From the NCBI GenBank assembly GCA_036846145.1, contig DAIUCM010000002.1:15345-79344 (forward strand): a DNA stretch of 64,000 nt, in the 5' to 3' direction. This stretch comes from Bacteroidota bacterium. Its GTDB lineage: Bacteria > Bacteroidota > Bacteroidia > CAILMK01. The translations under genes and the position numbers were made by a program. The notes beneath the pieces were generated by a model. It was not told where the DNA came from, made no database searches, and saw nothing but the letters and a program-made list of their open reading frames with translations. Below are positions 1 through 64,000 of the stretch, piece after piece; position 1 is the first letter of the stretch; every line of letters starts with the position of its first letter.

Positions 1-255
1 TATAAAAGGAAGTATTTTTTCGATGGTATGTAAATCGAAATCATGTACCGCCTGCAGCTCGTAAATGGAAATAAACTCGCCGAATTGTTTCCGGTGATTC
101 AATATTGCCTGTATTTGCGCGGGCGTTAAAATATAAAGATGCTGAAGATCTTCCTGGCTGGCGCGGTTAAGGTTCAGCGGATGCTCATAAAAATAATTCA
201 GCCAGTAATACAGATCGGTAAAATCCACTTCGCCTTCCAGCTCTTCCGCGCGCAT
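1..255 (-). CDS. helix-hairpin-helix (ComEA-like) domain protein, 5' part only (gene runs off window start)
   Basis: Stop-free reverse-strand frame from ~330 to 1 translating MRAEELEGEVDFTDLYYWLNYFYEHPLNLNRASQEDLQHLYILTPAQIQAILNHRKQFGEFISIYELQAVHDFDLHTIEKILPFI; repeated HhH-like 'L..LP.I...A..I...R...G.F.S..EL' motifs; first ATG at 255. Confidence 0.4.
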   Translation of the reverse strand, partial: MRAEELEGEVDFTDLYYWLNYFYEHPLNLNRASQEDLQHLYILTPAQIQAILNHRKQFGEFISIYELQAVHDFDLHTIEKILPFI

Positions 256-349
256 TTCGATCAGCTGCTGCAGGTGCGTTTCTTTTAATTCTTCCTGCCC
301 AAAGCATTTTTCCGGCAGTATATATATGGTAAACAACACCAGTATTATA

Positions 350-1189
350 CTATAAACCTGTTTCCGGCCTGCCATATTGCAAGGTAATATTTGGTGTGGA
401 ACCTAAGATGCCATAAACGCCGAAACCAAGGTGAATTTTAACATTTTTATGGTAGAAACCTGCGCCGAAAGTATAAGCAACAGCCTGGGTACGGAAACCT
501 GCCTGCAGCTCGATTTTATCGTTCGGCTTATATTCAAGGCCGAGTTTTACGCTTGTTTTCTGCTTTATTTCGTGCGCTGCTTCGGCAACAATTGTAATAT
601 GCTGGCTTAGCCGGTGATTTGCGCCGAAGCGTACAATTTGTGGCAGGCGCTCATTCTGGTAAATGCTGAACCTGGGCGGAGAAACATTCCACACAAGGAG
701 CGAAACATCCGTCTGGCTATTTAATTTATATAGAACCGAAATATCGCCGATGGCAACAGTAAGCCTGCCGTAAGGCTCGGCAATGCGGGTGTGCAAGGCA
801 TGGAAACCAACCCCTGCGCTTACCTGCCTGTTTAGCTTCAGGCCATAAGCCAAAGTATATTTTTGCTGCTGGAAATATGGCGACGCGCCAAAAATATACA
901 GTCCGCCGCCTAGTGTGCCTGCCTTGCCTTTTTGTAATGGTAAAGCTGCGGTAAAAGCGCCGTTGGTAAGCTCCTTTAAGTTGAATTTACGCTCCGCCCA
1001 AACACCGGCGCCGGCATTTTGCAGCCATGCAAGCTGCGATGGATTATTATGTACCGCCCAAACATCTGTTAGCCCAAGGCTTGCATCGGCGAGTGAATTA
1101 GCCCTGCCACCCGCATAATATGGCGACTGTGCCTTTGCCCGGAACAAAAGCACAAACAGCAATAATATGATATATTTAGATTTTCGCAC
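350..1189 (-). CDS. outer-membrane beta-barrel protein with signal peptide; possible T9SS-associated PorP/SprF/PorQ-like partner of the upstream type-B CTD protein
   Basis: 279 aa, N-terminal signal peptide (MRKSKYIILLLFVLLFRAKAQ), alternating amphipathic beta-strand composition; located two genes downstream of a type-B CTD cargo gene, the usual position of PorP/SprF-family genes; canonical PorP N-terminal QDPQFSQY motif not seen. Confidence 0.4.
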   Translation of the reverse strand: MRKSKYIILLLFVLLFRAKAQSPYYAGGRANSLADASLGLTDVWAVHNNPSQLAWLQNAGAGVWAERKFNLKELTNGAFTAALPLQKGKAGTLGGGLYIFGASPYFQQQKYTLAYGLKLNRQVSAGVGFHALHTRIAEPYGRLTVAIGDISVLYKLNSQTDVSLLVWNVSPPRFSIYQNERLPQIVRFGANHRLSQHITIVAEAAHEIKQKTSVKLGLEYKPNDKIELQAGFRTQAVAYTFGAGFYHKNVKIHLGFGVYGILGSTPNITLQYGRPETGL

Positions 1190-1241
1190 AAAGCATTTTT
1201 ACAGTATTATATATATGCTTTTTATGCGAAATGGTTTAATA

Positions 1242-1550
1242 TCAGGCAGTAAATGATGGGAAAGCCGGTGAAACTTCTTCTACGCTCCAGGCTTCGGCCT
1301 TAAAAGCGAAAAGTGCTTTTGTGCGTTTCCAGGTTTGCGCAAAAAGCGCTGAATTTCTGTAGGCATGCAGCGATGTTTCATTGTCCCAAATGCTGTATGT
1401 AAATAAAATATTGGGCGTATTTTTATCCTGCAACAGGCGCAAATGCGAACAACCGGGAAAGGAGCTGATCTTTGGGTAAACTTCGGCGAAAAGCTTCAGA
1501 AAATTATCTGTTTCTTCATCGCGGAAGTGCATTTTCACAATTCGTATCAT
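1242..1550 (-). CDS. small hypothetical protein (possible ABM/Dabb-like alpha+beta barrel)
   Basis: 102-aa ORF between T9SS cargo gene and beta-barrel gene, same strand; no strong motif. Confidence 0.35.
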   Translation of the reverse strand: MIRIVKMHFRDEETDNFLKLFAEVYPKISSFPGCSHLRLLQDKNTPNILFTYSIWDNETSLHAYRNSALFAQTWKRTKALFAFKAEAWSVEEVSPAFPSFTA

Positions 1551-1619
1551 ATATGCAAAGCTCAGGAAATACTTGCTGTATAAGAAGAAATCTACCTTTA
1601 AAAATTTTTACCAGGAATA

Positions 1620-4484
1620 TCAGCGAAGCAAAGTAACCGTGCCTTTGTAAAACTTGCCGCCAATGGTTATGAGGTAAAAATAAGTACCATCGGCCAGCTG
1701 TTTGCCGTTGCGGCTGTCGGTTCCGTCCCAGCAGTATTTATCGTTCCGGAAAACAAGCTCGCCCCAGCGGTTATAAATGTGCATTTCGGGCACGCATTTG
1801 ATATCATAATTTTTAATTATCGCACCGAAACATTCATTCTGGCCATCGCCATTTGGAGTAATTACATTCGGGATATAAAAATCCAGATCGTTAAACTCAG
1901 GGAAGTCAAAGGCAAAAGGTTTGGTATCTGTACATTTTGCGCCGGCAGTAGTCAGCAGGAAACCATTAACTTTTTCACCATACGGAAACTCAAGCACCGG
2001 GTTAGCTTCGGTAGAAACTACCTGGTTATTTACGTACCATATATAACTTAAGCTATCAGTTGCGGTTGTTGCAAAACTAACTGTGTTCCTGTCGCAGGCT
2101 TGTTTTATTTCGTAAGCCAATTCCACAACAGGATTATCAACCGTAATGGTTACAGAATCGGTTACGCTGCAGCCTTTAAATGTTTTTGTTACGCGGTAGG
2201 TAATAGTTTCCTGCGGTATGGCAATTGGGTTGGGAATATTCGCATTGCTCAACCATTTTTGTGGCGACCAATATATGGAATAGCCATCATTGGCTGAAGT
2301 TGTGCCCAGTTGCACCTGTTTTCCATAACAAATAGCAGTATCATTTATGGTGAAAACATAATCGGCAGGATCTAAAATAGTTATGTTTTTACTGAAAAAC
2401 GTTGTGCAGTGGCCTGCTTTTGAACGCAGCTGCACCGTATAGGTTCCGTTTGCCGGGAAGGTAAACACCGGGCTATGTAAAGTGGAAGTATCTGCAAGGC
2501 TGGTATCTACGCCAAAATCCCAGTAAAAACTATCGCCTTTGCCCTGGTTGATGAATGAAACCTGCTTTGTACAAACGGAATCGGGCACGGTAAAATCTGC
2601 AACAGGATCATAAACCACAATCTTTACCGAATCTCTGTAAACACAATTGAGGAAAGTTTTGGTAACGTAATAGGTAATGGATTCCTGCGGTGTTGCCAGC
2701 GGATTAACCGAGGAATTATCATCCAGCCATTTATCGGGCAGCCAGCTGACTTTATAAGCCTGCTCCGTTGTATCTGCACCAATTTTCAGTGAAGCGCCGG
2801 CACAAATTGCAGTGTCATCTACAGCCAGTTTATAGCCTTCTAAAGTGTGAATGGTTATATTTTTAGATATTGTATTTGTACAAACTCCGGTTTTGGCAAG
2901 CAGTTTAACCGTGTAAGTTCCGGTACCGGGAAATGTAAAAACAGGATTTTTTAAGGTTGATACATCGGTATCTGAATTTGCGACACCAAAATCCCAGTAA
3001 AAGCTATCGGCGCTGCCAAGGTTGGTAAAAGCTACTTCCCTCCTGCAAAAAAGCTGCGGCGCAAAAAAATCGGCCCGCGGATTATTTACTTTAACGGTAA
3101 CCGTATTGGTATAAGTACATTGCTGGAAAGATTTTGTAACTATGTAAGTTGTGGTTTCCTGCGGCCTGGCTACAGGGTTTGGCACAGAAGTACTGCTAAG
3201 CCATTTATCTGGCGACCATGATATGGTATAACCATCAGTGCTTGTAGTTGTGCCTAAATTCAGCGAATCGCCCAGGCAAATTACAGTATCGTTTATAGCG
3301 AAGAAATAATCTTTCGGATCTTTTATAATAATTTCCCTGGAAAAGCTATCGTAACAATTCCCCGAAAGGGCAACCTGCCATACTTTATATGTACCGTTTG
3401 CCGGGAAAGTAAAAACCGGGTTAAATGCAGTTGATGTATCATTCTCTGTACCAGCCACGCCAAAATCCCAGAAAAAGCTATCGCCCGTACCCAGGTTTGT
3501 AAACTGTACTTCTTTTTTACAATAAATTGGCGGCGCAGTAAAATTTCCCTTTACGGCAAACTGGCATGGCAAAACATTAAACTGGTAATCTCTTTTTGTT
3601 TCGCCAATAAGTGTGCCTTTACGATATTCCTTTACAGCCACGCCCACAACAAACTGCCCGAGCGTTTTTGGCAGAAAAGTAAGCTTGCCTGTTGTGGAAT
3701 CTATCTGTAATTTTGAGTTTGTGCCCAAAGCGAATTTCTCATTATAAGTACTACGCCATTGTATGGTATTGTATGGCGGGGCAGATGGCGGCCTGGGCAG
3801 CGAAAATGTAGCCGTACCGCCAATAAACGGTGTATATAGCTCATATGCAAGCGAATCGCCATCTGCATCAACTGCTGCATGGTCGAAAACAAAGGTTTCG
3901 TTTACACATAAAAAATTAGGCGGCAGGCTTTTAAAAACAGGCGCGGAATTGCTGTCAACCAAATTTACGCCCGGTATTCTGGTAAAATATGTAGCGCCCG
4001 TACTGGCCGGGTTTATAATATTGGTAATGGTACGGTTACGGCAGCAGCGCTGGTAAGCCAGTATGTAGCCATCGGCAGTATCTTTAAGCACAATGGTTTT
4101 GGTGTAAACGTACATATCCACACAGGCGTTGCTGGGCGGTACAATACAGGTGTAATTTGCGTTGTCTATACGTGTTGGCCCGGTTCGTTCTATGCTGAAA
4201 GAATCGAGTAAATTAAATTTAGAATCGAAAATGCCGATGTTGGCGAACCTGTCCTGCGCAATGGCTTGCGGCAGGCCGTTTACGCAATCTACAAACAATA
4301 CAAGCTTTATTTCGTACCTGTTGGAATCCTGCCTGGTATAGGTAATTTCTCCCCCAACAATGTGAGAAGCCCTTAATCCTGTACAGCATAATAAGCACAG
4401 CAGTACAACGGCACTAAACCTATGAAAAATTTTCATATGCCACCTCCCGGAAAAACAATATTTACAGCGCTGATTTTCATCCAT
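1620..4484 (-). CDS. T9SS type-B C-terminal sorting domain protein with three tandem PKD-like repeat modules
   Basis: 954 aa; signal peptide; three ~160-aa repeats each containing F(T/I)N(L/Q)G.GDSF(F/Y)WDFGV...NPVFTFP..GTY.V and ...GY.I.W.PDKWL....NP.A.PQE(T/S)(T/I)TY.VTK; C-terminus FYIPNVITPNGDGQNECFGAI...YNRWGELVF matches gliding-motility-associated CTD (TIGR04131-like). Confidence 0.75.
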   Translation of the reverse strand: MDENQRCKYCFSGRWHMKIFHRFSAVVLLCLLCCTGLRASHIVGGEITYTRQDSNRYEIKLVLFVDCVNGLPQAIAQDRFANIGIFDSKFNLLDSFSIERTGPTRIDNANYTCIVPPSNACVDMYVYTKTIVLKDTADGYILAYQRCCRNRTITNIINPASTGATYFTRIPGVNLVDSNSAPVFKSLPPNFLCVNETFVFDHAAVDADGDSLAYELYTPFIGGTATFSLPRPPSAPPYNTIQWRSTYNEKFALGTNSKLQIDSTTGKLTFLPKTLGQFVVGVAVKEYRKGTLIGETKRDYQFNVLPCQFAVKGNFTAPPIYCKKEVQFTNLGTGDSFFWDFGVAGTENDTSTAFNPVFTFPANGTYKVWQVALSGNCYDSFSREIIIKDPKDYFFAINDTVICLGDSLNLGTTTSTDGYTISWSPDKWLSSTSVPNPVARPQETTTYIVTKSFQQCTYTNTVTVKVNNPRADFFAPQLFCRREVAFTNLGSADSFYWDFGVANSDTDVSTLKNPVFTFPGTGTYTVKLLAKTGVCTNTISKNITIHTLEGYKLAVDDTAICAGASLKIGADTTEQAYKVSWLPDKWLDDNSSVNPLATPQESITYYVTKTFLNCVYRDSVKIVVYDPVADFTVPDSVCTKQVSFINQGKGDSFYWDFGVDTSLADTSTLHSPVFTFPANGTYTVQLRSKAGHCTTFFSKNITILDPADYVFTINDTAICYGKQVQLGTTSANDGYSIYWSPQKWLSNANIPNPIAIPQETITYRVTKTFKGCSVTDSVTITVDNPVVELAYEIKQACDRNTVSFATTATDSLSYIWYVNNQVVSTEANPVLEFPYGEKVNGFLLTTAGAKCTDTKPFAFDFPEFNDLDFYIPNVITPNGDGQNECFGAIIKNYDIKCVPEMHIYNRWGELVFRNDKYCWDGTDSRNGKQLADGTYFYLITIGGKFYKGTVTLLR

Positions 4485-4769
4485 GCCATTAGCTTAATTG
4501 CCTGTATAGCAAAAGCCCGGCAGGGAAAATATGTTCCCTTAGCAGCAGAGATATTTTTTACAGGATGATGAAAACAGTAAACGTAAAGATGTACTTAGCA
4601 TAAATGGCAGTTTTTTTTGTAAAAAAAAATTTCAGTTTGATATTTAAGGCGCTGTGAATATACGCATTAATGCCTGTTTTTCCAAAAAAATGATGCTTCA
4701 TTAGCAGCTGCATATATACTTTTGCCATAAAATGCTTTAATTTTACCGCACCCAAAAAACTAAACCAAT

Positions 4770-5198
4770 ATGTACCAGGGCATACTGCACGCACATTCTT
4801 ATCTTGCTTATTTAGTGCTGATAGGCTTGATCATTTCCATTATTAACGCCATTGCGAAAAGCAGCAAACCTTTTACCAATGCCGACCGCAAAATTTCCTT
4901 ACTGGGCCTCATTCCCGCGCACCTGCAATGGGTACTTGGTGTAATACTGTATTTTGTTTCACCGCTGGGCATACAAAGCGCTACCGAAGGTTTTATGAAA
5001 AACAGCAACCTGCGCCTGTACGTAATGGAACATCCGCTTACAATGGTTATTGCAGTTGTGCTGATTACCGTTGGCTATTCCCGCGCAAAAAGGATGATCG
5101 GCAGTGAGAAAGGCAATAAAAGCATTCTTATGTTTTACACTATTGGCCTTGTGCTTATTTTATTGCGAATCCCGTGGATCAGCTGGCCGGGCAACTAA
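4770..5198 (+). CDS. hypothetical integral membrane protein (about 4 TM helices)
   Basis: 142 aa, four hydrophobic segments; palindromic motif 35-70 nt upstream. Confidence 0.45.
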   Translation: MYQGILHAHSYLAYLVLIGLIISIINAIAKSSKPFTNADRKISLLGLIPAHLQWVLGVILYFVSPLGIQSATEGFMKNSNLRLYVMEHPLTMVIAVVLITVGYSRAKRMIGSEKGNKSILMFYTIGLVLILLRIPWISWPGN

Positions 5199-5494
5199 TT
5201 ATTGTTCAATATTATACAGCAGCTTTTAACAGCCCATTTGCATATAAGTATTCTCTTAAAAATGCTTTACACATTGGTTGTGAATAGGCAAGCTATTTGC
5301 AAACCAATGCAGTACGGGCAGTAAAAAGCGAACTGAATAATTATGGTTAAATAGCGCCAGATTTTATTATATCTTGATGTTCAGCTAAAGAAGTTAGTGT
5401 AAAGATCTAAGTAAGACACTTCCCTCAAACACTCGGCTGCAGCAGAGCGACTGTACAGGAGACTGTAACGAAAATGTTCTATTGATTCATTATT

Positions 5495-6550
5495 TCATTG
5501 CACAAACAGAAACTCGCCCGGAGAAACCCCAACCTGGAACTGGTGCTTAAACGCACCGCCGGATGTATAATGTAAAACGTAGCCTTGCTGCACATTATCA
5601 ACCGCATCGCTCACATAAATATCGTTGTTATTAGGATCTATGCCGAGGCCATAAAACTGCTTGCTGCCGGCCGTAATAAACGGTGTTTGCGGAAGAGCGT
5701 TATCAGTGACTGACATTCTGTAAACATCTTTATAGATGAAATATAATACATCGCCTTCAGCATTTATTTTAAGCTCGGAAACAGCTCTTGCTCTGCTCTC
5801 AAACTCAAAGGTTCTGATAATTCTTTTTGCATCGGGATCTATACAATACAGGTAGGAATTTTTACCGTTTACAGCGCCATCGCAAAGCACCCACAGTTTA
5901 TTGTTTTTATCCAGCTGCATCCATTGCGGCTCAGCTTTAACCATTAATACTTTGGTGATCGTATCTGTTCCTGCATCTATAACCAATATTTCCTGTTGCT
6001 TTGGCGCGCAGACGAATACCTCGCCTTTATGCATTATCATCTGCTCGGTCCAGTTATTCAGCAAAGTATCTTTATCCTGTTCATAACCTATCTTGCGCAA
6101 TACCTGGTAAGTTGATGGGTCTATTATCCATATTCCATTGGCATACAAATCGGTAACATAGGCTTTTGATGCATTCACCGGCAGGAAATACCGAGGCGAA
6201 TTAAGGCCTTCAATCAGCGCTTCGGACTTTAAGGTCTGGCTGTTGAGCACCTCAATTTTCTGCATATTGTTTACTACGGCAAAATACTTATCGTTATAAA
6301 GATACATGCTCTGGAAAACATCGCCGATGGGCCGGTTATTGATGCGCCGGAAAACATCATTCTCTACCTTCTGGCTATCAGGATTATACAAGCTCAGGCT
6401 GCCCGATGTTAGCGTAAAAGTGCCTTCGTTAATTACATAAACACCTTTGGAAACATCGCCTTTTGGCTGATCTAAATTTATCGGGTCATCATCCCTGCAC
6501 GTAGAAAAAGCAAAGCAGATAAGCAGTAAAAACGGAAAATATTTTTTCAT
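5495..6550 (-). CDS. YncE-like (YVTN/DUF5074-type) beta-propeller surface lipoprotein, translationally coupled to TonB-dependent receptor
   Basis: 351 aa; lipoprotein signal (LLLICFAFSTC); repeated Y-V-x-N/D-x-G blade motifs (VYVINEGTF, AYVTDLYANGIWIID, LWVLCDGAVNG, IYVSDAVDN); start overlaps TBDR stop by 4 nt (ATGA). Confidence 0.6.
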   Translation of the reverse strand: MKKYFPFLLLICFAFSTCRDDDPINLDQPKGDVSKGVYVINEGTFTLTSGSLSLYNPDSQKVENDVFRRINNRPIGDVFQSMYLYNDKYFAVVNNMQKIEVLNSQTLKSEALIEGLNSPRYFLPVNASKAYVTDLYANGIWIIDPSTYQVLRKIGYEQDKDTLLNNWTEQMIMHKGEVFVCAPKQQEILVIDAGTDTITKVLMVKAEPQWMQLDKNNKLWVLCDGAVNGKNSYLYCIDPDAKRIIRTFEFESRARAVSELKINAEGDVLYFIYKDVYRMSVTDNALPQTPFITAGSKQFYGLGIDPNNNDIYVSDAVDNVQQGYVLHYTSGGAFKHQFQVGVSPGEFLFVQ

Positions 6551-8457
6551 AATTTCTGAGTGAAATTTATAGCTGCGCCTAATTCAAACCATCGGCCCGG
6601 CATGGCGCGGAATTCTATGGCCTGGTAAGAAACATCTAACAGGTTATTGCATTTGGCAAAAGCGCGCAACGCAACATTTTTTAGAGTAAAGCCACTCTCC
6701 AGCTGCAAATTTACAATGCTGTAAGCGGGCAGAAAATAGGTTGGCGTATTTCGGCGCTGCGTGTATATATACTGCGCCGAAAAAATGCTTTTGCCGTAGC
6801 CTGCTGTTGCGCCCATTTGCGCTGTGTGAACAGGTACATAAATTAGCTGCCGGCCAACAGTTTTATCAAGTTCGCTCAAAGCGCGCTGGCTGGTGGAACG
6901 CACATAGCTGTATGCGCCGGAAACGTCTACTTTAAATCCGGCTACATCAACAGCTGTTTTTGATGAAATCTCTGTTCCGCGCGACCAAACTTTTTTAAGG
7001 TTTTGCGGCGTCCAGAATCCTCCCGAACCGGGCTGCCATTGTATGTAATTATCTACAGTTGTAGTAAAAAATGTCACCCCGTTCTGCCAGTTTATTTTTC
7101 CATTTTTTGATCGTAGCTGATTCTTACATCCGGCTTCTGCCGATAAGGCGTTTTCCGGCTGCAGGTTTGGATTTCCGCCCGGGTACCAGTATAAATCGTT
7201 CAATGTGGGATAGTTATAATTTCGTCCGATATTACTGTAAAAATCAAGCTTCTTATTTTTAATCACCTCGACATTTGCTGCTGCTGCGTACGATAGTACA
7301 TAGTTCTGGAAATTGAAAGTTTCAGGGCGCAATAAAAAGCTTAACTGTAAGCGCCTGATTCCGGCATACTGCAGGTTTACAGGAATACTTACCCGCTGCT
7401 GGCCTTTACGGTTGTATTTGGGCGATGTTGCCTCATCTGCAATAGCCTGTAAACCAGCATCTGCCTGCAGGCTCCTTAATTTTTTCCAGCGCAAATGCGG
7501 GTATATATAGTATCGCTGAAAAATGCTTCGGGAATGAATACCGGCAATTAAATTATCGTAATCCAGCTTTTCGCGGCTGTAACCTGCATCCAGAAAATAT
7601 TGCGTGTTTTCTGCATATTTACGGAGCTGGAAAGTTGCGCGTGCCGATGCATCATACTGCGTTTCGTTATTATTGGCGGTGATCAGCAGCGGAGGCAATT
7701 GCTTGTCCGCTTCCTGGTACCAGAAAGCCGCCGAAAACCATAACTTTTCCCTGATTTCACCATCCAGTGTTTGCACCCACCCGTATTGCCTGTACGCTGC
7801 ATTTTTTTGCCTTTCTTTTGGCAAACCTGGTTTCGTGGTATTGATAAATAAGAAATCGTTATCTGACTTTTGATGGTATATACGTGTGGAAGCCATTATT
7901 TTCTTCCCGTAACCGGCCCTGAATTGTGTTTGCCTTAAACCGAAACTACCGTAACTCTGCATCAGCTCGCCGCTCAGCTCATTTCTTTTTGATGAAACCG
8001 ATTGCATGGAAATATTACCGCCGAAACCGCCGCTTCCTTGCTGCAAACCTGCATTTCCGTATTGCAGTTCCACCGCATCTACCGCGAAAACCGGCACCAG
8101 GTTAAAATCCGCAACACCCAGCATGGGTGATGTTAAGGGCAGCCCGTTCCAATAGAGTTTTGTGTGCCCTGCCGCAGTACCGCGAAAACTGGGTAATGCC
8201 AACGCGCCCGGACCATAATTTTTAATAAAAACTGTTGAATTGCGGGTTAATAATTCTGCCAGCGAGTAATTTCGGTTGTTTGCCAGCACCAGCGAATCCA
8301 TTTCAACCATTTTCATACCCTGGAATGGTTTTGCTTTGCCGGTAATTTCTACTTCGGGCATTGTAAGCGAGTCGGGCGGTGTTTGGGAGAAAACTGCAGC
8401 AGGAAATATGCTCAACAAAAGCCATAGAACAACGCTGCAAATTTGTTTTCCTAGCAT
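6547..8457 (-). CDS. TonB-dependent receptor (plug + 22-strand barrel), small BtuB-like size
   Basis: 636 aa; signal peptide; plug-domain motifs (E.ITG....G....E..V.....R.YSLAELL, FIKNYGPGALALPSFRG, LYWNG.PL); size typical of BtuB/CirA class. Confidence 0.8.
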   Translation of the reverse strand: MLGKQICSVVLWLLLSIFPAAVFSQTPPDSLTMPEVEITGKAKPFQGMKMVEMDSLVLANNRNYSLAELLTRNSTVFIKNYGPGALALPSFRGTAAGHTKLYWNGLPLTSPMLGVADFNLVPVFAVDAVELQYGNAGLQQGSGGFGGNISMQSVSSKRNELSGELMQSYGSFGLRQTQFRAGYGKKIMASTRIYHQKSDNDFLFINTTKPGLPKERQKNAAYRQYGWVQTLDGEIREKLWFSAAFWYQEADKQLPPLLITANNNETQYDASARATFQLRKYAENTQYFLDAGYSREKLDYDNLIAGIHSRSIFQRYYIYPHLRWKKLRSLQADAGLQAIADEATSPKYNRKGQQRVSIPVNLQYAGIRRLQLSFLLRPETFNFQNYVLSYAAAANVEVIKNKKLDFYSNIGRNYNYPTLNDLYWYPGGNPNLQPENALSAEAGCKNQLRSKNGKINWQNGVTFFTTTVDNYIQWQPGSGGFWTPQNLKKVWSRGTEISSKTAVDVAGFKVDVSGAYSYVRSTSQRALSELDKTVGRQLIYVPVHTAQMGATAGYGKSIFSAQYIYTQRRNTPTYFLPAYSIVNLQLESGFTLKNVALRAFAKCNNLLDVSYQAIEFRAMPGRWFELGAAINFTQKL

Positions 8458-8466
8458 TTAAACGAT

Positions 8467-8862
8467 TTAATTTACAACCAGTTTTCGCTGTATTATTTCT
8501 TCATTCACAGCAACCATTTTCAGCATATATACACCTTTAGAAAAATGCTTTGAAGCGATATTTATACTGATATTTTTTTCGCCGTTTATTGCCTGATAAT
8601 AAATTTGTTGCCCATAGATATTATAAATTTCGAGCGCTTTATAAACTGTATTCACCAACTGCAATTGAATATTAACTGACCTGGAAATTTCTACCGGGTT
8701 CGGGAATATTTTTATACCTTGAAACTGAATATCATCATTCAATCCCAAAGCAACATTCCTCGTTTCGCCCATGGCATAACCATCGCCGTTTCCACCCAGG
8801 TACTGCGCTTTAGCTGAAGTAAAGCTCAGCAGGAATAATATTGCTATTACAAGATATTTCAT
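8467..8862 (-). CDS. small secreted protein consisting essentially of a T9SS type-A C-terminal sorting domain
   Basis: Signal peptide MKYLVIAILFLLSFTSAKAQ then ~110 aa ending IFPNPV..S..V.IQL......ALEIYNIYGQQIY......GEKNISI......KGVYMLKM (Por_Secre_tail pattern); first gene of the TBDR operon; ORF could start at 8901 (alt ATG). Confidence 0.55.
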   Translation of the reverse strand: MKYLVIAILFLLSFTSAKAQYLGGNGDGYAMGETRNVALGLNDDIQFQGIKIFPNPVEISRSVNIQLQLVNTVYKALEIYNIYGQQIYYQAINGEKNISINIASKHFSKGVYMLKMVAVNEEIIQRKLVVN

Positions 8863-8913
8863 ATCCATTAAAAAATTAAAAATGCAGTAAACCAATCTCA
8901 ATTATAAATTAAA

Positions 8914-9057
8914 AATTACGAATGCATCGTCGCGGTTTTCAGACGTTGCAATGCAACGTTTCTACAAAAGCCAACACCTATATTTTACATATATACCAGT
9001 TGCTAAAAATGCTTCAATACGTAAAATCCAAATCAGCGATTAACTGTCGCGACGCTG
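8914..9057. mobile_element. degenerate copy of MITE-like family 2 (AATTACGAATGCATCGTCGCGG ... CTGTCGCGACGCTG ends; AGACG..CGTCT hairpin; internal TATATA..AAAAATGC motif)
   Basis: Shares left-end block gcatcgtcgcgg and agacg-N-cgtct(c) hairpin with copies at 28068-28193 and 36761-36905; internal palindromic-motif half-site at 8989-9015. Confidence 0.45.
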
Positions 9058-9083
9058 AATTTTCAAATTTTCAGATCTGCATA

Positions 9084-10589
9084 TTATCTCCCTCCTCTCC
9101 CACCGCTGGTTCCGCGCCTTGTATCGGGTTTCTGGCCGGCATAAAACCTGTCGGAAATCGCCAGATCGCGGAATTCCGGTAAAATGCCGCTGTTCCAGCC
9201 GCCGCCACGAAATCCTGCACCATCGCCACTTGGATGAGGCCAGTTTTGTACATCTGCATCGCCGGTTTCTTCCAGTTCGCCATTACCCAATTTGCCATCA
9301 AACTGTAAGCCTTTTTCATTTACCGTTACACACATTTCCCAAAGGTTGCCGCTCATTTCCATAGCACCAAAATAGGCTGCGCCGGCTTCTACTCTGCCTG
9401 TAGCGCCGGCCGCAGCAAATCCTGGCCTTAATGCGCCTTGCGGACCGTTGTAACCATGGCTCGCCAATCCTGTGGTTGCATTTCCTTTCTCGGTTACGCC
9501 TTCATTTTCAGCGCCATCATTCTGTAATGTATTCGCATCAATAACTTTATCTGTTCCCCAGGCATATTCTTGCTTTACAGGCACTATTGGACCACGACAA
9601 ATTTTTTCGAACTCAAATTCCGTTAACGGTCGCAAAGCCGACCAATCGAGGTAAGCTGCAAGATCTGCCCAATGGAGGAAATTACACGCGCGGTTTTGGC
9701 CATCATCCTTCGCATCGAAAATATTATCGTTTTTGGAATTGCATGCATATACGGCTGGCCTGGAAGGGGCTTCACCTGGCTCTGAAATAATTATTCCGTT
9801 ACGGTTGGCAAGGAAGCTATTCATAGCGGGTGAGCCTTTAATACCTGCGGGCGATGTTGCGGTGCGCTTTTGCTGCTGCGAATAATTGAGGCAATTCAGG
9901 AAATCGGTGTATTGCTGTTGTGAAATTTCGTACTTCATACAATAAAAACCATTGTAGCCTTTCGGGTAATTTGCAGGAATATCAAGCGCTGGCGCAAATT
10001 TTCCGGTATCATTCAGCATAAAGGAATCTTTACCAACAGGTATTTCCTGGTTAGATGTTATATGGAAAGGTCTGTCGCTATCGCCACGGCGGAAACGGCT
10101 TTGGCTCGCTGCATCGCCAAGGTAAAAAGCGCCCTCATTCACCCAAACCATTTCTATCGCAAAAACCTTAAAATCGTAATTTCCTTTCGGCAGATAGTTT
10201 CCCCAGCTTAGCGTAACTTCTTCATTCTCAATATTTCCCTTGCCATAATTTGCCCGTTTCAGGAAAATGCCTTTTTCATCTGCTGTGGTTTCTACAGAGA
10301 GGTTTTGCGAGGTGAAATGCTCATTCGCATTGTTAGAAATGGTAAGATGTTTCCAGCTGCCATTGGAATTTGTTTCGCGGAATTTCACGAAAATCCAGAC
10401 CGCATCGTGATTATTCGGCGCTTCTGCAGCATCTGATTTCCAGGAATTTTCCCATGAAATAGTAAATTTTATCTGCCTGCTGCCCGTTACAGAAACCTGC
10501 GAAACCTGCACATTATTAGCTTCGGCCACTGAAAATACATTCAGCCACAGGAACACAAAAATGAGCAGGTTTTGCAAGTGTTTCTTCAT
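9084..10589 (-). CDS. formylglycine-generating-enzyme (SUMF1/EgtB/PvdO) family protein with N-terminal beta-sandwich region; secreted
   Basis: 501 aa; signal peptide; FGE-sulfatase signature residues GNLWEMC and FRGGGWNSG near C-terminus; same fold family as GldJ/GldK but no lipoprotein Cys. Confidence 0.65.
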   Translation of the reverse strand: MKKHLQNLLIFVFLWLNVFSVAEANNVQVSQVSVTGSRQIKFTISWENSWKSDAAEAPNNHDAVWIFVKFRETNSNGSWKHLTISNNANEHFTSQNLSVETTADEKGIFLKRANYGKGNIENEEVTLSWGNYLPKGNYDFKVFAIEMVWVNEGAFYLGDAASQSRFRRGDSDRPFHITSNQEIPVGKDSFMLNDTGKFAPALDIPANYPKGYNGFYCMKYEISQQQYTDFLNCLNYSQQQKRTATSPAGIKGSPAMNSFLANRNGIIISEPGEAPSRPAVYACNSKNDNIFDAKDDGQNRACNFLHWADLAAYLDWSALRPLTEFEFEKICRGPIVPVKQEYAWGTDKVIDANTLQNDGAENEGVTEKGNATTGLASHGYNGPQGALRPGFAAAGATGRVEAGAAYFGAMEMSGNLWEMCVTVNEKGLQFDGKLGNGELEETGDADVQNWPHPSGDGAGFRGGGWNSGILPEFRDLAISDRFYAGQKPDTRRGTSGGRGGR

Positions 10590-10626
10590 ACTTTTTTAAA
10601 ATTCGATTTTTTTTGATACTATTATT

Positions 10627-10677
10627 AAACCTGGGGCGTTGCCCCAAGCTGTGTTGTGTAACCCTTTCAGGGTTTGG
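10627..10677. repeat. REP-like palindromic element (GGGGCGTTGCCCC hairpin + GCTGTGTTGTGTAACCCTTTCAGGGTT hairpin)
   Basis: Sequence cctggggcgttgccccaagctgtgttgtgtaaccctttcagggtttgg; same two-hairpin module as REP units flanking the RAYT gene (29705-29838) and at 25531-25615. Confidence 0.6.
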
Positions 10678-10771
10678 TTAGCGTAATTCTTATTCCGGAG
10701 ATATATAAATAAATTACATATAAACCAGCACGAAATCATAGTTTATCTAAAAAATCATTATAATCAAAGTT

Positions 10772-12085
10772 CTATTGTTTAATGAATTTCTGCACGCCAT
10801 TTGCCTGGTCTGCCTTTACATTAATAATGTACAAACCTGCCGGTAAATGCTGTATATTAATTTGCGTAATTGGATTGTTTTCAACATTTTGCTGCATCAC
10901 AACTTTGCCGCTTATATCTGTAACAGTAATTATTGCATTGGTTAAATTCTCAGCCCCAATATACAAAGTATTTTTTGCCGGGTTTGGATATGCGTTCACC
11001 AATAAATTGCCTTTACTTGATGATTTCTGGATACCAACAGTTGAGCGGTAATCTACAGCAATGGCCTCGGGTGAAACACCTACAGCAAATGTATCAATCA
11101 TCTCGCCCATTGTATTAAAAATGTATGTTTCGCCGGTGCTTGCATAATTGGTAGCGCTTACGTAAAACAGGTTATTTAAAGTATCAATTGCTGCGCCGGA
11201 AATGAAATTACTGAAAGTGCTTATACCCGGTATTTTGTTATAATTTACCAGTAACTGCTGGCTGAAAGCATCGCCTTCAATATCGTAATAACCAATGCCG
11301 CTATAACCGAAATCCATAAATACTTTATTATCATCTAAGCCAACACCAAAGCCGCTCGGGTAAGAATTGTAACCGATTTTGTGCGTTAAAGCGCAGGTTG
11401 CAACATTGTAAGTTGTAATAACATTTCGCTTGCTGTTAACGGCATAAACGTTTGTGCCATCGGTAAAAATACGGCCAATCTGCGCGCCGAGCGTATCCAG
11501 CATTATTTCGCGTTTCAGCTGCATGTTAACCAGGTCAATTACAGCAATGGTTCCGGTATCTTTATTGTACGGGCCGGCAACCGCAACATACGCTGTATCG
11601 CCAACAACTACAATGCCTGCAGCCTGGTCCGAAATTCCTGTTATAGTAAAAGCCTCGGTGAGATCTGTGTTGTTATACACTTTTACAAAATCGCTGCCTG
11701 CGCCATAACCGCGCGTTGCAATTACATAATTTTTGTACGTGGCCAGGTACGAAAGCCCGGTTGTGGATTTTGGTGTAACAGCCATGCGTGTATGATTATC
11801 AATATCATACTTTACCAGCAAAGTATCGGCAGTTAAATAAGTGAATTTGCCATCGGTAATAACTGTTTTTGTAGAGGCTGCGCGTATTGAATCAAAAACG
11901 GTATAAACCTTGGTATTTGGATTATATGCGCCGATACGAACATAATTGTTTGGGTTGCCGAACTGGCCTCCGCTGGCAACTATAACCTGGTTTGTTTTGA
12001 AGCTTTGTGCCGTAGCTGTTGGAAATGGTAAAAGTAAAACAAGCGCAAATACCGCCTGTAAAAGTAATGTAGCAATACGATTCAT
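10772..12085 (-). CDS. T9SS type-A CTD secreted protein (beta-propeller-like body)
   Basis: 437 aa; signal peptide; C-terminus NAYPNPAKNTLYI......ITVTDISGKVVMQQNV......INIQHLPAGLYIINV = Por_Secre_tail. Confidence 0.65.
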   Translation of the reverse strand: MNRIATLLLQAVFALVLLLPFPTATAQSFKTNQVIVASGGQFGNPNNYVRIGAYNPNTKVYTVFDSIRAASTKTVITDGKFTYLTADTLLVKYDIDNHTRMAVTPKSTTGLSYLATYKNYVIATRGYGAGSDFVKVYNNTDLTEAFTITGISDQAAGIVVVGDTAYVAVAGPYNKDTGTIAVIDLVNMQLKREIMLDTLGAQIGRIFTDGTNVYAVNSKRNVITTYNVATCALTHKIGYNSYPSGFGVGLDDNKVFMDFGYSGIGYYDIEGDAFSQQLLVNYNKIPGISTFSNFISGAAIDTLNNLFYVSATNYASTGETYIFNTMGEMIDTFAVGVSPEAIAVDYRSTVGIQKSSSKGNLLVNAYPNPAKNTLYIGAENLTNAIITVTDISGKVVMQQNVENNPITQINIQHLPAGLYIINVKADQANGVQKFIKQ

Positions 12086-12513
12086 TATATTAATTTCAGT
12101 TTAAAAGCATTTTTTGTGCTATGGAGATATGGAAAACCGAAATAAGGAAACGCCGCTTTTGCTAATGAAAAAATATTGCCGGCACTGCCAAAATCTCGCT
12201 GCTCCACTCCCCGGAAGCATATGAAATAAAAAGTTTTAGCAAGGGCAGGTCTTCTGGCTTACCTCGTTTTCTTCGTGCCTTCCCATCCAATTTATACAGC
12301 GGACAGTGGCTAAGGGGTTGAAGAAAAATATGCTCTTTTTTAAGGAGCATGAAGGCTTACAGCAGCGGGGACTGCTCCGGATTTCCACCGGATTCCCATT
12401 TTAAGGCATACAGTTTTTATACAATATTGCCACCAATGCTGCTGCAAAGTTAAAGTATTTTTTGTATGTTTGATATATGGCTTCCGCCAAAAAGCCATTG
12501 CCAAACCAAAACT

Positions 12514-15324
12514 ATGAACCAAACTGCCTTTGTTAAACGTGTAGCATTGCTGTGCTTCTGCCTGATATTTTCAGCAAAGCTGGGCGCGCAAAGCTATAAT
12601 TTATGGCCTTTTGAGCAAGGATTGCTGGATTTTTCTATCGATCCGCCAACATTTATTAACGGTAAATTTGATAACCATACCGGCGGCCCTGCACTCTCTA
12701 TTGCAGATTCAGCCGGAAAATTGATATTCTACTCTGACAGAACTGATATTTTTAACAAGTTTAGTAAAAGGATGGATTCCGCTGCCTATATGCACCTGAT
12801 GAACTCAAGACAGGGAATGGTTGCTTTTCCATCGCTGCAACGGCCAGGCAATTACATATTTGTGTTTTGTGGAGAGGAAACGCATGGCAATGTTGAATTT
12901 GGATATCAAAAAGAGGATTTTTATACTTTGGGCTACTACGAAATTGACCCAAAACTGGATAATGATTCCGGTAATGTAACAAGGAAACGCTTTACAAATA
13001 TTGATAAACGGCCGTTTAGTAAAATAACATTGGTGCGGATGCCAAATGGTGCCGGTTACTGGCTTGTGGGAAGATACAAGGAAAATCTGTATGCCTTTCC
13101 ATACACAAAATCAGGTTTTGGAAAGGCTGTTGTTAGCGAAATCGGAAGTGAAAGTCTCCAGGGAAACCTGAAAGCATCGCACGATGGAAAGTATTTTGTA
13201 GAATGCGACGGAATTATTTATCATTATGATTTTGACCTCAAAACAGGAAAATTCTCTAATCAGGAATTATTACCAGTTGCAGGCAAATTTAATGCTTACG
13301 ATGTTGCTTTCTCGCCAAACGATTCGCTGTTTTACGTTATTGATATCACAAAAGTCAGCGCTTCTGTAAAAATAATACAATATCAACGCTACAGCAATAA
13401 CCATGAAGCGACAAATAAAGAGCTGTTTATTAATGATTATTATTTTTACAAAGATTGGTATGATCCAATAACCGACGAAACAAAAGATACATTGATGTCT
13501 TTGAGCGCGAATTTGGGAAGTGGTAGCTCTTATCGGGGCATCTCCGGGATACAACTGGCGCCAAACGGAAAGATATATTTTGTGTGCGCACCCAATTCCT
13601 ATAAAAACAACGAGCGGCAAACTTACCTGGGCGAAATTTCGTATCCCAATAAAATTGGCTTCGATTGCAAGATCAATCCACGCGCATACAGTCTTAATAT
13701 TTACACCCAGGAAGGGTTTACCGGCCTTCCTTTCGCTATGTATGAGCCGGGTAAATTTCCTTTATTTTCTTATACTATAAGCTGCAACAGCATATTGTTT
13801 AAAAATTTATCGCATACAGATTTTAAAAATTTCACCTGGTATTTTGGCGATGGCGACAGCCTTGTAAAAAATGATTTTGCGGATGTTTCGCATCAATACA
13901 AAACAGGCGGCAGGTTTCGCGTAAGGTTAAAAGCGCAAATGGCAAACGGTTATACAGCCTGGTTTTCAGATTCGCTGTTTTATTATCCCAATTCGGTAAA
14001 ATCTGTAAATATAAAAGTAAGCGATAACATCAGCTGCCAATATACTTTGTCCGGTTTCCGGGCGCAGATAAACCAAGACACGGTTGATGCTGCTACCGGT
14101 GCTTTTTATGCATGGGACTTTGGCGACGGCAACACCAAAGTTGTACGCAATGATAGCCTTGTAAAACATCGCTACACCAAAACGGGCATATATACAGTTT
14201 CGCTAAAATACTTCAATGGTTTCTGTACGCAAAACGCTGTGCTGCAAAAAGCCATTAACATTATTCCGGCGCCAAAACCGGGTTGTAGTATTTCACAAAA
14301 GGCAGGCTGCGCTCCCTTAACTGTTTCCGTAACTGATAATGCTAAAGGAAATATTGTAAAGCGCTGGTACACATTTGGTAACGGGCAAACAGATAGCGCT
14401 GCCAGCCCAACCGCCATATATACAAAGCCCGGAAAATACTTCATTGTGCAAAACCTGGTTAGCGAAAACGGCTGCCATACGCAGGATTCTGTGCTGATAA
14501 CCATTTACCGTGGTTTTTCCGCTGCCGATACGGTACATATTGTTAATGTAACCGTTAGCGATAATAAGCCATATATCTACTGGCAGAAAAATGCTTTTGC
14601 ACGTAATTATGTACTTTCTCGCAAAGCTGAAAATGATACTGCTTTTACTGCCATTGCAAACTTTCGTGGTAACGGGATTTATATAGATTCTACTGCTGAT
14701 GTACAAGCCCATAGCTACACTTATAAAATAAAAGCCGAAGATAGCTGCGGAAATATTTCAGAAAATGGACGAAGCGGAAAAACCATTTTACTACAGGTAA
14801 GTGAAACAGATATAAACTACATGCAATTAAAATGGAATAGCTACAAAGGCTGGGCTTCCGGTGCAGAAAATTACAAACTTTCATTCCACCATGGCGATAC
14901 AGCATGGCGAACCATACAAAAACGTAAAGATACCATGTTTTTGCACCCCGATTATGCTGAATTCGGGCAAACACATGCCTGTTATTACATACAAGCCAAA
15001 GCCCGCAACGATACTTTCACCAGCAACAGCAATAAAGTATGCCTTCCTTTAAAACCGGTTTTCTTTATTCCCAACGCTTTTACGCCAAATGCCGATGGGC
15101 TGAATGATGTTTTCAAAGTTTTTGCCATTGGAGTAAGCGATTTCGAAATGCATATTATTACAAGAGATAACGCCCATGTTTTTAGTGCGTATAATATGAA
15201 TGAAGGCTGGGATGGATTTTTTAGAGGAGAATTGCTTGCCGAAGAGGAATATGTTTATTTTATAAAAGCGCTTACTAAAGATGGCTGGGTTTACCGTAAA
15301 GGCTTTGTAATGCTGCTGCGATAA
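12514..15324 (+). CDS. T9SS type-B C-terminal sorting domain protein with PKD domains
   Basis: ORF 12466-15324; likely start at MNQTAF (12514) giving signal peptide; PKD-like W(Y/D)FGDG(D/N) motifs x3; C-terminus FFIPNAFTPNADGLNDVFKVF....EGWDG = gliding-motility-associated CTD. Confidence 0.75.
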   Translation: MNQTAFVKRVALLCFCLIFSAKLGAQSYNLWPFEQGLLDFSIDPPTFINGKFDNHTGGPALSIADSAGKLIFYSDRTDIFNKFSKRMDSAAYMHLMNSRQGMVAFPSLQRPGNYIFVFCGEETHGNVEFGYQKEDFYTLGYYEIDPKLDNDSGNVTRKRFTNIDKRPFSKITLVRMPNGAGYWLVGRYKENLYAFPYTKSGFGKAVVSEIGSESLQGNLKASHDGKYFVECDGIIYHYDFDLKTGKFSNQELLPVAGKFNAYDVAFSPNDSLFYVIDITKVSASVKIIQYQRYSNNHEATNKELFINDYYFYKDWYDPITDETKDTLMSLSANLGSGSSYRGISGIQLAPNGKIYFVCAPNSYKNNERQTYLGEISYPNKIGFDCKINPRAYSLNIYTQEGFTGLPFAMYEPGKFPLFSYTISCNSILFKNLSHTDFKNFTWYFGDGDSLVKNDFADVSHQYKTGGRFRVRLKAQMANGYTAWFSDSLFYYPNSVKSVNIKVSDNISCQYTLSGFRAQINQDTVDAATGAFYAWDFGDGNTKVVRNDSLVKHRYTKTGIYTVSLKYFNGFCTQNAVLQKAINIIPAPKPGCSISQKAGCAPLTVSVTDNAKGNIVKRWYTFGNGQTDSAASPTAIYTKPGKYFIVQNLVSENGCHTQDSVLITIYRGFSAADTVHIVNVTVSDNKPYIYWQKNAFARNYVLSRKAENDTAFTAIANFRGNGIYIDSTADVQAHSYTYKIKAEDSCGNISENGRSGKTILLQVSETDINYMQLKWNSYKGWASGAENYKLSFHHGDTAWRTIQKRKDTMFLHPDYAEFGQTHACYYIQAKARNDTFTSNSNKVCLPLKPVFFIPNAFTPNADGLNDVFKVFAIGVSDFEMHIITRDNAHVFSAYNMNEGWDGFFRGELLAEEEYVYFIKALTKDGWVYRKGFVMLLR

Positions 15325-15456
15325 AACAAGTAAAAATCTGCATATATAATGGTGTTGAAAAATGCTTATTATCTGTGGATAAAACATTTTGCAGTTTCCG
15401 CTTTATGAACATACCTTTGTAAGGTCAAAAGGAAAAATGTATAAAAACCCAACCTT

Positions 15457-15720
15457 TTGAACTTTTTGATCGTCTTATTCATTATACAGGCCTCAACAAA
15501 TACCCAAATGATCGAGAGTAAATCTACACCCAATAAATTCCGCCCGATTTCTTACAGCAGCATAAAACCTGCAACCTTATCGGAAACCCGCGTTTCTATA
15601 CAGAACGAGTTCGGAAAAGAAATTCGTTCAATTAACTTTAGCAGCCGCGAAGATGGTATTGTAGAAATAGAAATGCTGGATGTTGCGGAAGCAGTTCCTT
15701 TCAGCTTTACGAGAGGATAA
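15457..15720 (+). CDS. small hypothetical protein (start may be 15508)
   Basis: 87-aa ORF followed immediately by an intrinsic terminator; palindromic motif half-site ~100 nt upstream. Confidence 0.3.
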   Translation: MNFLIVLFIIQASTNTQMIESKSTPNKFRPISYSSIKPATLSETRVSIQNEFGKEIRSINFSSREDGIVEIEMLDVAEAVPFSFTRG

Positions 15721-15748
15721 ACGAAGCACATACAAATAAACGCAAAAA

Positions 15749-15780
15749 AGGCAGGATTTTTTTATCCTGCCTTTTTCGTT
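15749..15780 (+). terminator. rho-independent terminator
   Basis: aaaaaaggcaggat-ttttttat-cctgcctttttcg: 8-bp GC-containing stem, T-run. Confidence 0.7.
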
Positions 15781-16146
15781 TTCGGGGTGCGAACCAAGCA
15801 ACCCCGAACTGAACCAGAAACCAAACAAACCTAAATCATTGCAATAGATGTTTCAACAACTATGCCATAAATTGGTGAGCGTGGTTTTATTTTATAAAGA
15901 TTTTTTTTCCGAACAAAAACGCCCTGCCGGTTTTAGTATAAACCGAGAGCAAGAATTTTAAGGGCGCTCCCGTAATCCAAATTTTTCCTATTTTAACCTA
16001 TCAAGCCATACCGCGCCCTTTTTTGCTCTGTTTATCAGCTGCTTATATTTGGCAGCAACATCGTGCAACTTAAAGTTTAGTCTAATTCCCTGGTTTTGCC
16101 AATTCACAAAATCACTTAAAGCATTATTTTTTTCCTGCCAAAGCAG

Positions 16147-16803
16147 ATGAAAATATTATCTTTACCACAAAAATTGCACAAGCCAATGTTTACAGCCCGT
16201 TTTATTGCTTTCGTATTTTCTGCTGCCGTTTTATTTTCCGCATGTAATTCCGGATCATCAAATCCCGATAGCGCTAAACAGCAGCAGGCTTCCGTATCGT
16301 TAGAATCTTTCTTTGCAGAATTTCCGCAGGTAAATTTACCGGTAACACTGCCTGAAATGCAGGAGCCGCAAACCAAAAGTTTAAGCAACAGCACTATAAA
16401 GCAAATATTCGCCAAAAGCGGTTACAGGCCGGCAATAGGCAACAGTAAAGATGTACCCGACCTGGCCGATAACGCCGAGAGCGCGAAATATTTTGCGGAA
16501 GGAATTTTTCGTACCGATGCTTTTACAGCGGTTATTATACGAAAAACCGATGATGGCGATACATACTATTACCTGAGCACATTCGATTCCAAAGGGCAGT
16601 TTATAGATGGCATGTGCGTAGCTTTTGACCTGGATGGTGAAATTAGCCGTATAGCATCCATAAACGATGATTATTCCATACAAATTGGCCAGGCAGAGAA
16701 AACCAATGGCGCCGCAAGCGCACAAACCAGAGTGTTCTTCGAGCTGCTTGAAGACGGCCATATAAACTCGCTGAGCAATAACGCTGCAAACGCCCCGGTG
16801 TAG
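16147..16803 (+). CDS. hypothetical lipoprotein
   Basis: 218 aa; lipobox ...AAVLFSAC NSGSS. Confidence 0.5.
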   Translation: MKILSLPQKLHKPMFTARFIAFVFSAAVLFSACNSGSSNPDSAKQQQASVSLESFFAEFPQVNLPVTLPEMQEPQTKSLSNSTIKQIFAKSGYRPAIGNSKDVPDLADNAESAKYFAEGIFRTDAFTAVIIRKTDDGDTYYYLSTFDSKGQFIDGMCVAFDLDGEISRIASINDDYSIQIGQAEKTNGAASAQTRVFFELLEDGHINSLSNNAANAPV

Positions 16804-16853
16804 CCCAATTTATTTTTGGGCAAAAGGTAATATGCAGATAATCCGCTAAAACT

Positions 16854-17195
16854 CTATTTTTTCAGGCCTAACATACCATATATTAGGTTCAGCACCCAAA
16901 TTAGTATACCCAGTAAAATAGCCGGCAGAAAACCCGTTATTTCAAAACCATCTACAAAATAATCTACCAGTAAAATTACCAGTGCGTTTACAATAAGCAG
17001 GAACAAGCCCAGCGTAAGCACAGTAATGGGCATGGTTAAAATTTTAAGTATTGGCTTAACAATAAAGTTGGCCGCACCCAGCAAAACACCGGCAATTACA
17101 GCAGCCCAAACACCTGTAAGCTGCACACCTTCAATAATCAGCGAGCCTATATAGAGCGATAAGGCATTCAGCAGTAAAGAAATAATAAGCGACAC
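16854..17195 (-). CDS. phage-holin-family (PF04020-like, 4-TM) small membrane protein
   Basis: 113 aa, four TM helices, sequence pattern LIISLLLNALSLYIGSLI..GV......AVIAGVLLGAAN..VKPILKILT.PIT..TLGLFLL..NALV..LV typical of the DUF360/phage holin 4 family. Confidence 0.6.
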   Translation of the reverse strand: MSLIISLLLNALSLYIGSLIIEGVQLTGVWAAVIAGVLLGAANFIVKPILKILTMPITVLTLGLFLLIVNALVILLVDYFVDGFEITGFLPAILLGILIWVLNLIYGMLGLKK

Positions 17196-17431
17196 TGTTT
17201 AGGATTTTTTAAGGTTTTGAATGAAAACGCAAGTTTAGGTAATTGGTTGATTTGGTGAAATTATATGAAGCATTTTTTGCAGTTTGTATATATGAAAATA
17301 TTTATTTGAAGGTATTTCATAATAGTTTTACAGAAATGTTGTGCTTAACCAGCTAGTTTGGATGGACTGCCGCTATAGATTTAATGATAGCTAACGACAA
17401 AGCATTTTACTAAATTTTATACTCAGGGGAA

Positions 17432-17764
17432 ATGAATTTACAAAATTCCTTATTTATTTGGTGGAAAAACGTACAAGTGGGTCAACTGAAAAATCCCATA
17501 CTTGATATGGGCTATATTGAAGGAATTTGGCAACCAAATATTAACGATTTTGCTAAAGAATTTACTATTAAAGCCGGAAAGCTTGTTCCTAAGCAGGTAA
17601 TAATTAACCCTGCAAAAGGCTTCAGAATTAAATTTAGCGATGTATTAGCAGATGAACCGACAATTCATGCCTATGTATTAGAACTTAAAAATGGAATTTT
17701 ATTGATAAAAATGGTGTCAGATAATGATTCTGTAGAAGGCTTAATTAAAACTGTGCCCGAATAA
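17432..17764 (+). CDS. hypothetical protein
   Basis: 110-aa ORF, no recognisable motif. Confidence 0.35.
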   Translation: MNLQNSLFIWWKNVQVGQLKNPILDMGYIEGIWQPNINDFAKEFTIKAGKLVPKQVIINPAKGFRIKFSDVLADEPTIHAYVLELKNGILLIKMVSDNDSVEGLIKTVPE

Positions 17765-18040
17765 TAAAATGCATACAAATTTATAAAATTATCGGCAATG
17801 AGAAATTGAGCGAACGAGTGAATATTTAAAGTAGTCGTAGGGATCGTTTTCAATTTTATAAAGGCATTCTTTGAGGTTTATATATATGTGAAACTGATTG
17901 TATAAAAGTAATTTTTGGCAATTTTACAATTGTCCTGCATAAAACCCTGTTTTGTAGGATATTCAAGCAATAGTAACAAAGAAAAACATTAACAATGCGA
18001 GTAACTGAGAGTTATATGCCGATTTTAAAATTACTATACC

Positions 18041-18984
18041 ATGGAAAATATAACAGATAATACCTTTAAAAAGTATATCCCAGTTTTCACAGCAATTTGC
18101 TGTTTAACGAGCATCATTTTATTTATTGGAATTAATCTGGAAGAAAACCTCGATACATGGGATGTATATAAAAAATGGGGAGCACCGTCTGTAACTGATA
18201 TTTTTAATGGCGATTATTGGGGAATTATAACTTCAAATTTTTTACACACTGAATATGGCACATTGCCTTCAACCTGTATTGGCTTTGGGTATTTGGAAGA
18301 AAGATTGAGTTTGAAACCCAAAAGACATTTTATATCTTCCTAATATTGACATCTGCATTGGTAAGTTCATTGGCTCAACTTGCATTTTCCGATTCATCAG
18401 GAATAGGATTATCGGGTATAGGGTATGCCTTATTCGGGTTTATATATGTAAAGCGCAGTTTATCAGACGCGTACAGGAATTTCCTGGATAAAAAGACAAT
18501 CAATTTATTTCTGTTTTGGTTGGTACTGTGCATCGTTTTAACAAGTACAGGTGCATGGGCCGTGGGTAATGCTGCTCATATTGGCGGGCTGCTCTGGGGA
18601 GTTATAATTGCTTACACGTCAAAGTATAATAAATATATGCAATTGTTAAGCGGATCTGTTTATATAGCACTATTGATAATTTTAATTTTTTACAGCCCGC
18701 TTTCAACTTCTTATCTTTCATACAAAGCATATGATCTGCATCAGCACCAAAAGGTTAATGAAGCTATGGAAGTTTATAAAGAAATTCTCAAACGAAAACC
18801 GGGCAGTGAATTTGCCAAAGAGAATTTAAAACAACTTGAGCTGCACCTTTTACAGGAAGAAGCCTTTAAGCTACATACAAATCAAAAATATATTGAAGCA
18901 CGGCAACTTTACATAAAAATATTAAGTATTGACAATGAAAACGAGTGGGCAAAAGAAGGTTTAAGCAGGCTTTCGAGCGAATAA
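18041..18984 (+). pseudogene. rhomboid-family intramembrane serine protease with C-terminal TPR region, interrupted by a frameshift near 18248-18256
   Basis: ORF1 (18041-18343) carries ITSNFLH; the next frame continues IWHIAFNLYWLWVFGRKIE... (rhomboid HxxxN / WLWxFG), then GLSGIGYALFG (GxSG catalytic Ser) and NAAHIGGLLWG (catalytic His); the two ORF-track pieces 18041-18343 and 18346-18984 are in different frames. Confidence 0.7.
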
Positions 18985-19137
18985 AATCTGTGTCAAAATT
19001 TGGCGCGTTATAATTCTGGAAGATTGTAGCATTTCGGTTCAATCCTTTTAACTAAATTAAAGGTTCTCCATGCTGCCGGCTGAAGGAGCTGTATGATTAA
19101 ACAGAAAATTGGTTACAATACTTAACAAAAAAAGGAA

Positions 19138-19380
19138 ATGGTGAAGCCTGGCGATTTTATTCCTGTAGAATTATTGAAAGGCAAAACAACAGATCATAAA
19201 ACGAAGAAAAAAAGTGAATCTGATCTGTTCCGGCGAATAACTGATTATGATACTGAATTTATACGAGAACGGGAAAGAAATGGCGCTTATCTGATATATT
19301 ATATAGATACAATTCCGGTAAATGAGTTGCCAAAAGATTTTTCTAAACTAACTGCTTCTGATTTTTACAGGTTAAAATAG
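19138..19380 (+). CDS. small hypothetical protein
   Basis: 80-aa ORF, Lys/Glu-rich. Confidence 0.3.
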   Translation: MVKPGDFIPVELLKGKTTDHKTKKKSESDLFRRITDYDTEFIRERERNGAYLIYYIDTIPVNELPKDFSKLTASDFYRLK

Positions 19381-19549
19381 ATGCAGAAAAGGCATTGCAG
19401 ACAGTTTTTGGAATGTACTTCTACATACCGTTTATGACAACATACAGGTATATGACTCAACTTTTTTAATGACCAAAGGAGGGAAATATTCATTTCTATC
19501 GCGAACTTCTAAAAACACTTCAACTGAGTATGACGGTTATAAAATGCTT

Positions 19550-20461
19550 TCAACCAAGCCTGCGGCGGAAAACAAAAAATACTATTAAGCCGGCAATAAT
19601 AAAAGGCCATAAATAGGTAACGCCTACAATAAAGCCCAGCATCATGCGCCAGCCATTGGCAAACGCCTCGCCCAGCTTCGCGAAAAAGCCGGTTTCGGTT
19701 GGCGGTGTTACTTTATAAGGTAAGTTCTGGTAAACATATAGCTGTAAAGTGCTGTACATAACCTGGTCGCGCATAAGTTTAAGCTGTCCTTCGGCGCTTT
19801 CAATTTCTTCACGCAACTGGCGTATCTGCTCTTCTATTTTCAAAGTTTCATCAATGTTTTTAGCCCTCTTCAAAAAATCCATATAACGCGCTTCCACTTC
19901 GCGCCTGGTTTTAAGCCGGCCTTCAATATCAACAAACTGTGCCGTTACATCCTGTACATTTACGGTTTTGCTCTCCACGTAACTGGCTTCTTTTTCCAGC
20001 TGGCTCACAAGCGCATCGTACTGGTTAAAAGGAATGCGAATGGTAATATTATTCTGGATAGTATTGCCTGTATTGCTTTCATTTTCGCTGCTTATATAAC
20101 CGTTATGCCCGGCAATCAGCTGGTTTATGCGTGGCCTGGTTTGGGCGTAATCTTCTACCTGCATGCGCAGGCTTCCGTTTTTTATCAGCTTTTTCTGGAT
20201 TTCCGGCTTGGGAACTGGTGTGTTTTGGTTTACTGAATGCTGTGTGCTTACCGCTGTTGCATGGCTAGTACTGGCATCCGTAAAAGCAACTGTTGTACGG
20301 TTAATATTGCTCCCGGTATTTTCTTCAACATCCAAAATGGCTGCGGGTGGTGGCGGTGCTTCTTCCGATCCAGCATAATCCAGGCTTTTTGAATTATTTT
20401 GCTGTTCGCTGTTACAGGCTGCGGCCAGGAGTAAAATTACCAGTAAGTATATATTTTTCAC
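19550..20461 (-). CDS. lipoprotein with central coiled-coil and C-terminal TM anchor (DUF4349-like)
   Basis: 303 aa; lipobox LLAAAC; Pro/Ala-rich linker; heptad region EEQIRQLREEIESAEGQLKLMRDQV; C-terminal hydrophobic helix + RRRLG. Confidence 0.45.
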   Translation of the reverse strand: MKNIYLLVILLLAAACNSEQQNNSKSLDYAGSEEAPPPPAAILDVEENTGSNINRTTVAFTDASTSHATAVSTQHSVNQNTPVPKPEIQKKLIKNGSLRMQVEDYAQTRPRINQLIAGHNGYISSENESNTGNTIQNNITIRIPFNQYDALVSQLEKEASYVESKTVNVQDVTAQFVDIEGRLKTRREVEARYMDFLKRAKNIDETLKIEEQIRQLREEIESAEGQLKLMRDQVMYSTLQLYVYQNLPYKVTPPTETGFFAKLGEAFANGWRMMLGFIVGVTYLWPFIIAGLIVFFVFRRRLG

Positions 20462-20666
20462 TGTAAGTGTTTTATGGTTTTACAAGCATACAATTTAACT
20501 GCCGAATATGGCAATTACTAGTTGGAACGATAAAAGTAACTAATATTTTGCATATTTGCCCTGCGCAGAAAATACTTTAAGCTGCCGCTGATATGGGGAA
20601 TGCGCCTTAACTTTGAAGTTTACTGCGAAACGCAAGCTTAATATAATTTTTTTTACCAAAGGGCGA

Positions 20667-21659
20667 ATGATCCAGCTTTTCCGCACCAACCGGCCGATAG
20701 TATTTTTGCTGCTGCTGCTATATGCAGCCGGCCTGCGCGCGGGCTTACTGTTGTTCCCTGATATTGTTGTGCCCGGCTCAGATTCATTTTTGGGGCCTTT
20801 TATTATAAACCTGGTAAAGGCCAACAACATACCTGCGCTATATTTGCAAATTGCCGATGTGGTTTTTATTTACCTGCAGGCTATATTTCTTAATTTTACG
20901 CTGAGTACAAACAACGTTTTTGAGCGCAATACTTATGTGCCGGCCTTTGTTTTTATAACGCTTACCGGGCTTTTTGGCAGCTGGCAGGCGGCCGATCTTC
21001 AAACCATTTCACAGCTTTTTCTGCTTATATCTATTTATAACCTTTTTACGCTTTCGGGTAAGGAAATCAGCCGGCAGAATATATTTTTCACCTCGCTGTT
21101 TTTAAGTATTGGCTCGCTGTTTTATTTCCCGGTAACCTTGTTCCTCTTAATTATTTTAGTGGTACTGATGGTTCGTTCGTATAGCTTTTTTGAACTGCTG
21201 CTGCTGCTTGTTGGCTTTGTATTACCATATTATTTTATTGGGATAGGATTTTATTACCAGGATGCGTTGCCGCAATATTTCCGTTTCCTAAAGCATGTTG
21301 TGCATTTTGACCCCAATCTGTCGCCAGATATGACGTATATGGAATTGGGCATGATGATTTACCTGCTGCTGCTGATAATACTGGGCTATTTTTATATACG
21401 CGCCGATAGTAATTTTAAGATAGTGAAGCAGCGCAGGCTGGTTTTTATTTTGCTGGGCTACACTTTGTTAACATTTTTGGTGGCGCCATTTGTAAGCAGT
21501 CACAAACTTTTCTACCTGCAAATGATCTGCGTGCCGGCAACCGTTTTCATTGCCAAAATTTTCGATAGGGACAGGATTGGCTGGCTGAACCAGGTTTTAT
21601 TCCTTTTGCTGCTCCTTGGCGCTGTTTTCTTTGAGCTGTATTATTTACGGATCTTGTAA
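20667..21659 (+). CDS. polytopic integral membrane protein (8-10 TM), unknown function
   Basis: ORF 20613-21659; ATG at 20667 gives MIQLFRTNRPIVFLLLLLYAAGL; continuous hydrophobic helices. Confidence 0.5.
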   Translation: MIQLFRTNRPIVFLLLLLYAAGLRAGLLLFPDIVVPGSDSFLGPFIINLVKANNIPALYLQIADVVFIYLQAIFLNFTLSTNNVFERNTYVPAFVFITLTGLFGSWQAADLQTISQLFLLISIYNLFTLSGKEISRQNIFFTSLFLSIGSLFYFPVTLFLLIILVVLMVRSYSFFELLLLLVGFVLPYYFIGIGFYYQDALPQYFRFLKHVVHFDPNLSPDMTYMELGMMIYLLLLIILGYFYIRADSNFKIVKQRRLVFILLGYTLLTFLVAPFVSSHKLFYLQMICVPATVFIAKIFDRDRIGWLNQVLFLLLLLGAVFFELYYLRIL

Positions 21660-21712
21660 ATCCAAGATTTTCCATATATGGTTTAATGGAAAAATAGTTT
21701 AAATATCAACGT

Positions 21713-22237
21713 CTAATCTTTCCTGATTAGCGTAATAACTACTTCATCATTCAGCGTTAAAGTCAATGTATTATTGTTGAATTCGCAAACATATTTGGTT
21801 TTATTATTAGGTTGTTTTTGGTCATATGCTACAAGGCTCTTTGTTAAAACATCAGGAAGATGAGGCACTTCTGGGATAGTTGGGTTTTCTAATCTGTAGA
21901 AAAATAACCTATTGAGGTCTAGAGCTATCGCTGGCAAATAATTGTATGATAGATACTTAAATGTGTCAGTTCCGATGTATATTAATAATTCTCCAGGCAC
22001 TTCATTCAACACAGAATAGCCCCATCTTACAAAATTTATAATAATTTCCTTTTCTGGTGTATAGAAAGTATCTGCCGTTTTGATATGCGCTAATTTCCAT
22101 TCGCCTTCTAATTCTTTGGACTTCAGCTTGACGTAATTAACGTTATTATTATGTTGGCTGATTATCGAATAAAATACGCATGAGGACTGCACAAAAATGA
22201 AAAAAGCAATAAAAAATAATAATTTCGCTAAATGCAT
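21713..22237 (-). CDS. hypothetical secreted protein
   Basis: 174 aa with signal peptide MHLAKLLFFIAFFIFVQSSC. Confidence 0.4.
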   Translation of the reverse strand: MHLAKLLFFIAFFIFVQSSCVFYSIISQHNNNVNYVKLKSKELEGEWKLAHIKTADTFYTPEKEIIINFVRWGYSVLNEVPGELLIYIGTDTFKYLSYNYLPAIALDLNRLFFYRLENPTIPEVPHLPDVLTKSLVAYDQKQPNNKTKYVCEFNNNTLTLTLNDEVVITLIRKD

Positions 22238-22289
22238 CTTACTTATTTCATACTATATTTTCCTAATTAAATTAACCTTCGAAGCGCTC

Positions 22290-22508
22290 GTAGAAACGAC
22301 GATTTATCGCGTCTCATTCTTGAGATGAAGCTGAGACGCGATAAATCGGCGTCTCTACAACACCAGAATGCCATTTACATATATACTTTGTCCAAAAAAT
22401 ACTTTCATAATTGAATCACGAAACCAGTGAAATCAAATTAATCATTATTAATCAGCGGTCTGACATGAAAACCGCGACGAAGCATTCGTAATTCGTAATT
22501 CGTAATTG
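22290..22508. mobile_element. degenerate MITE-like family-2 copy (27-bp hairpin GTAGAAACGACGATTTATCGCGTCTCA / TGAGACGCGATAAATCGGCGTCTCTAC; right end CCGCGACGAAGCATTCGTAATTCGTAATTCGTAATTG)
   Basis: Near-perfect 27-bp inverted repeat at 22290-22358; right-end block is reverse complement of the AATTACGAATGCATCGTCGCGG block at 8914; internal palindromic-motif half-site 22379-22406. Confidence 0.45.
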
Positions 22509-22510
22509 AA

Positions 22511-25342
22511 TTAGTGCGCTTCCAGCCAGTTATCGCCGGTTCCCATTTCAACTTCAATCGGTATTTTCAGTTTCAGGGCGTTGCGCATTTTATCTTCCAC
22601 AATTTCTTTTACTTCATCAATTTCAGATTTCAGCGCATCGAAAACCAATTCATCATGTACTTGTAAAAGCATTTTACTTTTTAGTTTGCGCTCCTGTAAT
22701 TCCTTGTAAATATTGATCATCGCAATTTTGATCATATCGGCAGCGGTTCCTTGGATAGGCGCGTTGATGGCGTTTCGCTCTGCATAGCCGCGCGTTGTGG
22801 CGTTGCGTGAATTGATATCACGTAAATATCTCCTTCGGCCAAGCAAAGTTTCCACATAGCCGTTTTGCTGCGCGAAAGCAACCATATCGTGCAGATATTG
22901 ATTGATGCGCGGATACTGAACATTGTATTGCGCAATAATATCGGCAGCTTCACCACGGGAAATACTTAGTCGCTGGGCCAGACCAAACGCAGAAATACCG
23001 TAAATGATACCGAAATTCACCATTTTGGCTTTGCGGCGCATCTCCGGCGTTACACCTTCTACCGGCAAACTGTAAATTTTTGCAGCCGTAGCCGTGTGAA
23101 TATCATGCTTTTGCTCAAATGCTTCTATCATGGCTTCATCGCCGCTGATCTCCGCAATTAAACGCAACTCGATCTGTGAATAATCCGCAGAAAGAATGGT
23201 GTGGTTTTCATCGCGCGGAATAAATGCTTTACGAATTTCACGGCCTTTCTCTGTACGAATTGGAATATTCTGCAAATTCGGATCGGTAGAACTTAATCTG
23301 CCTGTTGCGGCAACTGCCTGGTTGTAAGAAGTATGTATGCGGCCGGTTTTGCGGTTTACCAATAACGGAAGCGCATCTACATACGTACTTTTTAGTTTTT
23401 GCAGGGAACGATACTCCAGGATTTTTTTAGCGATATCGTGCTTCATGGCCAGAACACTCAGAACATCTTCACCGGTGGAATATTGCTTGCTTTTGGCGGT
23501 TCGTTTCGCTTTCGGATCTAATTTTAACTTATCGAAAAGTATTTCACCAAGCTGCATCGGCGAATTAAGGTTGAAAGTGCAATCTGCCATGCCATATATA
23601 TCCGCCTCAATTTCGCGCAGATCTTTCCGCAAGTCTTCTGAGAAGTTTTTTAAAGCCTCTGTATCCAGTCGAATTCCTTCGCGCTCCATATCCGCCAAGA
23701 CATAAACCAAAGGCAATTCTACTTCTTTCAGCAACTTTTCGGCATTTACTCCAGCTAATTCAGGCTTTAGTTTTTCGCGTAATTGCAAGGTTACATCGGC
23801 ATCTTCAGCAGCATAATCTTTTATATTTTCTGCAGGAATCTGCGCCATGCTGAGCTGCTTTTTACCTGCTTTACCAATTAAATTTTCAATAGGAATTGGC
23901 GAATAACCAAGGTAAATATTGGCGAGAAAATCCATTCCGTGACGCTTATCCGGATCAATTAAGTAATGTGCCAGCATAGTATCGAAAAGCGGCCCGCGCA
24001 TCGTCAGACCATAGTTTTTCAATATCTGCACATCGTATTTTATATTCTGGCCTACTTTCTCAATGGTTTCACTTTCAAATATTTCGCGAAAATCTTCCAG
24101 TGCTTTTTTGTCTTCCTTTTCATCGCCGCTGCAATGTATATAAAATGCTTCGCCCGGTTTAGCAGCAAAGGAGAATCCAACTATATCACAATCGTGCGGA
24201 TTTAAATTCGATGTTTCCGTATCGAAACTTACTGCATCAAATCCTTTCAGATATTCCGCCAGTTTTTTACGCTCTTCTTCAGTTTGAATCAGCTTATAAT
24301 CGTGCGGAACATCTTTCAACGTTTTCAGATCTGTACCGGAAAAAGCTTGTGTTTCCTGTTCGTCTGCTGCCGCAAAATCGAATAATCCGGGCTGCTGAAT
24401 CTTTGCAGGTTTTGAAGTTGCAGATGTTCCTTTATCCTGAATTACATCATTTTCATCTGTAAAAAATCTCTTTCCTAAAGCGCGGAATTCCAGCTCGTTA
24501 AACAGCTCACGCAGCATGGGTAAATTCGGCGGAGAAAGCTCAAGCGCGTGTTCATCAAGTTCAATCGGCACATTTATGTTGATGGTTGCCAGCTCTTTGC
24601 TCATAATCGCCTGCTGTGCATGTGTTGCAACTAACTCCGCTAATTTGCCTTTCAGTTTATCCTGGTTGGCGATCATATTTTCCACGCTTCCAAACTCTTT
24701 AATAAGTTTTTTCGCTGTTTTTTCGCCCACGCCTGGTATGCCGGGAATATTGTCAACCGCATCACCCATCAAACCCAGAATATCAATTACCTGCTCCACA
24801 TTATCCACTTCCCATTTGCGTAAAATTGCTGCCTCATCCAGTATTTCTGCAGGATTTCCCATAAAGCCGGGCTTGTGCTGGTAAATGCATGGTCCAACCA
24901 ATTGCGCGTAATCTTTATCCGGCGTCATCATATACACCTGGAAATCTGTACAGGCCGCTTTTTTTGCGAGTGCGCCGATTACATCATCCGCCTCATAACC
25001 ATCTACAAATAAATTTGGAATGCCCAATGCCTCTGACATTTTATAAATATATGGAATAGCAACCGTTATATCTTCCGGCCTGGATTGTCTATTCGCCTTA
25101 TATTCAGAAAATTGATCGTGGCGGAAAGTTGGTTTATCGGTATCGTAAACTATGCCAATATGCGACGGTTTTTCGTTGTTCAGAATCTCCAGCAATGTAT
25201 TTGTAAAGCCATAAATAGCAGACGTATTCATGCCTTTGGAGTTGATTCGCGGCGCGCGGATAAATGCGAAATGGGCGCGGTAAATAAGCGCCATGGCATC
25301 GAGTAAATATAATTTTCTAAGCGGTTTATCTTGCTCGTTCAT
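22511..25342 (-). CDS. polA: DNA polymerase I
   Basis: 943 aa; 5'-3' exonuclease N-terminus (LYLLDAMALIYRAHFA), 3'-5' exo domain, polymerase motifs (RRKAKMVNFGIIYGISAFGLA, LLQVHDELVFD). Confidence 0.95.
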   Translation of the reverse strand: MNEQDKPLRKLYLLDAMALIYRAHFAFIRAPRINSKGMNTSAIYGFTNTLLEILNNEKPSHIGIVYDTDKPTFRHDQFSEYKANRQSRPEDITVAIPYIYKMSEALGIPNLFVDGYEADDVIGALAKKAACTDFQVYMMTPDKDYAQLVGPCIYQHKPGFMGNPAEILDEAAILRKWEVDNVEQVIDILGLMGDAVDNIPGIPGVGEKTAKKLIKEFGSVENMIANQDKLKGKLAELVATHAQQAIMSKELATININVPIELDEHALELSPPNLPMLRELFNELEFRALGKRFFTDENDVIQDKGTSATSKPAKIQQPGLFDFAAADEQETQAFSGTDLKTLKDVPHDYKLIQTEEERKKLAEYLKGFDAVSFDTETSNLNPHDCDIVGFSFAAKPGEAFYIHCSGDEKEDKKALEDFREIFESETIEKVGQNIKYDVQILKNYGLTMRGPLFDTMLAHYLIDPDKRHGMDFLANIYLGYSPIPIENLIGKAGKKQLSMAQIPAENIKDYAAEDADVTLQLREKLKPELAGVNAEKLLKEVELPLVYVLADMEREGIRLDTEALKNFSEDLRKDLREIEADIYGMADCTFNLNSPMQLGEILFDKLKLDPKAKRTAKSKQYSTGEDVLSVLAMKHDIAKKILEYRSLQKLKSTYVDALPLLVNRKTGRIHTSYNQAVAATGRLSSTDPNLQNIPIRTEKGREIRKAFIPRDENHTILSADYSQIELRLIAEISGDEAMIEAFEQKHDIHTATAAKIYSLPVEGVTPEMRRKAKMVNFGIIYGISAFGLAQRLSISRGEAADIIAQYNVQYPRINQYLHDMVAFAQQNGYVETLLGRRRYLRDINSRNATTRGYAERNAINAPIQGTAADMIKIAMINIYKELQERKLKSKMLLQVHDELVFDALKSEIDEVKEIVEDKMRNALKLKIPIEVEMGTGDNWLEAH

Positions 25343-25530
25343 GCTGTTAATTATTCTTTATACTGAAGCATTTTTAGCCGTCTGCATATATGGATGCGCC
25401 GGAAAATGCTTCGTGATTTATTATTCTAAATATTCCCCTTCCAGGTAAAAATTATGGTTAACAAAAGGGTTTTTCAAAGGTATAAAAAATAGTTTCTATT
25501 CTTAGAGCATTGCCTTAAGCTGTAAAAGTC

Positions 25531-25615
25531 CCATGCCTTCAGCCTGTGTTGAAGCGGTAAAATACAAGAAGAGCCTTAAAGGCTCAGACACCAAAGCCTG
25601 GGGCAACGCCCTAGG
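25531..25615. repeat. REP-like cluster (GAGCCTTAAAGGCTC hairpin + CCTGGGGCAACGCCCTAGG hairpin, plus partial CAGGCTGAAGG...CATGGG module)
   Basis: Reverse-complement matches the module order of 10627-10677 and of the REP arms around the RAYT gene. Confidence 0.55.
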
Positions 25616-25667
25616 GAAAAATCAAAGCATTTTTCAGCAATACGCTATATGGAAAAGGCATAAAAAA

Positions 25668-25700
25668 AGCCCGCTGAATTGGTTCAGCGGGCTTTTTTTA
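25668..25700 (-). terminator. bidirectional rho-independent terminator
   Basis: aaaaaaagcccgctgaa-ttgg-ttcagcgggcttttttta; 11-bp stem, A-run/T-run on both sides; lies downstream of 25719-25922 (-). Confidence 0.75.
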
Positions 25701-25718
25701 TAGATTTTATAAGCAAAA

Positions 25719-25922
25719 TTAGTTTTTCGCTACTTTCTTGTTAGATTTTTTCTCTGCTTTGTGATCAGCAGCACATTTTTCTGCTGATTTACCTTTGCAG
25801 CACTCTTTGGTTTCAGCTGTTTTTTTGCTTTTGCAGCCAGCCTGGTCGCCACATGCGAAAGAAGAAGTAGCTACAGACATGCTGAACATAAGAGCTAAAG
25901 CTGATGCGAATAATGTTTTCAT
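25719..25922 (-). CDS. small secreted Cys/Lys-rich protein, hypothetical
   Basis: 67 aa; signal peptide MKTLFASALALMFSMSVATSSFA; 6 Cys, 14 Lys; followed by strong terminator. Confidence 0.4.
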   Translation of the reverse strand: MKTLFASALALMFSMSVATSSFACGDQAGCKSKKTAETKECCKGKSAEKCAADHKAEKKSNKKVAKN

Positions 25923-25999
25923 AGAATTATGTTTTAAATTTTGAATATAAGGGTTTCAACCGCAAGATACGTAAAATAATTCAAATATCCGGCCAATAA

Positions 26000-26683
26000 T
26001 TAATATCCAGAGAAAATTATTCCCAGGCTGTATAAATTATAATTCGGTACATTGGTAGCTTTAAAGGTAGATGACAGATCGTAACGGCCATATATGCTGA
26101 ACATTCCGTAGCCGATACGAACGGTTGGGCCGTAACGCAGGCGGTTAATGTTATCAAAATCTTTACGTTTACTTATAGCGTCCTCATCTTTAAACTTGGT
26201 GTGCGCATCTATACAAAAACCTGTACGCCAGCCAATTGCAAATTTAAAGCCGGCCTTTGCGCTGGAATCTCCTCTTTTGGTCGCCAGGCTAAGCTCTACA
26301 GGTACCTCCAGGTAAGTAAGAGAAAGTTTATTTTTAATATACTTGCTTTTATCCATCAGAATATGGTTGCCTAAAACATTGCCGTCTTCATCAAACTCCC
26401 AGGTGCGGAAATTGGTGTGAATGTTTACATTAGAGATGGCAAGCCCGGTGTTTATACCAAACGTGCCCTTTTGCCCGAATTTAAAACGGTGCGTTAACGC
26501 TACGTCAATACCTCTGTTTCTTTCAGGCCGCATTTCTATTTTACTATCGTTGTAATTGTGCCAGTTGCTAAAGGTTGGCCCAATTTGTATGGAAGATCGT
26601 TTCAGCGCATCACCAATTCCTTGGGAAAAAGCATAATTTTGAAGTGCGAAGAAGCAAAGCAGAAATGGAAGTATTTTTTTCAT
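26000..26683 (-). CDS. outer-membrane beta-barrel (OmpA-like porin family) protein
   Basis: ORF 26000-26725; start at MKKILPFLLCFFALQNYAFSQ (26683); alternating beta-strand pattern, terminal aromatic. Confidence 0.55.
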   Translation of the reverse strand: MKKILPFLLCFFALQNYAFSQGIGDALKRSSIQIGPTFSNWHNYNDSKIEMRPERNRGIDVALTHRFKFGQKGTFGINTGLAISNVNIHTNFRTWEFDEDGNVLGNHILMDKSKYIKNKLSLTYLEVPVELSLATKRGDSSAKAGFKFAIGWRTGFCIDAHTKFKDEDAISKRKDFDNINRLRYGPTVRIGYGMFSIYGRYDLSSTFKATNVPNYNLYSLGIIFSGY

Positions 26684-26803
26684 TTGATGTATATAAGTTT
26701 CCGAATATAGAGTAAAACTAAGCAATATAATAAAAGTTTAAACCCTTTTTTTCAATTTCAACAAATGCGCTATACTTTAGACCAACCTCAGGAAGATCCT
26801 GAA

Positions 26804-27616
26804 ATGTCGTTTTTAGATCATCTGGAGGCGTTGCGCTGGCATATTATACGCGTTGTACTGGCAGTGTTCCTGTTCGCCATACTGGCCTTTGTAAATAAAA
26901 GCCTGGTGTTCGATACAATTTTTCTTGGCCCATCCAGGCTCGATTTCTGGACCTACCGGAAACTTTGCTGGCTCTCGGAAAACTTTAATATGGGCGATGC
27001 CATGTGCGTAAAAAAAATGGGCTTCTCGGTAATAAATACCGAAATGGCCGGCCAGTTTACCCAGCATATCGGCATATCCATAACGGTAGGCTTTGTGCTG
27101 GCTTTCCCTTATGCTTTGTTCGAGTTGTGGCGGTTTTTCAGGCCGGCTTTAACACCTGCCGAGCGCAGTTATACTAAAGGTGTAGTGGGTTTCAGCGCAG
27201 TTTTATTTTTGGTTGGGATTTTATTCGGCTACTATGTAATTTCACCTGTAACTATACAATTTCTTGGCAATTACAACCTTAGCGAAGACATTGAGAACAC
27301 CATACAGATAAGCGATTATATTTCCACGCTAACCATGACAACTTTTTCCATAGCTTTGGTTTTTGAATTGCCAGTTATAGTGTTTTTTCTGAGCCAGGGC
27401 GGTATTTTTACACCACAAGGCATGCGCACTTACCGCAAACACGCTATACTGGCCATACTTGTTCTGTCGGCTATACTTACGCCATCATCAGATATTCTAA
27501 GCTTGCTGCTGGTAAGTTTACCTTTCTGGATTTTGTATGAATTAAGTATATTGGTATCGGCATTTGTAAATAACAGAAGAATAAAACGAGAAAGAAATGA
27601 ATATAGTAATCGCTAA
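26804..27616 (+). CDS. tatC: twin-arginine translocase subunit TatC
   Basis: MSFLDHLEALRWHIIRVVLAV... 6 TM; classic TatC N-terminus; ORF-track start 26765 is probably upstream of true start. Confidence 0.9.
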   Translation: MSFLDHLEALRWHIIRVVLAVFLFAILAFVNKSLVFDTIFLGPSRLDFWTYRKLCWLSENFNMGDAMCVKKMGFSVINTEMAGQFTQHIGISITVGFVLAFPYALFELWRFFRPALTPAERSYTKGVVGFSAVLFLVGILFGYYVISPVTIQFLGNYNLSEDIENTIQISDYISTLTMTTFSIALVFELPVIVFFLSQGGIFTPQGMRTYRKHAILAILVLSAILTPSSDILSLLLVSLPFWILYELSILVSAFVNNRRIKRERNEYSNR

Positions 27617-28025
27617 CGATCATGCAGGTTTTGGCTTGAAACAAAAGGTTAAAAACTGGCTAACAGAAGCAAATTATACCGTTGATGATATTGGCGCGCA
27701 CAGCGAAGATTCAGTTGATTATCCGGATTTTGCGCATAATTTGGCAGATAAAGTTGAAAGTGGCGAAGCAGATCTGGGAATTTTGATTTGCGGCTCCGGC
27801 AATGGTGTTTCTATGGCTGCCAACAAGCACAAAGGCATTCGTGCGGCGCTAGCCTGGCTGCCGGAAATTGCTTCGCTTGCACGCCAGCACAACAACGCCA
27901 ATGTACTTAGTTTGCCTGCCCGATTTATTACTGATGATCAAGCAAAAGAAATAGTTTTCGCGTATTTAAATGCAGAATTTGAAGGCGGAAGGCACGCGAA
28001 GAGAGTTGATAAGATAACCTGTTAA
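27597..28025 (+). CDS. rpiB: ribose-5-phosphate isomerase B
   Basis: 142 aa; MNIVIANDHAGFGLK...ILICGSGNGVSMAANK (RpiB/LacAB catalytic Cys motif); overlaps tatC by 20 nt. Confidence 0.9.
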   Translation: MNIVIANDHAGFGLKQKVKNWLTEANYTVDDIGAHSEDSVDYPDFAHNLADKVESGEADLGILICGSGNGVSMAANKHKGIRAALAWLPEIASLARQHNNANVLSLPARFITDDQAKEIVFAYLNAEFEGGRHAKRVDKITC

Positions 28026-28042
28026 TAAGGAATTAACAATTA

Positions 28043-28193
28043 CGAATTACGAATACATTAACGCGATGTAAAGACGACATGCCTGGCGTCTCGTTGCCGC
28101 GAAGATGTGAATTTCTATATATCAATTTACTAAAAAATGCTCTGAGCAAAATTTTCAATGTCGCGGATGAGACGCCAGGCATGTCGTCTCTAC
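28043..28193. mobile_element. MITE-like family-2 element, copy 1 (25-bp TIRs GTAAAGACGACATGCCTGGCGTCTC / GAGACGCCAGGCATGTCGTCTCTAC)
   Basis: Perfect 24/25 terminal inverted repeats at 28068-28092 and 28169-28193 enclosing ~75 bp that carries a palindromic-motif half-site (ctatatat..aaaaaatgctct); preceded by AATTACGAATTACGAATA block. Confidence 0.7.
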
Positions 28194-28312
28194 ACAGATC
28201 AACAGATAACAGAAATCTAAGGCATTTTCTGAATAAAGTATATATGTAGAAACAATAACTGGAATCTAAATTTCATTCAAAATTCAGCATTCAACATTCA
28301 AAATTTCACTCC

Positions 28313-29698
28313 ATGTCAAGCCCTAAAACGCAATTCATACAGCAGTCCAATAAAAAGGCATTTGATGTTGAGCACCGCAAACGCATCAACTTCAACATAG
28401 CCAAATACAAAGCCAGCGTTTATACGGGAATGAACCAGTTTGCCGATGTTACTTTGGCGCGCGAAAGGGCAGCAGCAGCAAAACGAAAAGTGGTGGAAAA
28501 CCTGGATAAATACCTGATAGAGTGGGAGGCAAATTTCAAGAAGAACGGCGGAAAAGTAATTTGGGCGCAGGATGCCGCTGAAGCCAATAAAGAAATTTTA
28601 GCCATACTGAAAAAGCACAATGTAAAAAGCATTGTGAAAAGTAAAAGTATGGTTACCGAGGAAATAAAGCTCAACGAATTCCTCAAACAAAACAATATAG
28701 AGCCGATTGAAACCGATCTGGGCGAATATATTCAGCAGCTGGATGGCGAGCCGCCTTACCACATTGTAACGCCAGCCATGCACAAAAGCAAGGAAGATAT
28801 CGCCAAACTTTTCCATGAGAAACTAGGTACGCCATTAGATTTCACCCCGCAGGAATTAACCTTAAAAGCACGCGAAATTTTACGGCAAAAGTATGTAGAA
28901 GCCGGCGCCGGATTTACAGGTGCTAACTTTTTACTGGCTGATATCGGTGGCGTGCATATGCTCGAGAATGAAGGCAACGGCAGGCTGAGCGCCTCTTTCC
29001 CTAAAGTGCATATTGTGGTTACAGGTATTGAAAAAATTCTTCCTTCGGTTCACGATCTTTCGTTATTTCTGCCGATGCTCTCTACGTTTGGTACGGGACA
29101 GAAAATCTGCAATTACAACACCATATATACAGGTCCGAAAAAACGCTTTGAGATTGACGGCCCGGAAGAAATGTATGTTGTTTTGCTTGATAATGGTAGA
29201 AGTGATCTGTTGGCGCAAGTTCCTCAGCGAGAGGCTTTGGGTTGTATTCGTTGCGGCGCTTGCTTAAATGCGTGCCCGGTTTATAAAAATGTAGGCGGAC
29301 ATACTTACGGGAAAACTTATTCCGGGCCTATTGGCTCTGTAATAACGCCGTATTACAATGGTTTCAAGAACTATGTACACTTAAGCTATGCTTCTTCGCT
29401 ATGCGGAAATTGTACGGAAGTTTGCCCGGTAAATATAGATCTTCATAAATACTTATTATACAATCGCCAGAAAGCAGTAGAAAGTAATTACACCGGCAGA
29501 GCTGAAAAACTTACCTGGTTTATGTGGCGCAAAGGCATGCTGAACCGTAAAACCATGAATCGCGGAAACGCTACTTTGAAAAATATTATGTTCCGAACTG
29601 TTTTTAGTGGAAGCTGGGGGAAACACCGTGCGCCAATTAAGTTTTCAGGAAAAACATTTAATGAGGAGTGGAAAGAGAAGTTTATGCCGAAGTCCTAA
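28313..29698 (+). CDS. lutB: LutB/YkgF-type lactate-utilization iron-sulfur protein (LUD domain + 2x[4Fe-4S])
   Basis: 461 aa; CIRCGACLNACPVY and CGNCTEVCPV ferredoxin motifs; LUD/DUF162 N-terminal region. Confidence 0.8.
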   Translation: MSSPKTQFIQQSNKKAFDVEHRKRINFNIAKYKASVYTGMNQFADVTLARERAAAAKRKVVENLDKYLIEWEANFKKNGGKVIWAQDAAEANKEILAILKKHNVKSIVKSKSMVTEEIKLNEFLKQNNIEPIETDLGEYIQQLDGEPPYHIVTPAMHKSKEDIAKLFHEKLGTPLDFTPQELTLKAREILRQKYVEAGAGFTGANFLLADIGGVHMLENEGNGRLSASFPKVHIVVTGIEKILPSVHDLSLFLPMLSTFGTGQKICNYNTIYTGPKKRFEIDGPEEMYVVLLDNGRSDLLAQVPQREALGCIRCGACLNACPVYKNVGGHTYGKTYSGPIGSVITPYYNGFKNYVHLSYASSLCGNCTEVCPVNIDLHKYLLYNRQKAVESNYTGRAEKLTWFMWRKGMLNRKTMNRGNATLKNIMFRTVFSGSWGKHRAPIKFSGKTFNEEWKEKFMPKS

Positions 29699-29704
29699 TG
29701 AAAA

Positions 29705-30529
29705 AATCCTGACGCGTCGCATCAGGCTGTGTTGTTTGAGCCTTTCAGGCTCTGCGTGTTGCCGATCCTAAACAGGCTGAAGGCCTGAAACAACCCGGCA
29801 TGGGGCATCGCCCTATGAATTTCGCCCCATGGAAATCGTCTAATTATTTTCATATATCAATCATATGCAGTCATGTGATTGATACATCAATCATCTTCCC
29901 AAAAATATTTCGGATCATATTCTGCAACCTGATATTCTTTCATAAACAATGCAGTTTCTTCTTCAAAACTATGATGCTGATGATGCTCTTTTTGATTTTG
30001 GATATATTGAATTACAGATTGTAGTTTGGAAGCGCTTACCGAAAATGCGCCATATCCCTTCTGCCAGAAAAATGCTTCAACACCTTGTTCCTTCATCCAT
30101 TTCGACGATTGTTTTTTCAGTTCTTCTACAACCCTGGCCAACGTATAATTTTTCGACATTCGGAACAAAATATGCACATGATCCGGCATGGTGTTGATGG
30201 CCAATCCCATACACTGATATTGCTGCAACGTACCGGCCAGATAGCTATGCAACCTTTCTTCAATTTCCGGCAAAATCCATGGCTCCCTGTGCTTTGTGCC
30301 GAACATTAGATGAATGTATAGTTGCGATAAAGACTGAGACATTTGTGAGATGTTTATAGAAAGGGAATTTACAAAAATTGTATAAATCCTGGCGGTATTC
30401 ATTTGACAATTTCCATGGGGCGATGCCCCATGCTGGGTTGTTTCAGGCCTTCAGCATGTGATGCAGTGGTTATTACAAACAGAGCCTGAAGGGCTCAGAC
30501 AATACAGCCTGATGCATCGCATCAGGATT
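29705..30529. mobile_element. REPtron-like unit: RAYT gene flanked by ~125-bp inverted arrays of REP hairpins
   Basis: Left arm 29705-29838 and right arm 30407-30529 are reverse complements (aatcctgacgcgtcgcatcaggctgtgttgtttgagcctttcaggctctg...gctgaaggcctgaaacaacccggcatggggcatcgcc vs revcomp of right arm), each with >=2 hairpin modules. Confidence 0.75.
29887..30342 (-). CDS. REP-associated tyrosine transposase (RAYT; IS200/IS605 TnpA-like HUH Y1 enzyme)
   Basis: HUH motif DHVHILF; catalytic Tyr region SKLQSVIQYIQNQKEHH; N-terminus LYIHLMFGTKHR; ORF-track start 30402, probable start at MSQSLSQLYIH (30342). Confidence 0.8.
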   Translation of the reverse strand: MSQSLSQLYIHLMFGTKHREPWILPEIEERLHSYLAGTLQQYQCMGLAINTMPDHVHILFRMSKNYTLARVVEELKKQSSKWMKEQGVEAFFWQKGYGAFSVSASKLQSVIQYIQNQKEHHQHHSFEEETALFMKEYQVAEYDPKYFWEDD

Positions 30530-30615
30530 ATTTGGCTATTACGATGTTGTATAACAGTTAGTTACATTTCCATATATGCTTTGGCCAAAAAATGCCTTGA
30601 GTGGCGCAGAAAAAT

Positions 30616-31212
30616 TTACCCTCTCCTTCTCTCCAGCAAAATCATCATCATTAGGCTTAAAATAGCACGTTCTTCTTCATCTCCACTAAATTCCGCAAGT
30701 TTATTCACAGAGAATTTACGGCCGAAGAAGGAAGGTTCTTTTCTTAAGCGTGCAACGGCTTCACCGCTTTGCCTGGTAACAATGTACGATGGATTGAAAA
30801 GGTAACCGCTGAGCAATCCTACAATGGGAATTGATTCCAGCAACGCGTCGGCCACTTTTACCCAACCATTCTCTTCCTGTATAATCATATCCTGCGTTTG
30901 GTTGCGGTCGTAAATTTCATAGCGCGCTTTCCATAAGCTGGCCCAGCCTTTCCTTGCCACGCGGCCAATTTCCGTGCCTGCGTTATTCGTAAAGATATAG
31001 GCCGCCGAAAAATCTATCCACTTGTTTGCTTTAATTGTATAAAGCGTTTGAGATTTGGTTTCATTGTTATAAACCAATACTTCTTCTATAAATTTAAAAA
31101 GCTTCTGCTTAACAAAAAATACAGTTGAATTCGAAGCATCACTAATTACAAAATCATTGGAAAAAGTTGTGATCTTAAAGGTGAAATTCAGCGGGTATTT
31201 TAGTTGAGACAT
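30616..31212 (-). CDS. hypothetical protein (possible LURP-one-related/tubby-like DUF567 fold)
   Basis: 198 aa; no catalytic motif; composition and length consistent with DUF567. Confidence 0.35.
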   Translation of the reverse strand: MSQLKYPLNFTFKITTFSNDFVISDASNSTVFFVKQKLFKFIEEVLVYNNETKSQTLYTIKANKWIDFSAAYIFTNNAGTEIGRVARKGWASLWKARYEIYDRNQTQDMIIQEENGWVKVADALLESIPIVGLLSGYLFNPSYIVTRQSGEAVARLRKEPSFFGRKFSVNKLAEFSGDEEERAILSLMMMILLERRRG

Positions 31213-31301
31213 GTTTTGGTATATGATTATTTGGTGCCAATTTAGGCTTTATTAATCGAATTATTTTTTAATCGCCATATATACTCCGGCCAAAAAATGG
31301 G

Positions 31302-32225
31302 TTAATAACTCATATACCAGCCAAAAAGCTGCTTTATAATACTTTCTTTCTCATGCTGCAGGTGGGCGATAAATGCGGCTGCCGGCGGCGATAGTTTTTT
31401 ATCTTTCAACCAAACCAGGTTCCATGTAGAGGTTAACGGCAGGCCCTTCACCGGGATTATTTGTAAATGGTTGTTCTTTAGCTCATTTTTTATGCCGATA
31501 ATAGGCATAATGGAATACCCAAGGCCTGCAATTACAGCCTGTTTTACAGCTTCGTTAGATGTAAGCTCGAATTTTTTATGTACCGACAAAGTGTTGCTGG
31601 CAATAAACCTTTCCATTACCTGCCGCGTGGCGGAACCTTCCTCGCGGTAAATAAGCGGTATTTTTTCCAGTATGGCCGGCGTATAGGTTTTGCGCCCGAA
31701 TTTCTGCTCGCCATTGCCCACCAGCACCAGTTTGTTCTGCAGCAGCGGTATAACATTAAGCTGCAGGCTTGCCGGTAACAAAGAAACCAGCGAAAAATCT
31801 ACCTCGTTTTTTTCCAGGCTTTCCACCACGCGGGCCTTGTTGGTAACATCCAGCACCAGCTCCACGCCATCGTGCTTTTTAAGGAAGGACGACAAAAAAA
31901 ACGGAATTACATACTTGCCAGTTGAAACCACCGATATTTTCAGCCGGCCAAACAGCTTGCCTTTGTGCGCCAGCAGCTTGTAGTTGATGGCGTACACTTC
32001 GTTTAAAATATTCTCTGCGGCGGCAGCTATTTCTTTACCAAAATCTGTAATGTAAAGGCGTTTGTTTACCACCTCCGTAAGGGGAATATGAAACTGCTGC
32101 TGAAAATTTTTTAGCTGTATAGATACTGCCGGTTGCGTAAGATGAAGCTCTTCGGCAGCTTTGGTAATGCTTTGTGTCTGAGCAATTTTAAGGAATATGC
32201 GCAGCTGGTTGAGGGTGTAGTTCAT
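31302..32225 (-). CDS. LysR-family transcriptional regulator
   Basis: 307 aa; N-terminal HTH LNQLRIFLKIAQTQSITKAAEELHLTQPAVSIQLKNFQ; LysR substrate-binding domain. Confidence 0.85.
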   Translation of the reverse strand: MNYTLNQLRIFLKIAQTQSITKAAEELHLTQPAVSIQLKNFQQQFHIPLTEVVNKRLYITDFGKEIAAAAENILNEVYAINYKLLAHKGKLFGRLKISVVSTGKYVIPFFLSSFLKKHDGVELVLDVTNKARVVESLEKNEVDFSLVSLLPASLQLNVIPLLQNKLVLVGNGEQKFGRKTYTPAILEKIPLIYREEGSATRQVMERFIASNTLSVHKKFELTSNEAVKQAVIAGLGYSIMPIIGIKNELKNNHLQIIPVKGLPLTSTWNLVWLKDKKLSPPAAAFIAHLQHEKESIIKQLFGWYMSY

Positions 32226-32234
32226 AAATTTTGC

Positions 32235-32249
32235 TTATGCAATTCATAA
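32235..32249. promoter_or_regulatory. LysR-type T-N11-A dyad (TTATGCAATTCATAA) in divergent LysR/IDH promoter region
   Basis: Perfect dyad ttatg-caatt-cataa between divergently transcribed LysR gene and IDH-family gene. Confidence 0.45.
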
Positions 32250-32317
32250 CAAAGTTAAATAAAAGTTTATGAAAAATCTTTCCCAACTTTGTGCAATCAA
32301 TGCTAAACAAAACAAAC

Positions 32318-33760
32318 ATGGAACAAAAGAGAATTACAGTTGCAAAAGGCGATGGCATAGGCCCTGAAATTATGGATGCCACGCTGAAAATAATCCTGGC
32401 CGCCGGTGCGCAGCTTAAGATTGATGAAATAGAGATAGGCGAAAAGGTGTACCTCGCAGGCAATACTTCCGGCATTTCACGCGAATCCTGGGACATCATC
32501 CGCAGGAACAAAATTTTCCTTAAAGCGCCCATTACCACACCACAAGGTGGCGGCTATAAAAGCCTTAACGTTTCTGCACGCAAGTTTTTAGGGCTGTACG
32601 CCAATATAAGGCCCTGCACCAGCCTGCACCCTTTTGTAAAAACCAAGCACCCGGAAATGGACATTGTAATTGTACGCGAAAACGAGGAAGACCTGTATGC
32701 CGGTATAGAGCACCAGCAAACCGATGAAGTAATACAATGCCTGAAGCTGATAAGCCGCCCGGGATGCGAAAAGATTGTACGGTATGCGTTTGAATACGCT
32801 AAACAATACGGCCGCAAGAAAGTGAGCTGCTTCACCAAAGATAACATCATGAAGCAAACGGATGGCTTGTTCCACCAGGTGTTTAACGAAATAGCGGCAG
32901 AATACCCAGAAATAGAAAACGAACACTGGATTATAGATATTGGCGCCGCCATGCTGGCCGATACGCCCGAAGCCTTTGATGTAATTGTAACCCCTAATTT
33001 ATATGGCGATGTAGTATCGGATATTGCCGCGCAGATTGCCGGATCGGTAGGTCTGGCGGGTTCCTCTAACATTGGTGAGAGCTGTGCCATGTTCGAGGCC
33101 ATACATGGCTCGGCGCCTAAAATTGCAGGCCAGGATATAGCCAATCCCTCTGGCTTGCTACAAGGTGCCGTAATGATGCTGAACCACATAGGCCAGAGCC
33201 ATGTAGCCGAAAAAGTACACAACGCCTGGCTGAAAACCATTGAAGATGGCATCCACACTGCAGATATTTACAAAGAAGGCGTAAGCCAGCGCAAGGTGGG
33301 CACACAGGAATTTGCCGTGGCGGTTATTAAAAATTTAGGACAGCAGCCCGGTTATTTCAAACCTGTGCAGTACAGCGGCAATGCTGTAATAAACCTGCCA
33401 CAGTACAAACGCCGTAAACCCGGCCAGAAAGAACTCGTAGGCACCGATGTATTTGTGCATTGGAGCGGCCATAACGCCAACGAGCTGGCAGAAATAATGA
33501 AGAAGATAGAAAATGCTGCGCTGGAGCTTACCATGATTACCAACCGCGGCATAAAAGTATGGCCCGATGGCTTTGAAGAAACCTTTTGTACCGACCACTG
33601 GCGCTGCCGCTTTAAGCCCGCTAACGGCAAGCCGCTTACCAATAAAGATATTATAAACCTGCTGGCCGCCGCGGCAGACCATAATATAGATACAATAAAA
33701 ACGGAAAATCTCTACGCTTTTGACGGCCGGCAGGCCTTTTCGCTGGGGCAGGGGCAATAG
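32318..33760 (+). CDS. isocitrate/isopropylmalate dehydrogenase-family enzyme with C-terminal extension; probable NADP-isocitrate dehydrogenase
   Basis: ORF 32291-33760; conserved Iso_dh motifs (ITVAKGDGIGPEIMDA, SLNVSARKFLGLYANIRP, NLYGDVVSDIAAQIAGSVGLAGSSNIGE); ~130-aa C-terminal extra domain. Confidence 0.6.
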   Translation: MEQKRITVAKGDGIGPEIMDATLKIILAAGAQLKIDEIEIGEKVYLAGNTSGISRESWDIIRRNKIFLKAPITTPQGGGYKSLNVSARKFLGLYANIRPCTSLHPFVKTKHPEMDIVIVRENEEDLYAGIEHQQTDEVIQCLKLISRPGCEKIVRYAFEYAKQYGRKKVSCFTKDNIMKQTDGLFHQVFNEIAAEYPEIENEHWIIDIGAAMLADTPEAFDVIVTPNLYGDVVSDIAAQIAGSVGLAGSSNIGESCAMFEAIHGSAPKIAGQDIANPSGLLQGAVMMLNHIGQSHVAEKVHNAWLKTIEDGIHTADIYKEGVSQRKVGTQEFAVAVIKNLGQQPGYFKPVQYSGNAVINLPQYKRRKPGQKELVGTDVFVHWSGHNANELAEIMKKIENAALELTMITNRGIKVWPDGFEETFCTDHWRCRFKPANGKPLTNKDIINLLAAAADHNIDTIKTENLYAFDGRQAFSLGQGQ

Positions 33761-33833
33761 TGCCGGCCCCGGCTTTTCCCGGAAAAATCAATGAAAAAAA
33801 TTTACATATAACCAACTTTAAAAAAATACTTCT

Positions 33834-34154
33834 ATGCAAACTATACAGGCAGAAACAACAGGCAGAAACAACTCGCAGGAGCAAAGTTTCACCTTTAGGC
33901 TTATAGATGGTGAATTTGACCAGTACGACGCCAAAGAAATACTGATGACGCTGATTAAAAGCAAGATGAATTACCATAATCTTAAAAATTTTTCATCGGA
34001 AATACGCTATGGCCGGCCCGATGAGCATTCCCAAAAGCGCATGAGCGAGCTGAAAGAAACGCGTGAAGACCTGCTGGCATTGCTGAGCCATACCTTGTGC
34101 GAAGGCAAAACCCTGCAGATAAATTCAACCATAGAAATAAACATTTTGGACTAA
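33834..34154 (+). CDS. hypothetical protein
   Basis: 106-aa ORF directly upstream of the SbtA-like permease; not PII-like. Confidence 0.3.
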   Translation: MQTIQAETTGRNNSQEQSFTFRLIDGEFDQYDAKEILMTLIKSKMNYHNLKNFSSEIRYGRPDEHSQKRMSELKETREDLLALLSHTLCEGKTLQINSTIEINILD

Positions 34155-34205
34155 GGCTTTGAAAAATTTAAAGGAAAAACACCAACAAAATTTTTTAATC
34201 CTGAA

Positions 34206-35168
34206 ATGAACTTCAACCTCTTATTAGAGAACCTTACCAACCCGGCCCTGCTGTTTTTTTTGCTGGGCATTGTTGCCGTGAGTTTAAAAAGCGACCTGGA
34301 AATACCGCCCAATTCATCCAAATTCATATCGCTGTACCTTTTGTTCAGCATTGGTTTTAAAGGTGGGCAGGAGCTTTCGCATGAGCATTTTAACGGGGAA
34401 GTAGCGCTTTCCATGTTGTTTGGCCTGGCAGTTTCGGTTGTTATTCCGCTATACACTTTTTTTGTTGCCAAACGCAAGATGAATATTTTTGATGCTGGCG
34501 CCATTGCCGCAGCGTATGGCTCTATAAGCGCGGTAACTTTTGTAACAGCGGTAAGCTACCTGGAAACACGCCAGATGGTTGTTAGCGGGCACATGGTGGC
34601 TTTAATGGCCATGATGGAAGTGCCTGCCATTGTTACCGGGTTGCTGCTGATATCTATGTTTAATAAAGACGCTGCGGAAAAAGTAGATAACGTTTCGGCC
34701 ATAAAACACTCGCTAACAAACGGCAGCGTGCTGATGATTTTGGGCAGCTTGTTTATAGGCTTTATAGCCAATGCCAAGCAAGCGGAAGGCATAAAACCCT
34801 TTACCACAGATATTTTTAAGGGTTTCCTGGCTATTTTCCTGCTGGATATGGGCATTGCCAGCGGCCGCAAGCTGAATACTTTTTTATCGAACGGGTTTTT
34901 CCCGCTGGTTTTCGCTGTGGTGGTTCCTGTGCTAAATGGCTGTGCAGTAGCCCTGCTGAATGGTGCCGTAACGCACAGCATAAGCAGCAGGTTTATCCTG
35001 GCCATTTTGGCTGCCAGTGCTTCTTATATTGCTGTGCCTGCCGCTATGAAAATGGCTGTACCGAGGGCCAATCCTGGTGTATTTCTGCCTATGGCGCTGG
35101 CCATTACCTTCCCGGTAAATATTACCTTAGGCATGCCGCTATATTATTTAATTATACAATCTCTCTGA
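34206..35168 (+). CDS. sodium-dependent bicarbonate transporter-family permease (SbtA/DUF897-like)
   Basis: 320 aa, ~10 TM, two-fold internal symmetry; length and hydropathy match SbtA family. Confidence 0.55.
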   Translation: MNFNLLLENLTNPALLFFLLGIVAVSLKSDLEIPPNSSKFISLYLLFSIGFKGGQELSHEHFNGEVALSMLFGLAVSVVIPLYTFFVAKRKMNIFDAGAIAAAYGSISAVTFVTAVSYLETRQMVVSGHMVALMAMMEVPAIVTGLLLISMFNKDAAEKVDNVSAIKHSLTNGSVLMILGSLFIGFIANAKQAEGIKPFTTDIFKGFLAIFLLDMGIASGRKLNTFLSNGFFPLVFAVVVPVLNGCAVALLNGAVTHSISSRFILAILAASASYIAVPAAMKMAVPRANPGVFLPMALAITFPVNITLGMPLYYLIIQSL

Positions 35169-35186
35169 GTTCCTTTGTTTGTAGCA

Positions 35187-35224
35187 AGCCCGCCGGTTTC
35201 ATCTCTCCACCGGCGGGCTTTTTA
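35187..35224 (+). terminator. rho-independent terminator
   Basis: agcccgccgg-tttcatctctcca-ccggcgggc-ttttt. Confidence 0.7.
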
Positions 35225-35250
35225 CATATATAGGGTTGCCGGAAAATGCT

Positions 35251-36714
35251 TCAAATACGCAATCCCACCAGCACTTTTTCAATCTTACTTTTAATTTCTG
35301 CGGAAGAACAGGTGTAATTATTCACGATCAGCGCAAAGGCATATTTTTTATCGGCAGATGTATAGCCGGCATAACTTCTTACCCTGTCCATGTGGCCGCT
35401 TTTGGCGCGTAATTTTCCCGAAATGGCAGTTCCATCGCCCATGTTACGCATAGCGCCGCTTTCTCCCGCAACCGGCAAAGAATTATAAAAACTGCTGAAA
35501 TAAGTTTCTTTCTTTACAGATGCCAGCACAGCAGTTAATTGATTGGCCGTTATGGCGTTGTAATGCGATAATCCACTGCCGTCATTCATAAAAAAACCTT
35601 TCGCATCTACACCTTTACTTTTCCAGAATTGCGTAATGGCTTTTGCACCCGCTTCGGTAGAACCTTCGTTAAAAACCTTGTAGCCGCATTCTTTCAATAA
35701 ATGTTCCGCGTACAGGTTGATGCTTTTAAGGTTTGTATGATAGACAATGTCCTTTAGCGGCGGCGAAACTGTTGTATGCAGCGCAGGGAATTCCGGCTTA
35801 AACGGGCTGTTATTACCTTGATTAAGCTGGAAACCACGGTTTTTAAGTTCGTTTATTAAGCTTTCCACGCAAAAAGCAACAGGATTTGGCATAGCGCCTT
35901 TGACCTTAAAGCCTTTGCTGCCGGCCGGGATTGTGCCGCGAATAACAAAATTAGGATTGTTCGGAGCGCCAAAAATATAAGCGTTATCTCCGGAATTTGC
36001 CGGCCCTGCCTTCAGCTCGCTTATCAGTGTAAATTGCGGCAGTTTCGGGTTGATGTCAACAATTTCCACTTCGCTGCCGACTGTTGCCGGTGCATTTAAT
36101 GTAACCACATACGTATTTTCATTGATGGTTAAAGCACTGGCGCCCGAACCATAATAATTACCGATATCGTTCCAGGCCCAATTGGCGGGTTGCATGGCAT
36201 TTTCGTAGCGGTTGGTAATAGCCGAAATACTGCCAATTTTTTTCTGCGGAAATTTCTGGGTAATGGCATCGGCCCAGGATTTTACCAGCGCATCCGAACC
36301 CGACGAGCCTTTTACCCTGTCTGAACCCAAAGTCGGGTCGCCTCCGCCAATGATGAAAATATTGTTGCTAACAGAATCGTAAACGAGTTGCGTTTTAAAA
36401 GTATAATCTTCGCCCAAAATACCCAAAGCGGCTGCAGTAGTTACAATTTTTAAGCTGGAAGCCGGAATAATCGACTGGTTAGCGTTGTGCTCAAAAATAG
36501 CTTTTCCGGTTTCTGTATCTACCAAAGCAAAACCCACAGAAGCGTGCGCAAGTGCCGGATCGTTTATGAAGGTTTTGAATATTTGCCTGAATTTTTCTAG
36601 TTTATCAGAATCTGCAGGTGGAGAAATGGACGAGAAACCAATAAAGCAAAAGAGCAAAATCAGGCTAAACAAAGCATTTTTTCGGGTTCGTATATATGGA
36701 GAAGTTTGATCCAA
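35251..36714 (-). CDS. dacB: D-alanyl-D-alanine carboxypeptidase/endopeptidase (PBP4 family)
   Basis: 487 aa; signal peptide; SxxK active site in IIPASSLKIVTTAAALGIL; PBP4 fold length; annotated first 14 codons overlap a palindromic-motif instance. Confidence 0.8.
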   Translation of the reverse strand: MDQTSPYIRTRKNALFSLILLFCFIGFSSISPPADSDKLEKFRQIFKTFINDPALAHASVGFALVDTETGKAIFEHNANQSIIPASSLKIVTTAAALGILGEDYTFKTQLVYDSVSNNIFIIGGGDPTLGSDRVKGSSGSDALVKSWADAITQKFPQKKIGSISAITNRYENAMQPANWAWNDIGNYYGSGASALTINENTYVVTLNAPATVGSEVEIVDINPKLPQFTLISELKAGPANSGDNAYIFGAPNNPNFVIRGTIPAGSKGFKVKGAMPNPVAFCVESLINELKNRGFQLNQGNNSPFKPEFPALHTTVSPPLKDIVYHTNLKSINLYAEHLLKECGYKVFNEGSTEAGAKAITQFWKSKGVDAKGFFMNDGSGLSHYNAITANQLTAVLASVKKETYFSSFYNSLPVAGESGAMRNMGDGTAISGKLRAKSGHMDRVRSYAGYTSADKKYAFALIVNNYTCSSAEIKSKIEKVLVGLRI

Positions 36715-36760
36715 TTAAAAATTAAGAATTAAAAATTAAAAATGCCGTGATATGTTTTGT

Positions 36761-36905
36761 GTAGAGACGACATGCCTGGCGTCTCGTTGCCGCGAAATTG
36801 CGGTTTTCATATATGGTTTCGCTGAAAAATGCCTTCATTCAGTGACCAGTAATCAGTGACCAGTGCATCGTCGCGGCGTAGAGACGCCAGGCATGTCGTC
36901 TCTAC
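36761..36905. mobile_element. MITE-like family-2 element, copy 2 (TIRs GTAGAGACGACATGCCTGGCGTCTC / GAGACGCCAGGCATGTCGTCTCTAC)
   Basis: 25/25 perfect TIRs at 36761-36785 and 36881-36905; internal catatatgg..aaaaatgcc motif and CAGTGACCAGTAATCAGTGACCAG direct repeat; sits between dacB start and Fic-like gene stop. Confidence 0.75.
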
Positions 36906-36941
36906 AAAAACCACATAACGCACACCTCAAACCGCATTTCG

Positions 36942-38093
36942 CTAATACAGTACCTTGAAATCCAGGTGATAACGAATAGCTCTGCCGCCGCCGCGTTGTT
37001 CTACGAGGCCGAGCTCCAGCAAAGTGTTAAAATCGCGCTGAATGGTTTTTCGGTCGAGTTGGAAAACGGGAACAAGATCTTTGGTGGCAACGTAGCTGTA
37101 TTGCGCCATAATGGTCATGATATCGTGCTGTCGAGGCGTGAGATTTTTCAGCTTTTCTTTGTGCATGAAAAAGCCTTTTTCCAGCCAGAAATTCACTGCG
37201 TTTTTTTGTCGTGGTTTTAAGGTTTCGTACTCAAATTCTTGCTTTACAACGTTTATAAGCGTATTTTTAGCCTCTAAAATATTTTTGCGGAGCTTGTTGG
37301 TGCAGATTTCCAGGTAAGTGGTGAGATCGGTATCAAGCCTTTCCAGGTAATTCTGTTCGCCAAATAAATGCGCGGTTTGTACCAGGTAATTTGGGTTGAA
37401 AAAGATGTGTTTTTCTAAATTCAACAAACCAAACAAAGGCATTTTTGCATGATGCAATATATGGTGCGCGCCTAAAATGGCCAGAATTTCGTTGCTGTTG
37501 GCGAAGGGACGAATGGCGGTGAAAATATAGAAAAACAGAAAAGCCTTTACCGGCGCAGCTTCAGCTTCAGCTTCATCCGAAACCAAATCAAACAAACCGG
37601 AAATATATTTTTGCAATTCATCGTGTTCCGGCAATAAAACGCCTTCCTCAATAAACGAAAAAAGATTACGGCCATCTACGCGCAAACGGCCTGCTTCGTG
37701 CGCATCTTTTGTTTTCTGAACCAGTATTTTATGCGCCTGCTGCAACAGGTTCAATGTTAACGGCTGCGCGCTTTTATCTGCCAGGAAATCTATAGCCTGC
37801 TGTATGTTGCTGATCCATTGTTCCGATGCGGTTTCGGGTTCCTTGGCTCCTTCAATTACAGCGGGAATTTCGGCTTCATCGGGCGGCGCGAGCGGACTTT
37901 GCTTGTACATACTCAGCCGGCTGATGAGATTGGATTCCGTATCGGGCAAAAGCGTATCGGCATCCAGGTTATAATACGAGGCAAAAAGGCGCAATTCTTC
38001 CAGCTCCTCCGCCACCATTGCAAGCGCGGCAGGCAAAGTGTATTTCAACTGTAATTTTTTCCGTACCGCAACATTCTCCATTACCACAGCCAT
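36942..38093 (-). CDS. Fic/DOC-like protein with degenerate active-site motif and C-terminal winged-helix DNA-binding domain
   Basis: 383 aa; segment AIRPFANSNEILAILGAHHIL aligns to Fic HPFx(D/E)GNGRxxR with H,D,G,G,R replaced; C-terminal HTH (TPRQHDIMTIMAQYSYVATKDLVPVFQLDRKTIQRDFNTLLELGLV). Confidence 0.4.
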   Translation of the reverse strand: MAVVMENVAVRKKLQLKYTLPAALAMVAEELEELRLFASYYNLDADTLLPDTESNLISRLSMYKQSPLAPPDEAEIPAVIEGAKEPETASEQWISNIQQAIDFLADKSAQPLTLNLLQQAHKILVQKTKDAHEAGRLRVDGRNLFSFIEEGVLLPEHDELQKYISGLFDLVSDEAEAEAAPVKAFLFFYIFTAIRPFANSNEILAILGAHHILHHAKMPLFGLLNLEKHIFFNPNYLVQTAHLFGEQNYLERLDTDLTTYLEICTNKLRKNILEAKNTLINVVKQEFEYETLKPRQKNAVNFWLEKGFFMHKEKLKNLTPRQHDIMTIMAQYSYVATKDLVPVFQLDRKTIQRDFNTLLELGLVEQRGGGRAIRYHLDFKVLY

Positions 38094-38258
38094 ATATGTA
38101 TCTCACTAAAAATGCTTTCGAAAAATGGTCTTCTTTCAGAAACTGATATTTGTCACCCGTAGAACAGAACGCAAACTTAAAAAGAAATAGTATTGTTGCG
38201 TGTTGATACAGGTTCTATTTCAAAAATAGCAAATTTGTATAGCAATAAGAATAATTTT

Positions 38259-38774
38259 ATGCAGAAATCTACATCGCCGGAAACACAAAGCAAACTTGTG
38301 GAAGATATTTGGAAAGTGCTTGAAGAAGTGCCCGATCCGGAAATACCTACTTTAAGCGTTGTAGATCTGGGTATTGTAACCAAAGTAGAAGTTGCAGATG
38401 GCTATAAAGTAGATGTAACCATTACGCCGACTTTCAGCGGTTGCCCGGCCATAAACCACATGCGCGATACTGTAAAGGCGCGCATACAGCAACTATTACC
38501 CGATTTCGCCGTAACTGTAACCGTAGATTTCCAGACGCAATGGAACACGAATATGATCACCGATAAAGGCCGCGAAATCCTGAAAAATTTCGGTCTTGCT
38601 CCACCTAAAAAATATTCCGGCGAGCTGAGCGTAGATAGCATTGCCAACGTAAACTGCCCTTTCTGCAACAGCGAAAACACTACTTTAAATTCTCCTTTTG
38701 GCCCAACGCTTTGCAGATCTGTACATTATTGTTTCGATTGTCTGCAGGGTTTCGAGCAGTTTAAACCGCTTTAG
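38259..38774 (+). CDS. paaD: PaaD-type protein (MIP18/DUF59 Fe-S assembly domain + C-terminal zinc ribbon), stand-alone
   Basis: DIWKVLEEVPDPEIPTLSVVDLGIV......TPTFSGCPA and CPFCNSENT...CRSVHYCFDC closely match E. coli PaaD; ORF-track start 38193, probable start 38259. Confidence 0.7.
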   Translation: MQKSTSPETQSKLVEDIWKVLEEVPDPEIPTLSVVDLGIVTKVEVADGYKVDVTITPTFSGCPAINHMRDTVKARIQQLLPDFAVTVTVDFQTQWNTNMITDKGREILKNFGLAPPKKYSGELSVDSIANVNCPFCNSENTTLNSPFGPTLCRSVHYCFDCLQGFEQFKPL

Positions 38775-38924
38775 GGGAAGTTATGATTTATGGCTTATGA
38801 GTTATGAATTGGTTGGCGCGTATTTACGCGTGGCCGATATGAAAGCATTTTCTGAGGGTGTGATATATGGATTCCTAAAATATCTACACAACGTGAGTTC
38901 GAAAATTATCTTGTTGATAATCTT

Positions 38925-39080
38925 TTAATTATAATAGCAAGTCCATATTGCGTAAAGCCGAAAAATGATTTTGCAAATTAATGGGATTAAAATTTATTTC
39001 ACTAAATAAAGTTAGATGTGCCATATTTTGAAAATATGGCACATCTGCGCTCTGAACCTAATATATTTACCAACCATTAA
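38925..39080. repeat. ~160-bp duplicated element copy 1, containing perfect 33-bp palindrome (38994-39026); candidate sRNA or MITE
   Basis: ~85% identical to 55975-56152; begins with palindromic-motif half-site (gtccatattgcg..gccgaaaaatgatttt); palindrome AGATGTGCCATATTTTGAAAATATGGCACATCT identical in both copies; ends with ccaacc..gttgg hairpin + T7 in this copy. Confidence 0.6.
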
Positions 39081-39117
39081 TGCATAAAATCTTCTGTTGG
39101 ATTTTTTTCGAGTCACG

Positions 39118-39277
39118 TTATTCAGCAAATAATTTTTTAGCCATTCTTGCAGCTAAGTTATCAATATCATTACGCCTTAATAATTGGTTCAACCAATTTT
39201 CAGGTATTGAATTATAACCATATAGTAAGCCTGCAAGCCCGCCGGTTACCGCTGCAGTTGTGTCTGTATCTGATATA
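39118..39277 (-). pseudogene. 3'-terminal remnant of an ADP-ribosylglycohydrolase gene
   Basis: Minus-strand frame translates ISDTDTTAAVTGGLAGLLYGYNSIPENWLNQLLRRNDIDNLAARMAKKLFAE*, the conserved C-terminus of the ADP-ribosylglycohydrolase family (DTDT.AA..G.L.G...G...IP..W); upstream homology stops at a T8 run and an in-frame stop; no room for the N-terminal 250 aa. Confidence 0.5.
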
Positions 39278-39381
39278 AAAAAAAGAATATTTTATCTCAT
39301 AATTATTGAATTCCAGGTTGCCATCTAACTCTAAAGGATAAATCTTGACCAGGTAAATATTATATGCCGTATTTATTTTCT

Positions 39382-39780
39382 TTATGAATGGTATAGTTTT
39401 TTTAAGCCAATCTGCACAATTTTATCATACTCGGTTTTGAAAACTATGTTTCCATCCAGGTCTGTTGCTCCGTGTTTCCCGTATTCTTGCACCAAAAACC
39501 TGTTGCGCCCCATAAAAAAGTAAATCTGTTCATATTTTACAGGAAGAATCGGCTTTAAGCTGCTATTGTAAACACCGTATTTTTCTTCTGCAGAAACCAT
39601 GAAAAAATGCTTCCCTTCAGCGTAAACTATTAAATTATTATTGAATGCTATGGAAAATATTTGTTTCGGCTGTGCATCAAGCAATCCTTTTTTATTGTCA
39701 TTATAAACAGTTATAAAATACTGCTCAGCAGAGAATCCGATAAGTGGACGATCATCTATTTTATCATAAGTTGGCGCCAA
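39382..39780 (-). CDS. WG-repeat (KWG-like) containing protein
   Basis: 132 aa; repeated YDKI/YEQI...G...V...GK.G..D..GN.V motifs. Confidence 0.4.
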   Translation of the reverse strand: MAPTYDKIDDRPLIGFSAEQYFITVYNDNKKGLLDAQPKQIFSIAFNNNLIVYAEGKHFFMVSAEEKYGVYNSSLKPILPVKYEQIYFFMGRNRFLVQEYGKHGATDLDGNIVFKTEYDKIVQIGLKKLYHS

Positions 39781-40072
39781 TGCTAATTGTCCTAATTGAT
39801 TTATAAACCCCCACTTGCCTTCGGCTTATACAGCAAATAGAAAGGGCTTGGCGCTAAAAAAATTAAAAGTGAAAATAATTAGCAAGGCATAATTCACTTA
39901 AATAATGCTTTTATTTAAATTAAAAAACCATTCGAAAGTATTTTTTCGGCCTGGTATATTTGGGTAATTTTTTGCGCTGTATTTGAACAATATATGTTGT
40001 AAGAACATCTAATAAAGGTTAATATATCACAAACAAACCTTTAAAAATTCCGACTAACAAAAACAAACCAAT

Positions 40073-40411
40073 ATGAGAGTTAAAAACCAGAACGAAGTTG
40101 AGATCAGGTACAGCGAATCATCTCACTACAATAGTGCTTATATTTCAGGCACTTTCGGCGGCTTAAACCCAAGCGGTATGCTGGAAATTGATTTCTTTAC
40201 CGACAGGCTGCACAGGCCGGAGTCAACCACGCATAAAATTGAAGATGGGAAAATAGCAACCGAAATGGACGGTGAAATGGAAAGGCACCTGCATGTAAGA
40301 AAGGTAGAGTTTACGGCTATGATGAACCTTGAAGTTGCGAAAGCTTTCCATCAATGGCTTACACAAAAAATTACAGACCTGGAAAGCTTTAACAGCGCGC
40401 AAAGCAGGTAA
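40073..40411 (+). CDS. hypothetical protein
   Basis: 112-aa ORF followed by strong terminator. Confidence 0.4.
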   Translation: MRVKNQNEVEIRYSESSHYNSAYISGTFGGLNPSGMLEIDFFTDRLHRPESTTHKIEDGKIATEMDGEMERHLHVRKVEFTAMMNLEVAKAFHQWLTQKITDLESFNSAQSR

Positions 40412-40425
40412 AAAAATATAACACG

Positions 40426-40484
40426 CCGGCCGGTAAAAATTGAAGTGCATTTAAATTTCGATTTTTACCGGCCGGTTTATTTTA
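40426..40484 (+). terminator. rho-independent terminator (long stem)
   Basis: gccggccggtaaaaat...atttttaccggccgg-tttatttt. Confidence 0.7.
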
Positions 40485-40530
40485 CCGGTAACATACCAAG
40501 GCATTTTTTAGTACGTTTATATATGTAAAT

Positions 40531-41322
40531 GTGCGCTTTATGGTTTTTGCGAAATACTTGTTTCTATACGGTTTGCTTATTTTTCTGCCTGTTGTAACAT
40601 CGTTGCTGGTTATTAGGCCGGCGGAAAAACAAGCATTACAGGCTGCTTCTACGGAACAGGATCCTCAACCCAATAATGGCGCAAAAAGTCTTCATGAAAA
40701 ATATACTGAATTAAAAGATTCGCTTGCCGATGAGCGCAATAAACTGGCCGGTTTGTATAAAAACGCGGAAACTGAGGCGCAGAAAAACCAGCTGCTGGAA
40801 AAAGCCAGGCATTTATTTTTACAAACTTTGCAGCAGCGGATAATACCGGCATGGTACGGCACGCCCTGGGAGTTTTATGGCGCCAGCGAAATACCAAACG
40901 AGGGAAGCATTGCCTGCGGTTATTTTGTAACTACTGTTTTGCGTGATGCCGGGGTAAAGTTAGATCGTGTACACCTGGCGGAAATAGAATCGGAAACCAT
41001 GATACGCACCGTTATCGGAACGCCATATATTACCCGCTACAAAAATAAAGATATAGACGCTTTTATCAACAGCATTAAAAAGGCGGGCGACGCTTTTTAT
41101 ATTGTTGGCTTAGACTACCATACCGGTTTCCTGCTTTGCGATAAAGGAAAAACCTATTTCATACATGCTTATATACCAAGTGTTATAAAAGCAGACGCTT
41201 ACAGAAGCTATTTCTTAAGAATATCAGCATACAGAGTAACAGGTAAAATCAGCCACGACCCGGTTTTTGTGCGTAAATGGCTGCTGGGTGAAAGCTTTCC
41301 CAACCTTACCGTAAAGAAATAA
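40531..41322 (+). CDS. hypothetical secreted/membrane-anchored protein, possible transglutaminase-like Cys-peptidase core
   Basis: 263 aa; N-terminal hydrophobic helix; GSIACGYFVTTVLRDAGV resembles the G.C..F.....LR..GIP segment of transglutaminase-like folds; GTG start at 40531 or ATG at 40540; palindromic motif centre 6-15 nt upstream. Confidence 0.4.
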   Translation: MRFMVFAKYLFLYGLLIFLPVVTSLLVIRPAEKQALQAASTEQDPQPNNGAKSLHEKYTELKDSLADERNKLAGLYKNAETEAQKNQLLEKARHLFLQTLQQRIIPAWYGTPWEFYGASEIPNEGSIACGYFVTTVLRDAGVKLDRVHLAEIESETMIRTVIGTPYITRYKNKDIDAFINSIKKAGDAFYIVGLDYHTGFLLCDKGKTYFIHAYIPSVIKADAYRSYFLRISAYRVTGKISHDPVFVRKWLLGESFPNLTVKK

Positions 41323-41655
41323 TACATATATGGGCACTAATAAAAACTCAATCTCTGCGTTGTGCTATCCAATTTAAAATCATCACTTACAAAGTAAACT
41401 CCGGTTTTAAATTTTCTGCGCGCCTTGATCTAAAGATTTTTAGAGGTGCCCATATATGTATATGCCGGAAAATGCTTTGGCCGGGCAATGAAAACTGCAC
41501 TTAGCAGTAATTACTTTTACCAATATAGAATGAAAAACGCATAAATAATACTGGTTTGTGAGCCATGAAACCAGGTTGTAATACTTCGAAGCTCCGTTGC
41601 CTGTAGCTCACAGCACAATTTTCAAATGCGCACAATTCATGCTATATTGATATTA

Positions 41656-41943
41656 TTAAAAAGTTACGCTGGTAATACAGCAAACGGGTATGATGGCGCC
41701 GCCCTTCAGCGCAATATCGGCATCGGAAGCGTGCCAAACCGTAGTTTCCACACAGTTTTTTCCCTCTTTTGCGGCGAACTCTATTTTTACTTTTGTATGG
41801 TAAGCATTGCCTAAAATCATGGCTCGGTAAAGGTCTGCACGGCGTTTACGGATGGCTTCCTCGCTTCGTAAAACTTCGCTCCGGTTGAAGTGTAGCTTAC
41901 CAATGTCTTCTTTTGCAATTAACTTTTCATTGATCAATTCCAT
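41656..41943 (-). CDS. hypothetical protein
   Basis: 95-aa ORF; no recognised motif. Confidence 0.3.
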   Translation of the reverse strand: MELINEKLIAKEDIGKLHFNRSEVLRSEEAIRKRRADLYRAMILGNAYHTKVKIEFAAKEGKNCVETTVWHASDADIALKGGAIIPVCCITSVTF

Positions 41944-42295
41944 AGCAGTAAATTAAAGATTATCAAAAATATAGGCTACGGTATAAAAAGATTCTAACAA
42001 AAGCTGTAAACGGGCACAATTGTAATGTTTAACCGGAAATATAATTAAATACTTACCCCATTACTGCCGAAAATCCCATTACCGCCAAATTCAGCGAAAC
42101 CATCATACCAAAACCTATAATAAAAACTGTAAGTAAATATACGTAAAATACAGCAGTTTAGTGCAAACAGCCCAAAAAAATTGATTTTTGCAGTTATTTT
42201 ACAAGCTCCTGCCATATAACTAACCCTGACGACTGCTTTAGGTTCATATAACTAAGCGTTTGAAGGCCTGGCAGGCAGAGAACAGGCAGCGCTAT

Positions 42296-43972
42296 TTATT
42301 TGCAGTAAACTATGAATTTTACCGGTTGGCTGATTGTATCTTGCCCAGAAACAGAAAGTAAGTAAGCACCTTGTTTCAAACTCTTAATATCCAAGGTTTC
42401 ATATATTAAGCCGATTTTATCGCCTGATATAAGTTGCTGACTCACAACCTGCCCAAGCATATTTACAATATTTATTTTCACCTGGCCAGGCGAAGTTTTG
42501 ATGAACTGAACAGTTAACAGGTTACTGGCAGGATTTGGATAAAGCTGCAGTAGATCCAGAGCTATTGTTTCAGTTTCGCAAAGCTTATTAATTTCGGCCA
42601 TTGCCTTATTAACGTTTAATATTCCGCCGGCAGCAACTGTATCTGTAAAGGCTTCGCCTACTTCTGCATTCCGTAAAAGCATCTCTTTTATATAAAGCGC
42701 GTTTTGTTGCGGGTAATCTGCCGCCATTTTAATAAATTTTGTACACGGATGCGCGTACAGCAACGCAATACTGCCTGCAACATGCGGCGCTGCGAAAGAT
42801 GTACCTGAAACCGTGCCATAGCCACCCGGCTGCGTAGTAAATATACTTACACCGGGCGCAGCAATATCTACAGTGTTTTTTCCAAATGCTGTTACAGGAT
42901 CTCTTCTGCCCTGCTGGTTAGCGCTTGTTACTGTAATTAAATACGGGCTTGTACAACTGCTTGGTATATCGTGCGCTGAATCTAAATTAATACCGGCGTT
43001 GGCAGTGGCTGCTACATTTAATACCCCAAGGCTGCCAAGCGCGTTATACATCTCGCACCAGATGGGAAAATCATCGGCTTTGCCAAAATCCACCCCAAAA
43101 GATGTGTTGGTGCATACAACATAAGCGCCTGTTTTTTTGCGGTTATATTGCTCGCGCAGGGTATAAATATAGCTGTAAGCACTTACTACCTCGGCTTCAG
43201 TTTCTGAAGAGCCCGCTACAGCAAGTGTTTTTACATGCCAGTTTACACCACTAATGCCGGTATTATTGTTTCCGCGCGCAGCGGCAATCCCGGCCACTTG
43301 TGTACCATGAAACCTGTTAGGGATAGAATCGGAGCGGTTAAATACATTCCAGCCGTAGTAATCATCTGCATAGCCGTTTTCATCATCATCAATGCCGTTA
43401 CCGGGAATTTCATAATGGTTCCGCCAGTAATCAATATCTTCATGCCGCATATCGAAACCATTATCAATAACAGCAATTACAATTGTATCTCCAGCCGGTG
43501 TTGTACCGCCGGTTGTGGTTTGCCATGCTTCGGTTATCTGAATGTCCGTTCGGCTTGTACCAGGCTGGTTGTGAGCATTATTTAAATTCCATTGCCGCGG
43601 AAAAAGCGAATCGGAAGGTATTTTTTGGCGGAGGCTTATATGGTGGTTATGCTGCGCAAGAAGTATGTTTTCGTTTTGCCTTAACTGCTGTAGCAGCTGT
43701 ATTGAAGTATTTTCCGCAGTATCTATATATAGCAGCCAGATATTAAGCTGAGCGCTCAGTTGCTTATTTTCCTTTATGTGAGAATGTTTTGCTCTTGCGC
43801 CAAAGTTAATTGAGTTTACATCGGCTCCATCTTTAAGCTTTACGATAAACTGGCCGCCAATTACATTGCTTTTATTAGCCTGTGCAGCGGTTTCGGAATG
43901 GAAAAATACCAGCAGGAAAGCGGCAAACCAAATACTCACCGCCATAATATATCTTATAAAAATATGCTTCAA
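42296..43972 (-). CDS. S8 (subtilisin-like) serine peptidase with T9SS type-A C-terminal sorting domain
   Basis: 558 aa; D/H/S triad contexts (VIDNGFD, HGTQVAGIAAARGNN, GTSFAAPHVAGSIALL); C-terminus LYPNPASNLLTV......INIVNMLGQVV.......GAYLLSV. Confidence 0.85.
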   Translation of the reverse strand: MKHIFIRYIMAVSIWFAAFLLVFFHSETAAQANKSNVIGGQFIVKLKDGADVNSINFGARAKHSHIKENKQLSAQLNIWLLYIDTAENTSIQLLQQLRQNENILLAQHNHHISLRQKIPSDSLFPRQWNLNNAHNQPGTSRTDIQITEAWQTTTGGTTPAGDTIVIAVIDNGFDMRHEDIDYWRNHYEIPGNGIDDDENGYADDYYGWNVFNRSDSIPNRFHGTQVAGIAAARGNNNTGISGVNWHVKTLAVAGSSETEAEVVSAYSYIYTLREQYNRKKTGAYVVCTNTSFGVDFGKADDFPIWCEMYNALGSLGVLNVAATANAGINLDSAHDIPSSCTSPYLITVTSANQQGRRDPVTAFGKNTVDIAAPGVSIFTTQPGGYGTVSGTSFAAPHVAGSIALLYAHPCTKFIKMAADYPQQNALYIKEMLLRNAEVGEAFTDTVAAGGILNVNKAMAEINKLCETETIALDLLQLYPNPASNLLTVQFIKTSPGQVKINIVNMLGQVVSQQLISGDKIGLIYETLDIKSLKQGAYLLSVSGQDTISQPVKFIVYCK

Positions 43973-43982
43973 CGCCTGATGT

Positions 43983-44456
43983 TTATTCCTGCTTCTCGGG
44001 CTGGCCTTTTTCCCAGCTAAGTAAAGAGAAAGTTATGGGAAATTTGATCAGCATTCTTATTGATTCTCCTTTATGCGAAGCCGGAATCCACTTCGGCATT
44101 TCCTTGATCATCCGCGCGGCTTCCTCGCCCAAACCGGCTCCCGGATCTTCTAAAATCTTTACTTCTGTAATACTGCCATCTTTATCTATAATGGCTTGTA
44201 CATAAACCTTACCTTCAACCTTATCTTGCAGCGCTTTCGCCGGATATTTCATGTTTTCACGAACATAGGCCTGGAAATTTCCGGGAAACTGAGGAATTTT
44301 ATCAACCACTGCGAATTCATCGCTATTGGCATTGCTTTGCGAAAGCACTTTTGCTGAACCGGGCAATAAAAACAATACTAGCAGAAATAACCTGTAAATA
44401 AACTGTTGCTTCTGTTTCATAAATCTTATTTTAAATAATTCGGCTTGTCGGGTCAA
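43983..44456 (-). CDS. secreted TonB C-terminal-domain protein, paralog 1
   Basis: 157 aa; signal peptide; PKFPGGxxAxxxYLxxNxxYPxxAxxxxIxGTVxVxFVIxKDGxIxxVxIVRSxxxxLDxEAxRVVxxMPxWxPGxxNGKPVxV... consensus shared with 44644 and 45126 ORFs (DPG.GLGEEAAR..KEMP.W.PA). Confidence 0.6.
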   Translation of the reverse strand: MTRQAELFKIRFMKQKQQFIYRLFLLVLFLLPGSAKVLSQSNANSDEFAVVDKIPQFPGNFQAYVRENMKYPAKALQDKVEGKVYVQAIIDKDGSITEVKILEDPGAGLGEEAARMIKEMPKWIPASHKGESIRMLIKFPITFSLLSWEKGQPEKQE

Positions 44457-44643
44457 AAAACTTGAAGGCTAATAAAATGACTTTCAATTTAAGGAACATA
44501 AAATAGCTAATATACTGCAATTTAGCTAAAATACGCGGATATTTATGGTTACAGAAGCATTTTTTGGCACATGGATATATGCAGAAACATGCTTTGGCCA
44601 GCTTTATAAACGAAAGCTATTATCTGATAATAGATTGAAAGCC

Positions 44644-45069
44644 TTACTTCCTCTTCTTTTTCTTACTCTTGCCTGAATCACCAATCATAAATTTTACAGG
44701 TAAGGTCAGCTGATAATTTACCGTTTTGCCATTTTGTGATGCTGGTTCCCAATCGGGCATCTGCCAGATTACGCGCGCTGCCTCCTCACCCAATCCGCCA
44801 CCCGGATCTTCCATAATCTCAACATCTTCTACTTTTCCTGTTTTACCAATTAATACTTTAAGCTTTACGGTGCCTGAAATATCATTTTCAAGAGCTTCTA
44901 TAGGATACCTGATATTTTGTGCCAGGTATCTACTATAATTGCCTTTGAATGATGCAGGAATATCTACAAACTCATAAATCTTTTTGCTGCTATCTGCCTG
45001 GGCAAAAAGCTGCAATTGCACGAAAAAGAATAAAATAACCAGGAAAAAACTATTTTTTGTAATGCGCAC
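44644..45069 (-). CDS. secreted TonB C-terminal-domain protein, paralog 2
   Basis: 141 aa; same architecture; MEDPGGGLGEEAARVIWQMPDWEPASQNGKTV. Confidence 0.6.
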   Translation of the reverse strand: MRITKNSFFLVILFFFVQLQLFAQADSSKKIYEFVDIPASFKGNYSRYLAQNIRYPIEALENDISGTVKLKVLIGKTGKVEDVEIMEDPGGGLGEEAARVIWQMPDWEPASQNGKTVNYQLTLPVKFMIGDSGKSKKKKRK

Positions 45070-45125
45070 AGGCTTATGGTGTGTTTAGAAATAGAAATGA
45101 TATTTTGCGACAGCGTAAATTGATT

Positions 45126-45572
45126 TTACTTTTCTTTATCTGTTTCTGACGGTAATAGATTTTGCAGTACAAATTTTACAGGTACCATTAGTTTTACACG
45201 CACAGGCCTGCCGTTGATTTTGCCTGGCCTCCAGTTGGGCATTTCCCTAACTACTTTCGCTGCTTCTTCGCCTAATCCACCACCCGGATTTCTAACAATC
45301 TGTACACTTTCAACTTCACCGGCTTTACCTATAATCAGCGACAAATAAACAGTGCCTTGTATATTGTTTTTCATTGCTTCGGCAGGATAGCTTACATGCT
45401 CGGATAAGTATGCCACATAATCGCTTTCAAAAAAGGGCATTTCATCGGCAAATTCATGAACAGGATCATTATCCTTCGGCGCGGCTTTTATATTCTGCGC
45501 AGAAATACTATGCCCTGTTAAAACAAAAATGACGAATAATGCCGGCAGCAATTGGTTTTTATAAAGATCCAT
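45126..45572 (-). CDS. secreted TonB C-terminal-domain protein, paralog 3
   Basis: 148 aa; VRNPGGGLGEEAAKVVREMPNWRPGKINGRPVRV. Confidence 0.6.
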   Translation of the reverse strand: MDLYKNQLLPALFVIFVLTGHSISAQNIKAAPKDNDPVHEFADEMPFFESDYVAYLSEHVSYPAEAMKNNIQGTVYLSLIIGKAGEVESVQIVRNPGGGLGEEAAKVVREMPNWRPGKINGRPVRVKLMVPVKFVLQNLLPSETDKEK

Positions 45573-45674
45573 ATTTTAATATACTTAAGCTTTTAAAAAT
45601 ATGCAATTTAACGATAAAGCACCGGAATAATTTCTTGCCGAAGCATTTTTCCGCATTTATATATATGGAATATT

Positions 45675-46859
45675 TTAAATACCCAGCTCTACCTGCAAAG
45701 CGAAGTACCAGTTTTTTTCACCGCCAATAATATTCTGGTAACCGATATTTTCCTGTACTTTAACCCTGTGGCCTTTTAAATATTGCGTACAGCCAAGCAC
45801 ATAATGCGTTACAGGCTTATCTGTAGATTTTCTGTATTCATACGGATGCATGGCTGTGAACCTTCCGGCAAGCTCAACATTGTTTTTAAACAGGTAGCTG
45901 GCCTGTATATTTTCGCCATAGCCCACATAAATATTACGATTTTGAATACCGCTTACTGTAACAGGCTTCGCAGCGTTCCTTATAATATATTCACCGCTTA
46001 AAGCGAAGCCACGGTATTTTAGTACGGCATCGCCAATAATAGTTTCCATATCGCGCTTTTCAAAAAGATCTCGGCCAATCTGCCCGCCGCTTCTTACTGC
46101 ATTATCGTTGAAACTATAAACTGCGCCAACCGATAATTTTGGTGTTTTTTCACGCATTAAATCTCCTTCAAAATAATCGCCCTTGTTTTCGAAGTTGCCG
46201 AAAGGCAAAACCTCAACACGCCCTGTATAAGCTAAGCCATTGTCTGAAGAAACTGAATTACGTCCCTCACCGCTTGTTAGCGCCGCTTTAAAATTGTAGT
46301 TGAAGTCGCCGAAATTATTGTTATAAGCGGCCTGCAAACCAAAATCACGATCGATATTTAAAGTAGCATTTAATATAGACCGGTCCACAAACTGCTGATC
46401 ACCGGAGGAAATTACACGCTGCCGGTTGCCGGGAAGTTTTCCCTGCCCGAATGAAAGCGTAAAATTTGGCGTAAATTTATAGGAGATCATAGCATCGCGC
46501 ACAACATTTGGGCTGGTGTTGTATTTCGAATTATCAGGCCCGCTCCAGTCCATATCGCCGCGGGAGAATGATAACTGCAAACTATAAGTAAGTTTCGGGT
46601 TCCATACAAAACCTTCGAACCTTAAGCGGCAGCGCCGCACACGCGCTTCAACCTCGCTGGCTGAGAGATCTGTATTACTTACGGTCTGCATAATAGCCCT
46701 GTTCTGCATACGAAACCTTATGTTCATGCTGAAACTGCTGTCGGCTGCGGTAATTCCCAATCCATTCTTATAACTAAAAAATGGCGTGTTGGCCTGCTGG
46801 GCATTACAAACAACATTTATAAAAAACCATAACAGGCAAACTAAACAACTGTATTTCAT
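45675..46859 (-). CDS. OprO/OprP-like (phosphate-selective) porin-family outer-membrane protein
   Basis: 394 aa; signal peptide; beta-barrel; first gene of the porin-TonB_C x3-S8 peptidase same-strand cluster, adjacent to pst locus. Confidence 0.5.
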   Translation of the reverse strand: MKYSCLVCLLWFFINVVCNAQQANTPFFSYKNGLGITAADSSFSMNIRFRMQNRAIMQTVSNTDLSASEVEARVRRCRLRFEGFVWNPKLTYSLQLSFSRGDMDWSGPDNSKYNTSPNVVRDAMISYKFTPNFTLSFGQGKLPGNRQRVISSGDQQFVDRSILNATLNIDRDFGLQAAYNNNFGDFNYNFKAALTSGEGRNSVSSDNGLAYTGRVEVLPFGNFENKGDYFEGDLMREKTPKLSVGAVYSFNDNAVRSGGQIGRDLFEKRDMETIIGDAVLKYRGFALSGEYIIRNAAKPVTVSGIQNRNIYVGYGENIQASYLFKNNVELAGRFTAMHPYEYRKSTDKPVTHYVLGCTQYLKGHRVKVQENIGYQNIIGGEKNWYFALQVELGI

Positions 46860-47068
46860 GCGAATAAATCGTTACTATTTTCTACAAAGAAGAATGCTTT
46901 ATTTTTAACTAACTGAAGCATTTTTAGCCATACATATATATGGTACACCTGTAAAAATGATTCATCATACAGCAAATGTATTAACGATTTCTTAACACAC
47001 GCTTAACATTTGGCCAATTTTGCGTGCGGAACTTTGCAGAGAATTAATAATTTTATAAAACCTGCTTA

Positions 47069-48307
47069 ATGCGTTTCCTTCAAAAGTTTATACAGCACAC
47101 TCTGTTATTCATCTGCATTACTTTCAGCACGAATGTTTTTTCACAAACCGACAGCATAAAAAAGCCTTCCGTTGCCGAACAGCCAGCCAGGGAAAAAGCC
47201 TGGTACGAAAAAATAGCTTTGCGTGGCTATACACAAATACGCTATAACAGGCTGCTGGAAACGAACCCGGATCTTAAATGCGACCAGTGCGATAAATCAT
47301 GGGGAGCAAATGGTGGTATTTTTATTCGCCGCGCCAGGCTTGTGCTTAGTGGCGATGTGCATCCGCAGGTTTATATTTATATTCAGCCCGATTTAGCTTC
47401 TGCACCTTCCAGCAACTCATTGCATTTTGCGCAGCTGCGCGATGCTTATTTCGACCTTAGTTTCGATAAAAGCAAAGAATACCGTTTGCGTGTAGGCCAA
47501 AGCAAAATACCTTATGGTTTTGAGAATTTACAATCGAGCCAGAACCGTTTAGCGCTGGACAGGAACGATGCATTGAACAGCGCTGTTGCCAATGAACGCG
47601 ATATGGGCGCTTTTTTCTACTGGGCGCCAAAACACATCCGCGAAAGATTTTCAAGCCTTATAAAATCCGGATTGAAAGGCTCGGGAGATTATGGTGTTTT
47701 TGCTTTTGGCGCTTATAACGGGCAAACTGCCAATAAGCCGGACCTTAACAATTCACTGCATTACGTAGCAAGAGTTTCCTATCCTTTCCAGTTTAAAAAT
47801 GGCCAGATCATCGAACCGGGCATACAGGCTTACACAGGTAAATTTGTTGTTGCTACAGACCAGATCACAAAAGGCGTAACTTTAAATAACACGGAAGTTT
47901 TAGATGAGCGCGCCGCAGCAAGCTTTGTAGTTTACCCACAGCCATTTGGTTTCCAGGCAGAATATAATATCGGCACCGGCCCGGAGTTCAATCCGCAGAC
48001 CAATACAATAGATTCCAGGAAACTGGAAGGCGGCTATGCCATGATAAATTACAAGCTGAATATTGGAAAACAGCTTTTGTATCCATTCATCAGAACCCAA
48101 TATTACAGCGGCGGAAAAAAGCACGAAACCGATGCCCGTAAATACCGCGTTCGCGAGCACGAATTTGGCATAGAATGGCAGCCTTACAACAACTTCGAGC
48201 TTGTAGCTATGTACACCATTTCGGATAGAACCTTTGAAGATTTCAAGCTGCCAAGCAACGCACAAAGCGGTAATTTATTAAGGCTGCAGCTACAGTTCAA
48301 TTACTAA
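47069..48307 (+). CDS. OprO/OprP-like porin-family outer-membrane protein
   Basis: 412 aa; signal peptide; IRRARLVLSGDVHPQVYIYIQPD segment typical of Porin_O_P; divergent from 45675 porin. Confidence 0.5.
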   Translation: MRFLQKFIQHTLLFICITFSTNVFSQTDSIKKPSVAEQPAREKAWYEKIALRGYTQIRYNRLLETNPDLKCDQCDKSWGANGGIFIRRARLVLSGDVHPQVYIYIQPDLASAPSSNSLHFAQLRDAYFDLSFDKSKEYRLRVGQSKIPYGFENLQSSQNRLALDRNDALNSAVANERDMGAFFYWAPKHIRERFSSLIKSGLKGSGDYGVFAFGAYNGQTANKPDLNNSLHYVARVSYPFQFKNGQIIEPGIQAYTGKFVVATDQITKGVTLNNTEVLDERAAASFVVYPQPFGFQAEYNIGTGPEFNPQTNTIDSRKLEGGYAMINYKLNIGKQLLYPFIRTQYYSGGKKHETDARKYRVREHEFGIEWQPYNNFELVAMYTISDRTFEDFKLPSNAQSGNLLRLQLQFNY

Positions 48308-48385
48308 GAATAATGAATGATTGAATGAATGTAAGAATGAAAGAATATGCCGCGATGCGAAGCAAACCGAAATTCAATTACGAAT

Positions 48386-48551
48386 CAATGTCGTTTAATT
48401 AAGGATGGAATAAATTCCATCCCTACAATATTTGATCGTCCATACTGGACTTGATTAACGCTCCGAACCAAGTTCCATGGGAACGATAAAATATTGTAGC
48501 AACGGATTTTAATCCGTTGATGGCAAGAATTTTCTTACCTAAACGACATTG
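48386..48551. repeat. structured element with nested inverted repeats (outer 12-bp IR CAATGTCGTTTA/TAAACGACATTG; inner IR CTACAATATTT/AAATATTGTAG; hairpins GGATGGAATAAATTCCATCC and CAACGGATTTTAATCCGTTG); candidate ncRNA or MITE
   Basis: Four independent stem pairs within 166 bp, flanked on both sides by direct copies of AATTACGAAT + GCCGCGATGCGAAGCAA blocks related to MITE family 2 ends. Confidence 0.5.
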
Positions 48552-49048
48552 AATTACGAATGCCGCGATGCGAAGCAACCTTACAACCTTACAACTATAA
48601 AACTTCACAACTTCATTTACATATAAACATCTCGGAAAAAATACTTTGTGCCTTTGTGCCTTCGTGGCAAAAAAACCTGAAGATGAAGCAAGCTTACAAA
48701 CTTCAGCTTGAATTGCATATAAATGAAGCCTAAAAGTGCTTTCAAAACGAATCACACAATCAGCGAAATCTTAAAAATCATCATTAATCAGCGGTTAAAA
48801 CCGCGATGCGAAGTAATTTTTCAATTTTCCAATATTACAATTTTCCAATTCATCCATATATTACCCTCAGAAAAAATGCTTCATGTTTGGAGTGTTAAAA
48901 ACACAAAGTGTTAACAATTTCTTAACATTGGAGCTTCCACAACATTGCTTTGCTGCGTAACTTTGTATTGAAATTCCATATTTGCAACAAGGCTTCAATA
49001 AAACCATAACACACTTCAAATCAACGGAATATAATTATTAAAACACGA

Positions 49049-50071
49049 ATGAAAAAAGCCATTTATTTTTTACTGGCAGCAGGAATCAGTTTAAGCGCCT
49101 GCAACAATAATAATCAAGGCGATAATGCAGGAAAGACAGAACAACAGGGAGCGATACAGATTGACGGCTCCAGCACTGTTTATCCTATTACTGAAGCAAT
49201 TGCAGAAGAATACCGTACAGAAAGTCCGGGTATAAAAATTACAGTTGGCGTTTCGGGTACAGGCGGCGGCTTTAAAAAATTCACACGCGGCGATATTGAT
49301 ATTAACGATGCTTCCCGCTCAATTTCAGCTGGTGAGCTTGAGCAGGCAACACAAAATAAAATTGATTTTATAGAATTACCCGTTGCTTATGATGGTCTCG
49401 CTATTGTGGTAAACCCTGAGAATAACTGGGCGAAAGATATTACCGTTGCCGAGCTGAAAAAGCTTTGGGAGCCGGAAGCGCAGAATAAAATAAAACGCTG
49501 GAACCAGATTCGCCCGGAATGGCCTAACGAGGAAATTCACTTGTTTGGCGCGGGAGTAGAATCAGGCACGTATGATTATTTTACAGAGGCAATTGTAGGC
49601 AAAGCGCACAGCAGCCGTGGCGATTATACTGCCAGCGAGGATGACAATGTATTGGTACAGGGAATTTCTACCGATAAAAATGCGCTTGGCTTTTTTGGTG
49701 TAGCTTATTACAACGAAAATAAGGCAAAACTGAAGCTATTACCAGTTGACGACGAGAACGATGCGAACGGAAAAGGCGCAATTTCACCAACCGATGAAAC
49801 CATACAAAACGGAACTTACCAGCCGCTGAGCCGCCCGATTTTTATTTATGTTAACGCTAAAGCCGCAGAACGGGCAGAAGTAAGCGATTTTATAAACTTT
49901 TACCTTGAAACTGTAGGCCAGATTGCAAAAGAAGTTGGTTACGTTGCCTTACCAAATGATGTTTACGAACTGGTAAAAAAACGCTTTAACAATAAGAAAA
50001 CCGGCTCTGCATTTCTAAATAAATCGCATGTAAATGTGAACCTGAAAGAAATGCTTAGCGATAGCAAGTAA
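49049..50071 (+). CDS. pstS: phosphate ABC transporter substrate-binding protein PstS
   Basis: 340 aa; lipoprotein signal (LAAGISLSAC); DGSSTVYPITEA...SGTGGGFKKF PBP motifs. Confidence 0.9.
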   Translation: MKKAIYFLLAAGISLSACNNNNQGDNAGKTEQQGAIQIDGSSTVYPITEAIAEEYRTESPGIKITVGVSGTGGGFKKFTRGDIDINDASRSISAGELEQATQNKIDFIELPVAYDGLAIVVNPENNWAKDITVAELKKLWEPEAQNKIKRWNQIRPEWPNEEIHLFGAGVESGTYDYFTEAIVGKAHSSRGDYTASEDDNVLVQGISTDKNALGFFGVAYYNENKAKLKLLPVDDENDANGKGAISPTDETIQNGTYQPLSRPIFIYVNAKAAERAEVSDFINFYLETVGQIAKEVGYVALPNDVYELVKKRFNNKKTGSAFLNKSHVNVNLKEMLSDSK

Positions 50072-50091
50072 TTCTTTTCGCCAAATACTTT

Positions 50092-50973
50092 TTGGATATG
50101 AATACAAAGGAAAAAATAATTGAAAGGCTGCTGTTTTTATGCAGCCTTCTTACTGTTTTAACAACACTGGGAATTATACTGGTGCTGCTTGTGCAAAGTT
50201 TTTCCTTTTTCAGCGAGGTTTCCCTTTGGGATTTTTTAACCGATACCGAATGGACGCCATTGTTCGCCGATAAGCATTTCGGTATATTGCCTTTGTTATC
50301 GGGCACATTTCTTACTACCTTAATTGCCATTACAGTTGCGCTGCCTATAGGACTTATTATAGCCGTTTACCTCAGCCAGTACGCTCATCCACGTACACGT
50401 AATATAATCAAGCCTTTCCTTGAGCTCCTGGCAGCTGTACCAACAGTGGTTTATGGTTATTTCGCTTTAGTTTTTGTTACACCTTTGCTGCAAACATTCA
50501 TCCCGGGATTATCAGGCTTCAACGCACTTTCTCCTGGCCTTGTTATGGGCATTATGATTGTTCCGTTAATTTCATCGCTCAGCGAAGATGCCATGTCATC
50601 TGTTCCTAAAGCACTTCGCGAAGGATCTTATGCCATGGGCGCAACACGTTTACAAACAGCATTAAAAGTAATTTTTCCATCAGCTGCATCAGGTATCGGC
50701 GTATCAATTATACTGGCAATTTCCAGGGCTATTGGCGAAACCATGATTGTTGCCATTGCTGCCGGCCAGCAGCCTCGATTAACCCTGGACCCAACTGTGC
50801 CGATTGAAACCGTAACAACCTATATTGTACAGGTAAGCCTTGGCGATGTTCCACATAATTCATTGGAATACAGGACAATATTCGCAGTAGGCATGGCCCT
50901 GTTCGTTATTACTTTTATTTTAAACAACATCAGCTACTACGTTAAAAAACGTTTCCACCAAAGCTATGAGTAA
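50092..50973 (+). CDS. pstC: phosphate ABC transporter permease PstC
   Basis: 293 aa, 6 TM, EAA-like loop (SRAIGETMIVAIAAG). Confidence 0.9.
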   Translation: MDMNTKEKIIERLLFLCSLLTVLTTLGIILVLLVQSFSFFSEVSLWDFLTDTEWTPLFADKHFGILPLLSGTFLTTLIAITVALPIGLIIAVYLSQYAHPRTRNIIKPFLELLAAVPTVVYGYFALVFVTPLLQTFIPGLSGFNALSPGLVMGIMIVPLISSLSEDAMSSVPKALREGSYAMGATRLQTALKVIFPSAASGIGVSIILAISRAIGETMIVAIAAGQQPRLTLDPTVPIETVTTYIVQVSLGDVPHNSLEYRTIFAVGMALFVITFILNNISYYVKKRFHQSYE

Positions 50974-51823
50974 ATCATTCGTACACGAGGTAAAAGACAA
51001 GATCTTCCGTATAGTAGGTATAATTTCTACTGTATTTGCGCTGCTTGTATTGGTTGTGTTGCTGATAGATGTAGCGACAGATGGCGGCGCTAGGCTCAGC
51101 TGGGATTTTCTTACAAAACTGCCTTCCAGGTTTCCGCACAAAGCAGGTATTTTAACCGCTTGGGTGGGTACAATATGGATAATGGTTATGACTGCTATTT
51201 TCGCCTGCCCGATTGGTATTGCAGCCGGAATTTACTTACAGGAATATGGCAAGAAAAATCGCTGGACATCATTCATCGAAGTAAATATTGCTAACCTGGC
51301 CGGCGTGCCATCAATTATTTATGGTCTTTTAGGCCTTGAGCTATTTGTAAGGGCGCTAAGTTTGGGTGAAAGCATTTTAACGGGTGGTTTAACTTTATCA
51401 TTACTTATCCTGCCAATTATAATTGTTTCCACAAGAGAAGCCATAAAAGCAGTACCTTATACTTTGCGCGAAGCATCTTACGCTATGGGCGCTAGCAAAT
51501 GGCAAACCATATGGCACCAGGTTTTACCTGCGGCAAGCGGTGGCATTTTAACCGGCATTATCCTTTCGCTTTCGCGCGCCATTGGAGAAACCGCGCCGCT
51601 GATTGTAATTGGTGCATTAACTTATGTGCCTTTTGTGCCGAGCTCGCCTATGGATTCCTTTACAGTTTTACCAATACAGATATTTAACTGGGTTTCCCGT
51701 CCTCAGCAAGGCTTCGTAATAAACGCGGCAGCAGGTATTATTGTATTACTTATATTAACTTTGTTAATGAATGGCTTCGCAATTTACCTGCGCCAGCGCT
51801 GGCAGCGTAAGGTGAAATGGTAA
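50966..51823 (+). CDS. pstA: phosphate ABC transporter permease PstA
   Basis: 285 aa, 6 TM, LSRAIGETAPLIVIGAL; 8-nt overlap with pstC. Confidence 0.9.
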   Translation: MSKSFVHEVKDKIFRIVGIISTVFALLVLVVLLIDVATDGGARLSWDFLTKLPSRFPHKAGILTAWVGTIWIMVMTAIFACPIGIAAGIYLQEYGKKNRWTSFIEVNIANLAGVPSIIYGLLGLELFVRALSLGESILTGGLTLSLLILPIIIVSTREAIKAVPYTLREASYAMGASKWQTIWHQVLPAASGGILTGIILSLSRAIGETAPLIVIGALTYVPFVPSSPMDSFTVLPIQIFNWVSRPQQGFVINAAAGIIVLLILTLLMNGFAIYLRQRWQRKVKW

Positions 51824-51826
51824 TTT

Positions 51827-51867
51827 CAGTGATCAGTGATCAATTAACAGTGATCAGTGATCAATTG
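51827..51867. repeat. tandem direct repeat 2 x CAGTGATCAGTGATCAATT(A/G) in the pstA-pstB gap
   Basis: cagtgatcagtgatcaattaa-cagtgatcagtgatcaattga; related CAGTGACCAGTAATCAGTGACCAG occurs inside MITE copy 2 (36841-36866). Confidence 0.6.
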
Positions 51868-52115
51868 AATATGAACATGTATAATCTCGGTTGCCGGGAT
51901 ACTGAAAGTGCGAAACCCAAAAGCATAAAAGTTTGCATAGCGTTTTTAGAAAATAATATATAGAAGAAAAATTAAGAGTAGCCATTAATGGGCGAAAAAA
52001 ACAGCCTGGCCTAAAGGCCAGGAAATAACAAAGCATTTTTACTTGCTTCCATATATGGAAACCACGGAAAATGCTTTACTTGATAATTGATAATTGATAA
52101 TTGAACATTGGGAAA

Positions 52116-52868
52116 ATGTATAAATTAGAAGCGGCAGATGTAAATTTTTATTACGGGCAGGTACACGCGCTGAAGAATATAAACATTGGTATAGAAGAAA
52201 ATACGGTAACGGCATTTATCGGCCCTTCCGGTTGCGGAAAATCTACTTTCCTGCGCCTTTTTAACCGTATGAACGACCTTATTGATGGCGCACGCGTGGA
52301 AGGAAACGTATTGATTGACGGGCAGGATATTTACTCCAAACGCACAAATGTTTATGAACTGCGCAAAAAAGTAGGTATGGTTTTCCAGAAGCCAAATCCT
52401 TTTCCTAAATCCATCTTTGAGAATGTAGCTTACGGGCTTCGTGTTACAGGCGTAAAAGACAAGAATTTTATTGAAGAGCGCGTAGAAACATCACTAAAGC
52501 AGGCAACGCTTTGGGAAGAAGTGAAAGATAAGCTGAAAAAATCGGCATTCTCATTATCGGGCGGCCAGCAGCAGCGTTTATGCATTGCGCGCACCTTAGC
52601 TATAGAACCATCTGTGCTTTTAATGGATGAACCTACTTCTGCATTAGATCCAATATCTAACAGTAAAATTGAAGAGCTTATTTTCTCGCTGAAACAGGAA
52701 TATACCATTGTAATTGTAACGCACAACATGCAGCAGGCTGCGCGTGTTAGTGATAAAACAGCGTTCTTTTATATTGGTGAGCTTGTGGAATATGATAATA
52801 CGCAAAACATCTTCACCAAGCCAAAAGAAGTACGTACTCAGAATTATATAACCGGAAGGTTTGGGTAA
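52116..52868 (+). CDS. pstB: phosphate ABC transporter ATP-binding protein PstB
   Basis: Walker [10 protein letters not shown], signature LSGGQQQRL, Walker [12 protein letters not shown]; ORF-track TTG start 52101 lies inside a TTGATAA x3 tandem repeat, ATG 52116 preferred. Confidence 0.9.
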
Positions 52869-53161
52869 ACAATGTAATAATGAATAAATACATTAATGAT
52901 ATAATAGGAATGTGTAGATGTGGAAATATGTAAATGTGCAAATTAGCTGAACAGGACAATCGGAGCACCACTCCTTCCCTGTTCCAGGGAAAGTGCCCAA
53001 AAGGCGGAAGGGCAAATTTCATATATAATAACACTGAAAAATGCTTTCAATCAATCTTCATATTTTCACATCTGCAAATAAAAATTTATTCATTCATTCT
53101 TACATTCATTCAATCTTACATTAAAAATAAACGTAACTTAGCAAAAACGTAACAGTAACAA

Positions 53162-53839
53162 ATGACGCACCTCGAAGTAGAATTAGGAAAGATTCGCGAA
53201 AGCGCGCTGGAAATGATGAACATGGTGAAAAACCAGCTTTGCAAAGGCAAAGAAGCCCTCATCACATCCAACAAGGAACTCGCATTGGAAGTAATGCACA
53301 ACGAGAAACGCGTTAACGGTTACGAATTACTGATTGATAATGATTGTGAGAACGTAATTGCCCTTTTCAGCCCGGTAGCAATTGATTTACGTTTTGTTTT
53401 GGCCACTTTAAAAATAAACTATCATTTAGAACGTATTGGCGACAACGCCGATGGTATTGCCAGAAACGTACTCGACCTGCAGGCGCAGTGGAATGCAGAG
53501 CTACTTGATTCGCTGGAAATTGTAAAAGCTTTTGATACGGCTGTGGAAATGCTGGATTTTATAATCGATTCATACGAGCATGAAGATTCCTCGCTGGCGC
53601 GTAAGGTGTTTGAAATGGACAAAACTATTGACGATATAACCGACCGGGCAATTGTTAAAATAGCAGAATACCTGAAACAAAATAATCAAAACCTCGAAAA
53701 AGATTTATATTTGCTGCTGATACATCGTAAACTGGAGCGTGTTGGCGACCTGATGAAGAATATGGCGGAAGAGATCATCTTCTACGTAGAAGCTAAGGTG
53801 CTTAAACATAAACCGAAAAAGGAAAAAATTGGCAAATAA
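53162..53839 (+). CDS. phoU: phosphate signalling complex protein PhoU
   Basis: 225 aa; two PhoU repeats with ERIGD motifs (LERIGDNADGIARN, LERVGDLMKNMAEEI). Confidence 0.9.
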   Translation: MTHLEVELGKIRESALEMMNMVKNQLCKGKEALITSNKELALEVMHNEKRVNGYELLIDNDCENVIALFSPVAIDLRFVLATLKINYHLERIGDNADGIARNVLDLQAQWNAELLDSLEIVKAFDTAVEMLDFIIDSYEHEDSSLARKVFEMDKTIDDITDRAIVKIAEYLKQNNQNLEKDLYLLLIHRKLERVGDLMKNMAEEIIFYVEAKVLKHKPKKEKIGK

Positions 53840-53849
53840 TATTTAAAGC

Positions 53850-54827
53850 ATGCAATATCAGGGTAAAGATTTAGCTACATTTCCGAAACAGATACAATAC
53901 GCAATTGATAATTATATACCGCATGGCCTCAAAGTGAGCGCTTTCGATAATGTTATCATTTGCGGTTTAGGCGGCAGCGGCATTGCCGGCCGTTTGTTCA
54001 AGGTAAATACATTCAACAGCTTCCCTTTACCGATCGAGATTATATCTGACTATAATTTACCTGCTTATGTAGGCCCGCGCACTTTAGCCATACAATGCTC
54101 GTACTCAGGCAATACCGAAGAAACCTTAAGCATGTATGCGCATGCAAAGGCCAAAGGCGCAGCCATGATATGCATTGCCACAGGCGGCAAGCTACAGGAT
54201 GTTGCTTTTAATGATCATGTAATGTTTTACAAGGCGGAAGCCGGCTACCAGCCACGCATGGCGCTGGGTTATCCGCTGGCCTACCTTTTCCTTATTTTCG
54301 ATGAGCTGACAGGCACAAACAAGCGCGCGGAGTTAGAAGCAACCATAGAAACGCTTAGTAATACAGATCTGCATATAACCGAAGCACGAAAAATGCTTGA
54401 GCAGATAAAGCCGCATTTCCCTAAAAAAATAGTTGTTATTACCGATTATTTCAGCAGCGCAGCGGGTTTACGCTTTTGCCAGCAGATACAGGAAAACGCT
54501 AAAGCTGAGGCATTCCTTAACGAACTGCCTGAAAGCAACCACAATGTTATTGAATCGTACTACGGCCGGTTAGATAGTATTTTCTACTGCCTCAATACGC
54601 ATAAAAATCCGCGCACCGATCTGCGTTTCAGTTTTATAAAAGACCTTCTGCGTAAAAACGGCGATGTGGTTTTTGATATTGATATTGATGCCGACTCCAT
54701 GACTGACCTGCTGCAGAAAATATATGTAATGGATTGGCTGTCACTGCTGCTGGCCGAATATAAAGGCGCTGTATCATCGGATATTCGTAATATAAATGCG
54801 CTGAAGGATTATCTTTCTCGCCAGTAA
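53850..54827 (+). CDS. SIS-domain protein of the bifunctional phosphoglucose/phosphomannose isomerase family
   Basis: 325 aa; CGLGGSGIAGRL and CSYSGNTEET SIS motifs. Confidence 0.5.
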   Translation: MQYQGKDLATFPKQIQYAIDNYIPHGLKVSAFDNVIICGLGGSGIAGRLFKVNTFNSFPLPIEIISDYNLPAYVGPRTLAIQCSYSGNTEETLSMYAHAKAKGAAMICIATGGKLQDVAFNDHVMFYKAEAGYQPRMALGYPLAYLFLIFDELTGTNKRAELEATIETLSNTDLHITEARKMLEQIKPHFPKKIVVITDYFSSAAGLRFCQQIQENAKAEAFLNELPESNHNVIESYYGRLDSIFYCLNTHKNPRTDLRFSFIKDLLRKNGDVVFDIDIDADSMTDLLQKIYVMDWLSLLLAEYKGAVSSDIRNINALKDYLSRQ

Positions 54828-54899
54828 TTCATTTTTCCATATAAGTACCTGGCAAAAAATGCTTTAAATGGCTTAAATTAGCTTGCTAAAAGTATTTAT

Positions 54900-55556
54900 A
54901 TGTCGGCAGGCCAGTTTCTTACATTCCGCAAATTTTCAAATGAAGATGTTGCAGGTGATCTTATTGCTTTTTTGGATGAAGAAAATATCCCTTACGAGGT
55001 AGAAGAAAATAATATCAGGGCGGATATTACTTCATTAACTGTGGCCAGCCCATTTACAAAAGAGATCAGTATAAAATTAAGGCAAGAAGATTTTACCCGC
55101 GCGAATACACTTTGGGAAGAAGCCATAAACAAGCAGCTGAACGATGTTGATAAAGATTATTACCTCTACAGCTTTACCGATGAAGAACTTACCGATGTAA
55201 TTACCCGGCCCGATGAATGGAGTACTTTCGATTTTTTACTTGCGCAGAAGATCTTCCGGAGCCGCGGCGCTGATATTAAGCCCGAAGTTATAAACGAGCT
55301 AAAGCAAAACAGGCTGCAGGTGCTTGCCCGGCCAGAAGAAAGCCAGGCAGGCTGGATTGTTGCCGGGTATCTGCTTGCATTGGCTGGCGGCTTACTTGCC
55401 ATTTTTATTGGCTGGCATCTATCAACTTTTAAAAGAACCCTGCCCAACGGCGAACAGGTTTTTGGCTACACCGAAACCGACAGAAAGCATGGCAAAATTA
55501 TATTGTTGCTTGGCAGCATTAGCTTTATCATATGGCTTTGGCTGCGTTATAAATAA
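54900..55556 (+). CDS. membrane-anchored protein with N-terminal DUF2007-like (putative signal-transducing) domain
   Basis: 218 aa; soluble N-domain, two C-terminal TM helices. Confidence 0.35.
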   Translation: MSAGQFLTFRKFSNEDVAGDLIAFLDEENIPYEVEENNIRADITSLTVASPFTKEISIKLRQEDFTRANTLWEEAINKQLNDVDKDYYLYSFTDEELTDVITRPDEWSTFDFLLAQKIFRSRGADIKPEVINELKQNRLQVLARPEESQAGWIVAGYLLALAGGLLAIFIGWHLSTFKRTLPNGEQVFGYTETDRKHGKIILLLGSISFIIWLWLRYK

Positions 55557-55974
55557 GGAAGCGAAAAAAGTATGTATGAATGTCCGCCAGCGACACTGCT
55601 TAGTCGAATTCTAAACAATATTAGCCTGAACTCATACATTCAACGTGAACCTGGGAATTAATAATACAGTATACTGCTAATCGTAGCATTTTTGCTATGA
55701 ATATTTTAGCTGGTAGTTTACAAACTACAAGCTAAAATCTGCGAAGTTTAAAAACTTCGCAGAGCATACCCAGGTCTTGGATTTGTGCGTCAAATTTTCA
55801 ATTGCAATTAATATATCCCGATACCTCGAGACATTTTTATACTTAAGCTTATATGGAAATTAGGATTTATACTAATACTTTTTCGCTATCCGGGAATTGG
55901 GCACAGGGCCCTTAAAGTCATGTACCGGAGCCTGTATTTTGATAAGGTGAGCTTGAGATTTATTTATCTGACTA

Positions 55975-56152
55975 TAATTTAATTATAACGAAAGTCCATA
56001 TAGCGTTAAGCCGAAAAATGCTTTTTCCAAATTAATAGGATTAAAGTTTATTTCTCCGAATAAAGTTAGATGTGCCATATTTTGAAAATATGGCACATCT
56101 GCGCTCTGAATCTAATATACTTACCAACTATTAATACATAAAACCCTCAGTT
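55975..56152. repeat. ~160-bp duplicated element copy 2 with identical 33-bp palindrome (56067-56099)
   Basis: Aligns to 38925-39080; starts with gtccatatagcg..gccgaaaaatgcttttt (palindromic-motif half-site); embedded in 1-kb ORF-free AT-rich region upstream of the hybrid kinase. Confidence 0.6.
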
Positions 56153-56560
56153 GGAATTCCCGGGTTCAGGCAATGATAAATACAGTATAACATGTCATGT
56201 AATAAGTATTGTGATGAATTCAGTTCAAATCAGGCGCACTGCTGAAACCATTGAAAGATACTGATTTACAGCAATCTGATAACATATTTTATTTGCACGC
56301 AATACATAATACTTTTGCCTCGAAACTTATAAATAATTACCTTAGCCGCCGCAACTGAATCAGCATTGTAAACAGCATTAATTTTAATTAGAATTTATAC
56401 AAGATTAGCATATTTATTACATTTGCGTTATGCAGAGATTATTTTAATGTTAAATTAATAGAATTAAGTTTAACTTGCATAAAATAAAATGTTTATTTAG
56501 CATTTCACCAAATGGGCTCTTTAAATAACTGGCTGTCCTTTTATTTAACAAACCGAATAA

Positions 56561-59500
56561 ATGAAGAAAAATTTTTGGCAGCGGGTAAGCGCAATTGGCG
56601 TTGATCCGGATTTACCCGATGAAATAAACAAGAAAATTATACTTACCAACCAGGTTTGCTTTATTGGCTTCACTTTGCTTTGCATAGGGTTAATAGATAA
56701 CATACTGGGCGTACAAGTACCTTTAACCGGTATAATTGCCGGCATTATGGCCGGTATTGCAGTAACCTTGTTCCTTAACATGAGCGGTTACCACACTGCT
56801 GCCAGGCTGTTATTTATTGTTATGGCCTGCGCAAATGTTATACTGGTGGACTGGAAAATAGGCAACGAAACTTATAACCATGTTTACTATTTTACTACGC
56901 TGGCTTCAACATTAATACTGATAAGGCTGAAGGAACGCAGGCTCATGTTTTTTTGCATAGCGCTGTTTATTGCCACTGTTTGCCTGCTTCAGTTTAGTGA
57001 TTACAGCCCTTTTCCCCGATTGGCCTACCGGCGCGAAGAGCTGCAGTTTATACGGAATTCAAATATCTTCGTTTCGCTGAGCCTTGTTTCGTTGTACCTG
57101 TACAGTGTTTTGCGCGAGAACGAAAACAACGAAGCATCTTTACGCAGGCAGAAAGAAAATACTAATGCCATTATACAGGCTTCTAACGATTCCATTTGGC
57201 TGGTAGATAACGATTACAAGATCATATCCTATAATAACAAAGCGAAACAATCGCTACAGGAAGAATATAATTTAATTGCAGAAGAAGGAACAGATTTTAT
57301 AGCAGTACTTGAACAAAACGGACTGGCGCAGGATGCTGAAAAATGGAGAAATTATTACCAGCGTGCGCTTGCAGGCGAAAAATTTGTAACGGAAGAGTAT
57401 TTTTACTACAGCGCAAATAAAGCTTACTGCGAAATTTCCTTCAGCCCGATAAAGCAGGATAATATTATAAAAGGCGTAAGTGTTTTCGCTAAAAACATCA
57501 CCGACCGCAAACAGGCAGAAACCACCATTTCCGAACTGAATAACCTGCAAAGCGCAATTATCAACGGCACAAAAAGCTCCATTATTTCGCTCGATCTAAA
57601 CGGTTACATTACCACTTTTAACAAGGCAACCGAAAAAATATCGGGCTTTACTGCCGAGGAAGTTATCGGCAAGCACACAAAAACATTGTTCGGTATTTCC
57701 GTACAGGATGAAAAAGAGAATGCCGGCTTCATTTCAGAAAAAGAAAGAACCTTTTCAACCAAAGATGGCAGGCTTGTAAACGTATCAACCAATACAACGC
57801 CATTGCGCAACGCACAGAACGAAACCATTGGCTATCTTATTATTTCGGAAGATATTACCGAGAAAAAGCAGGTTGAGGAACGCTTAAAGCTCATAGCCGA
57901 GAACGAGAAAAAGCGCGCCTGGGTTGCGAATGGCGTTGCGCAGCTTAACGAGCATATAAGAAATTACCAGCAGGCGCCGGATGCGCTTTGCAAAGAAGCG
58001 TTGAATTTTATTGCCAACTATTTACGTGCCAGCCAGGCTGCGCTTTATATACGCAACAGCAACGAAAAACAGGCAATGCTCAATTTAAAAGCGGCTTATG
58101 CGCTGAACATCGAAAAGCTTCAGAAACATACATTTGGTTTTGGCGAAGGTTTGGTTGGCCAGGCCGCCGTTAACAAATCACCTGCTATATTTACAGATCT
58201 GCCGCAAGGCTACCTGAAGCTGGAATCGGCGCTGGGCGGCGCAATTCCTACACTTTTATTTATTGTGCCGCTTATTTTTAATGATGAAGTAAACGGCGTT
58301 GCGGAGTTCGCTTTCCTCAATGCGCCGGATGATACACAAAAGGAATTCGCCGAAAAAGCAATGATTGCCCTGGCCGCAACGATTGACCTGATAAGCCGAA
58401 AAACAAAAACCGAGAACCTGCTAAAACAATCGCAATTATTGAACGAAAAACTAAAACAGCAGGAAGAAGAGCTAAAAGTGAGCAATGAAGAGCTGATAGA
58501 AAAAGGCCGCCAGCTGGAAGCATCGCAGGAAGAACTTTTAAAAACAAATTTGCAGATTGCGGAAAAAGCACGTTTGCTACAGGACCAGAACGATGCGTTG
58601 GAATCGGCCAGAGATGCGTTGAAGCTGAAGGCAGAACAGCTTGAAGTAAGCAGCCAGTATAAATCTGAGTTTTTAGCCAACATGAGCCACGAGCTGAGAA
58701 CCCCGCTGAACAGTATCCTCATCCTCGCCAACCTGCTTTCTGAAAACACAGAGCAAAACCTTACCGAAAAGCAGACGGAATTCGCCAAAGTGATACAAAA
58801 ATCAGGAGCCGATCTGCTGAATCTTATAAATGATATTCTTGACTTATCGAAAATAGAATCGCGCAAAATAGAACTTGAAATTACACCGGTTGATGTTGCT
58901 GAAATTACGTACGATATGGAAGTACTTTTCCGCGAACTGGCATATGAGAAGCAGATCAACTTTAAAGTAACCTTAGATCCTGAGCTGCCCAAAACCATAC
59001 ATACCGACATCATGCGTGTGGAACAGGTACTGAAAAACCTGCTATCCAATGCCTTTAAATTTACCGATAAAAACGGCACTGTAGAATTACAGGTTACAAC
59101 ACCCGGCAAAAACACCAGCTACAAAAACGAGGCGCTATATAAGGATATCCCGAAAATTGCTTTCCATGTAAAAGATACCGGCATTGGCATTGCGGAAGAT
59201 AAGCAGCAGTATGTTTTCGAAGCATTCCGCCAGGCAGATGGTTCTACAAGCCGCAAATTTGGTGGTACAGGTTTGGGCCTTAGCATCAGCCGTGAGCTTG
59301 CGCTGATTTTGGGCGGCGAGCTGCAGCTAGAAAGCAAGCCGGGCGTTGGCAGTACTTTCTCGCTTATAATTCCTGCCGGAAATAATACAAATGCACAGCC
59401 TGCTCCACAGACCATAAACCGAGAAAAAACTGCCGCTTCCCATATAGCTGATGCTGGAAAAATGCTTTCGGAAAAAACAGAAACGCCCGCACCAGAACAA

Positions 59501-60688
59501 GCCCAAAGCAAGCAGGGTAAAACCGTTCTTATTATTGAAGATGATGAGAATTTCGCCAGGATACTGGAAACCGAAGCGAAGCAAAATGGCTTTGTAACAG
59601 CGCATGCCACACGTGGCGATACGGGCCTGGCCGAAGCGCAGAAGCTGAATCCGGATGCGATAATTCTTGATATTTCTTTGCCGGTGATGGATGGCTGGGA
59701 AGTGATTCGCAGGCTGAAGGCAGATGAAAACCTGAAGCACATTCCTGTACATATTATGAGCGGCGGCGATAACCAGGAGCAAAGCTTGAAAGAAGGCGCC
59801 GTGGACTTTTTACAGAAGCCGGTAAGCAAGCAGGATATTGTGCATATTTTCGAAACCATTGCCAGCGAAACGGTATGGAACTTTAAGCGCGTGCTGATAG
59901 TGGAAGACAGTAAAACCCAGAACGAGGCCATAAAAGCGCTGCTGAATGGTTATGAGCTTGTTTGTCATTCGGCATTATCGGCGGCGGAAGCGTTTGCAGA
60001 GCTGAAAAAATTCAGCTTCGACCTGGCCATTTTCGATCTTAACCTGCCTGATGCAACAGGCGCAGAAATCATTAAGCAAATAAAAACCAATCCCGAGTGG
60101 GAACACATACAGATCATTGTTTATACCGGCAAAAACCTTCCGCAGGCAGAGTACGATGAGCTAATCCCATATTGTAACGCCATTATTCTTAAAACCGCAA
60201 AATCTTACGAGCGGCTATTGGATGAAACAACCCTGTTCCTGAGGAATTTAGAAAACCCCCATGCCAAAAATGTACATGTTATTAAGCGTAACAGCAGTGT
60301 GATACAGGATTCGCTGAAAGGGAAAAAAGTATTGCTTACAGATGATGATATGCGCAATGTTTTCGCGCTAACCAATGTACTGCAAAGCCATGATCTTGAA
60401 GTTATTATAGCCAATGACGGGCAGGAAGCGCTGGACAAACTGGCTGAACATAAAGATATAGATATTGTGCTGATGGATATAATGATGCCCGGAATGGATG
60501 GCTACACAACCATGCAGGAAATACGCAAAATGCCACAATATAAACAGTTGCCCATTGTAGCGCTCACCGCAAATGCCATGAAGGGCGACCGGGAAAAATG
60601 CATACAGGCCGGCGCATCCGATTATATTTCAAAACCGGTAGATACAGGCCGTTTACTATCATTAATGCGCGTCTGGTTATCGCGCTAA
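56561..60688 (+). CDS. hybrid sensor histidine kinase/response regulator: N-terminal polytopic membrane sensor, PAS x2, GAF, coiled coil, HisKA-HATPase, three receiver domains
   Basis: 1375 aa; H-box FLANMSHELRTPLN; HATPase G-boxes (DTGIGI, GGTGLGLSI); three REC domains with conserved D (ILDISLP, FDLNLPD, LMDIMMPGMDG) and K (LQKP, LKTA, ISKP). Confidence 0.85.
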   Translation: MKKNFWQRVSAIGVDPDLPDEINKKIILTNQVCFIGFTLLCIGLIDNILGVQVPLTGIIAGIMAGIAVTLFLNMSGYHTAARLLFIVMACANVILVDWKIGNETYNHVYYFTTLASTLILIRLKERRLMFFCIALFIATVCLLQFSDYSPFPRLAYRREELQFIRNSNIFVSLSLVSLYLYSVLRENENNEASLRRQKENTNAIIQASNDSIWLVDNDYKIISYNNKAKQSLQEEYNLIAEEGTDFIAVLEQNGLAQDAEKWRNYYQRALAGEKFVTEEYFYYSANKAYCEISFSPIKQDNIIKGVSVFAKNITDRKQAETTISELNNLQSAIINGTKSSIISLDLNGYITTFNKATEKISGFTAEEVIGKHTKTLFGISVQDEKENAGFISEKERTFSTKDGRLVNVSTNTTPLRNAQNETIGYLIISEDITEKKQVEERLKLIAENEKKRAWVANGVAQLNEHIRNYQQAPDALCKEALNFIANYLRASQAALYIRNSNEKQAMLNLKAAYALNIEKLQKHTFGFGEGLVGQAAVNKSPAIFTDLPQGYLKLESALGGAIPTLLFIVPLIFNDEVNGVAEFAFLNAPDDTQKEFAEKAMIALAATIDLISRKTKTENLLKQSQLLNEKLKQQEEELKVSNEELIEKGRQLEASQEELLKTNLQIAEKARLLQDQNDALESARDALKLKAEQLEVSSQYKSEFLANMSHELRTPLNSILILANLLSENTEQNLTEKQTEFAKVIQKSGADLLNLINDILDLSKIESRKIELEITPVDVAEITYDMEVLFRELAYEKQINFKVTLDPELPKTIHTDIMRVEQVLKNLLSNAFKFTDKNGTVELQVTTPGKNTSYKNEALYKDIPKIAFHVKDTGIGIAEDKQQYVFEAFRQADGSTSRKFGGTGLGLSISRELALILGGELQLESKPGVGSTFSLIIPAGNNTNAQPAPQTINREKTAASHIADAGKMLSEKTETPAPEQAQSKQGKTVLIIEDDENFARILETEAKQNGFVTAHATRGDTGLAEAQKLNPDAIILDISLPVMDGWEVIRRLKADENLKHIPVHIMSGGDNQEQSLKEGAVDFLQKPVSKQDIVHIFETIASETVWNFKRVLIVEDSKTQNEAIKALLNGYELVCHSALSAAEAFAELKKFSFDLAIFDLNLPDATGAEIIKQIKTNPEWEHIQIIVYTGKNLPQAEYDELIPYCNAIILKTAKSYERLLDETTLFLRNLENPHAKNVHVIKRNSSVIQDSLKGKKVLLTDDDMRNVFALTNVLQSHDLEVIIANDGQEALDKLAEHKDIDIVLMDIMMPGMDGYTTMQEIRKMPQYKQLPIVALTANAMKGDREKCIQAGASDYISKPVDTGRLLSLMRVWLSR

Positions 60689-60747
60689 AGCATTTTTAGC
60701 CATACGCATATATGCAGTTTTATTATTTAATGAAGGTATAAATTTTT

Positions 60748-61860
60748 ATGCAGCATAAAATATTATTGGTTGACGATCGACAGGAAAATCTCTTCTCGCT
60801 GGAGCAGATGCTGCAGCTGGATGGGCGAATTTTTTATCACGCTACTTCCGGTAACGATGCCTTAAAAATTGCCTTCAAGGAAGATATTTCGCTCATTTTG
60901 CTGGACGTCCAGATGCCGGAAATGGACGGATTTGAAACTGCCGAACTGCTGAAAATGAACGAAAAAACAGCCAGGATTCCTGTACTTTTTGTTACTGCTA
61001 TAAACAAAGACAGCAAGTACGTAGTGAGAGGTTTGCAGGGCGGCGCTGTAGATTACCTGTTTAAGCCATTAGATGTGGAAGTTACAAGATCTAAGGTGGC
61101 AACATTGCTCCAGTTTATGCAGCAACAGGTAGAGCTCGACAGTAAAAACAAACAGCTGAAGCAGCTAAACGAAGAAAAGAACAGGTTTATAGGCATGGCA
61201 GCGCACGATATCAGGAATCCTGCAGGAAATATAATGATGCTTGCCAGCTTTGTAGAGGAAGAAGCGGGCGAAAAGTTGTCTGAAGAAAGTAAGGAGTATT
61301 TACAGCTTATAAAGCAAAGTGCCGAGCAAATGCTTACACTGGTAAATAACCTGCTGGATATATCGCGCATTGAGGCCGGAAACCTGAACCTTAAATTACA
61401 GAAAACAGATGTTTGCGAGCAGATCAAGAGCATTGTTAAGCTTTTCCAGCTGCAGGCGAATCAGAAAAATATAGCCATTTCATTCAGTCCGCCAGCCGAT
61501 AAAGTAGAAATATATGCCGATGCAGCTTGTATAGGGCAGGTGTTGGGAAACCTTATCTCTAACGCTTTAAAATACTCGCATGGTAATACAAAAGTGGAAG
61601 TGTTACTGAAAAATACATCTGATAATTTAACCATTTCCGTAAAGGACGAAGGTCAGGGCATACCGGAACAGGAGCTGAATAAGCTGTTTAAATTTTTCTC
61701 CAGAACTGCCGTGCAAAGTACCGGCGGCGAGCTGAGCACAGGCTTAGGGCTGGCTATTTCGCGCAAGCTTATAGAAGCGCACAAAGGCAATATTTCTGTA
61801 GAAAGCACACCGGGAAAAGGCTCTACGTTTACATTCTCTATCCCTAAAAACCTGGTTTAA
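60748..61860 (+). CDS. response-regulator receiver fused to histidine kinase core (REC-HisKA-HATPase)
   Basis: 370 aa; REC (LLVDDRQEN...LLDVQMPEMDG...FKP); H-box FIGMAAHDIRNP; HATPase (DEGQGIPE, GLGLAIS). Confidence 0.8.
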   Translation: MQHKILLVDDRQENLFSLEQMLQLDGRIFYHATSGNDALKIAFKEDISLILLDVQMPEMDGFETAELLKMNEKTARIPVLFVTAINKDSKYVVRGLQGGAVDYLFKPLDVEVTRSKVATLLQFMQQQVELDSKNKQLKQLNEEKNRFIGMAAHDIRNPAGNIMMLASFVEEEAGEKLSEESKEYLQLIKQSAEQMLTLVNNLLDISRIEAGNLNLKLQKTDVCEQIKSIVKLFQLQANQKNIAISFSPPADKVEIYADAACIGQVLGNLISNALKYSHGNTKVEVLLKNTSDNLTISVKDEGQGIPEQELNKLFKFFSRTAVQSTGGELSTGLGLAISRKLIEAHKGNISVESTPGKGSTFTFSIPKNLV

Positions 61861-61977
61861 AAGCTAAAAAACACCAGGCTTCATAAATACTCCAATCAAA
61901 AAACAATTTGGTAAGATGCTGAATATCAATCAATAGTTTCACAAGACTGAAAGATACACAGGAAAATCAAAGTATTT

Positions 61978-62604
61978 CTATTGCTCTTGAATATTTAATA
62001 AGCGCATAAATCTTAAAAAGCAGCTTACGCCATTTTCAACAACCTGTTCCTCAGCAATATCAGTGGTAAATTTATAGCTCAGCTTCAGGAAATCTTTCTG
62101 TTGTATTTCTTCTTTTTCTTCAATAGTTAAATCTTTGAATAACTTATAATTACCAGGCTCATAATCATATTCCCAAAGCCTTTCGCCTGTGCTTATGTAC
62201 AAATCATCATCATGTTCCATATCACCCAGCTGTAAAAAATGCTTTAGTTTCTGCCATGGTTCGCCCTGTAAAAACAGGCTGTAGCTATAAAAATTTCCCC
62301 ACCAAAGCATGCTCCTGTAAAGGAAAATATCTGTGCCGATGATGAGCTTCGGGTAATCTAAAACCACGTATGGCAGGCCTTTATAATTTTCGCCTTTGCT
62401 TATTTTTGCGCCCCGTAAATCGGCATCCAAAGCATTTTCCAGCGCTTGTATATATGCATTTTCCAGCATTAAATTTTGCTGTAGCTGCGCGAAAAGCGCG
62501 TCAACTTTATCTATGGCATGGCGTTTGGCTATGAGGAAACTTGTATCCTGCAGTATCTGCTTTTCGTAAAGAGTGAATTTTATTGCGTTATTTTGCATAT
62601 TCAA
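61978..62604 (-). CDS. hypothetical protein
   Basis: 208-aa ORF divergent from lptF/G-like gene. Confidence 0.4.
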   Translation of the reverse strand: MNMQNNAIKFTLYEKQILQDTSFLIAKRHAIDKVDALFAQLQQNLMLENAYIQALENALDADLRGAKISKGENYKGLPYVVLDYPKLIIGTDIFLYRSMLWWGNFYSYSLFLQGEPWQKLKHFLQLGDMEHDDDLYISTGERLWEYDYEPGNYKLFKDLTIEEKEEIQQKDFLKLSYKFTTDIAEEQVVENGVSCFLRFMRLLNIQEQ

Positions 62605-62633
62605 AGTTAAAACAGTTTTCCGCTTAGGTATTT

Positions 62634-64000
62634 GTGAAGAAGATTTTTACATTAACTACTTTCTCGTTCATGGGGCCGTTTTCCGCTACGTTTTTCGTGG
62701 TGCTGTTTACGCTGCTCATACAGTTTCTGTGGAAGTATATTGATGACCTTGTTGGTAAAGGGCTGGAGTGGTACGTATTAATCGAGCTGTTGTTTTACGC
62801 TTCGGCATCTTTTGTTCCGCTGGCGCTGCCGCTTTCTATATTATTATCATCCATTATGAGCTTTGGCAAACTGGCCGAAACCTATGAGCTTGTAGCTCTG
62901 AAAAGTGCAGGCGTTTCGCTTTTGCGCATCATGGTTCCGCTCATTACAGTAATATTTGCCTTTTCTGTATTTGCCTTTTTCTTCTCCAATAATGTTATTC
63001 CGCGTGCCAATTTAAAATTCCATTCACTGTTGTGGGATATCCGCCAGCAAAGGCCGGCGCTTGATATTGAAGCCGGATATTTTTATGGCGGTATTGATAA
63101 TTACAGCATCCGCATACAGAAAAAAGATAAAAAGAGCTCCAAGATTGAAGGTGTAATTATTTACGACCATACGCGCAACCGCGGAAACGATATTGTAATG
63201 ACTGCCCAGAGCGGTGAAATGTACACCACCGACGATAAGCGCTGGCTGATGCTGAAATTATACGACGGCACGCGCTTTGAGGAAATGGAAGTACGTTCTG
63301 CCGGGCCACCCTCCTACCCTGCCAACAGGCTGAATTTCAAATCCTACGAGCTTAAGTTCGATCTTTCTACCTTTAACCTCAGCCGTACAAAGGAGGAGCT
63401 TTTTAAGGATAATTACCAGATGCTTAACATCAGCCAGCTGGAGTATTACCAGGATTCGCTTGGCAGGATAGTGAATAATAAGCGCAGGGAAGTGGTTGAT
63501 TATTCCAGGCCTTATTTCCAGTTTTACCGCGATACAGCCTATCATTACCACACAAATGTAGCGTATAACAAGCTTACAAAAGGGCAAAGTTTCCTGGCAT
63601 CCATACCTGTCCCCGATCGGTCAACCACTGTTTCGCGTGCTTTAAATACCGCCCGAACGCTGAAAGAAGTTGTGCGCGTACAAGGCGAAGATATTGCCAA
63701 TTACGAAAAAATGCACCGCCGTTACCGTATGGAGTGGCATCGCAAATTCGCGCTTTCACTGGCCTGCTTAACGCTGTTTTTTATCGGTGCGCCGCTTGGC
63801 GCCATTATCCGCAAGGGTGGTTTGGGCATGCCTACAGTGGTAAGTATTATTATGTTTATGATATTTTACATGCTATCTATTATGGGCGAGCGCTCGGCGA
63901 AAGAAGGCGCTTTAACGCCATTTGTTGGTATGTGGATGCCTACATTTGTGCTGATGCCCATAGGATTTTACCTCACCTGGCGCGCAAATGTAGATAAGAT
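62634..64000 (+). CDS. LptF/LptG-family (YjgP/YjgQ) LPS export permease, 3'-partial (runs off window end); not present in the supplied ORF track
   Basis: Stop-free frame from GTG 62634 (or ATG 62670) to window end translating (M)KKIFTLTTFSFMGPFSATFFVVLFTLLIQFLWKYIDDLVGKGLEWYVLIELLFYASASFVPLALPLSILLSSIMSFGKLAETYELVALKSAGVSLLRIM... with periplasmic beta-jellyroll and C-terminal TM block (FALSLACLTLFFIGAPLGAII). Confidence 0.75.
   Translation, partial: MKKIFTLTTFSFMGPFSATFFVVLFTLLIQFLWKYIDDLVGKGLEWYVLIELLFYASASFVPLALPLSILLSSIMSFGKLAETYELVALKSAGVSLLRIMVPLITVIFAFSVFAFFFSNNVIPRANLKFHSLLWDIRQQRPALDIEAGYFYGGIDNYSIRIQKKDKKSSKIEGVIIYDHTRNRGNDIVMTAQSGEMYTTDDKRWLMLKLYDGTRFEEMEVRSAGPPSYPANRLNFKSYELKFDLSTFNLSRTKEELFKDNYQMLNISQLEYYQDSLGRIVNNKRREVVDYSRPYFQFYRDTAYHYHTNVAYNKLTKGQSFLASIPVPDRSTTVSRALNTARTLKEVVRVQGEDIANYEKMHRRYRMEWHRKFALSLACLTLFFIGAPLGAIIRKGGLGMPTVVSIIMFMIFYMLSIMGERSAKEGALTPFVGMWMPTFVLMPIGFYLTWRANVDK

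Follow-up and report, generated by a model that had tools for sequence, protein, structure and literature searches.

Two intergenic segments in the window (the whole analysed stretch of 64 kb, whose positions are used throughout) resemble each other closely and carry the same perfect palindrome. A sequence-only reading had proposed that they combine a promoter, a 130-nt body with a strong hairpin and a terminator, the layout of a small RNA (sRNA) gene, with a MITE as the alternative. The question raised by this locus is whether the duplicated element is such a gene or a repeat of another kind. BLASTN and global alignment delimited a repeat unit of about 181 bp, present in two copies that are separated by 17 kb and share 88.5% identity over 182 columns (E = 1.6e-61):

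38924 to 39104, unstranded: copy 1 of the repeat unit, from alignment to copy 2 and flank comparison
55978 to 56158, unstranded: copy 2 of the repeat unit, from alignment to copy 1

The duplication that had been noticed (38925-39080 and 55975-56152, about 85% identity) is real, and its ends are sharp and its flanks unrelated; the limits given for it were nearly right, except that the unit reaches about 20 nt further right. Homology ends on the right at about 39101-39104, and beyond the unit no significant likeness between the copies was found in the left flanks (P about 0.03-0.07) or in the right flanks (P about 0.5-0.9). Between the copies, 19 substitutions were counted over the unit, with a divergence of 7.8% in the hairpin region versus 15-21% in the outer parts. 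The conserved sequence around the hairpin is asymmetric (48 nt on the left, about 20 nt on the right). No open reading frame is kept in both copies, the 14-codon frame of copy 1 being frameshifted in copy 2. No third copy was detected in the 64-kb window, either by BLASTN or with a covariance model run with filters off, and no copy was present in 29 kb from the loci of three relatives. The unit is a discrete, non-coding, duplicated sequence.

At the centre of the unit lies the palindrome AGATGTGCCATATTTTGAAAATATGGCACATCT, which occurs exactly twice in the window (0 expected from shuffled sequences):

39014 to 39046, unstranded: apex palindrome of copy 1 (helix H3), an exact match and an inverted repeat with 100% complementarity
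56068 to 56100, unstranded: apex palindrome of copy 2, identical to that of copy 1
39005 to 39056 (equivalent to 56059 to 56110), unstranded: invariant core of 52 bp with zero differences between the copies

Its arms of 16 nt enclose a single central G, because of which the reverse strand differs at the centre, and these two are the only perfect palindromes with arms of at least 11 nt in the 64 kb. The 33 bp had been described as 100% identical in both copies, which is correct, and identity even extends to the 52 bp of the core, consisting of the palindrome with 9 nt on its left (AATAAAGTT) and 10 nt on its right (GCGCTCTGAA). The position assigned to the palindrome was 20 nt off in copy 1 (38994-39026) and 1 nt off in copy 2. 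When 19 substitutions were scattered randomly over the unit in a simulation, an untouched core of 52 bp was rarely obtained (P about 0.001). Its invariance, which includes the unpaired flanks, suggests a role of the core that depends on its sequence and not on pairing alone. At the copy-2 palindrome the Logan contigs of this organism are interrupted, one (L003) ending at window position 56088 and another (L015) starting at 56081.

Minimum-free-energy folding gave the same 103-nt extended hairpin for both copies (38978-39080 and 56032-56134), which is made up of helices H1 (7 bp), H2 (8 bp) and H3 (16 bp) and has an internal loop of 14/12 nt:

38978 to 38984, unstranded: 5' arm of H1 (TTAATGG), pairing with 39074 to 39080 (CCATTAA)
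39074 to 39080, unstranded: 3' arm of H1, from the fold and pair comparison
56032 to 56038 and 56128 to 56134, unstranded: H1 arms of copy 2
38990 to 38998, unstranded: 5' arm of H2 (AAAT.TATT), pairing with 39060 to 39068
39060 to 39068, unstranded: 3' arm of H2, from the fold and pair comparison
56044 to 56052 and 56114 to 56122, unstranded: H2 arms of copy 2

H1 was recovered in the minimum-free-energy folds of both copies and both strands, and fold z-scores ranged from -4.2 to -5.2 in three of the four folds. All 31 base pairs are kept between the copies and none is broken. Covariation in the outer helices had been named as a check on the sRNA proposal, and two compensatory double changes were found: copy 1 has G-C and copy 2 has A-T at pair 38983/39075 of H1, and A-T and G-C, respectively, at pair 38992/39066 of H2. 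Zero broken pairs together with at least two compensatory ones were obtained with P about 1e-4 when the 19 substitutions were scattered randomly over the unit, and in a control in which the 3' partners were slid by 1-3 columns, pairing was seen in 32-48% of cells only. The invariant core, the fully kept pairing and the two double changes support a strong, constrained hairpin. The single non-Watson-Crick pair is a U-G (39013/39047), which would be C-A on the minus strand, and the plus strand folds slightly better; because all other pairs are Watson-Crick, the pairing carries no strand signal.

The closest competitor of the explanation that we prefer is an independent pair of trans-acting sRNA genes on the plus strand, with transcription starting shortly behind the half-site of a two-box motif, at about 38975 and 56029, and yielding an RNA of about 110-135 nt. 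We consider it unlikely. The RNA would be the extended hairpin itself, in which the invariant single-stranded GCGCUCUGAA could serve as seed. Such genes are consistent with the conserved structure, the two compensatory changes and the invariant core with its unpaired bases, with the slightly better fold of the plus strand and its additional U-G pair, and with a plus-strand structure that is uninterrupted by a termination signal. In addition, the conserved stretch on the 5' side (38924-38971) stops 7 nt before H1. The promoter that had been proposed is a half-site of a pervasive two-box motif, which was said to begin both copies:

38943 to 38971, plus strand: instance of the two-box motif in copy 1 (CCATAT-N-GAAAAATGATTT), from a motif scan
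55996 to 56024, plus strand: its equivalent in copy 2, from a motif scan

The half-site is present in both copies, but lies 19 nt inside the left border. This genome-wide motif has 61 instances per 64 kb and no orientation preference, which argues against a promoter: of its intergenic instances, 19 face a gene start and 15 a gene end, and a further 25 lie within genes. In contrast, the canonical Bacteroidetes -7 box TAnnTTTG, used as the promoter control in the same window, is directional (17 toward gene starts versus 3 toward gene ends). A perfect -7 box was found on neither strand of either copy or of the copy-1 intergenic region. Near copy 2 such boxes occur downstream only (56310 and 56418), and no box with one mismatch is common to both copies and placed to transcribe the whole hairpin. 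The element has no canonical promoter of its own.

The proposed terminator was a CCAACC..GTTGG hairpin followed by T7 at the end of copy 1:

39070 to 39108, plus strand: right tail of the unit, with CCAAC at 39070-39074, GTTGG at 39096-39100 and T7 at 39102-39108

These parts do exist, CCAAC and GTTGG in both copies as a weak 5-bp stem with a 21-nt loop, but the T-run is missing from copy 2 and the terminator scan called no plus-strand terminator in either copy. A stable hairpin followed by a U-rich tract, as in an intrinsic terminator, was found on the minus strand only, where the palindrome was called terminator-like in both copies (the copy-1 tail being AACTTTATTT). Of the layout read as an sRNA gene, only the structured, duplicated body holds. 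Scanning with Rfam covariance models, the other check that had been proposed, gave no significant match to either copy: in the whole window only a cobalamin riboswitch (12227-12452) reached the gathering threshold of Rfam 15, whose families include 6S, 6S-Flavo and Bacteroidetes motifs, and at E <= 10 the matches to both copies were at chance level (best E 0.66, bit scores far below thresholds). Absence of the palindrome from orthologous loci had been held to speak against an sRNA gene, and was found in part: two relatives, with PaaD 88-89% identical, lack the element downstream of paaD. Bacteroides intergenic sRNAs such as GibS are similar in being about 100-150 nt long and intergenic and in combining stem-loops with conserved single-stranded stretches, but have no sequence or Rfam relationship to the element. 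Validated ones typically have a start site, mapped behind TAnnTTTG, and an intrinsic, Rho-independent terminator (Ryan et al., 2020; PMC7366714), neither of which is conserved in the element. Moreover, compensatory changes across a hairpin are also common in mobile DNA such as REPINs (PMC3116915). The lesson is that neither the pervasive motif nor two compensatory changes suffices to identify an sRNA gene in this genome. Because the proposed promoter and terminator fail, an sRNA gene is not demonstrated, and the element is a structured intergenic repeat.

The surroundings of both copies are AT-rich and poorly conserved. Copy 1 sits between convergent genes, a paaD-like gene (38193/38259-38774, plus strand) and the gene remnant next to which it had been placed before:

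39120 to 39281, minus strand: C-terminal remnant of an ADP-ribosylglycohydrolase gene, from translation and Pfam (PF03747, E = 4.8e-08)

The last approximately 53 codons of the remnant match profile positions 263-286 of 287, and its stop codon (39120-39122) is separated by 16 nt from the right border of copy 1 and, on the minus strand, lies 74 nt upstream of the hairpin. Copy 2 lies, as had been stated, in a 1-kb ORF-free interval (55557-56560), between a 218-aa gene (54900-55556, plus strand) and the gene of a 1375-aa hybrid histidine kinase (56561-60688, plus strand). Six-frame translation revealed no recognisable minus-strand gene upstream of copy 2. Synteny with one relative (L012) stops at paaD, and the kinase is without a close orthologue. 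The 17 kb between the copies encode a subtilase, TonB-like proteins, porins, pstSCAB-phoU and a SIS-domain protein, and no recombinase.

We tentatively favour a low-copy stem-loop-containing intergenic repeat of the REPIN, ERIC or Correia-like class as the best explanation, although we hold it at somewhat less than even confidence; the low copy number refers to two copies, both seen within the 64-kb window. The unit would have been copied in one piece to intergenic sites that are unrelated to each other, with its hairpin kept intact, and the 103-nt extended stem-loop would be its functional core. Because the element has no recognisable promoter, it is most likely transcribed passively within neighbouring transcripts. 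Minus-strand transcripts, at copy 1 that of the ADP-ribosylglycohydrolase gene, may be ended or stabilised by the H3 hairpin with its U-rich tail. An unrelated Saprospiraceae MAG has a near-identical hairpin (35 of 36 nt shared) between convergent genes; the near-identical hairpin in L001 fills the 51-bp gap separating convergent genes. The apex palindrome recurs in other organisms with unrelated flanks, mostly at gene 3' ends and terminator-like. Like intrinsic terminators, the minus strand has a 15-16-bp hairpin with a T-rich tail in both copies, and copy 1 lies between convergent genes; unlike them, the element has an unusually long stem, an AT-rich apex and an interrupted tail (UUUAUUU), and is without a U-tract on the plus strand. 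Against the favoured explanation stand the lack of a recognisable minus-strand gene at copy 2, the absence of terminal inverted repeats and of a clear target-site duplication, and the invariance of the unpaired core flanks. A terminator role also fails to explain the keeping of H1 and H2, since minus-strand transcripts ending right after H3 would omit the 3' arms of both, and it leaves the 180-bp unit as a whole unexplained.

REPINs are doublets of REP sequences that form hairpins and are mobilised by RAYT transposases. The element resembles them as a quasi-palindromic intergenic unit of about 100 nt, a doublet in inverted orientation that folds into a long hairpin as single-stranded DNA or RNA, with conserved arms and compensatory changes, and a RAYT-like Y1 transposase gene (Y1_Tnp, 29887-30402) is located in the same window. 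It differs in being AT-rich, in the two copies seen in the 64-kb window, in having no GTAG-type REP head identified and in its asymmetric conserved flanks. BLASTN showed no similarity between the element and the GC-rich hairpins in the flanks of the RAYT-like gene (29700-29886 and 30403-30530), so that no mobilising enzyme can be named; a REP or REPIN with this gene as its cognate was rejected on the same ground. ERIC/IRU, Correia and stem-loop-sequence (SLS) repeats are imperfect palindromes of about 100-150 bp in intergenic, often co-transcribed DNA, with hairpins predicted to act on RNA. Their units end in terminal inverted repeats and are present in Proteobacteria in tens to hundreds of copies; TA duplications are a further mark of Correia elements. 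The element shares with all of them the imperfect palindrome, the size range and the intergenic location, but its inverted repeat is internal and no duplication is visible. For SLS families, hairpins acting in RNA stability, processing or termination have been predicted (Cozzuto et al., 2008; PMC2267715).

It is improbable, in our estimate, that the element represents a new structured regulatory RNA family of this uncultured Bacteroidota lineage, in which the invariant apex module (the 16-bp hairpin with the bases beside it) would serve for sequence-specific recognition and the outer helices would co-vary to present it. The module, shared with other Bacteroidota such as the Saprospiraceae MAG, would then be recognised by, for example, a protein or nuclease. 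A genuine RNA would add a structured non-coding family to a phylum in which little is known of RNA biology outside Bacteroides and Flavobacterium.

A site acting as DNA, either bound by a dimeric protein or extruded as a cruciform or single-stranded hairpin for recombination or replication, seems quite improbable. The outer helices would in that case be kept by hairpin-templated correction of the quasi-palindrome instead of selection on RNA, which agrees with the nearly complete Watson-Crick pairing. The apex palindrome within unrelated flanks elsewhere and the location of copy 2 upstream of a regulator gene also fit such a site. However, there is no candidate binding protein or recombinase nearby, an operator would have nothing to regulate between the convergent gene ends at copy 1, and a 103-bp quasi-palindrome far exceeds typical operators; the terminator-like setting of most recurrences does not fit either.

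We are very doubtful that the unit is the relic of a segmental duplication, a preserved 3' flank and terminator of a once-duplicated gene of which the ADP-ribosylglycohydrolase stub would survive at copy 1 and the partner at copy 2 would have decayed. The nearby remnant stop codon, the terminator-like palindrome on that strand and the poorly conserved surroundings of both copies, where synteny with L012 breaks off at paaD and a close orthologue of the kinase is lacking, are in line with a relic. However, no DNA-level similarity was found between 39105-39400 and 56159-56560, six-frame translation showed no recognisable gene fragment beside copy 2, and the homology stops sharply 16 nt before the stop codon, without entering coding sequence. 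A 6S-like regulatory RNA is scarcely credible: H1 and H2 as closing stem, the 14/12-nt loop as central bubble and H3 as terminal stem do resemble an open-promoter mimic in overall shape, but neither the 6S nor the 6S-Flavo model gave a match, even at E <= 10 with permissive filters, and two copies in variable regions, absent from the relatives' paaD locus, are unexpected for a housekeeping RNA.

A MITE is a possible alternative, but the inverted repeat (H1-H3) is internal to the unit, and terminal inverted repeats are absent, the left end TTTAATTATAA... not being complementary to the right end ...CTGTTGGA. No direct repeat of at least 3 bp is shared at the borders, a 2-bp target-site duplication not being judgeable because the flanks are AT-rich, and alignment to the relatives yielded no empty site. 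The copies are not attL and attR of an integrated element, as the 17 kb between them are without a recombinase and the copies resemble each other to the left and to the right of the identical core. In integrons, attC sites have their R'' and R' core sites (RYYYAAC ... GTTRRRY) at the two ends of a palindrome and form arrays behind gene cassettes; here both CCAAC and GTTGG are found on the right-hand side of the palindrome, with 21 nt between them, and the copies are 17 kb apart. If the element is a hairpin repeat, as we favour, the window would hold at least three classes of repeat, the other two being the two-box motif and the REP-like hairpins with their RAYT-like gene, and this uncultured lineage would be unusually rich in intergenic repeats.

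The ~180-bp element present twice in the window is an unclassified structured intergenic repeat, that is, an element of a known kind. Alignment of copy 1 (38924-39104) with copy 2 (55978-56158) gave 88.5% identity over 182 columns (E 1.6e-61), which bears out the duplication claimed in the sequence-only reading, with corrected coordinates. Each copy contains the 33-nt palindrome AGATGTGCCATATTTT-G-AAAATATGGCACATCT, with 16-nt arms and an unpaired central G, which occurs exactly twice in the window, where shuffles expect none:

39014-39046, palindrome of copy 1, exact match
56068-56100, palindrome of copy 2, exact match

The palindrome is identical in both copies, as had been proposed, but its copy-1 position had been placed 20 nt too far left. 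No other perfect palindrome in the whole window reaches an arm length of 11 nt. The invariant stretch is wider than the palindrome and spans 52 bp (39005-39056), and the 19 substitutions and 2 indels between the copies all lie outside this core. Flank similarity beyond the borders of the unit was not significant, and the borders are therefore sharp. A covariance model was built from the two copies and run on the window and on the relatives' loci; neither this model, with filters off, nor BLASTN detected a third copy in the window. Two independent Logan contigs from this organism (SRR3961739) are interrupted within the palindrome of copy 2, L003 ending at window position 56088 and L015 starting at 56081. 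Such breaks are to be expected from the k-mers that the 52-bp core has in common with its reverse complement, and they are uninformative on copy number.

The window is part of a contig of 91 kb from the genome of an uncultured member of the Bacteroidota, and its gene products include proteins that carry type IX secretion tails. The neighbours of copy 1 are:

end at 38774, plus strand, paaD-like gene, left of copy 1, convergent
stop codon at 39120-39122, minus strand, C-terminal stub of an ADP-ribosylglycohydrolase gene, right of copy 1 (Pfam PF03747, profile positions 263-286 of 287)

The Pfam match confirms the glycohydrolase remnant reported beside copy 1. Copy 2 does lie, as was also described, in a 1-kb ORF-free interval, with a gene for a 218-aa protein on one side and that for a 1375-aa hybrid histidine kinase on the other. 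The 17 kb between the copies carries genes for subtilase, TonB-like proteins, porins, pstSCAB-phoU and a SIS-domain protein. No recombinase or integrase was found in this interval, and the copies therefore do not delimit an island; a role as attL/attR was rejected, the cargo being housekeeping. Two terminator-like hairpins are located between the 218-aa gene and copy 2, at 55738-55763 (minus strand) and 55681-55700 (plus strand). No minus-strand gene is annotated upstream of the former, a hint that copy 2 could be crossed by a minus-strand transcript missing from the annotation.

The claim of a strong hairpin holds: one and the same extended hairpin is predicted for the two copies, whichever strand is folded. 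The predicted fold, in copy-1 coordinates, consists of:

38978-38984 with 39074-39080, helix H1
38990-38998 with 39060-39068, helix H2, one bulge
internal loop of 14/12 nt, listed between H2 and H3
helix H3, identical to the palindrome

In copy 2 every one of the 31 pairs is retained and none is broken. At two of them both sides have changed: pair 38983/39075 is G-C in copy 1 and A-T in copy 2, and pair 38992/39066 is A-T in copy 1 and G-C in copy 2. Further out, 4 bp that extend the hairpin in copy 1 (38972-38975 with 39081-39084) are disrupted in copy 2. As a shuffle control of pair counts is uninformative with two sequences, a slide control and a simulation were used. When the 3' partners were shifted by 1-3 columns, only 32-48% of the cells paired. 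When 19 substitutions were placed at random across the unit, the probability of no broken pair was 0.004, that of at least two compensatory pairs 0.008 and that of both together ~1e-4, while the 52-bp core remained untouched with a probability of ~0.001. For two sequences these values are suggestive, not proof, that the hairpin is under constraint or is maintained by a hairpin-templated process.

The half-site found in both copies, which had been taken for a promoter, is part of a two-box motif of fixed spacing, ttTcCATATATac-N8-(a/g)AAAAATGCTTt. This pervasive motif occurs 61 times in 64 kb and is enriched in intergenic DNA, where its orientation is toward a gene start in 19 cases and toward a gene end in 15; of the 25 intragenic instances, 14 are sense and 11 antisense. 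The canonical Bacteroidetes -7 box TAnnTTTG (PMC7366714) served as a control: across this intergenic DNA 17 boxes face gene starts and 3 face gene ends, and one such box directly precedes a cobalamin riboswitch. This difference indicates that canonical promoters are used here and that the pervasive motif is no directional promoter. The element and the copy-1 intergenic region contain no perfect -7 box, nor does any near-match combine conservation in the two copies with a position suited to transcribing the hairpin. The proposed terminator fared no better. CCAAC (39070-39074) and GTTGG (39096-39100) form a weak stem of 5 bp with a 21-nt loop, the T7 run is present in copy 1 only, and a terminator scan made no plus-strand call in either copy. 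On the minus strand, the palindrome followed by AACTTTATT(T/C) was called terminator-like in both copies, in copy 1 at 74 nt beyond the stop codon of the glycohydrolase stub.

Examples of the pervasive motif are located at 25366-25411, 52031-52076, 36672-36698, 36808-36834 and 54838-54864, and it sometimes forms an inverted pair with a common CATATATG centre. It is also present in close relatives (L012, L013 and L014; ~0.7-1.2 raw matches/kb, some double-counted), is conserved at the orthologous S13/Fic intergenic region and is absent from 41 kb of unrelated loci. Its architecture resembles that of DNA uptake sequences or a nucleoid-protein site; a literature search with the motif sequence returned primer noise only. 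One instance lies immediately upstream of the TAACTTTG -7 box that overlaps the first bases of the cobalamin riboswitch (12227-12452, minus strand, 94.6 bits). Downstream of the riboswitch, minus-strand genes encode a type IX secretion-tail protein, an FGE-sulfatase-like protein and a TonB-dependent receptor.

Scanned with covariance models, the element matched no Rfam family, either at the gathering threshold or under permissive cut-offs. GTDB representative genomes yielded one match, a hairpin in a Saprospiraceae MAG (L001) that has 35 of 36 nt in common with the window, occupies the gap between convergent genes and has unrelated flanks. In JGI metagenomes, eight contigs have the apex alone in common; outside it, the stems differ yet stay complementary, and the flanks are unrelated. 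The source genome is not among these two collections. Nothing was found in IMG/VR with three patterns, and nothing meaningful in phage and plasmid collections. The pervasive motif is absent from the loci with apex-sharing hairpins, which are thus not close relatives. Rough estimates suggest that apex matches with 11-12-nt arms are near chance expectation, whereas a 16-nt arm match is not. Recurrences of the apex palindrome TGCCATATTTTNAAAATATGGCA are located at:

L001 (Saprospiraceae MAG), 1122-1156
L004, 38-70
L006, 31-65
L008 (Trout Bog metagenome contig), 250-280 and 918-948
L010, 1546-1586
L011, 800-832

These recurrences on unrelated contigs are mostly long perfect palindromes (arms 15-20 nt) whose outer stems differ yet are complementary, and ACATGCC...GGCATGT is common to four of the contigs. 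They may reflect chance, convergence or a small mobile hairpin. L008 starts with an (AAGTTTC)n microsatellite (1-100), and at 250-320 the right arm AAAAAAATATGGCATGTT is tandemly triplicated beside the palindrome.

Orthologous loci, which the sequence-only reading had named as a check, gave an answer for copy 1 only. In the closest relatives PaaD is 88-89% identical and synteny is shared upstream of paaD. Just 108 and 57 bp of intergenic DNA follow paaD there, without the element. No element was found in 29 kb from relatives, and the covariance-model search of their loci gave no copy. No close orthologues of the 218-aa protein or of the kinase were found, which leaves copy 2 without a comparator.

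The element resembles REPINs and similar stem-loop repeats in being a discrete unit in unrelated insertion contexts, with an internal long quasi-palindrome and compensatory changes. Such changes across the hairpin are "common" in REPINs (PMC3116915), and stem-loop repeats similar to REPINs have been described (PMC2267715). Because of these properties we tentatively rank first, at somewhat below an even chance, a low-copy hairpin repeat that is probably passively transcribed and would act, if at all, at transcript ends. An independent plus-strand sRNA is ranked second and considered unlikely. In its favour, unpaired bases are invariant, the 5' part of the unit is conserved and the fold is slightly better on the plus strand; the structure of the proposed sRNA gene holds, but its promoter and terminator fail. 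A DNA-level site, ranked third, is rather improbable, and a duplication relic, ranked fourth, is more improbable still. A 6S-like RNA comes last as highly improbable; attC, 6S RNA, a small ORF and a type I toxin were each rejected.

Other repeats accompany the element in the window. A single-copy, RAYT-like transposase gene of the Y1 (IS200-like) type has conserved synteny (counterpart L012 4117-4575):

29887-30402, minus strand, Y1 transposase gene (PF01797, E 2.9e-28)

Its flanks (29700-29886 and 30403-30530) carry inverted GC-rich short hairpins (CCTGAYGC..GCATCAGG; GAGCC..GGCTC; GGGGCGATGCCCC), as is typical where a RAYT sits among its REP/REPIN sequences. These hairpins are unrelated to the 180-bp element. 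A GAGACG-N10-CGTCTC hairpin forms inverted doublets ~100 nt apart in two intergenic regions (28067-28190 and 36760-36902), each with a pervasive-motif instance between the hairpins, and is also found at 22333; the doublets look like a REPIN-type doublet. Three tandem repeats with a period of 474 bp (2438-3522) are present in a PKD/CHU_C surface-protein gene (1620-4484, minus strand).

Follow-up and report, generated by a model that had tools for sequence, protein, structure and literature searches.

A probable IS4-type MITE with inverted GTAG-tagged hairpin modules between a porin gene and pstS in a Bacteroidota bacterium

Organization of the porin-pstS spacer

We analyzed a stretch of 64,000 nucleotides of DNA from the MAG of an uncultured Bacteroidota bacterium (hereafter the window) around a spacer of 741 bp, at positions 48308-49048, that has a porin gene on its left and pstS on its right. 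An initial annotation, made from the sequence alone, had described a repeat-packed spacer between these two genes, and both its coordinates and the identity of the genes were borne out. The features of the locus are listed here by their positions in the window; "family" refers to the family of IS4-type ends described further below.

47069-48307, plus strand: gene for a phosphate-selective porin O/P (Porin_O_P; Pfam PF07396, E = 9e-37)
48308-48346, no strand: irregular GAAT/GAATGA-rich low-complexity block (TRF period 4, 72% matches)
48347-48365, plus strand: 19-mer ATGCCGCGATGCGAAGCAA, copy 1, a repeat local to the spacer
48377-48384, no strand: left target-site duplication (TSD) ATTACGAA, with the same 8-mer at 48553-48560
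48385-48552, no strand: very probable MITE of 168 bp (the core of the initial annotation), with family-type ends and a TSD
48385-48403, plus strand: left terminal inverted repeat (TIR) TCAATGTCGTTTAATTAAG, matching the family end consensus
48403-48450, minus strand: REP-like module 1, with hairpin GTCCA-GTA-TGGAC, linker GATCAAATATT, GTAG and hairpin GGATGGAA-TTTA-TTCCATCC (29/29-nt identity to metagenome modules; covariation)
48472-48519, plus strand: REP-like module 2, with hairpin GTTCC-ATG-GGAAC, linker GATAAAATATT, GTAG and hairpin CAACGGAT-TTTA-ATCCGTTG (metagenome copies; covariation)
48534-48552, minus strand: right TIR, TCAATGTCGTTTAGGTAAG on the minus strand, matching the family end consensus
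48553-48560, no strand: right TSD ATTACGAA, an exact 8-bp copy of 48377-48384
48560-48578, plus strand: 19-mer ATGCCGCGATGCGAAGCAA, copy 2, an exact match to copy 1 and the start of a unit of about 85 nt
48576-48615, plus strand: 8-nt tandem repeats (CAACCTTA / ACAACTTC; TRF)
48620-48646, plus strand: copy of a 27-nt motif (CATATAAACATCTCGGAAAAAATACTT; motif scan)
48716-48741, plus strand: weaker copy of the 27-nt motif (motif scan)
48798-48881, plus strand: diverged second unit of about 85 nt, 71% identical to 48563-48646 over 84 nt; it comprises AAACCGCGATGCGAAGTAA, a variant of the 19-mer, repeats of AATTTTCC, and a copy of the 27-nt motif at 48855-48881
48909-48930, plus strand: candidate Pho box, two TTAAC direct repeats 11 bp apart (48911-48915 and 48922-48926), kept in L119, L122 and L124 and also present upstream of the porin gene
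48958-48965, plus strand: putative canonical Bacteroidota -7 box TAACTTTG (TAnnTTTG) for pstS, invariant in four relatives
49049-50071, plus strand: pstS, followed by pstC, pstA, pstB and phoU

The PstS protein of the window is also found, in identical form, on a 91-kb NCBI/ENA contig and in Logan assemblies of SRR3961739. The most closely related MAGs carry the labels 'Bacteroidia bacterium' and 'Sphingobacteriales bacterium', and the PstS proteins of the three closest (L119, L122 and L124) are 85, 81 and 72% identical, respectively. An amino-acid permease gene and other genes lie between the porin gene and pstS in the relatives; no remnants of the permease gene were detected in the window. 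Alignment of the orthologous spacers of L119, L122 and L124 revealed no counterpart of positions 48314-48905, and similarity restarts at 48906, with a 77% alignment to L119. The spacer is unique to this lineage, and is composed of local duplications and short tandem repeats. A unit of about 85 nt, which combines a 19-mer with tandem repeats of 8 nt and the 27-nt motif, is present twice (48560-48646 and 48798-48881). The 19-mer, looked for as GCCGCGATGCGAAGCAA in all fetched loci, was found in this spacer only, where it is exact at 48347-48365 and 48560-48578 and recurs as a 16/19 variant at 48798-48816 (three matches, against 0.24 expected). The initial annotation had reported direct composite copies of these repeats; the repeats themselves are present, but their order is not the same, as the 19-mer, which is GC-rich, stands before AATTACGAAT in the first copy and after it in the second. 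Arrays similar to the tandem repeats of the spacer, with units of 7-8 nt, fill other spacers of the window. The GAATGA block at the left border, thought to be 11-bp periodic, turned out to be an irregular GAAT array in which GAATGA is spaced by 9 and 12; a similar block (92% match) lies on the opposite strand in the pstB-phoU spacer (53087-53123).

The pstS control region

In four relatives the elements upstream of pstS come in one and the same order. The 27-nt motif is separated by about 25 nt from TTAACAATTTCTTAACA, two TTAAC repeats 11 bp apart, and these by about 30 nt from TAACTTTG, which is followed by a leader of 70-95 nt. By analogy with the sites of OmpR/PhoB-type regulators, the phased TTAAC repeats are a candidate Pho box. 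Three phased TTAAC repeats are also found upstream of the porin gene (46981-47007), followed by GAACTTTG at 47029-47036, and the spacing between the two is the same as at pstS. The primary-sigma promoter of Bacteroidota combines a -33 TTTG with a -7 TAnnTTTG, the -7 box lying about 19-21 nt downstream of the TTTG. On the basis of this established pattern, we read TAACTTTG at 48958-48965 as the putative -7 box of pstS. A promoter had been proposed at 48961-48987, with 15 nt following its TTTG. That TTTG (48962-48965) is the tail of the -7 box TAACTTTG, the spacer that follows it is 11 nt long, and the -7 element then suggested, CATATTTG, lacks the first T; the perfect and conserved TAACTTTG is the better candidate. 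A complementarity between 48506-48521 and 49020-49035 is not conserved in the relatives and was treated as chance.

A dispersed 27-nt motif

The 27-nt motif, CATATATA-N11-AAAAATGCTT, has 64 copies in the 64 kb of the window, a density of about 1 per kb; in shuffled sequence the count is about 0.35. Three copies are in the porin-pstS spacer, one of which, taken for a half-site at 48855-48883 in the initial annotation, is a complete copy. In the relatives the motif reaches a density of about 0.4-1.2 per kb, as compared to 0.027 per kb in 768 kb from other Bacteroidota. Forty copies are intergenic, counting two that lie under a spurious ORF, and the genic copies occur in all three reading frames and in both orientations. 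The motif is found in spacers between convergent (5 of 9), divergent (7 of 9) and co-directional genes (19 of 34), and in the last class co-oriented copies stand to antisense copies as 16:8. One motif-bearing convergent spacer is flanked by two genes with solid Pfam matches. The window also holds three overlapping palindromic pairs of the motif, and no tRNA genes.

Several assignments were considered for the motif and rejected. A sigma-54 promoter would require a different GG-to-GC spacing. The motif also departs from the canonical -7 box, having AT in place of TA and an unconserved last G, and the lineage appears to use a canonical box at pstS. A mini-ORF start does not agree with the ATA that replaces ATG in about a quarter of the copies, nor a peptide-coding repeat with the occurrence of copies in all frames. 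Literature searches for the motif sequence gave no match, and a scan of viral contigs returned, among the matches listed, single background matches only. A promoter-only role is unlikely. Tentatively, and with considerable doubt, we suggest that the motif may be a genome-wide signal acting at the DNA level and undescribed for Bacteroidota, either a tag resembling a DNA uptake sequence or a site for a nucleoid or insulator protein. If this is true, the motif is not an ordinary promoter, and not a mobile element either.

The 168-bp element

The core of the spacer is bounded by TIRs of 19 nt (TCAATGTCGTTTA..TAAG), perfect over 13 nt and matching at 17 of 19 positions overall. The outer inverted repeat had been given as 12 bp and the core as 166 bp. 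The stem exists, but because the repeat (48385-48403 and 48534-48552) is longer than stated, the core measures 168 bp. An exact 8-bp duplication, ATTACGAA, flanks it, which accounts for the direct repeat AATTACGAAT seen previously on either side of the core (48376-48385 and 48553-48562); an empty site without the 168 bp would read TTCAATTACGAA joined to TGCCGCG. The four stems described for the core are all there, as are the repeats listed with them; they include the hairpins GGATGGAATAAATTCCATCC (48403-48422) and CAACGGATTTTAATCCGTTG (48500-48519) and the inner inverted repeat CTACAATATTT/AAATATTGTAG (48423-48433 and 48489-48499).

The element does not have the capacity to code for a transposase. 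A minus-strand ORF of 110 aa, the sole one to overlap it, is without a Pfam match and covers the element together with the adjacent repeats; its earlier dismissal as spurious is reasonable. The 64-kb window holds this one copy of the element and no second one, and tblastn with the transposase of the family (see below) found nothing in it. Independent Logan contigs of SRR3961739 end at 48340 and restart at 48567, a pattern that is at most suggestive of further copies and does not fit a simple model of alleles with and without the element.

The initial annotation had left two readings of the core side by side, a structured RNA and a non-autonomous element, and had proposed folding as a check. 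On both strands the core is indeed predicted to fold far better than shuffled sequence (z = -9.8 and -11.9), well beyond chance. So low a folding energy would suit a structured RNA, either non-coding or cis-regulatory (6S-like, a Pho-responsive leader or an element of the porin 3'UTR), in which the multi-way junction is functional, and so would the G-U pairs on the GTAG strand and the compensatory changes among copies of the two-hairpin sub-module (see below). However, the two strands fold with equal strength, which is what a DNA palindrome would give, and the energy per nucleotide, -0.397, is typical of the MITE family to which we assign the element (median, -0.394). While the multi-stem prediction and very low free energy recall Rfam RNAs such as 6S, SRP and group II remnants, the structure of the core is strand-symmetric, is not conserved at the locus and matches no covariance model: an Rfam scan of 47800-49500 at E <= 10 found nothing relevant, and the best matches were eukaryotic snoRNA and miRNA models far below their gathering scores. 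Comparison of the orthologous pstS upstream regions, also proposed as a check, speaks against an RNA as well; the core is missing from the spacer of the relatives even at 85, 81 and 72% PstS identity, and it is the pstS control block, downstream of the repeats, that is kept. Finally, the boundaries of the core are exactly those set by IS-type inverted repeats and the 8-bp duplication. A functional RNA is, in our view, hardly credible here, and the IS4-type TIRs together with the exact TSD bear out the reading as a non-autonomous element.

The end family in Bacteroidota

Each end of the element matches the family consensus TCAATGTCGTTTAGTTAAG at 18 of 19 positions. When the end pattern TCAATGTCGTTTARKTAAGRA was scanned in one genome per species, at least 117 loci were found, with about 2 expected by chance according to our estimate. 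All the listed loci are from Bacteroidota and represent several classes; they include Bacteroidales, Prolixibacteraceae, Cyclobacteriaceae, Spirosomataceae, Chitinophagaceae, Flavobacterium, Aureispira and Lentimicrobiaceae. The conserved end comprises 21 nt, and the interiors beyond it are unrelated between genomes. Within single MAGs, identical interiors occur with different flanks (for example in L002, L027, L056 and L107), showing a multi-copy status for other subfamilies of the end family; the exact interior of the window element is absent from the other TIR-bounded elements examined. A plain MITE, present in many copies with TSDs, was the outcome that the initial annotation had set against its structured RNA, and this is essentially what we find for the ends, which are multi-copy across genomes, but not for the exact interior. 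Many of the end matches are located at contig ends. Literature searches for the TIR sequence gave no match.

Complete elements, with both ends in the fetched DNA, number 59. They range from 60 to 2281 bp, most of them from 120 to 200 bp; the short elements span 60-250 bp, and four are of about 1.4-1.5 kb. A hairpin-rich interior is the rule in the MITEs of the family. Exact 8-bp duplications flank 29 of the 59 elements, and 40 of the 59 if one mismatch is allowed, whereas with permuted partners exact 8-bp matches averaged 0.5 and numbered 4 at most. The logo of the duplicated 8-mers, nTnATnAn, is AT-rich and palindromic (T at position 2 in 25 of 30; A at position 7 in 28 of 30), and ATTACGAA in the window agrees with it. 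This target preference explains why the elements are often found inside 7-8-nt AT-rich tandem repeats.

The elements of about 1.48 kb (L042, L117, L063 and L110) contain an ORF of 390-414 aa that matches Pfam DDE_Tnp_1 (PF01609) and scores 151-156 bits, against a cutoff of 115, with the NCBIfam model 'IS4 family transposase' (NF033592). The autonomous copy in L042 is flanked by an exact 8-bp TSD, TTTATGAT. The transposase is 36-39% identical to plasmid-borne transposases of the IS4/ISPa1635 family and 24% identical to InsG of E. coli. Its close homologues form at least 3459 clusters, mostly on contigs of about 1.5 kb, as a multi-copy IS would give. The ends of E. coli IS4 (TAATGCCGATCAGTTAAGGA) agree with the family end at 16 of 20 positions, the AGTTAAGGA tail included. 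A conserved stretch past the end in several loci (GTTCTTTGAAA...) was considered as an rRNA leader and rejected, since it forms the left end of the IS and precedes the transposase gene. Matching ends, and an IS4-family transposase in autonomous relatives found elsewhere, lead us to conclude with high confidence that the core is a 168-bp non-coding, non-autonomous derivative (MITE) of a widespread Bacteroidota insertion sequence of the IS4 family.

The interior modules

The left half of the core repeats the right half imperfectly and in inverted orientation: GTAG at 48496-48499 is followed by CAACGGAT-TTTA-ATCCGTTG, and the mirror image of this arrangement is found at 48403-48426. Two inverted modules of two hairpins each thus make up the four stems. 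A metagenome scan with one of the internal hairpins retrieved 28 contigs, in which similarity is limited to about 29 nt (the hairpin and CTACAATAT). What recurs in them is a module of about 50 nt, formed by a hairpin with a 5-bp stem, a linker (GAT..ATATT), GTAG and a hairpin with an 8-bp stem and a TTTA loop. Both variants of the window, with GGATGGAA and CAACGGAT stems, are represented in the metagenome contigs, often as arrays. The modules of the 28 contigs never have IS4-type ends beside them, and the 27-nt motif of the window lineage is absent from the module-bearing contigs. In 12 distinct copies of the module, the 13 base pairs are intact throughout, and 8 of them have changed on both sides; the second hairpin had been pre-selected for pairing in this test, the first had not. 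An Rfam scan of five module-rich contigs found nothing relevant. A likeness of some modules to domain V of group II introns ('GAGCCGTA...CGGTTC') was discarded, as it is missing from the copies in the window and has no Rfam match.

To our knowledge, members of the IS200/IS605 family make no target-site duplications. This matters here because the modules resemble GTAG REPs, whose hallmark is a GTAG tag beside a short palindrome, and which were unreported from Bacteroidetes in a survey of these repeats (PMC3733652). In each window module GTAG abuts a palindrome with a stem of the 6-9 bp and the short loop typical of GTAG REPs (PMC3733652), and the inverted orientation of the two modules brings their GTAG ends face to face, as in REPINs; clusters are seen in the other contigs. 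The window modules differ in having an extra upstream 5-bp hairpin and a conserved linker and, in the window, in being found only inside a TIR-bounded, TSD-flanked element. The core could accordingly be viewed as a REPIN-like doublet, that is, inverted GTAG REP hairpins moved as single-stranded DNA by a RAYT (an IS200/IS605-type tyrosine transposase), with the outer repeats incidental; the arrays without IS4-type ends in the metagenome contigs would agree with this. It is the TIR-to-TIR unit, however, that is bounded and flanked by the exact 8-bp duplication, and the window, the relatives and 117 other Bacteroidota loci (in total 879 kb) yielded no further copy of the module. We judge a REPIN-like doublet to be very unlikely. 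The lack of further copies suggests that the cargo of the MITE may come from another genome. With IS4-type ends around an inverted pair of GTAG-tagged, REP-like modules, the element is a chimera, and the modules inside it could in principle have been mobilized by an enzyme other than the IS4-type transposase.

The element begins 78 nt past the porin stop codon and lies about 360 nt upstream of the region with the Pho box and -7 box of pstS. Insertion in a spacer unique to the lineage, at that distance from the pstS control region, suggests that it is most likely a neutral passenger, acting at most as a strong hairpin on porin read-through transcripts. A related possibility is that the MITE came to serve as a terminator or insulator separating the porin gene from pstS, in place of the hairpin and U-tract terminator of the closest relative. 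The porin gene of L119 is followed by what reads in the sequence as a canonical hairpin and T-run, whereas positions 48200-49100 of the window have no terminator-like site, and the MITE provides the first strong hairpin past the porin stop codon. Yet no T-run follows its closing stem, no conservation points to selection, and pstS seems to have a conserved Pho box and -7 box of its own. Co-option is unlikely and, in any event, would be a side effect of the insertion and not another identity for the element.

Discussion

DDE insertion sequences have given rise to MITEs and mobile insertion cassettes in bacteria, among them MIC231 of IS231 and the Correia elements of Neisseria. The window element resembles them in being short, non-coding and intergenic, in its AT-rich target, in having the TIRs and the TSD length of its parent IS, and in its long hairpins. 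Within the IS4 family, typified by E. coli IS4 and including the 'IS4-like element ISPa1635 family' of PGAP naming, the link is provided by the autonomous relatives, which carry the DDE_Tnp_1 / NF033592 transposase. IS4 insertion sequences encode a transposase, in contrast to the window element, which is without any transposase gene, and IS4 of E. coli K-12 makes a 12-bp target duplication, as opposed to 8 bp in the family described here. The MITEs of P. gingivalis (BrickBuilt/MITEPgRS) have IS5-type ends (PMC4596501), unlike the IS4-type ends conserved here across classes of Bacteroidota; also unlike them, the interiors of this family differ wholly between genomes, and are local hairpin repeats rather than remnants of an IS.

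These features suggest how the element may have reached the spacer. A DDE transposase supplied in trans would bind both TIRs of about 20 bp (of the TCAATGTCGTTTAGTTAAGGA type), excise the element and insert it at an AT-rich nTnATnAn target with staggered cuts 8 bp apart, and repair of the cuts would leave the flanking ATTACGAA duplication. The cargo would be two inverted REP-like modules, not the remnant of a transposase gene. We infer mobilization in trans and the cut-and-paste chemistry, the latter from what is known of the IS4 family, as well as the neutrality of the insertion; the inverted repeats, the duplication, the membership in the end family, the autonomous relatives and the absence of the element from related loci are observed.

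The insertion is ordinary mobile DNA, a new element of an already known type and not a regulatory RNA. By itself, this well-delimited but ordinary feature has little significance. With its identification, one false candidate for a new regulatory RNA falls away, and the control elements of pstS can be placed correctly. It also documents an end family in which ends of 21 nt are kept across several classes of Bacteroidota and the interior is swapped for hairpin repeats of the host, and which is a practical cause of breaks in assemblies. The GTAG modules in the window are nearly identical to those in unrelated metagenome contigs, which hints at a route by which hairpin repeats could pass between genomes: GTAG REP modules may travel from one lineage to another inside IS4-type MITE 'shells'. 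Of the by-products of the analysis, the 27-nt motif specific to the lineage, with its copy in about every kilobase, is the most interesting and has real potential.

The porin-pstS spacer and the pst operon

In relatives, the porin gene and pstS are separated by an amino-acid permease gene together with either a response regulator gene or a 157-aa ORF. Neither the permease gene nor a remnant of it was found at positions 48308-48905 of the window, as opposed to the related loci L119 (3947-5862), L122 and L124. Because the permease gene is missing even as a remnant, the spacer is a lineage-specific rearrangement scar that has been filled with duplications. When SRR3961739 was assembled independently in Logan, one contig (L154) ended at window position 48340 and another (L001) started at 48567; the 226 bp that they leave out hold the MITE and the first copy of the GC-rich 19-mer. 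This gap could reflect a repeat, a palindrome-induced drop in coverage, or population heterogeneity.

Direct TTAAC repeats with 11-bp phasing, two upstream of pstS and three upstream of the porin gene, form a conserved candidate Pho box, and a canonical -7 box (TAACTTTG / GAACTTTG) lies at a fixed distance downstream of it. The combination is likely to constitute a Pho-regulated promoter for both genes.

Candidate Pho box with -7 box
48909-48965, window
46981-47036, window
5863-5945, related locus L119
2184-2250, related locus L122
5890-5950, related locus L124

Within the pst operon, the genes pstA and pstB, and likewise pstB and phoU, are set unusually far apart. Tandem repeats, copies of the 27-nt motif described below and a GC-rich hairpin are present in both of these spacers, which suggests that in the window lineage pstB and phoU may each be transcribed from signals of their own.

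Long spacers of the pst operon
51824-52100, pstA-pstB, 277 bp
52869-53161, pstB-phoU, 293 bp

A bipartite 27-nt motif

The motif, CATATATA-N11-AAAAATGCTT, occurs 64 times in the 64-kb window versus about 0.35 times in shuffled sequences, and is distributed throughout (for example, at 48620-48646, 48855-48881, 25366-25411, 46916-46962 and 52031-52076). Spacers of all types, convergent ones included, show strong enrichment of the motif; intragenic copies occupy every frame in either orientation, and three overlapping palindromic pairs were found in the window. Its density is about 0.4-1.2 per kb in the relatives (L119-L125) versus 0.027 in other Bacteroidota. The motif does not correspond to the canonical -7/-33 promoter, and a literature search returned no match to it.

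Insertion sites and hairpin cargos

Tandem repeats of 7-8 nt, AT-rich (AATCGTA, GAATCGT, ATTATGA, TTGATAA and similar), are frequent in the spacers of the window, and across Bacteroidota (L002-L118) they commonly adjoin MITE insertions. They repeatedly contain the nTnATnAn target, and look like insertion hot spots.

AT-rich tandem repeats in the window
22484-22507
28030-28054
36713-36743
51826-51866
52080-52110
53084-53122

A module of about 50 nt, with two hairpins and a GTAG tag (consensus GAGCCGTAGGCTC-GATTCATATT-GTAG-GGATGGAATTTATTCCATCC), is present in metagenome contigs from freshwater and peat, where it stands alone, is paired with an inverted copy or forms tandem arrays (L126-L153; for example, L128 940-1100, minus strand; L150; L145; and L133 440-520). 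Its stems show compensatory changes, it matched no Rfam family, and it may represent an undescribed GTAG-REP family. In other genomes, many MITEs of the family to which the window's MITE belongs hold two further recurring hairpin cargos, CTTCGACTCCGCTCAG...CTGAGCGGAGTCGAAG and CGTCATTGCGAG...CGCAATGACG (L006, L008, L013, L025, L034, L060, L088; L026, L039, L077, L101, L112). Thus, host-specific palindromic repeats have repeatedly been enclosed by conserved IS4-type ends.
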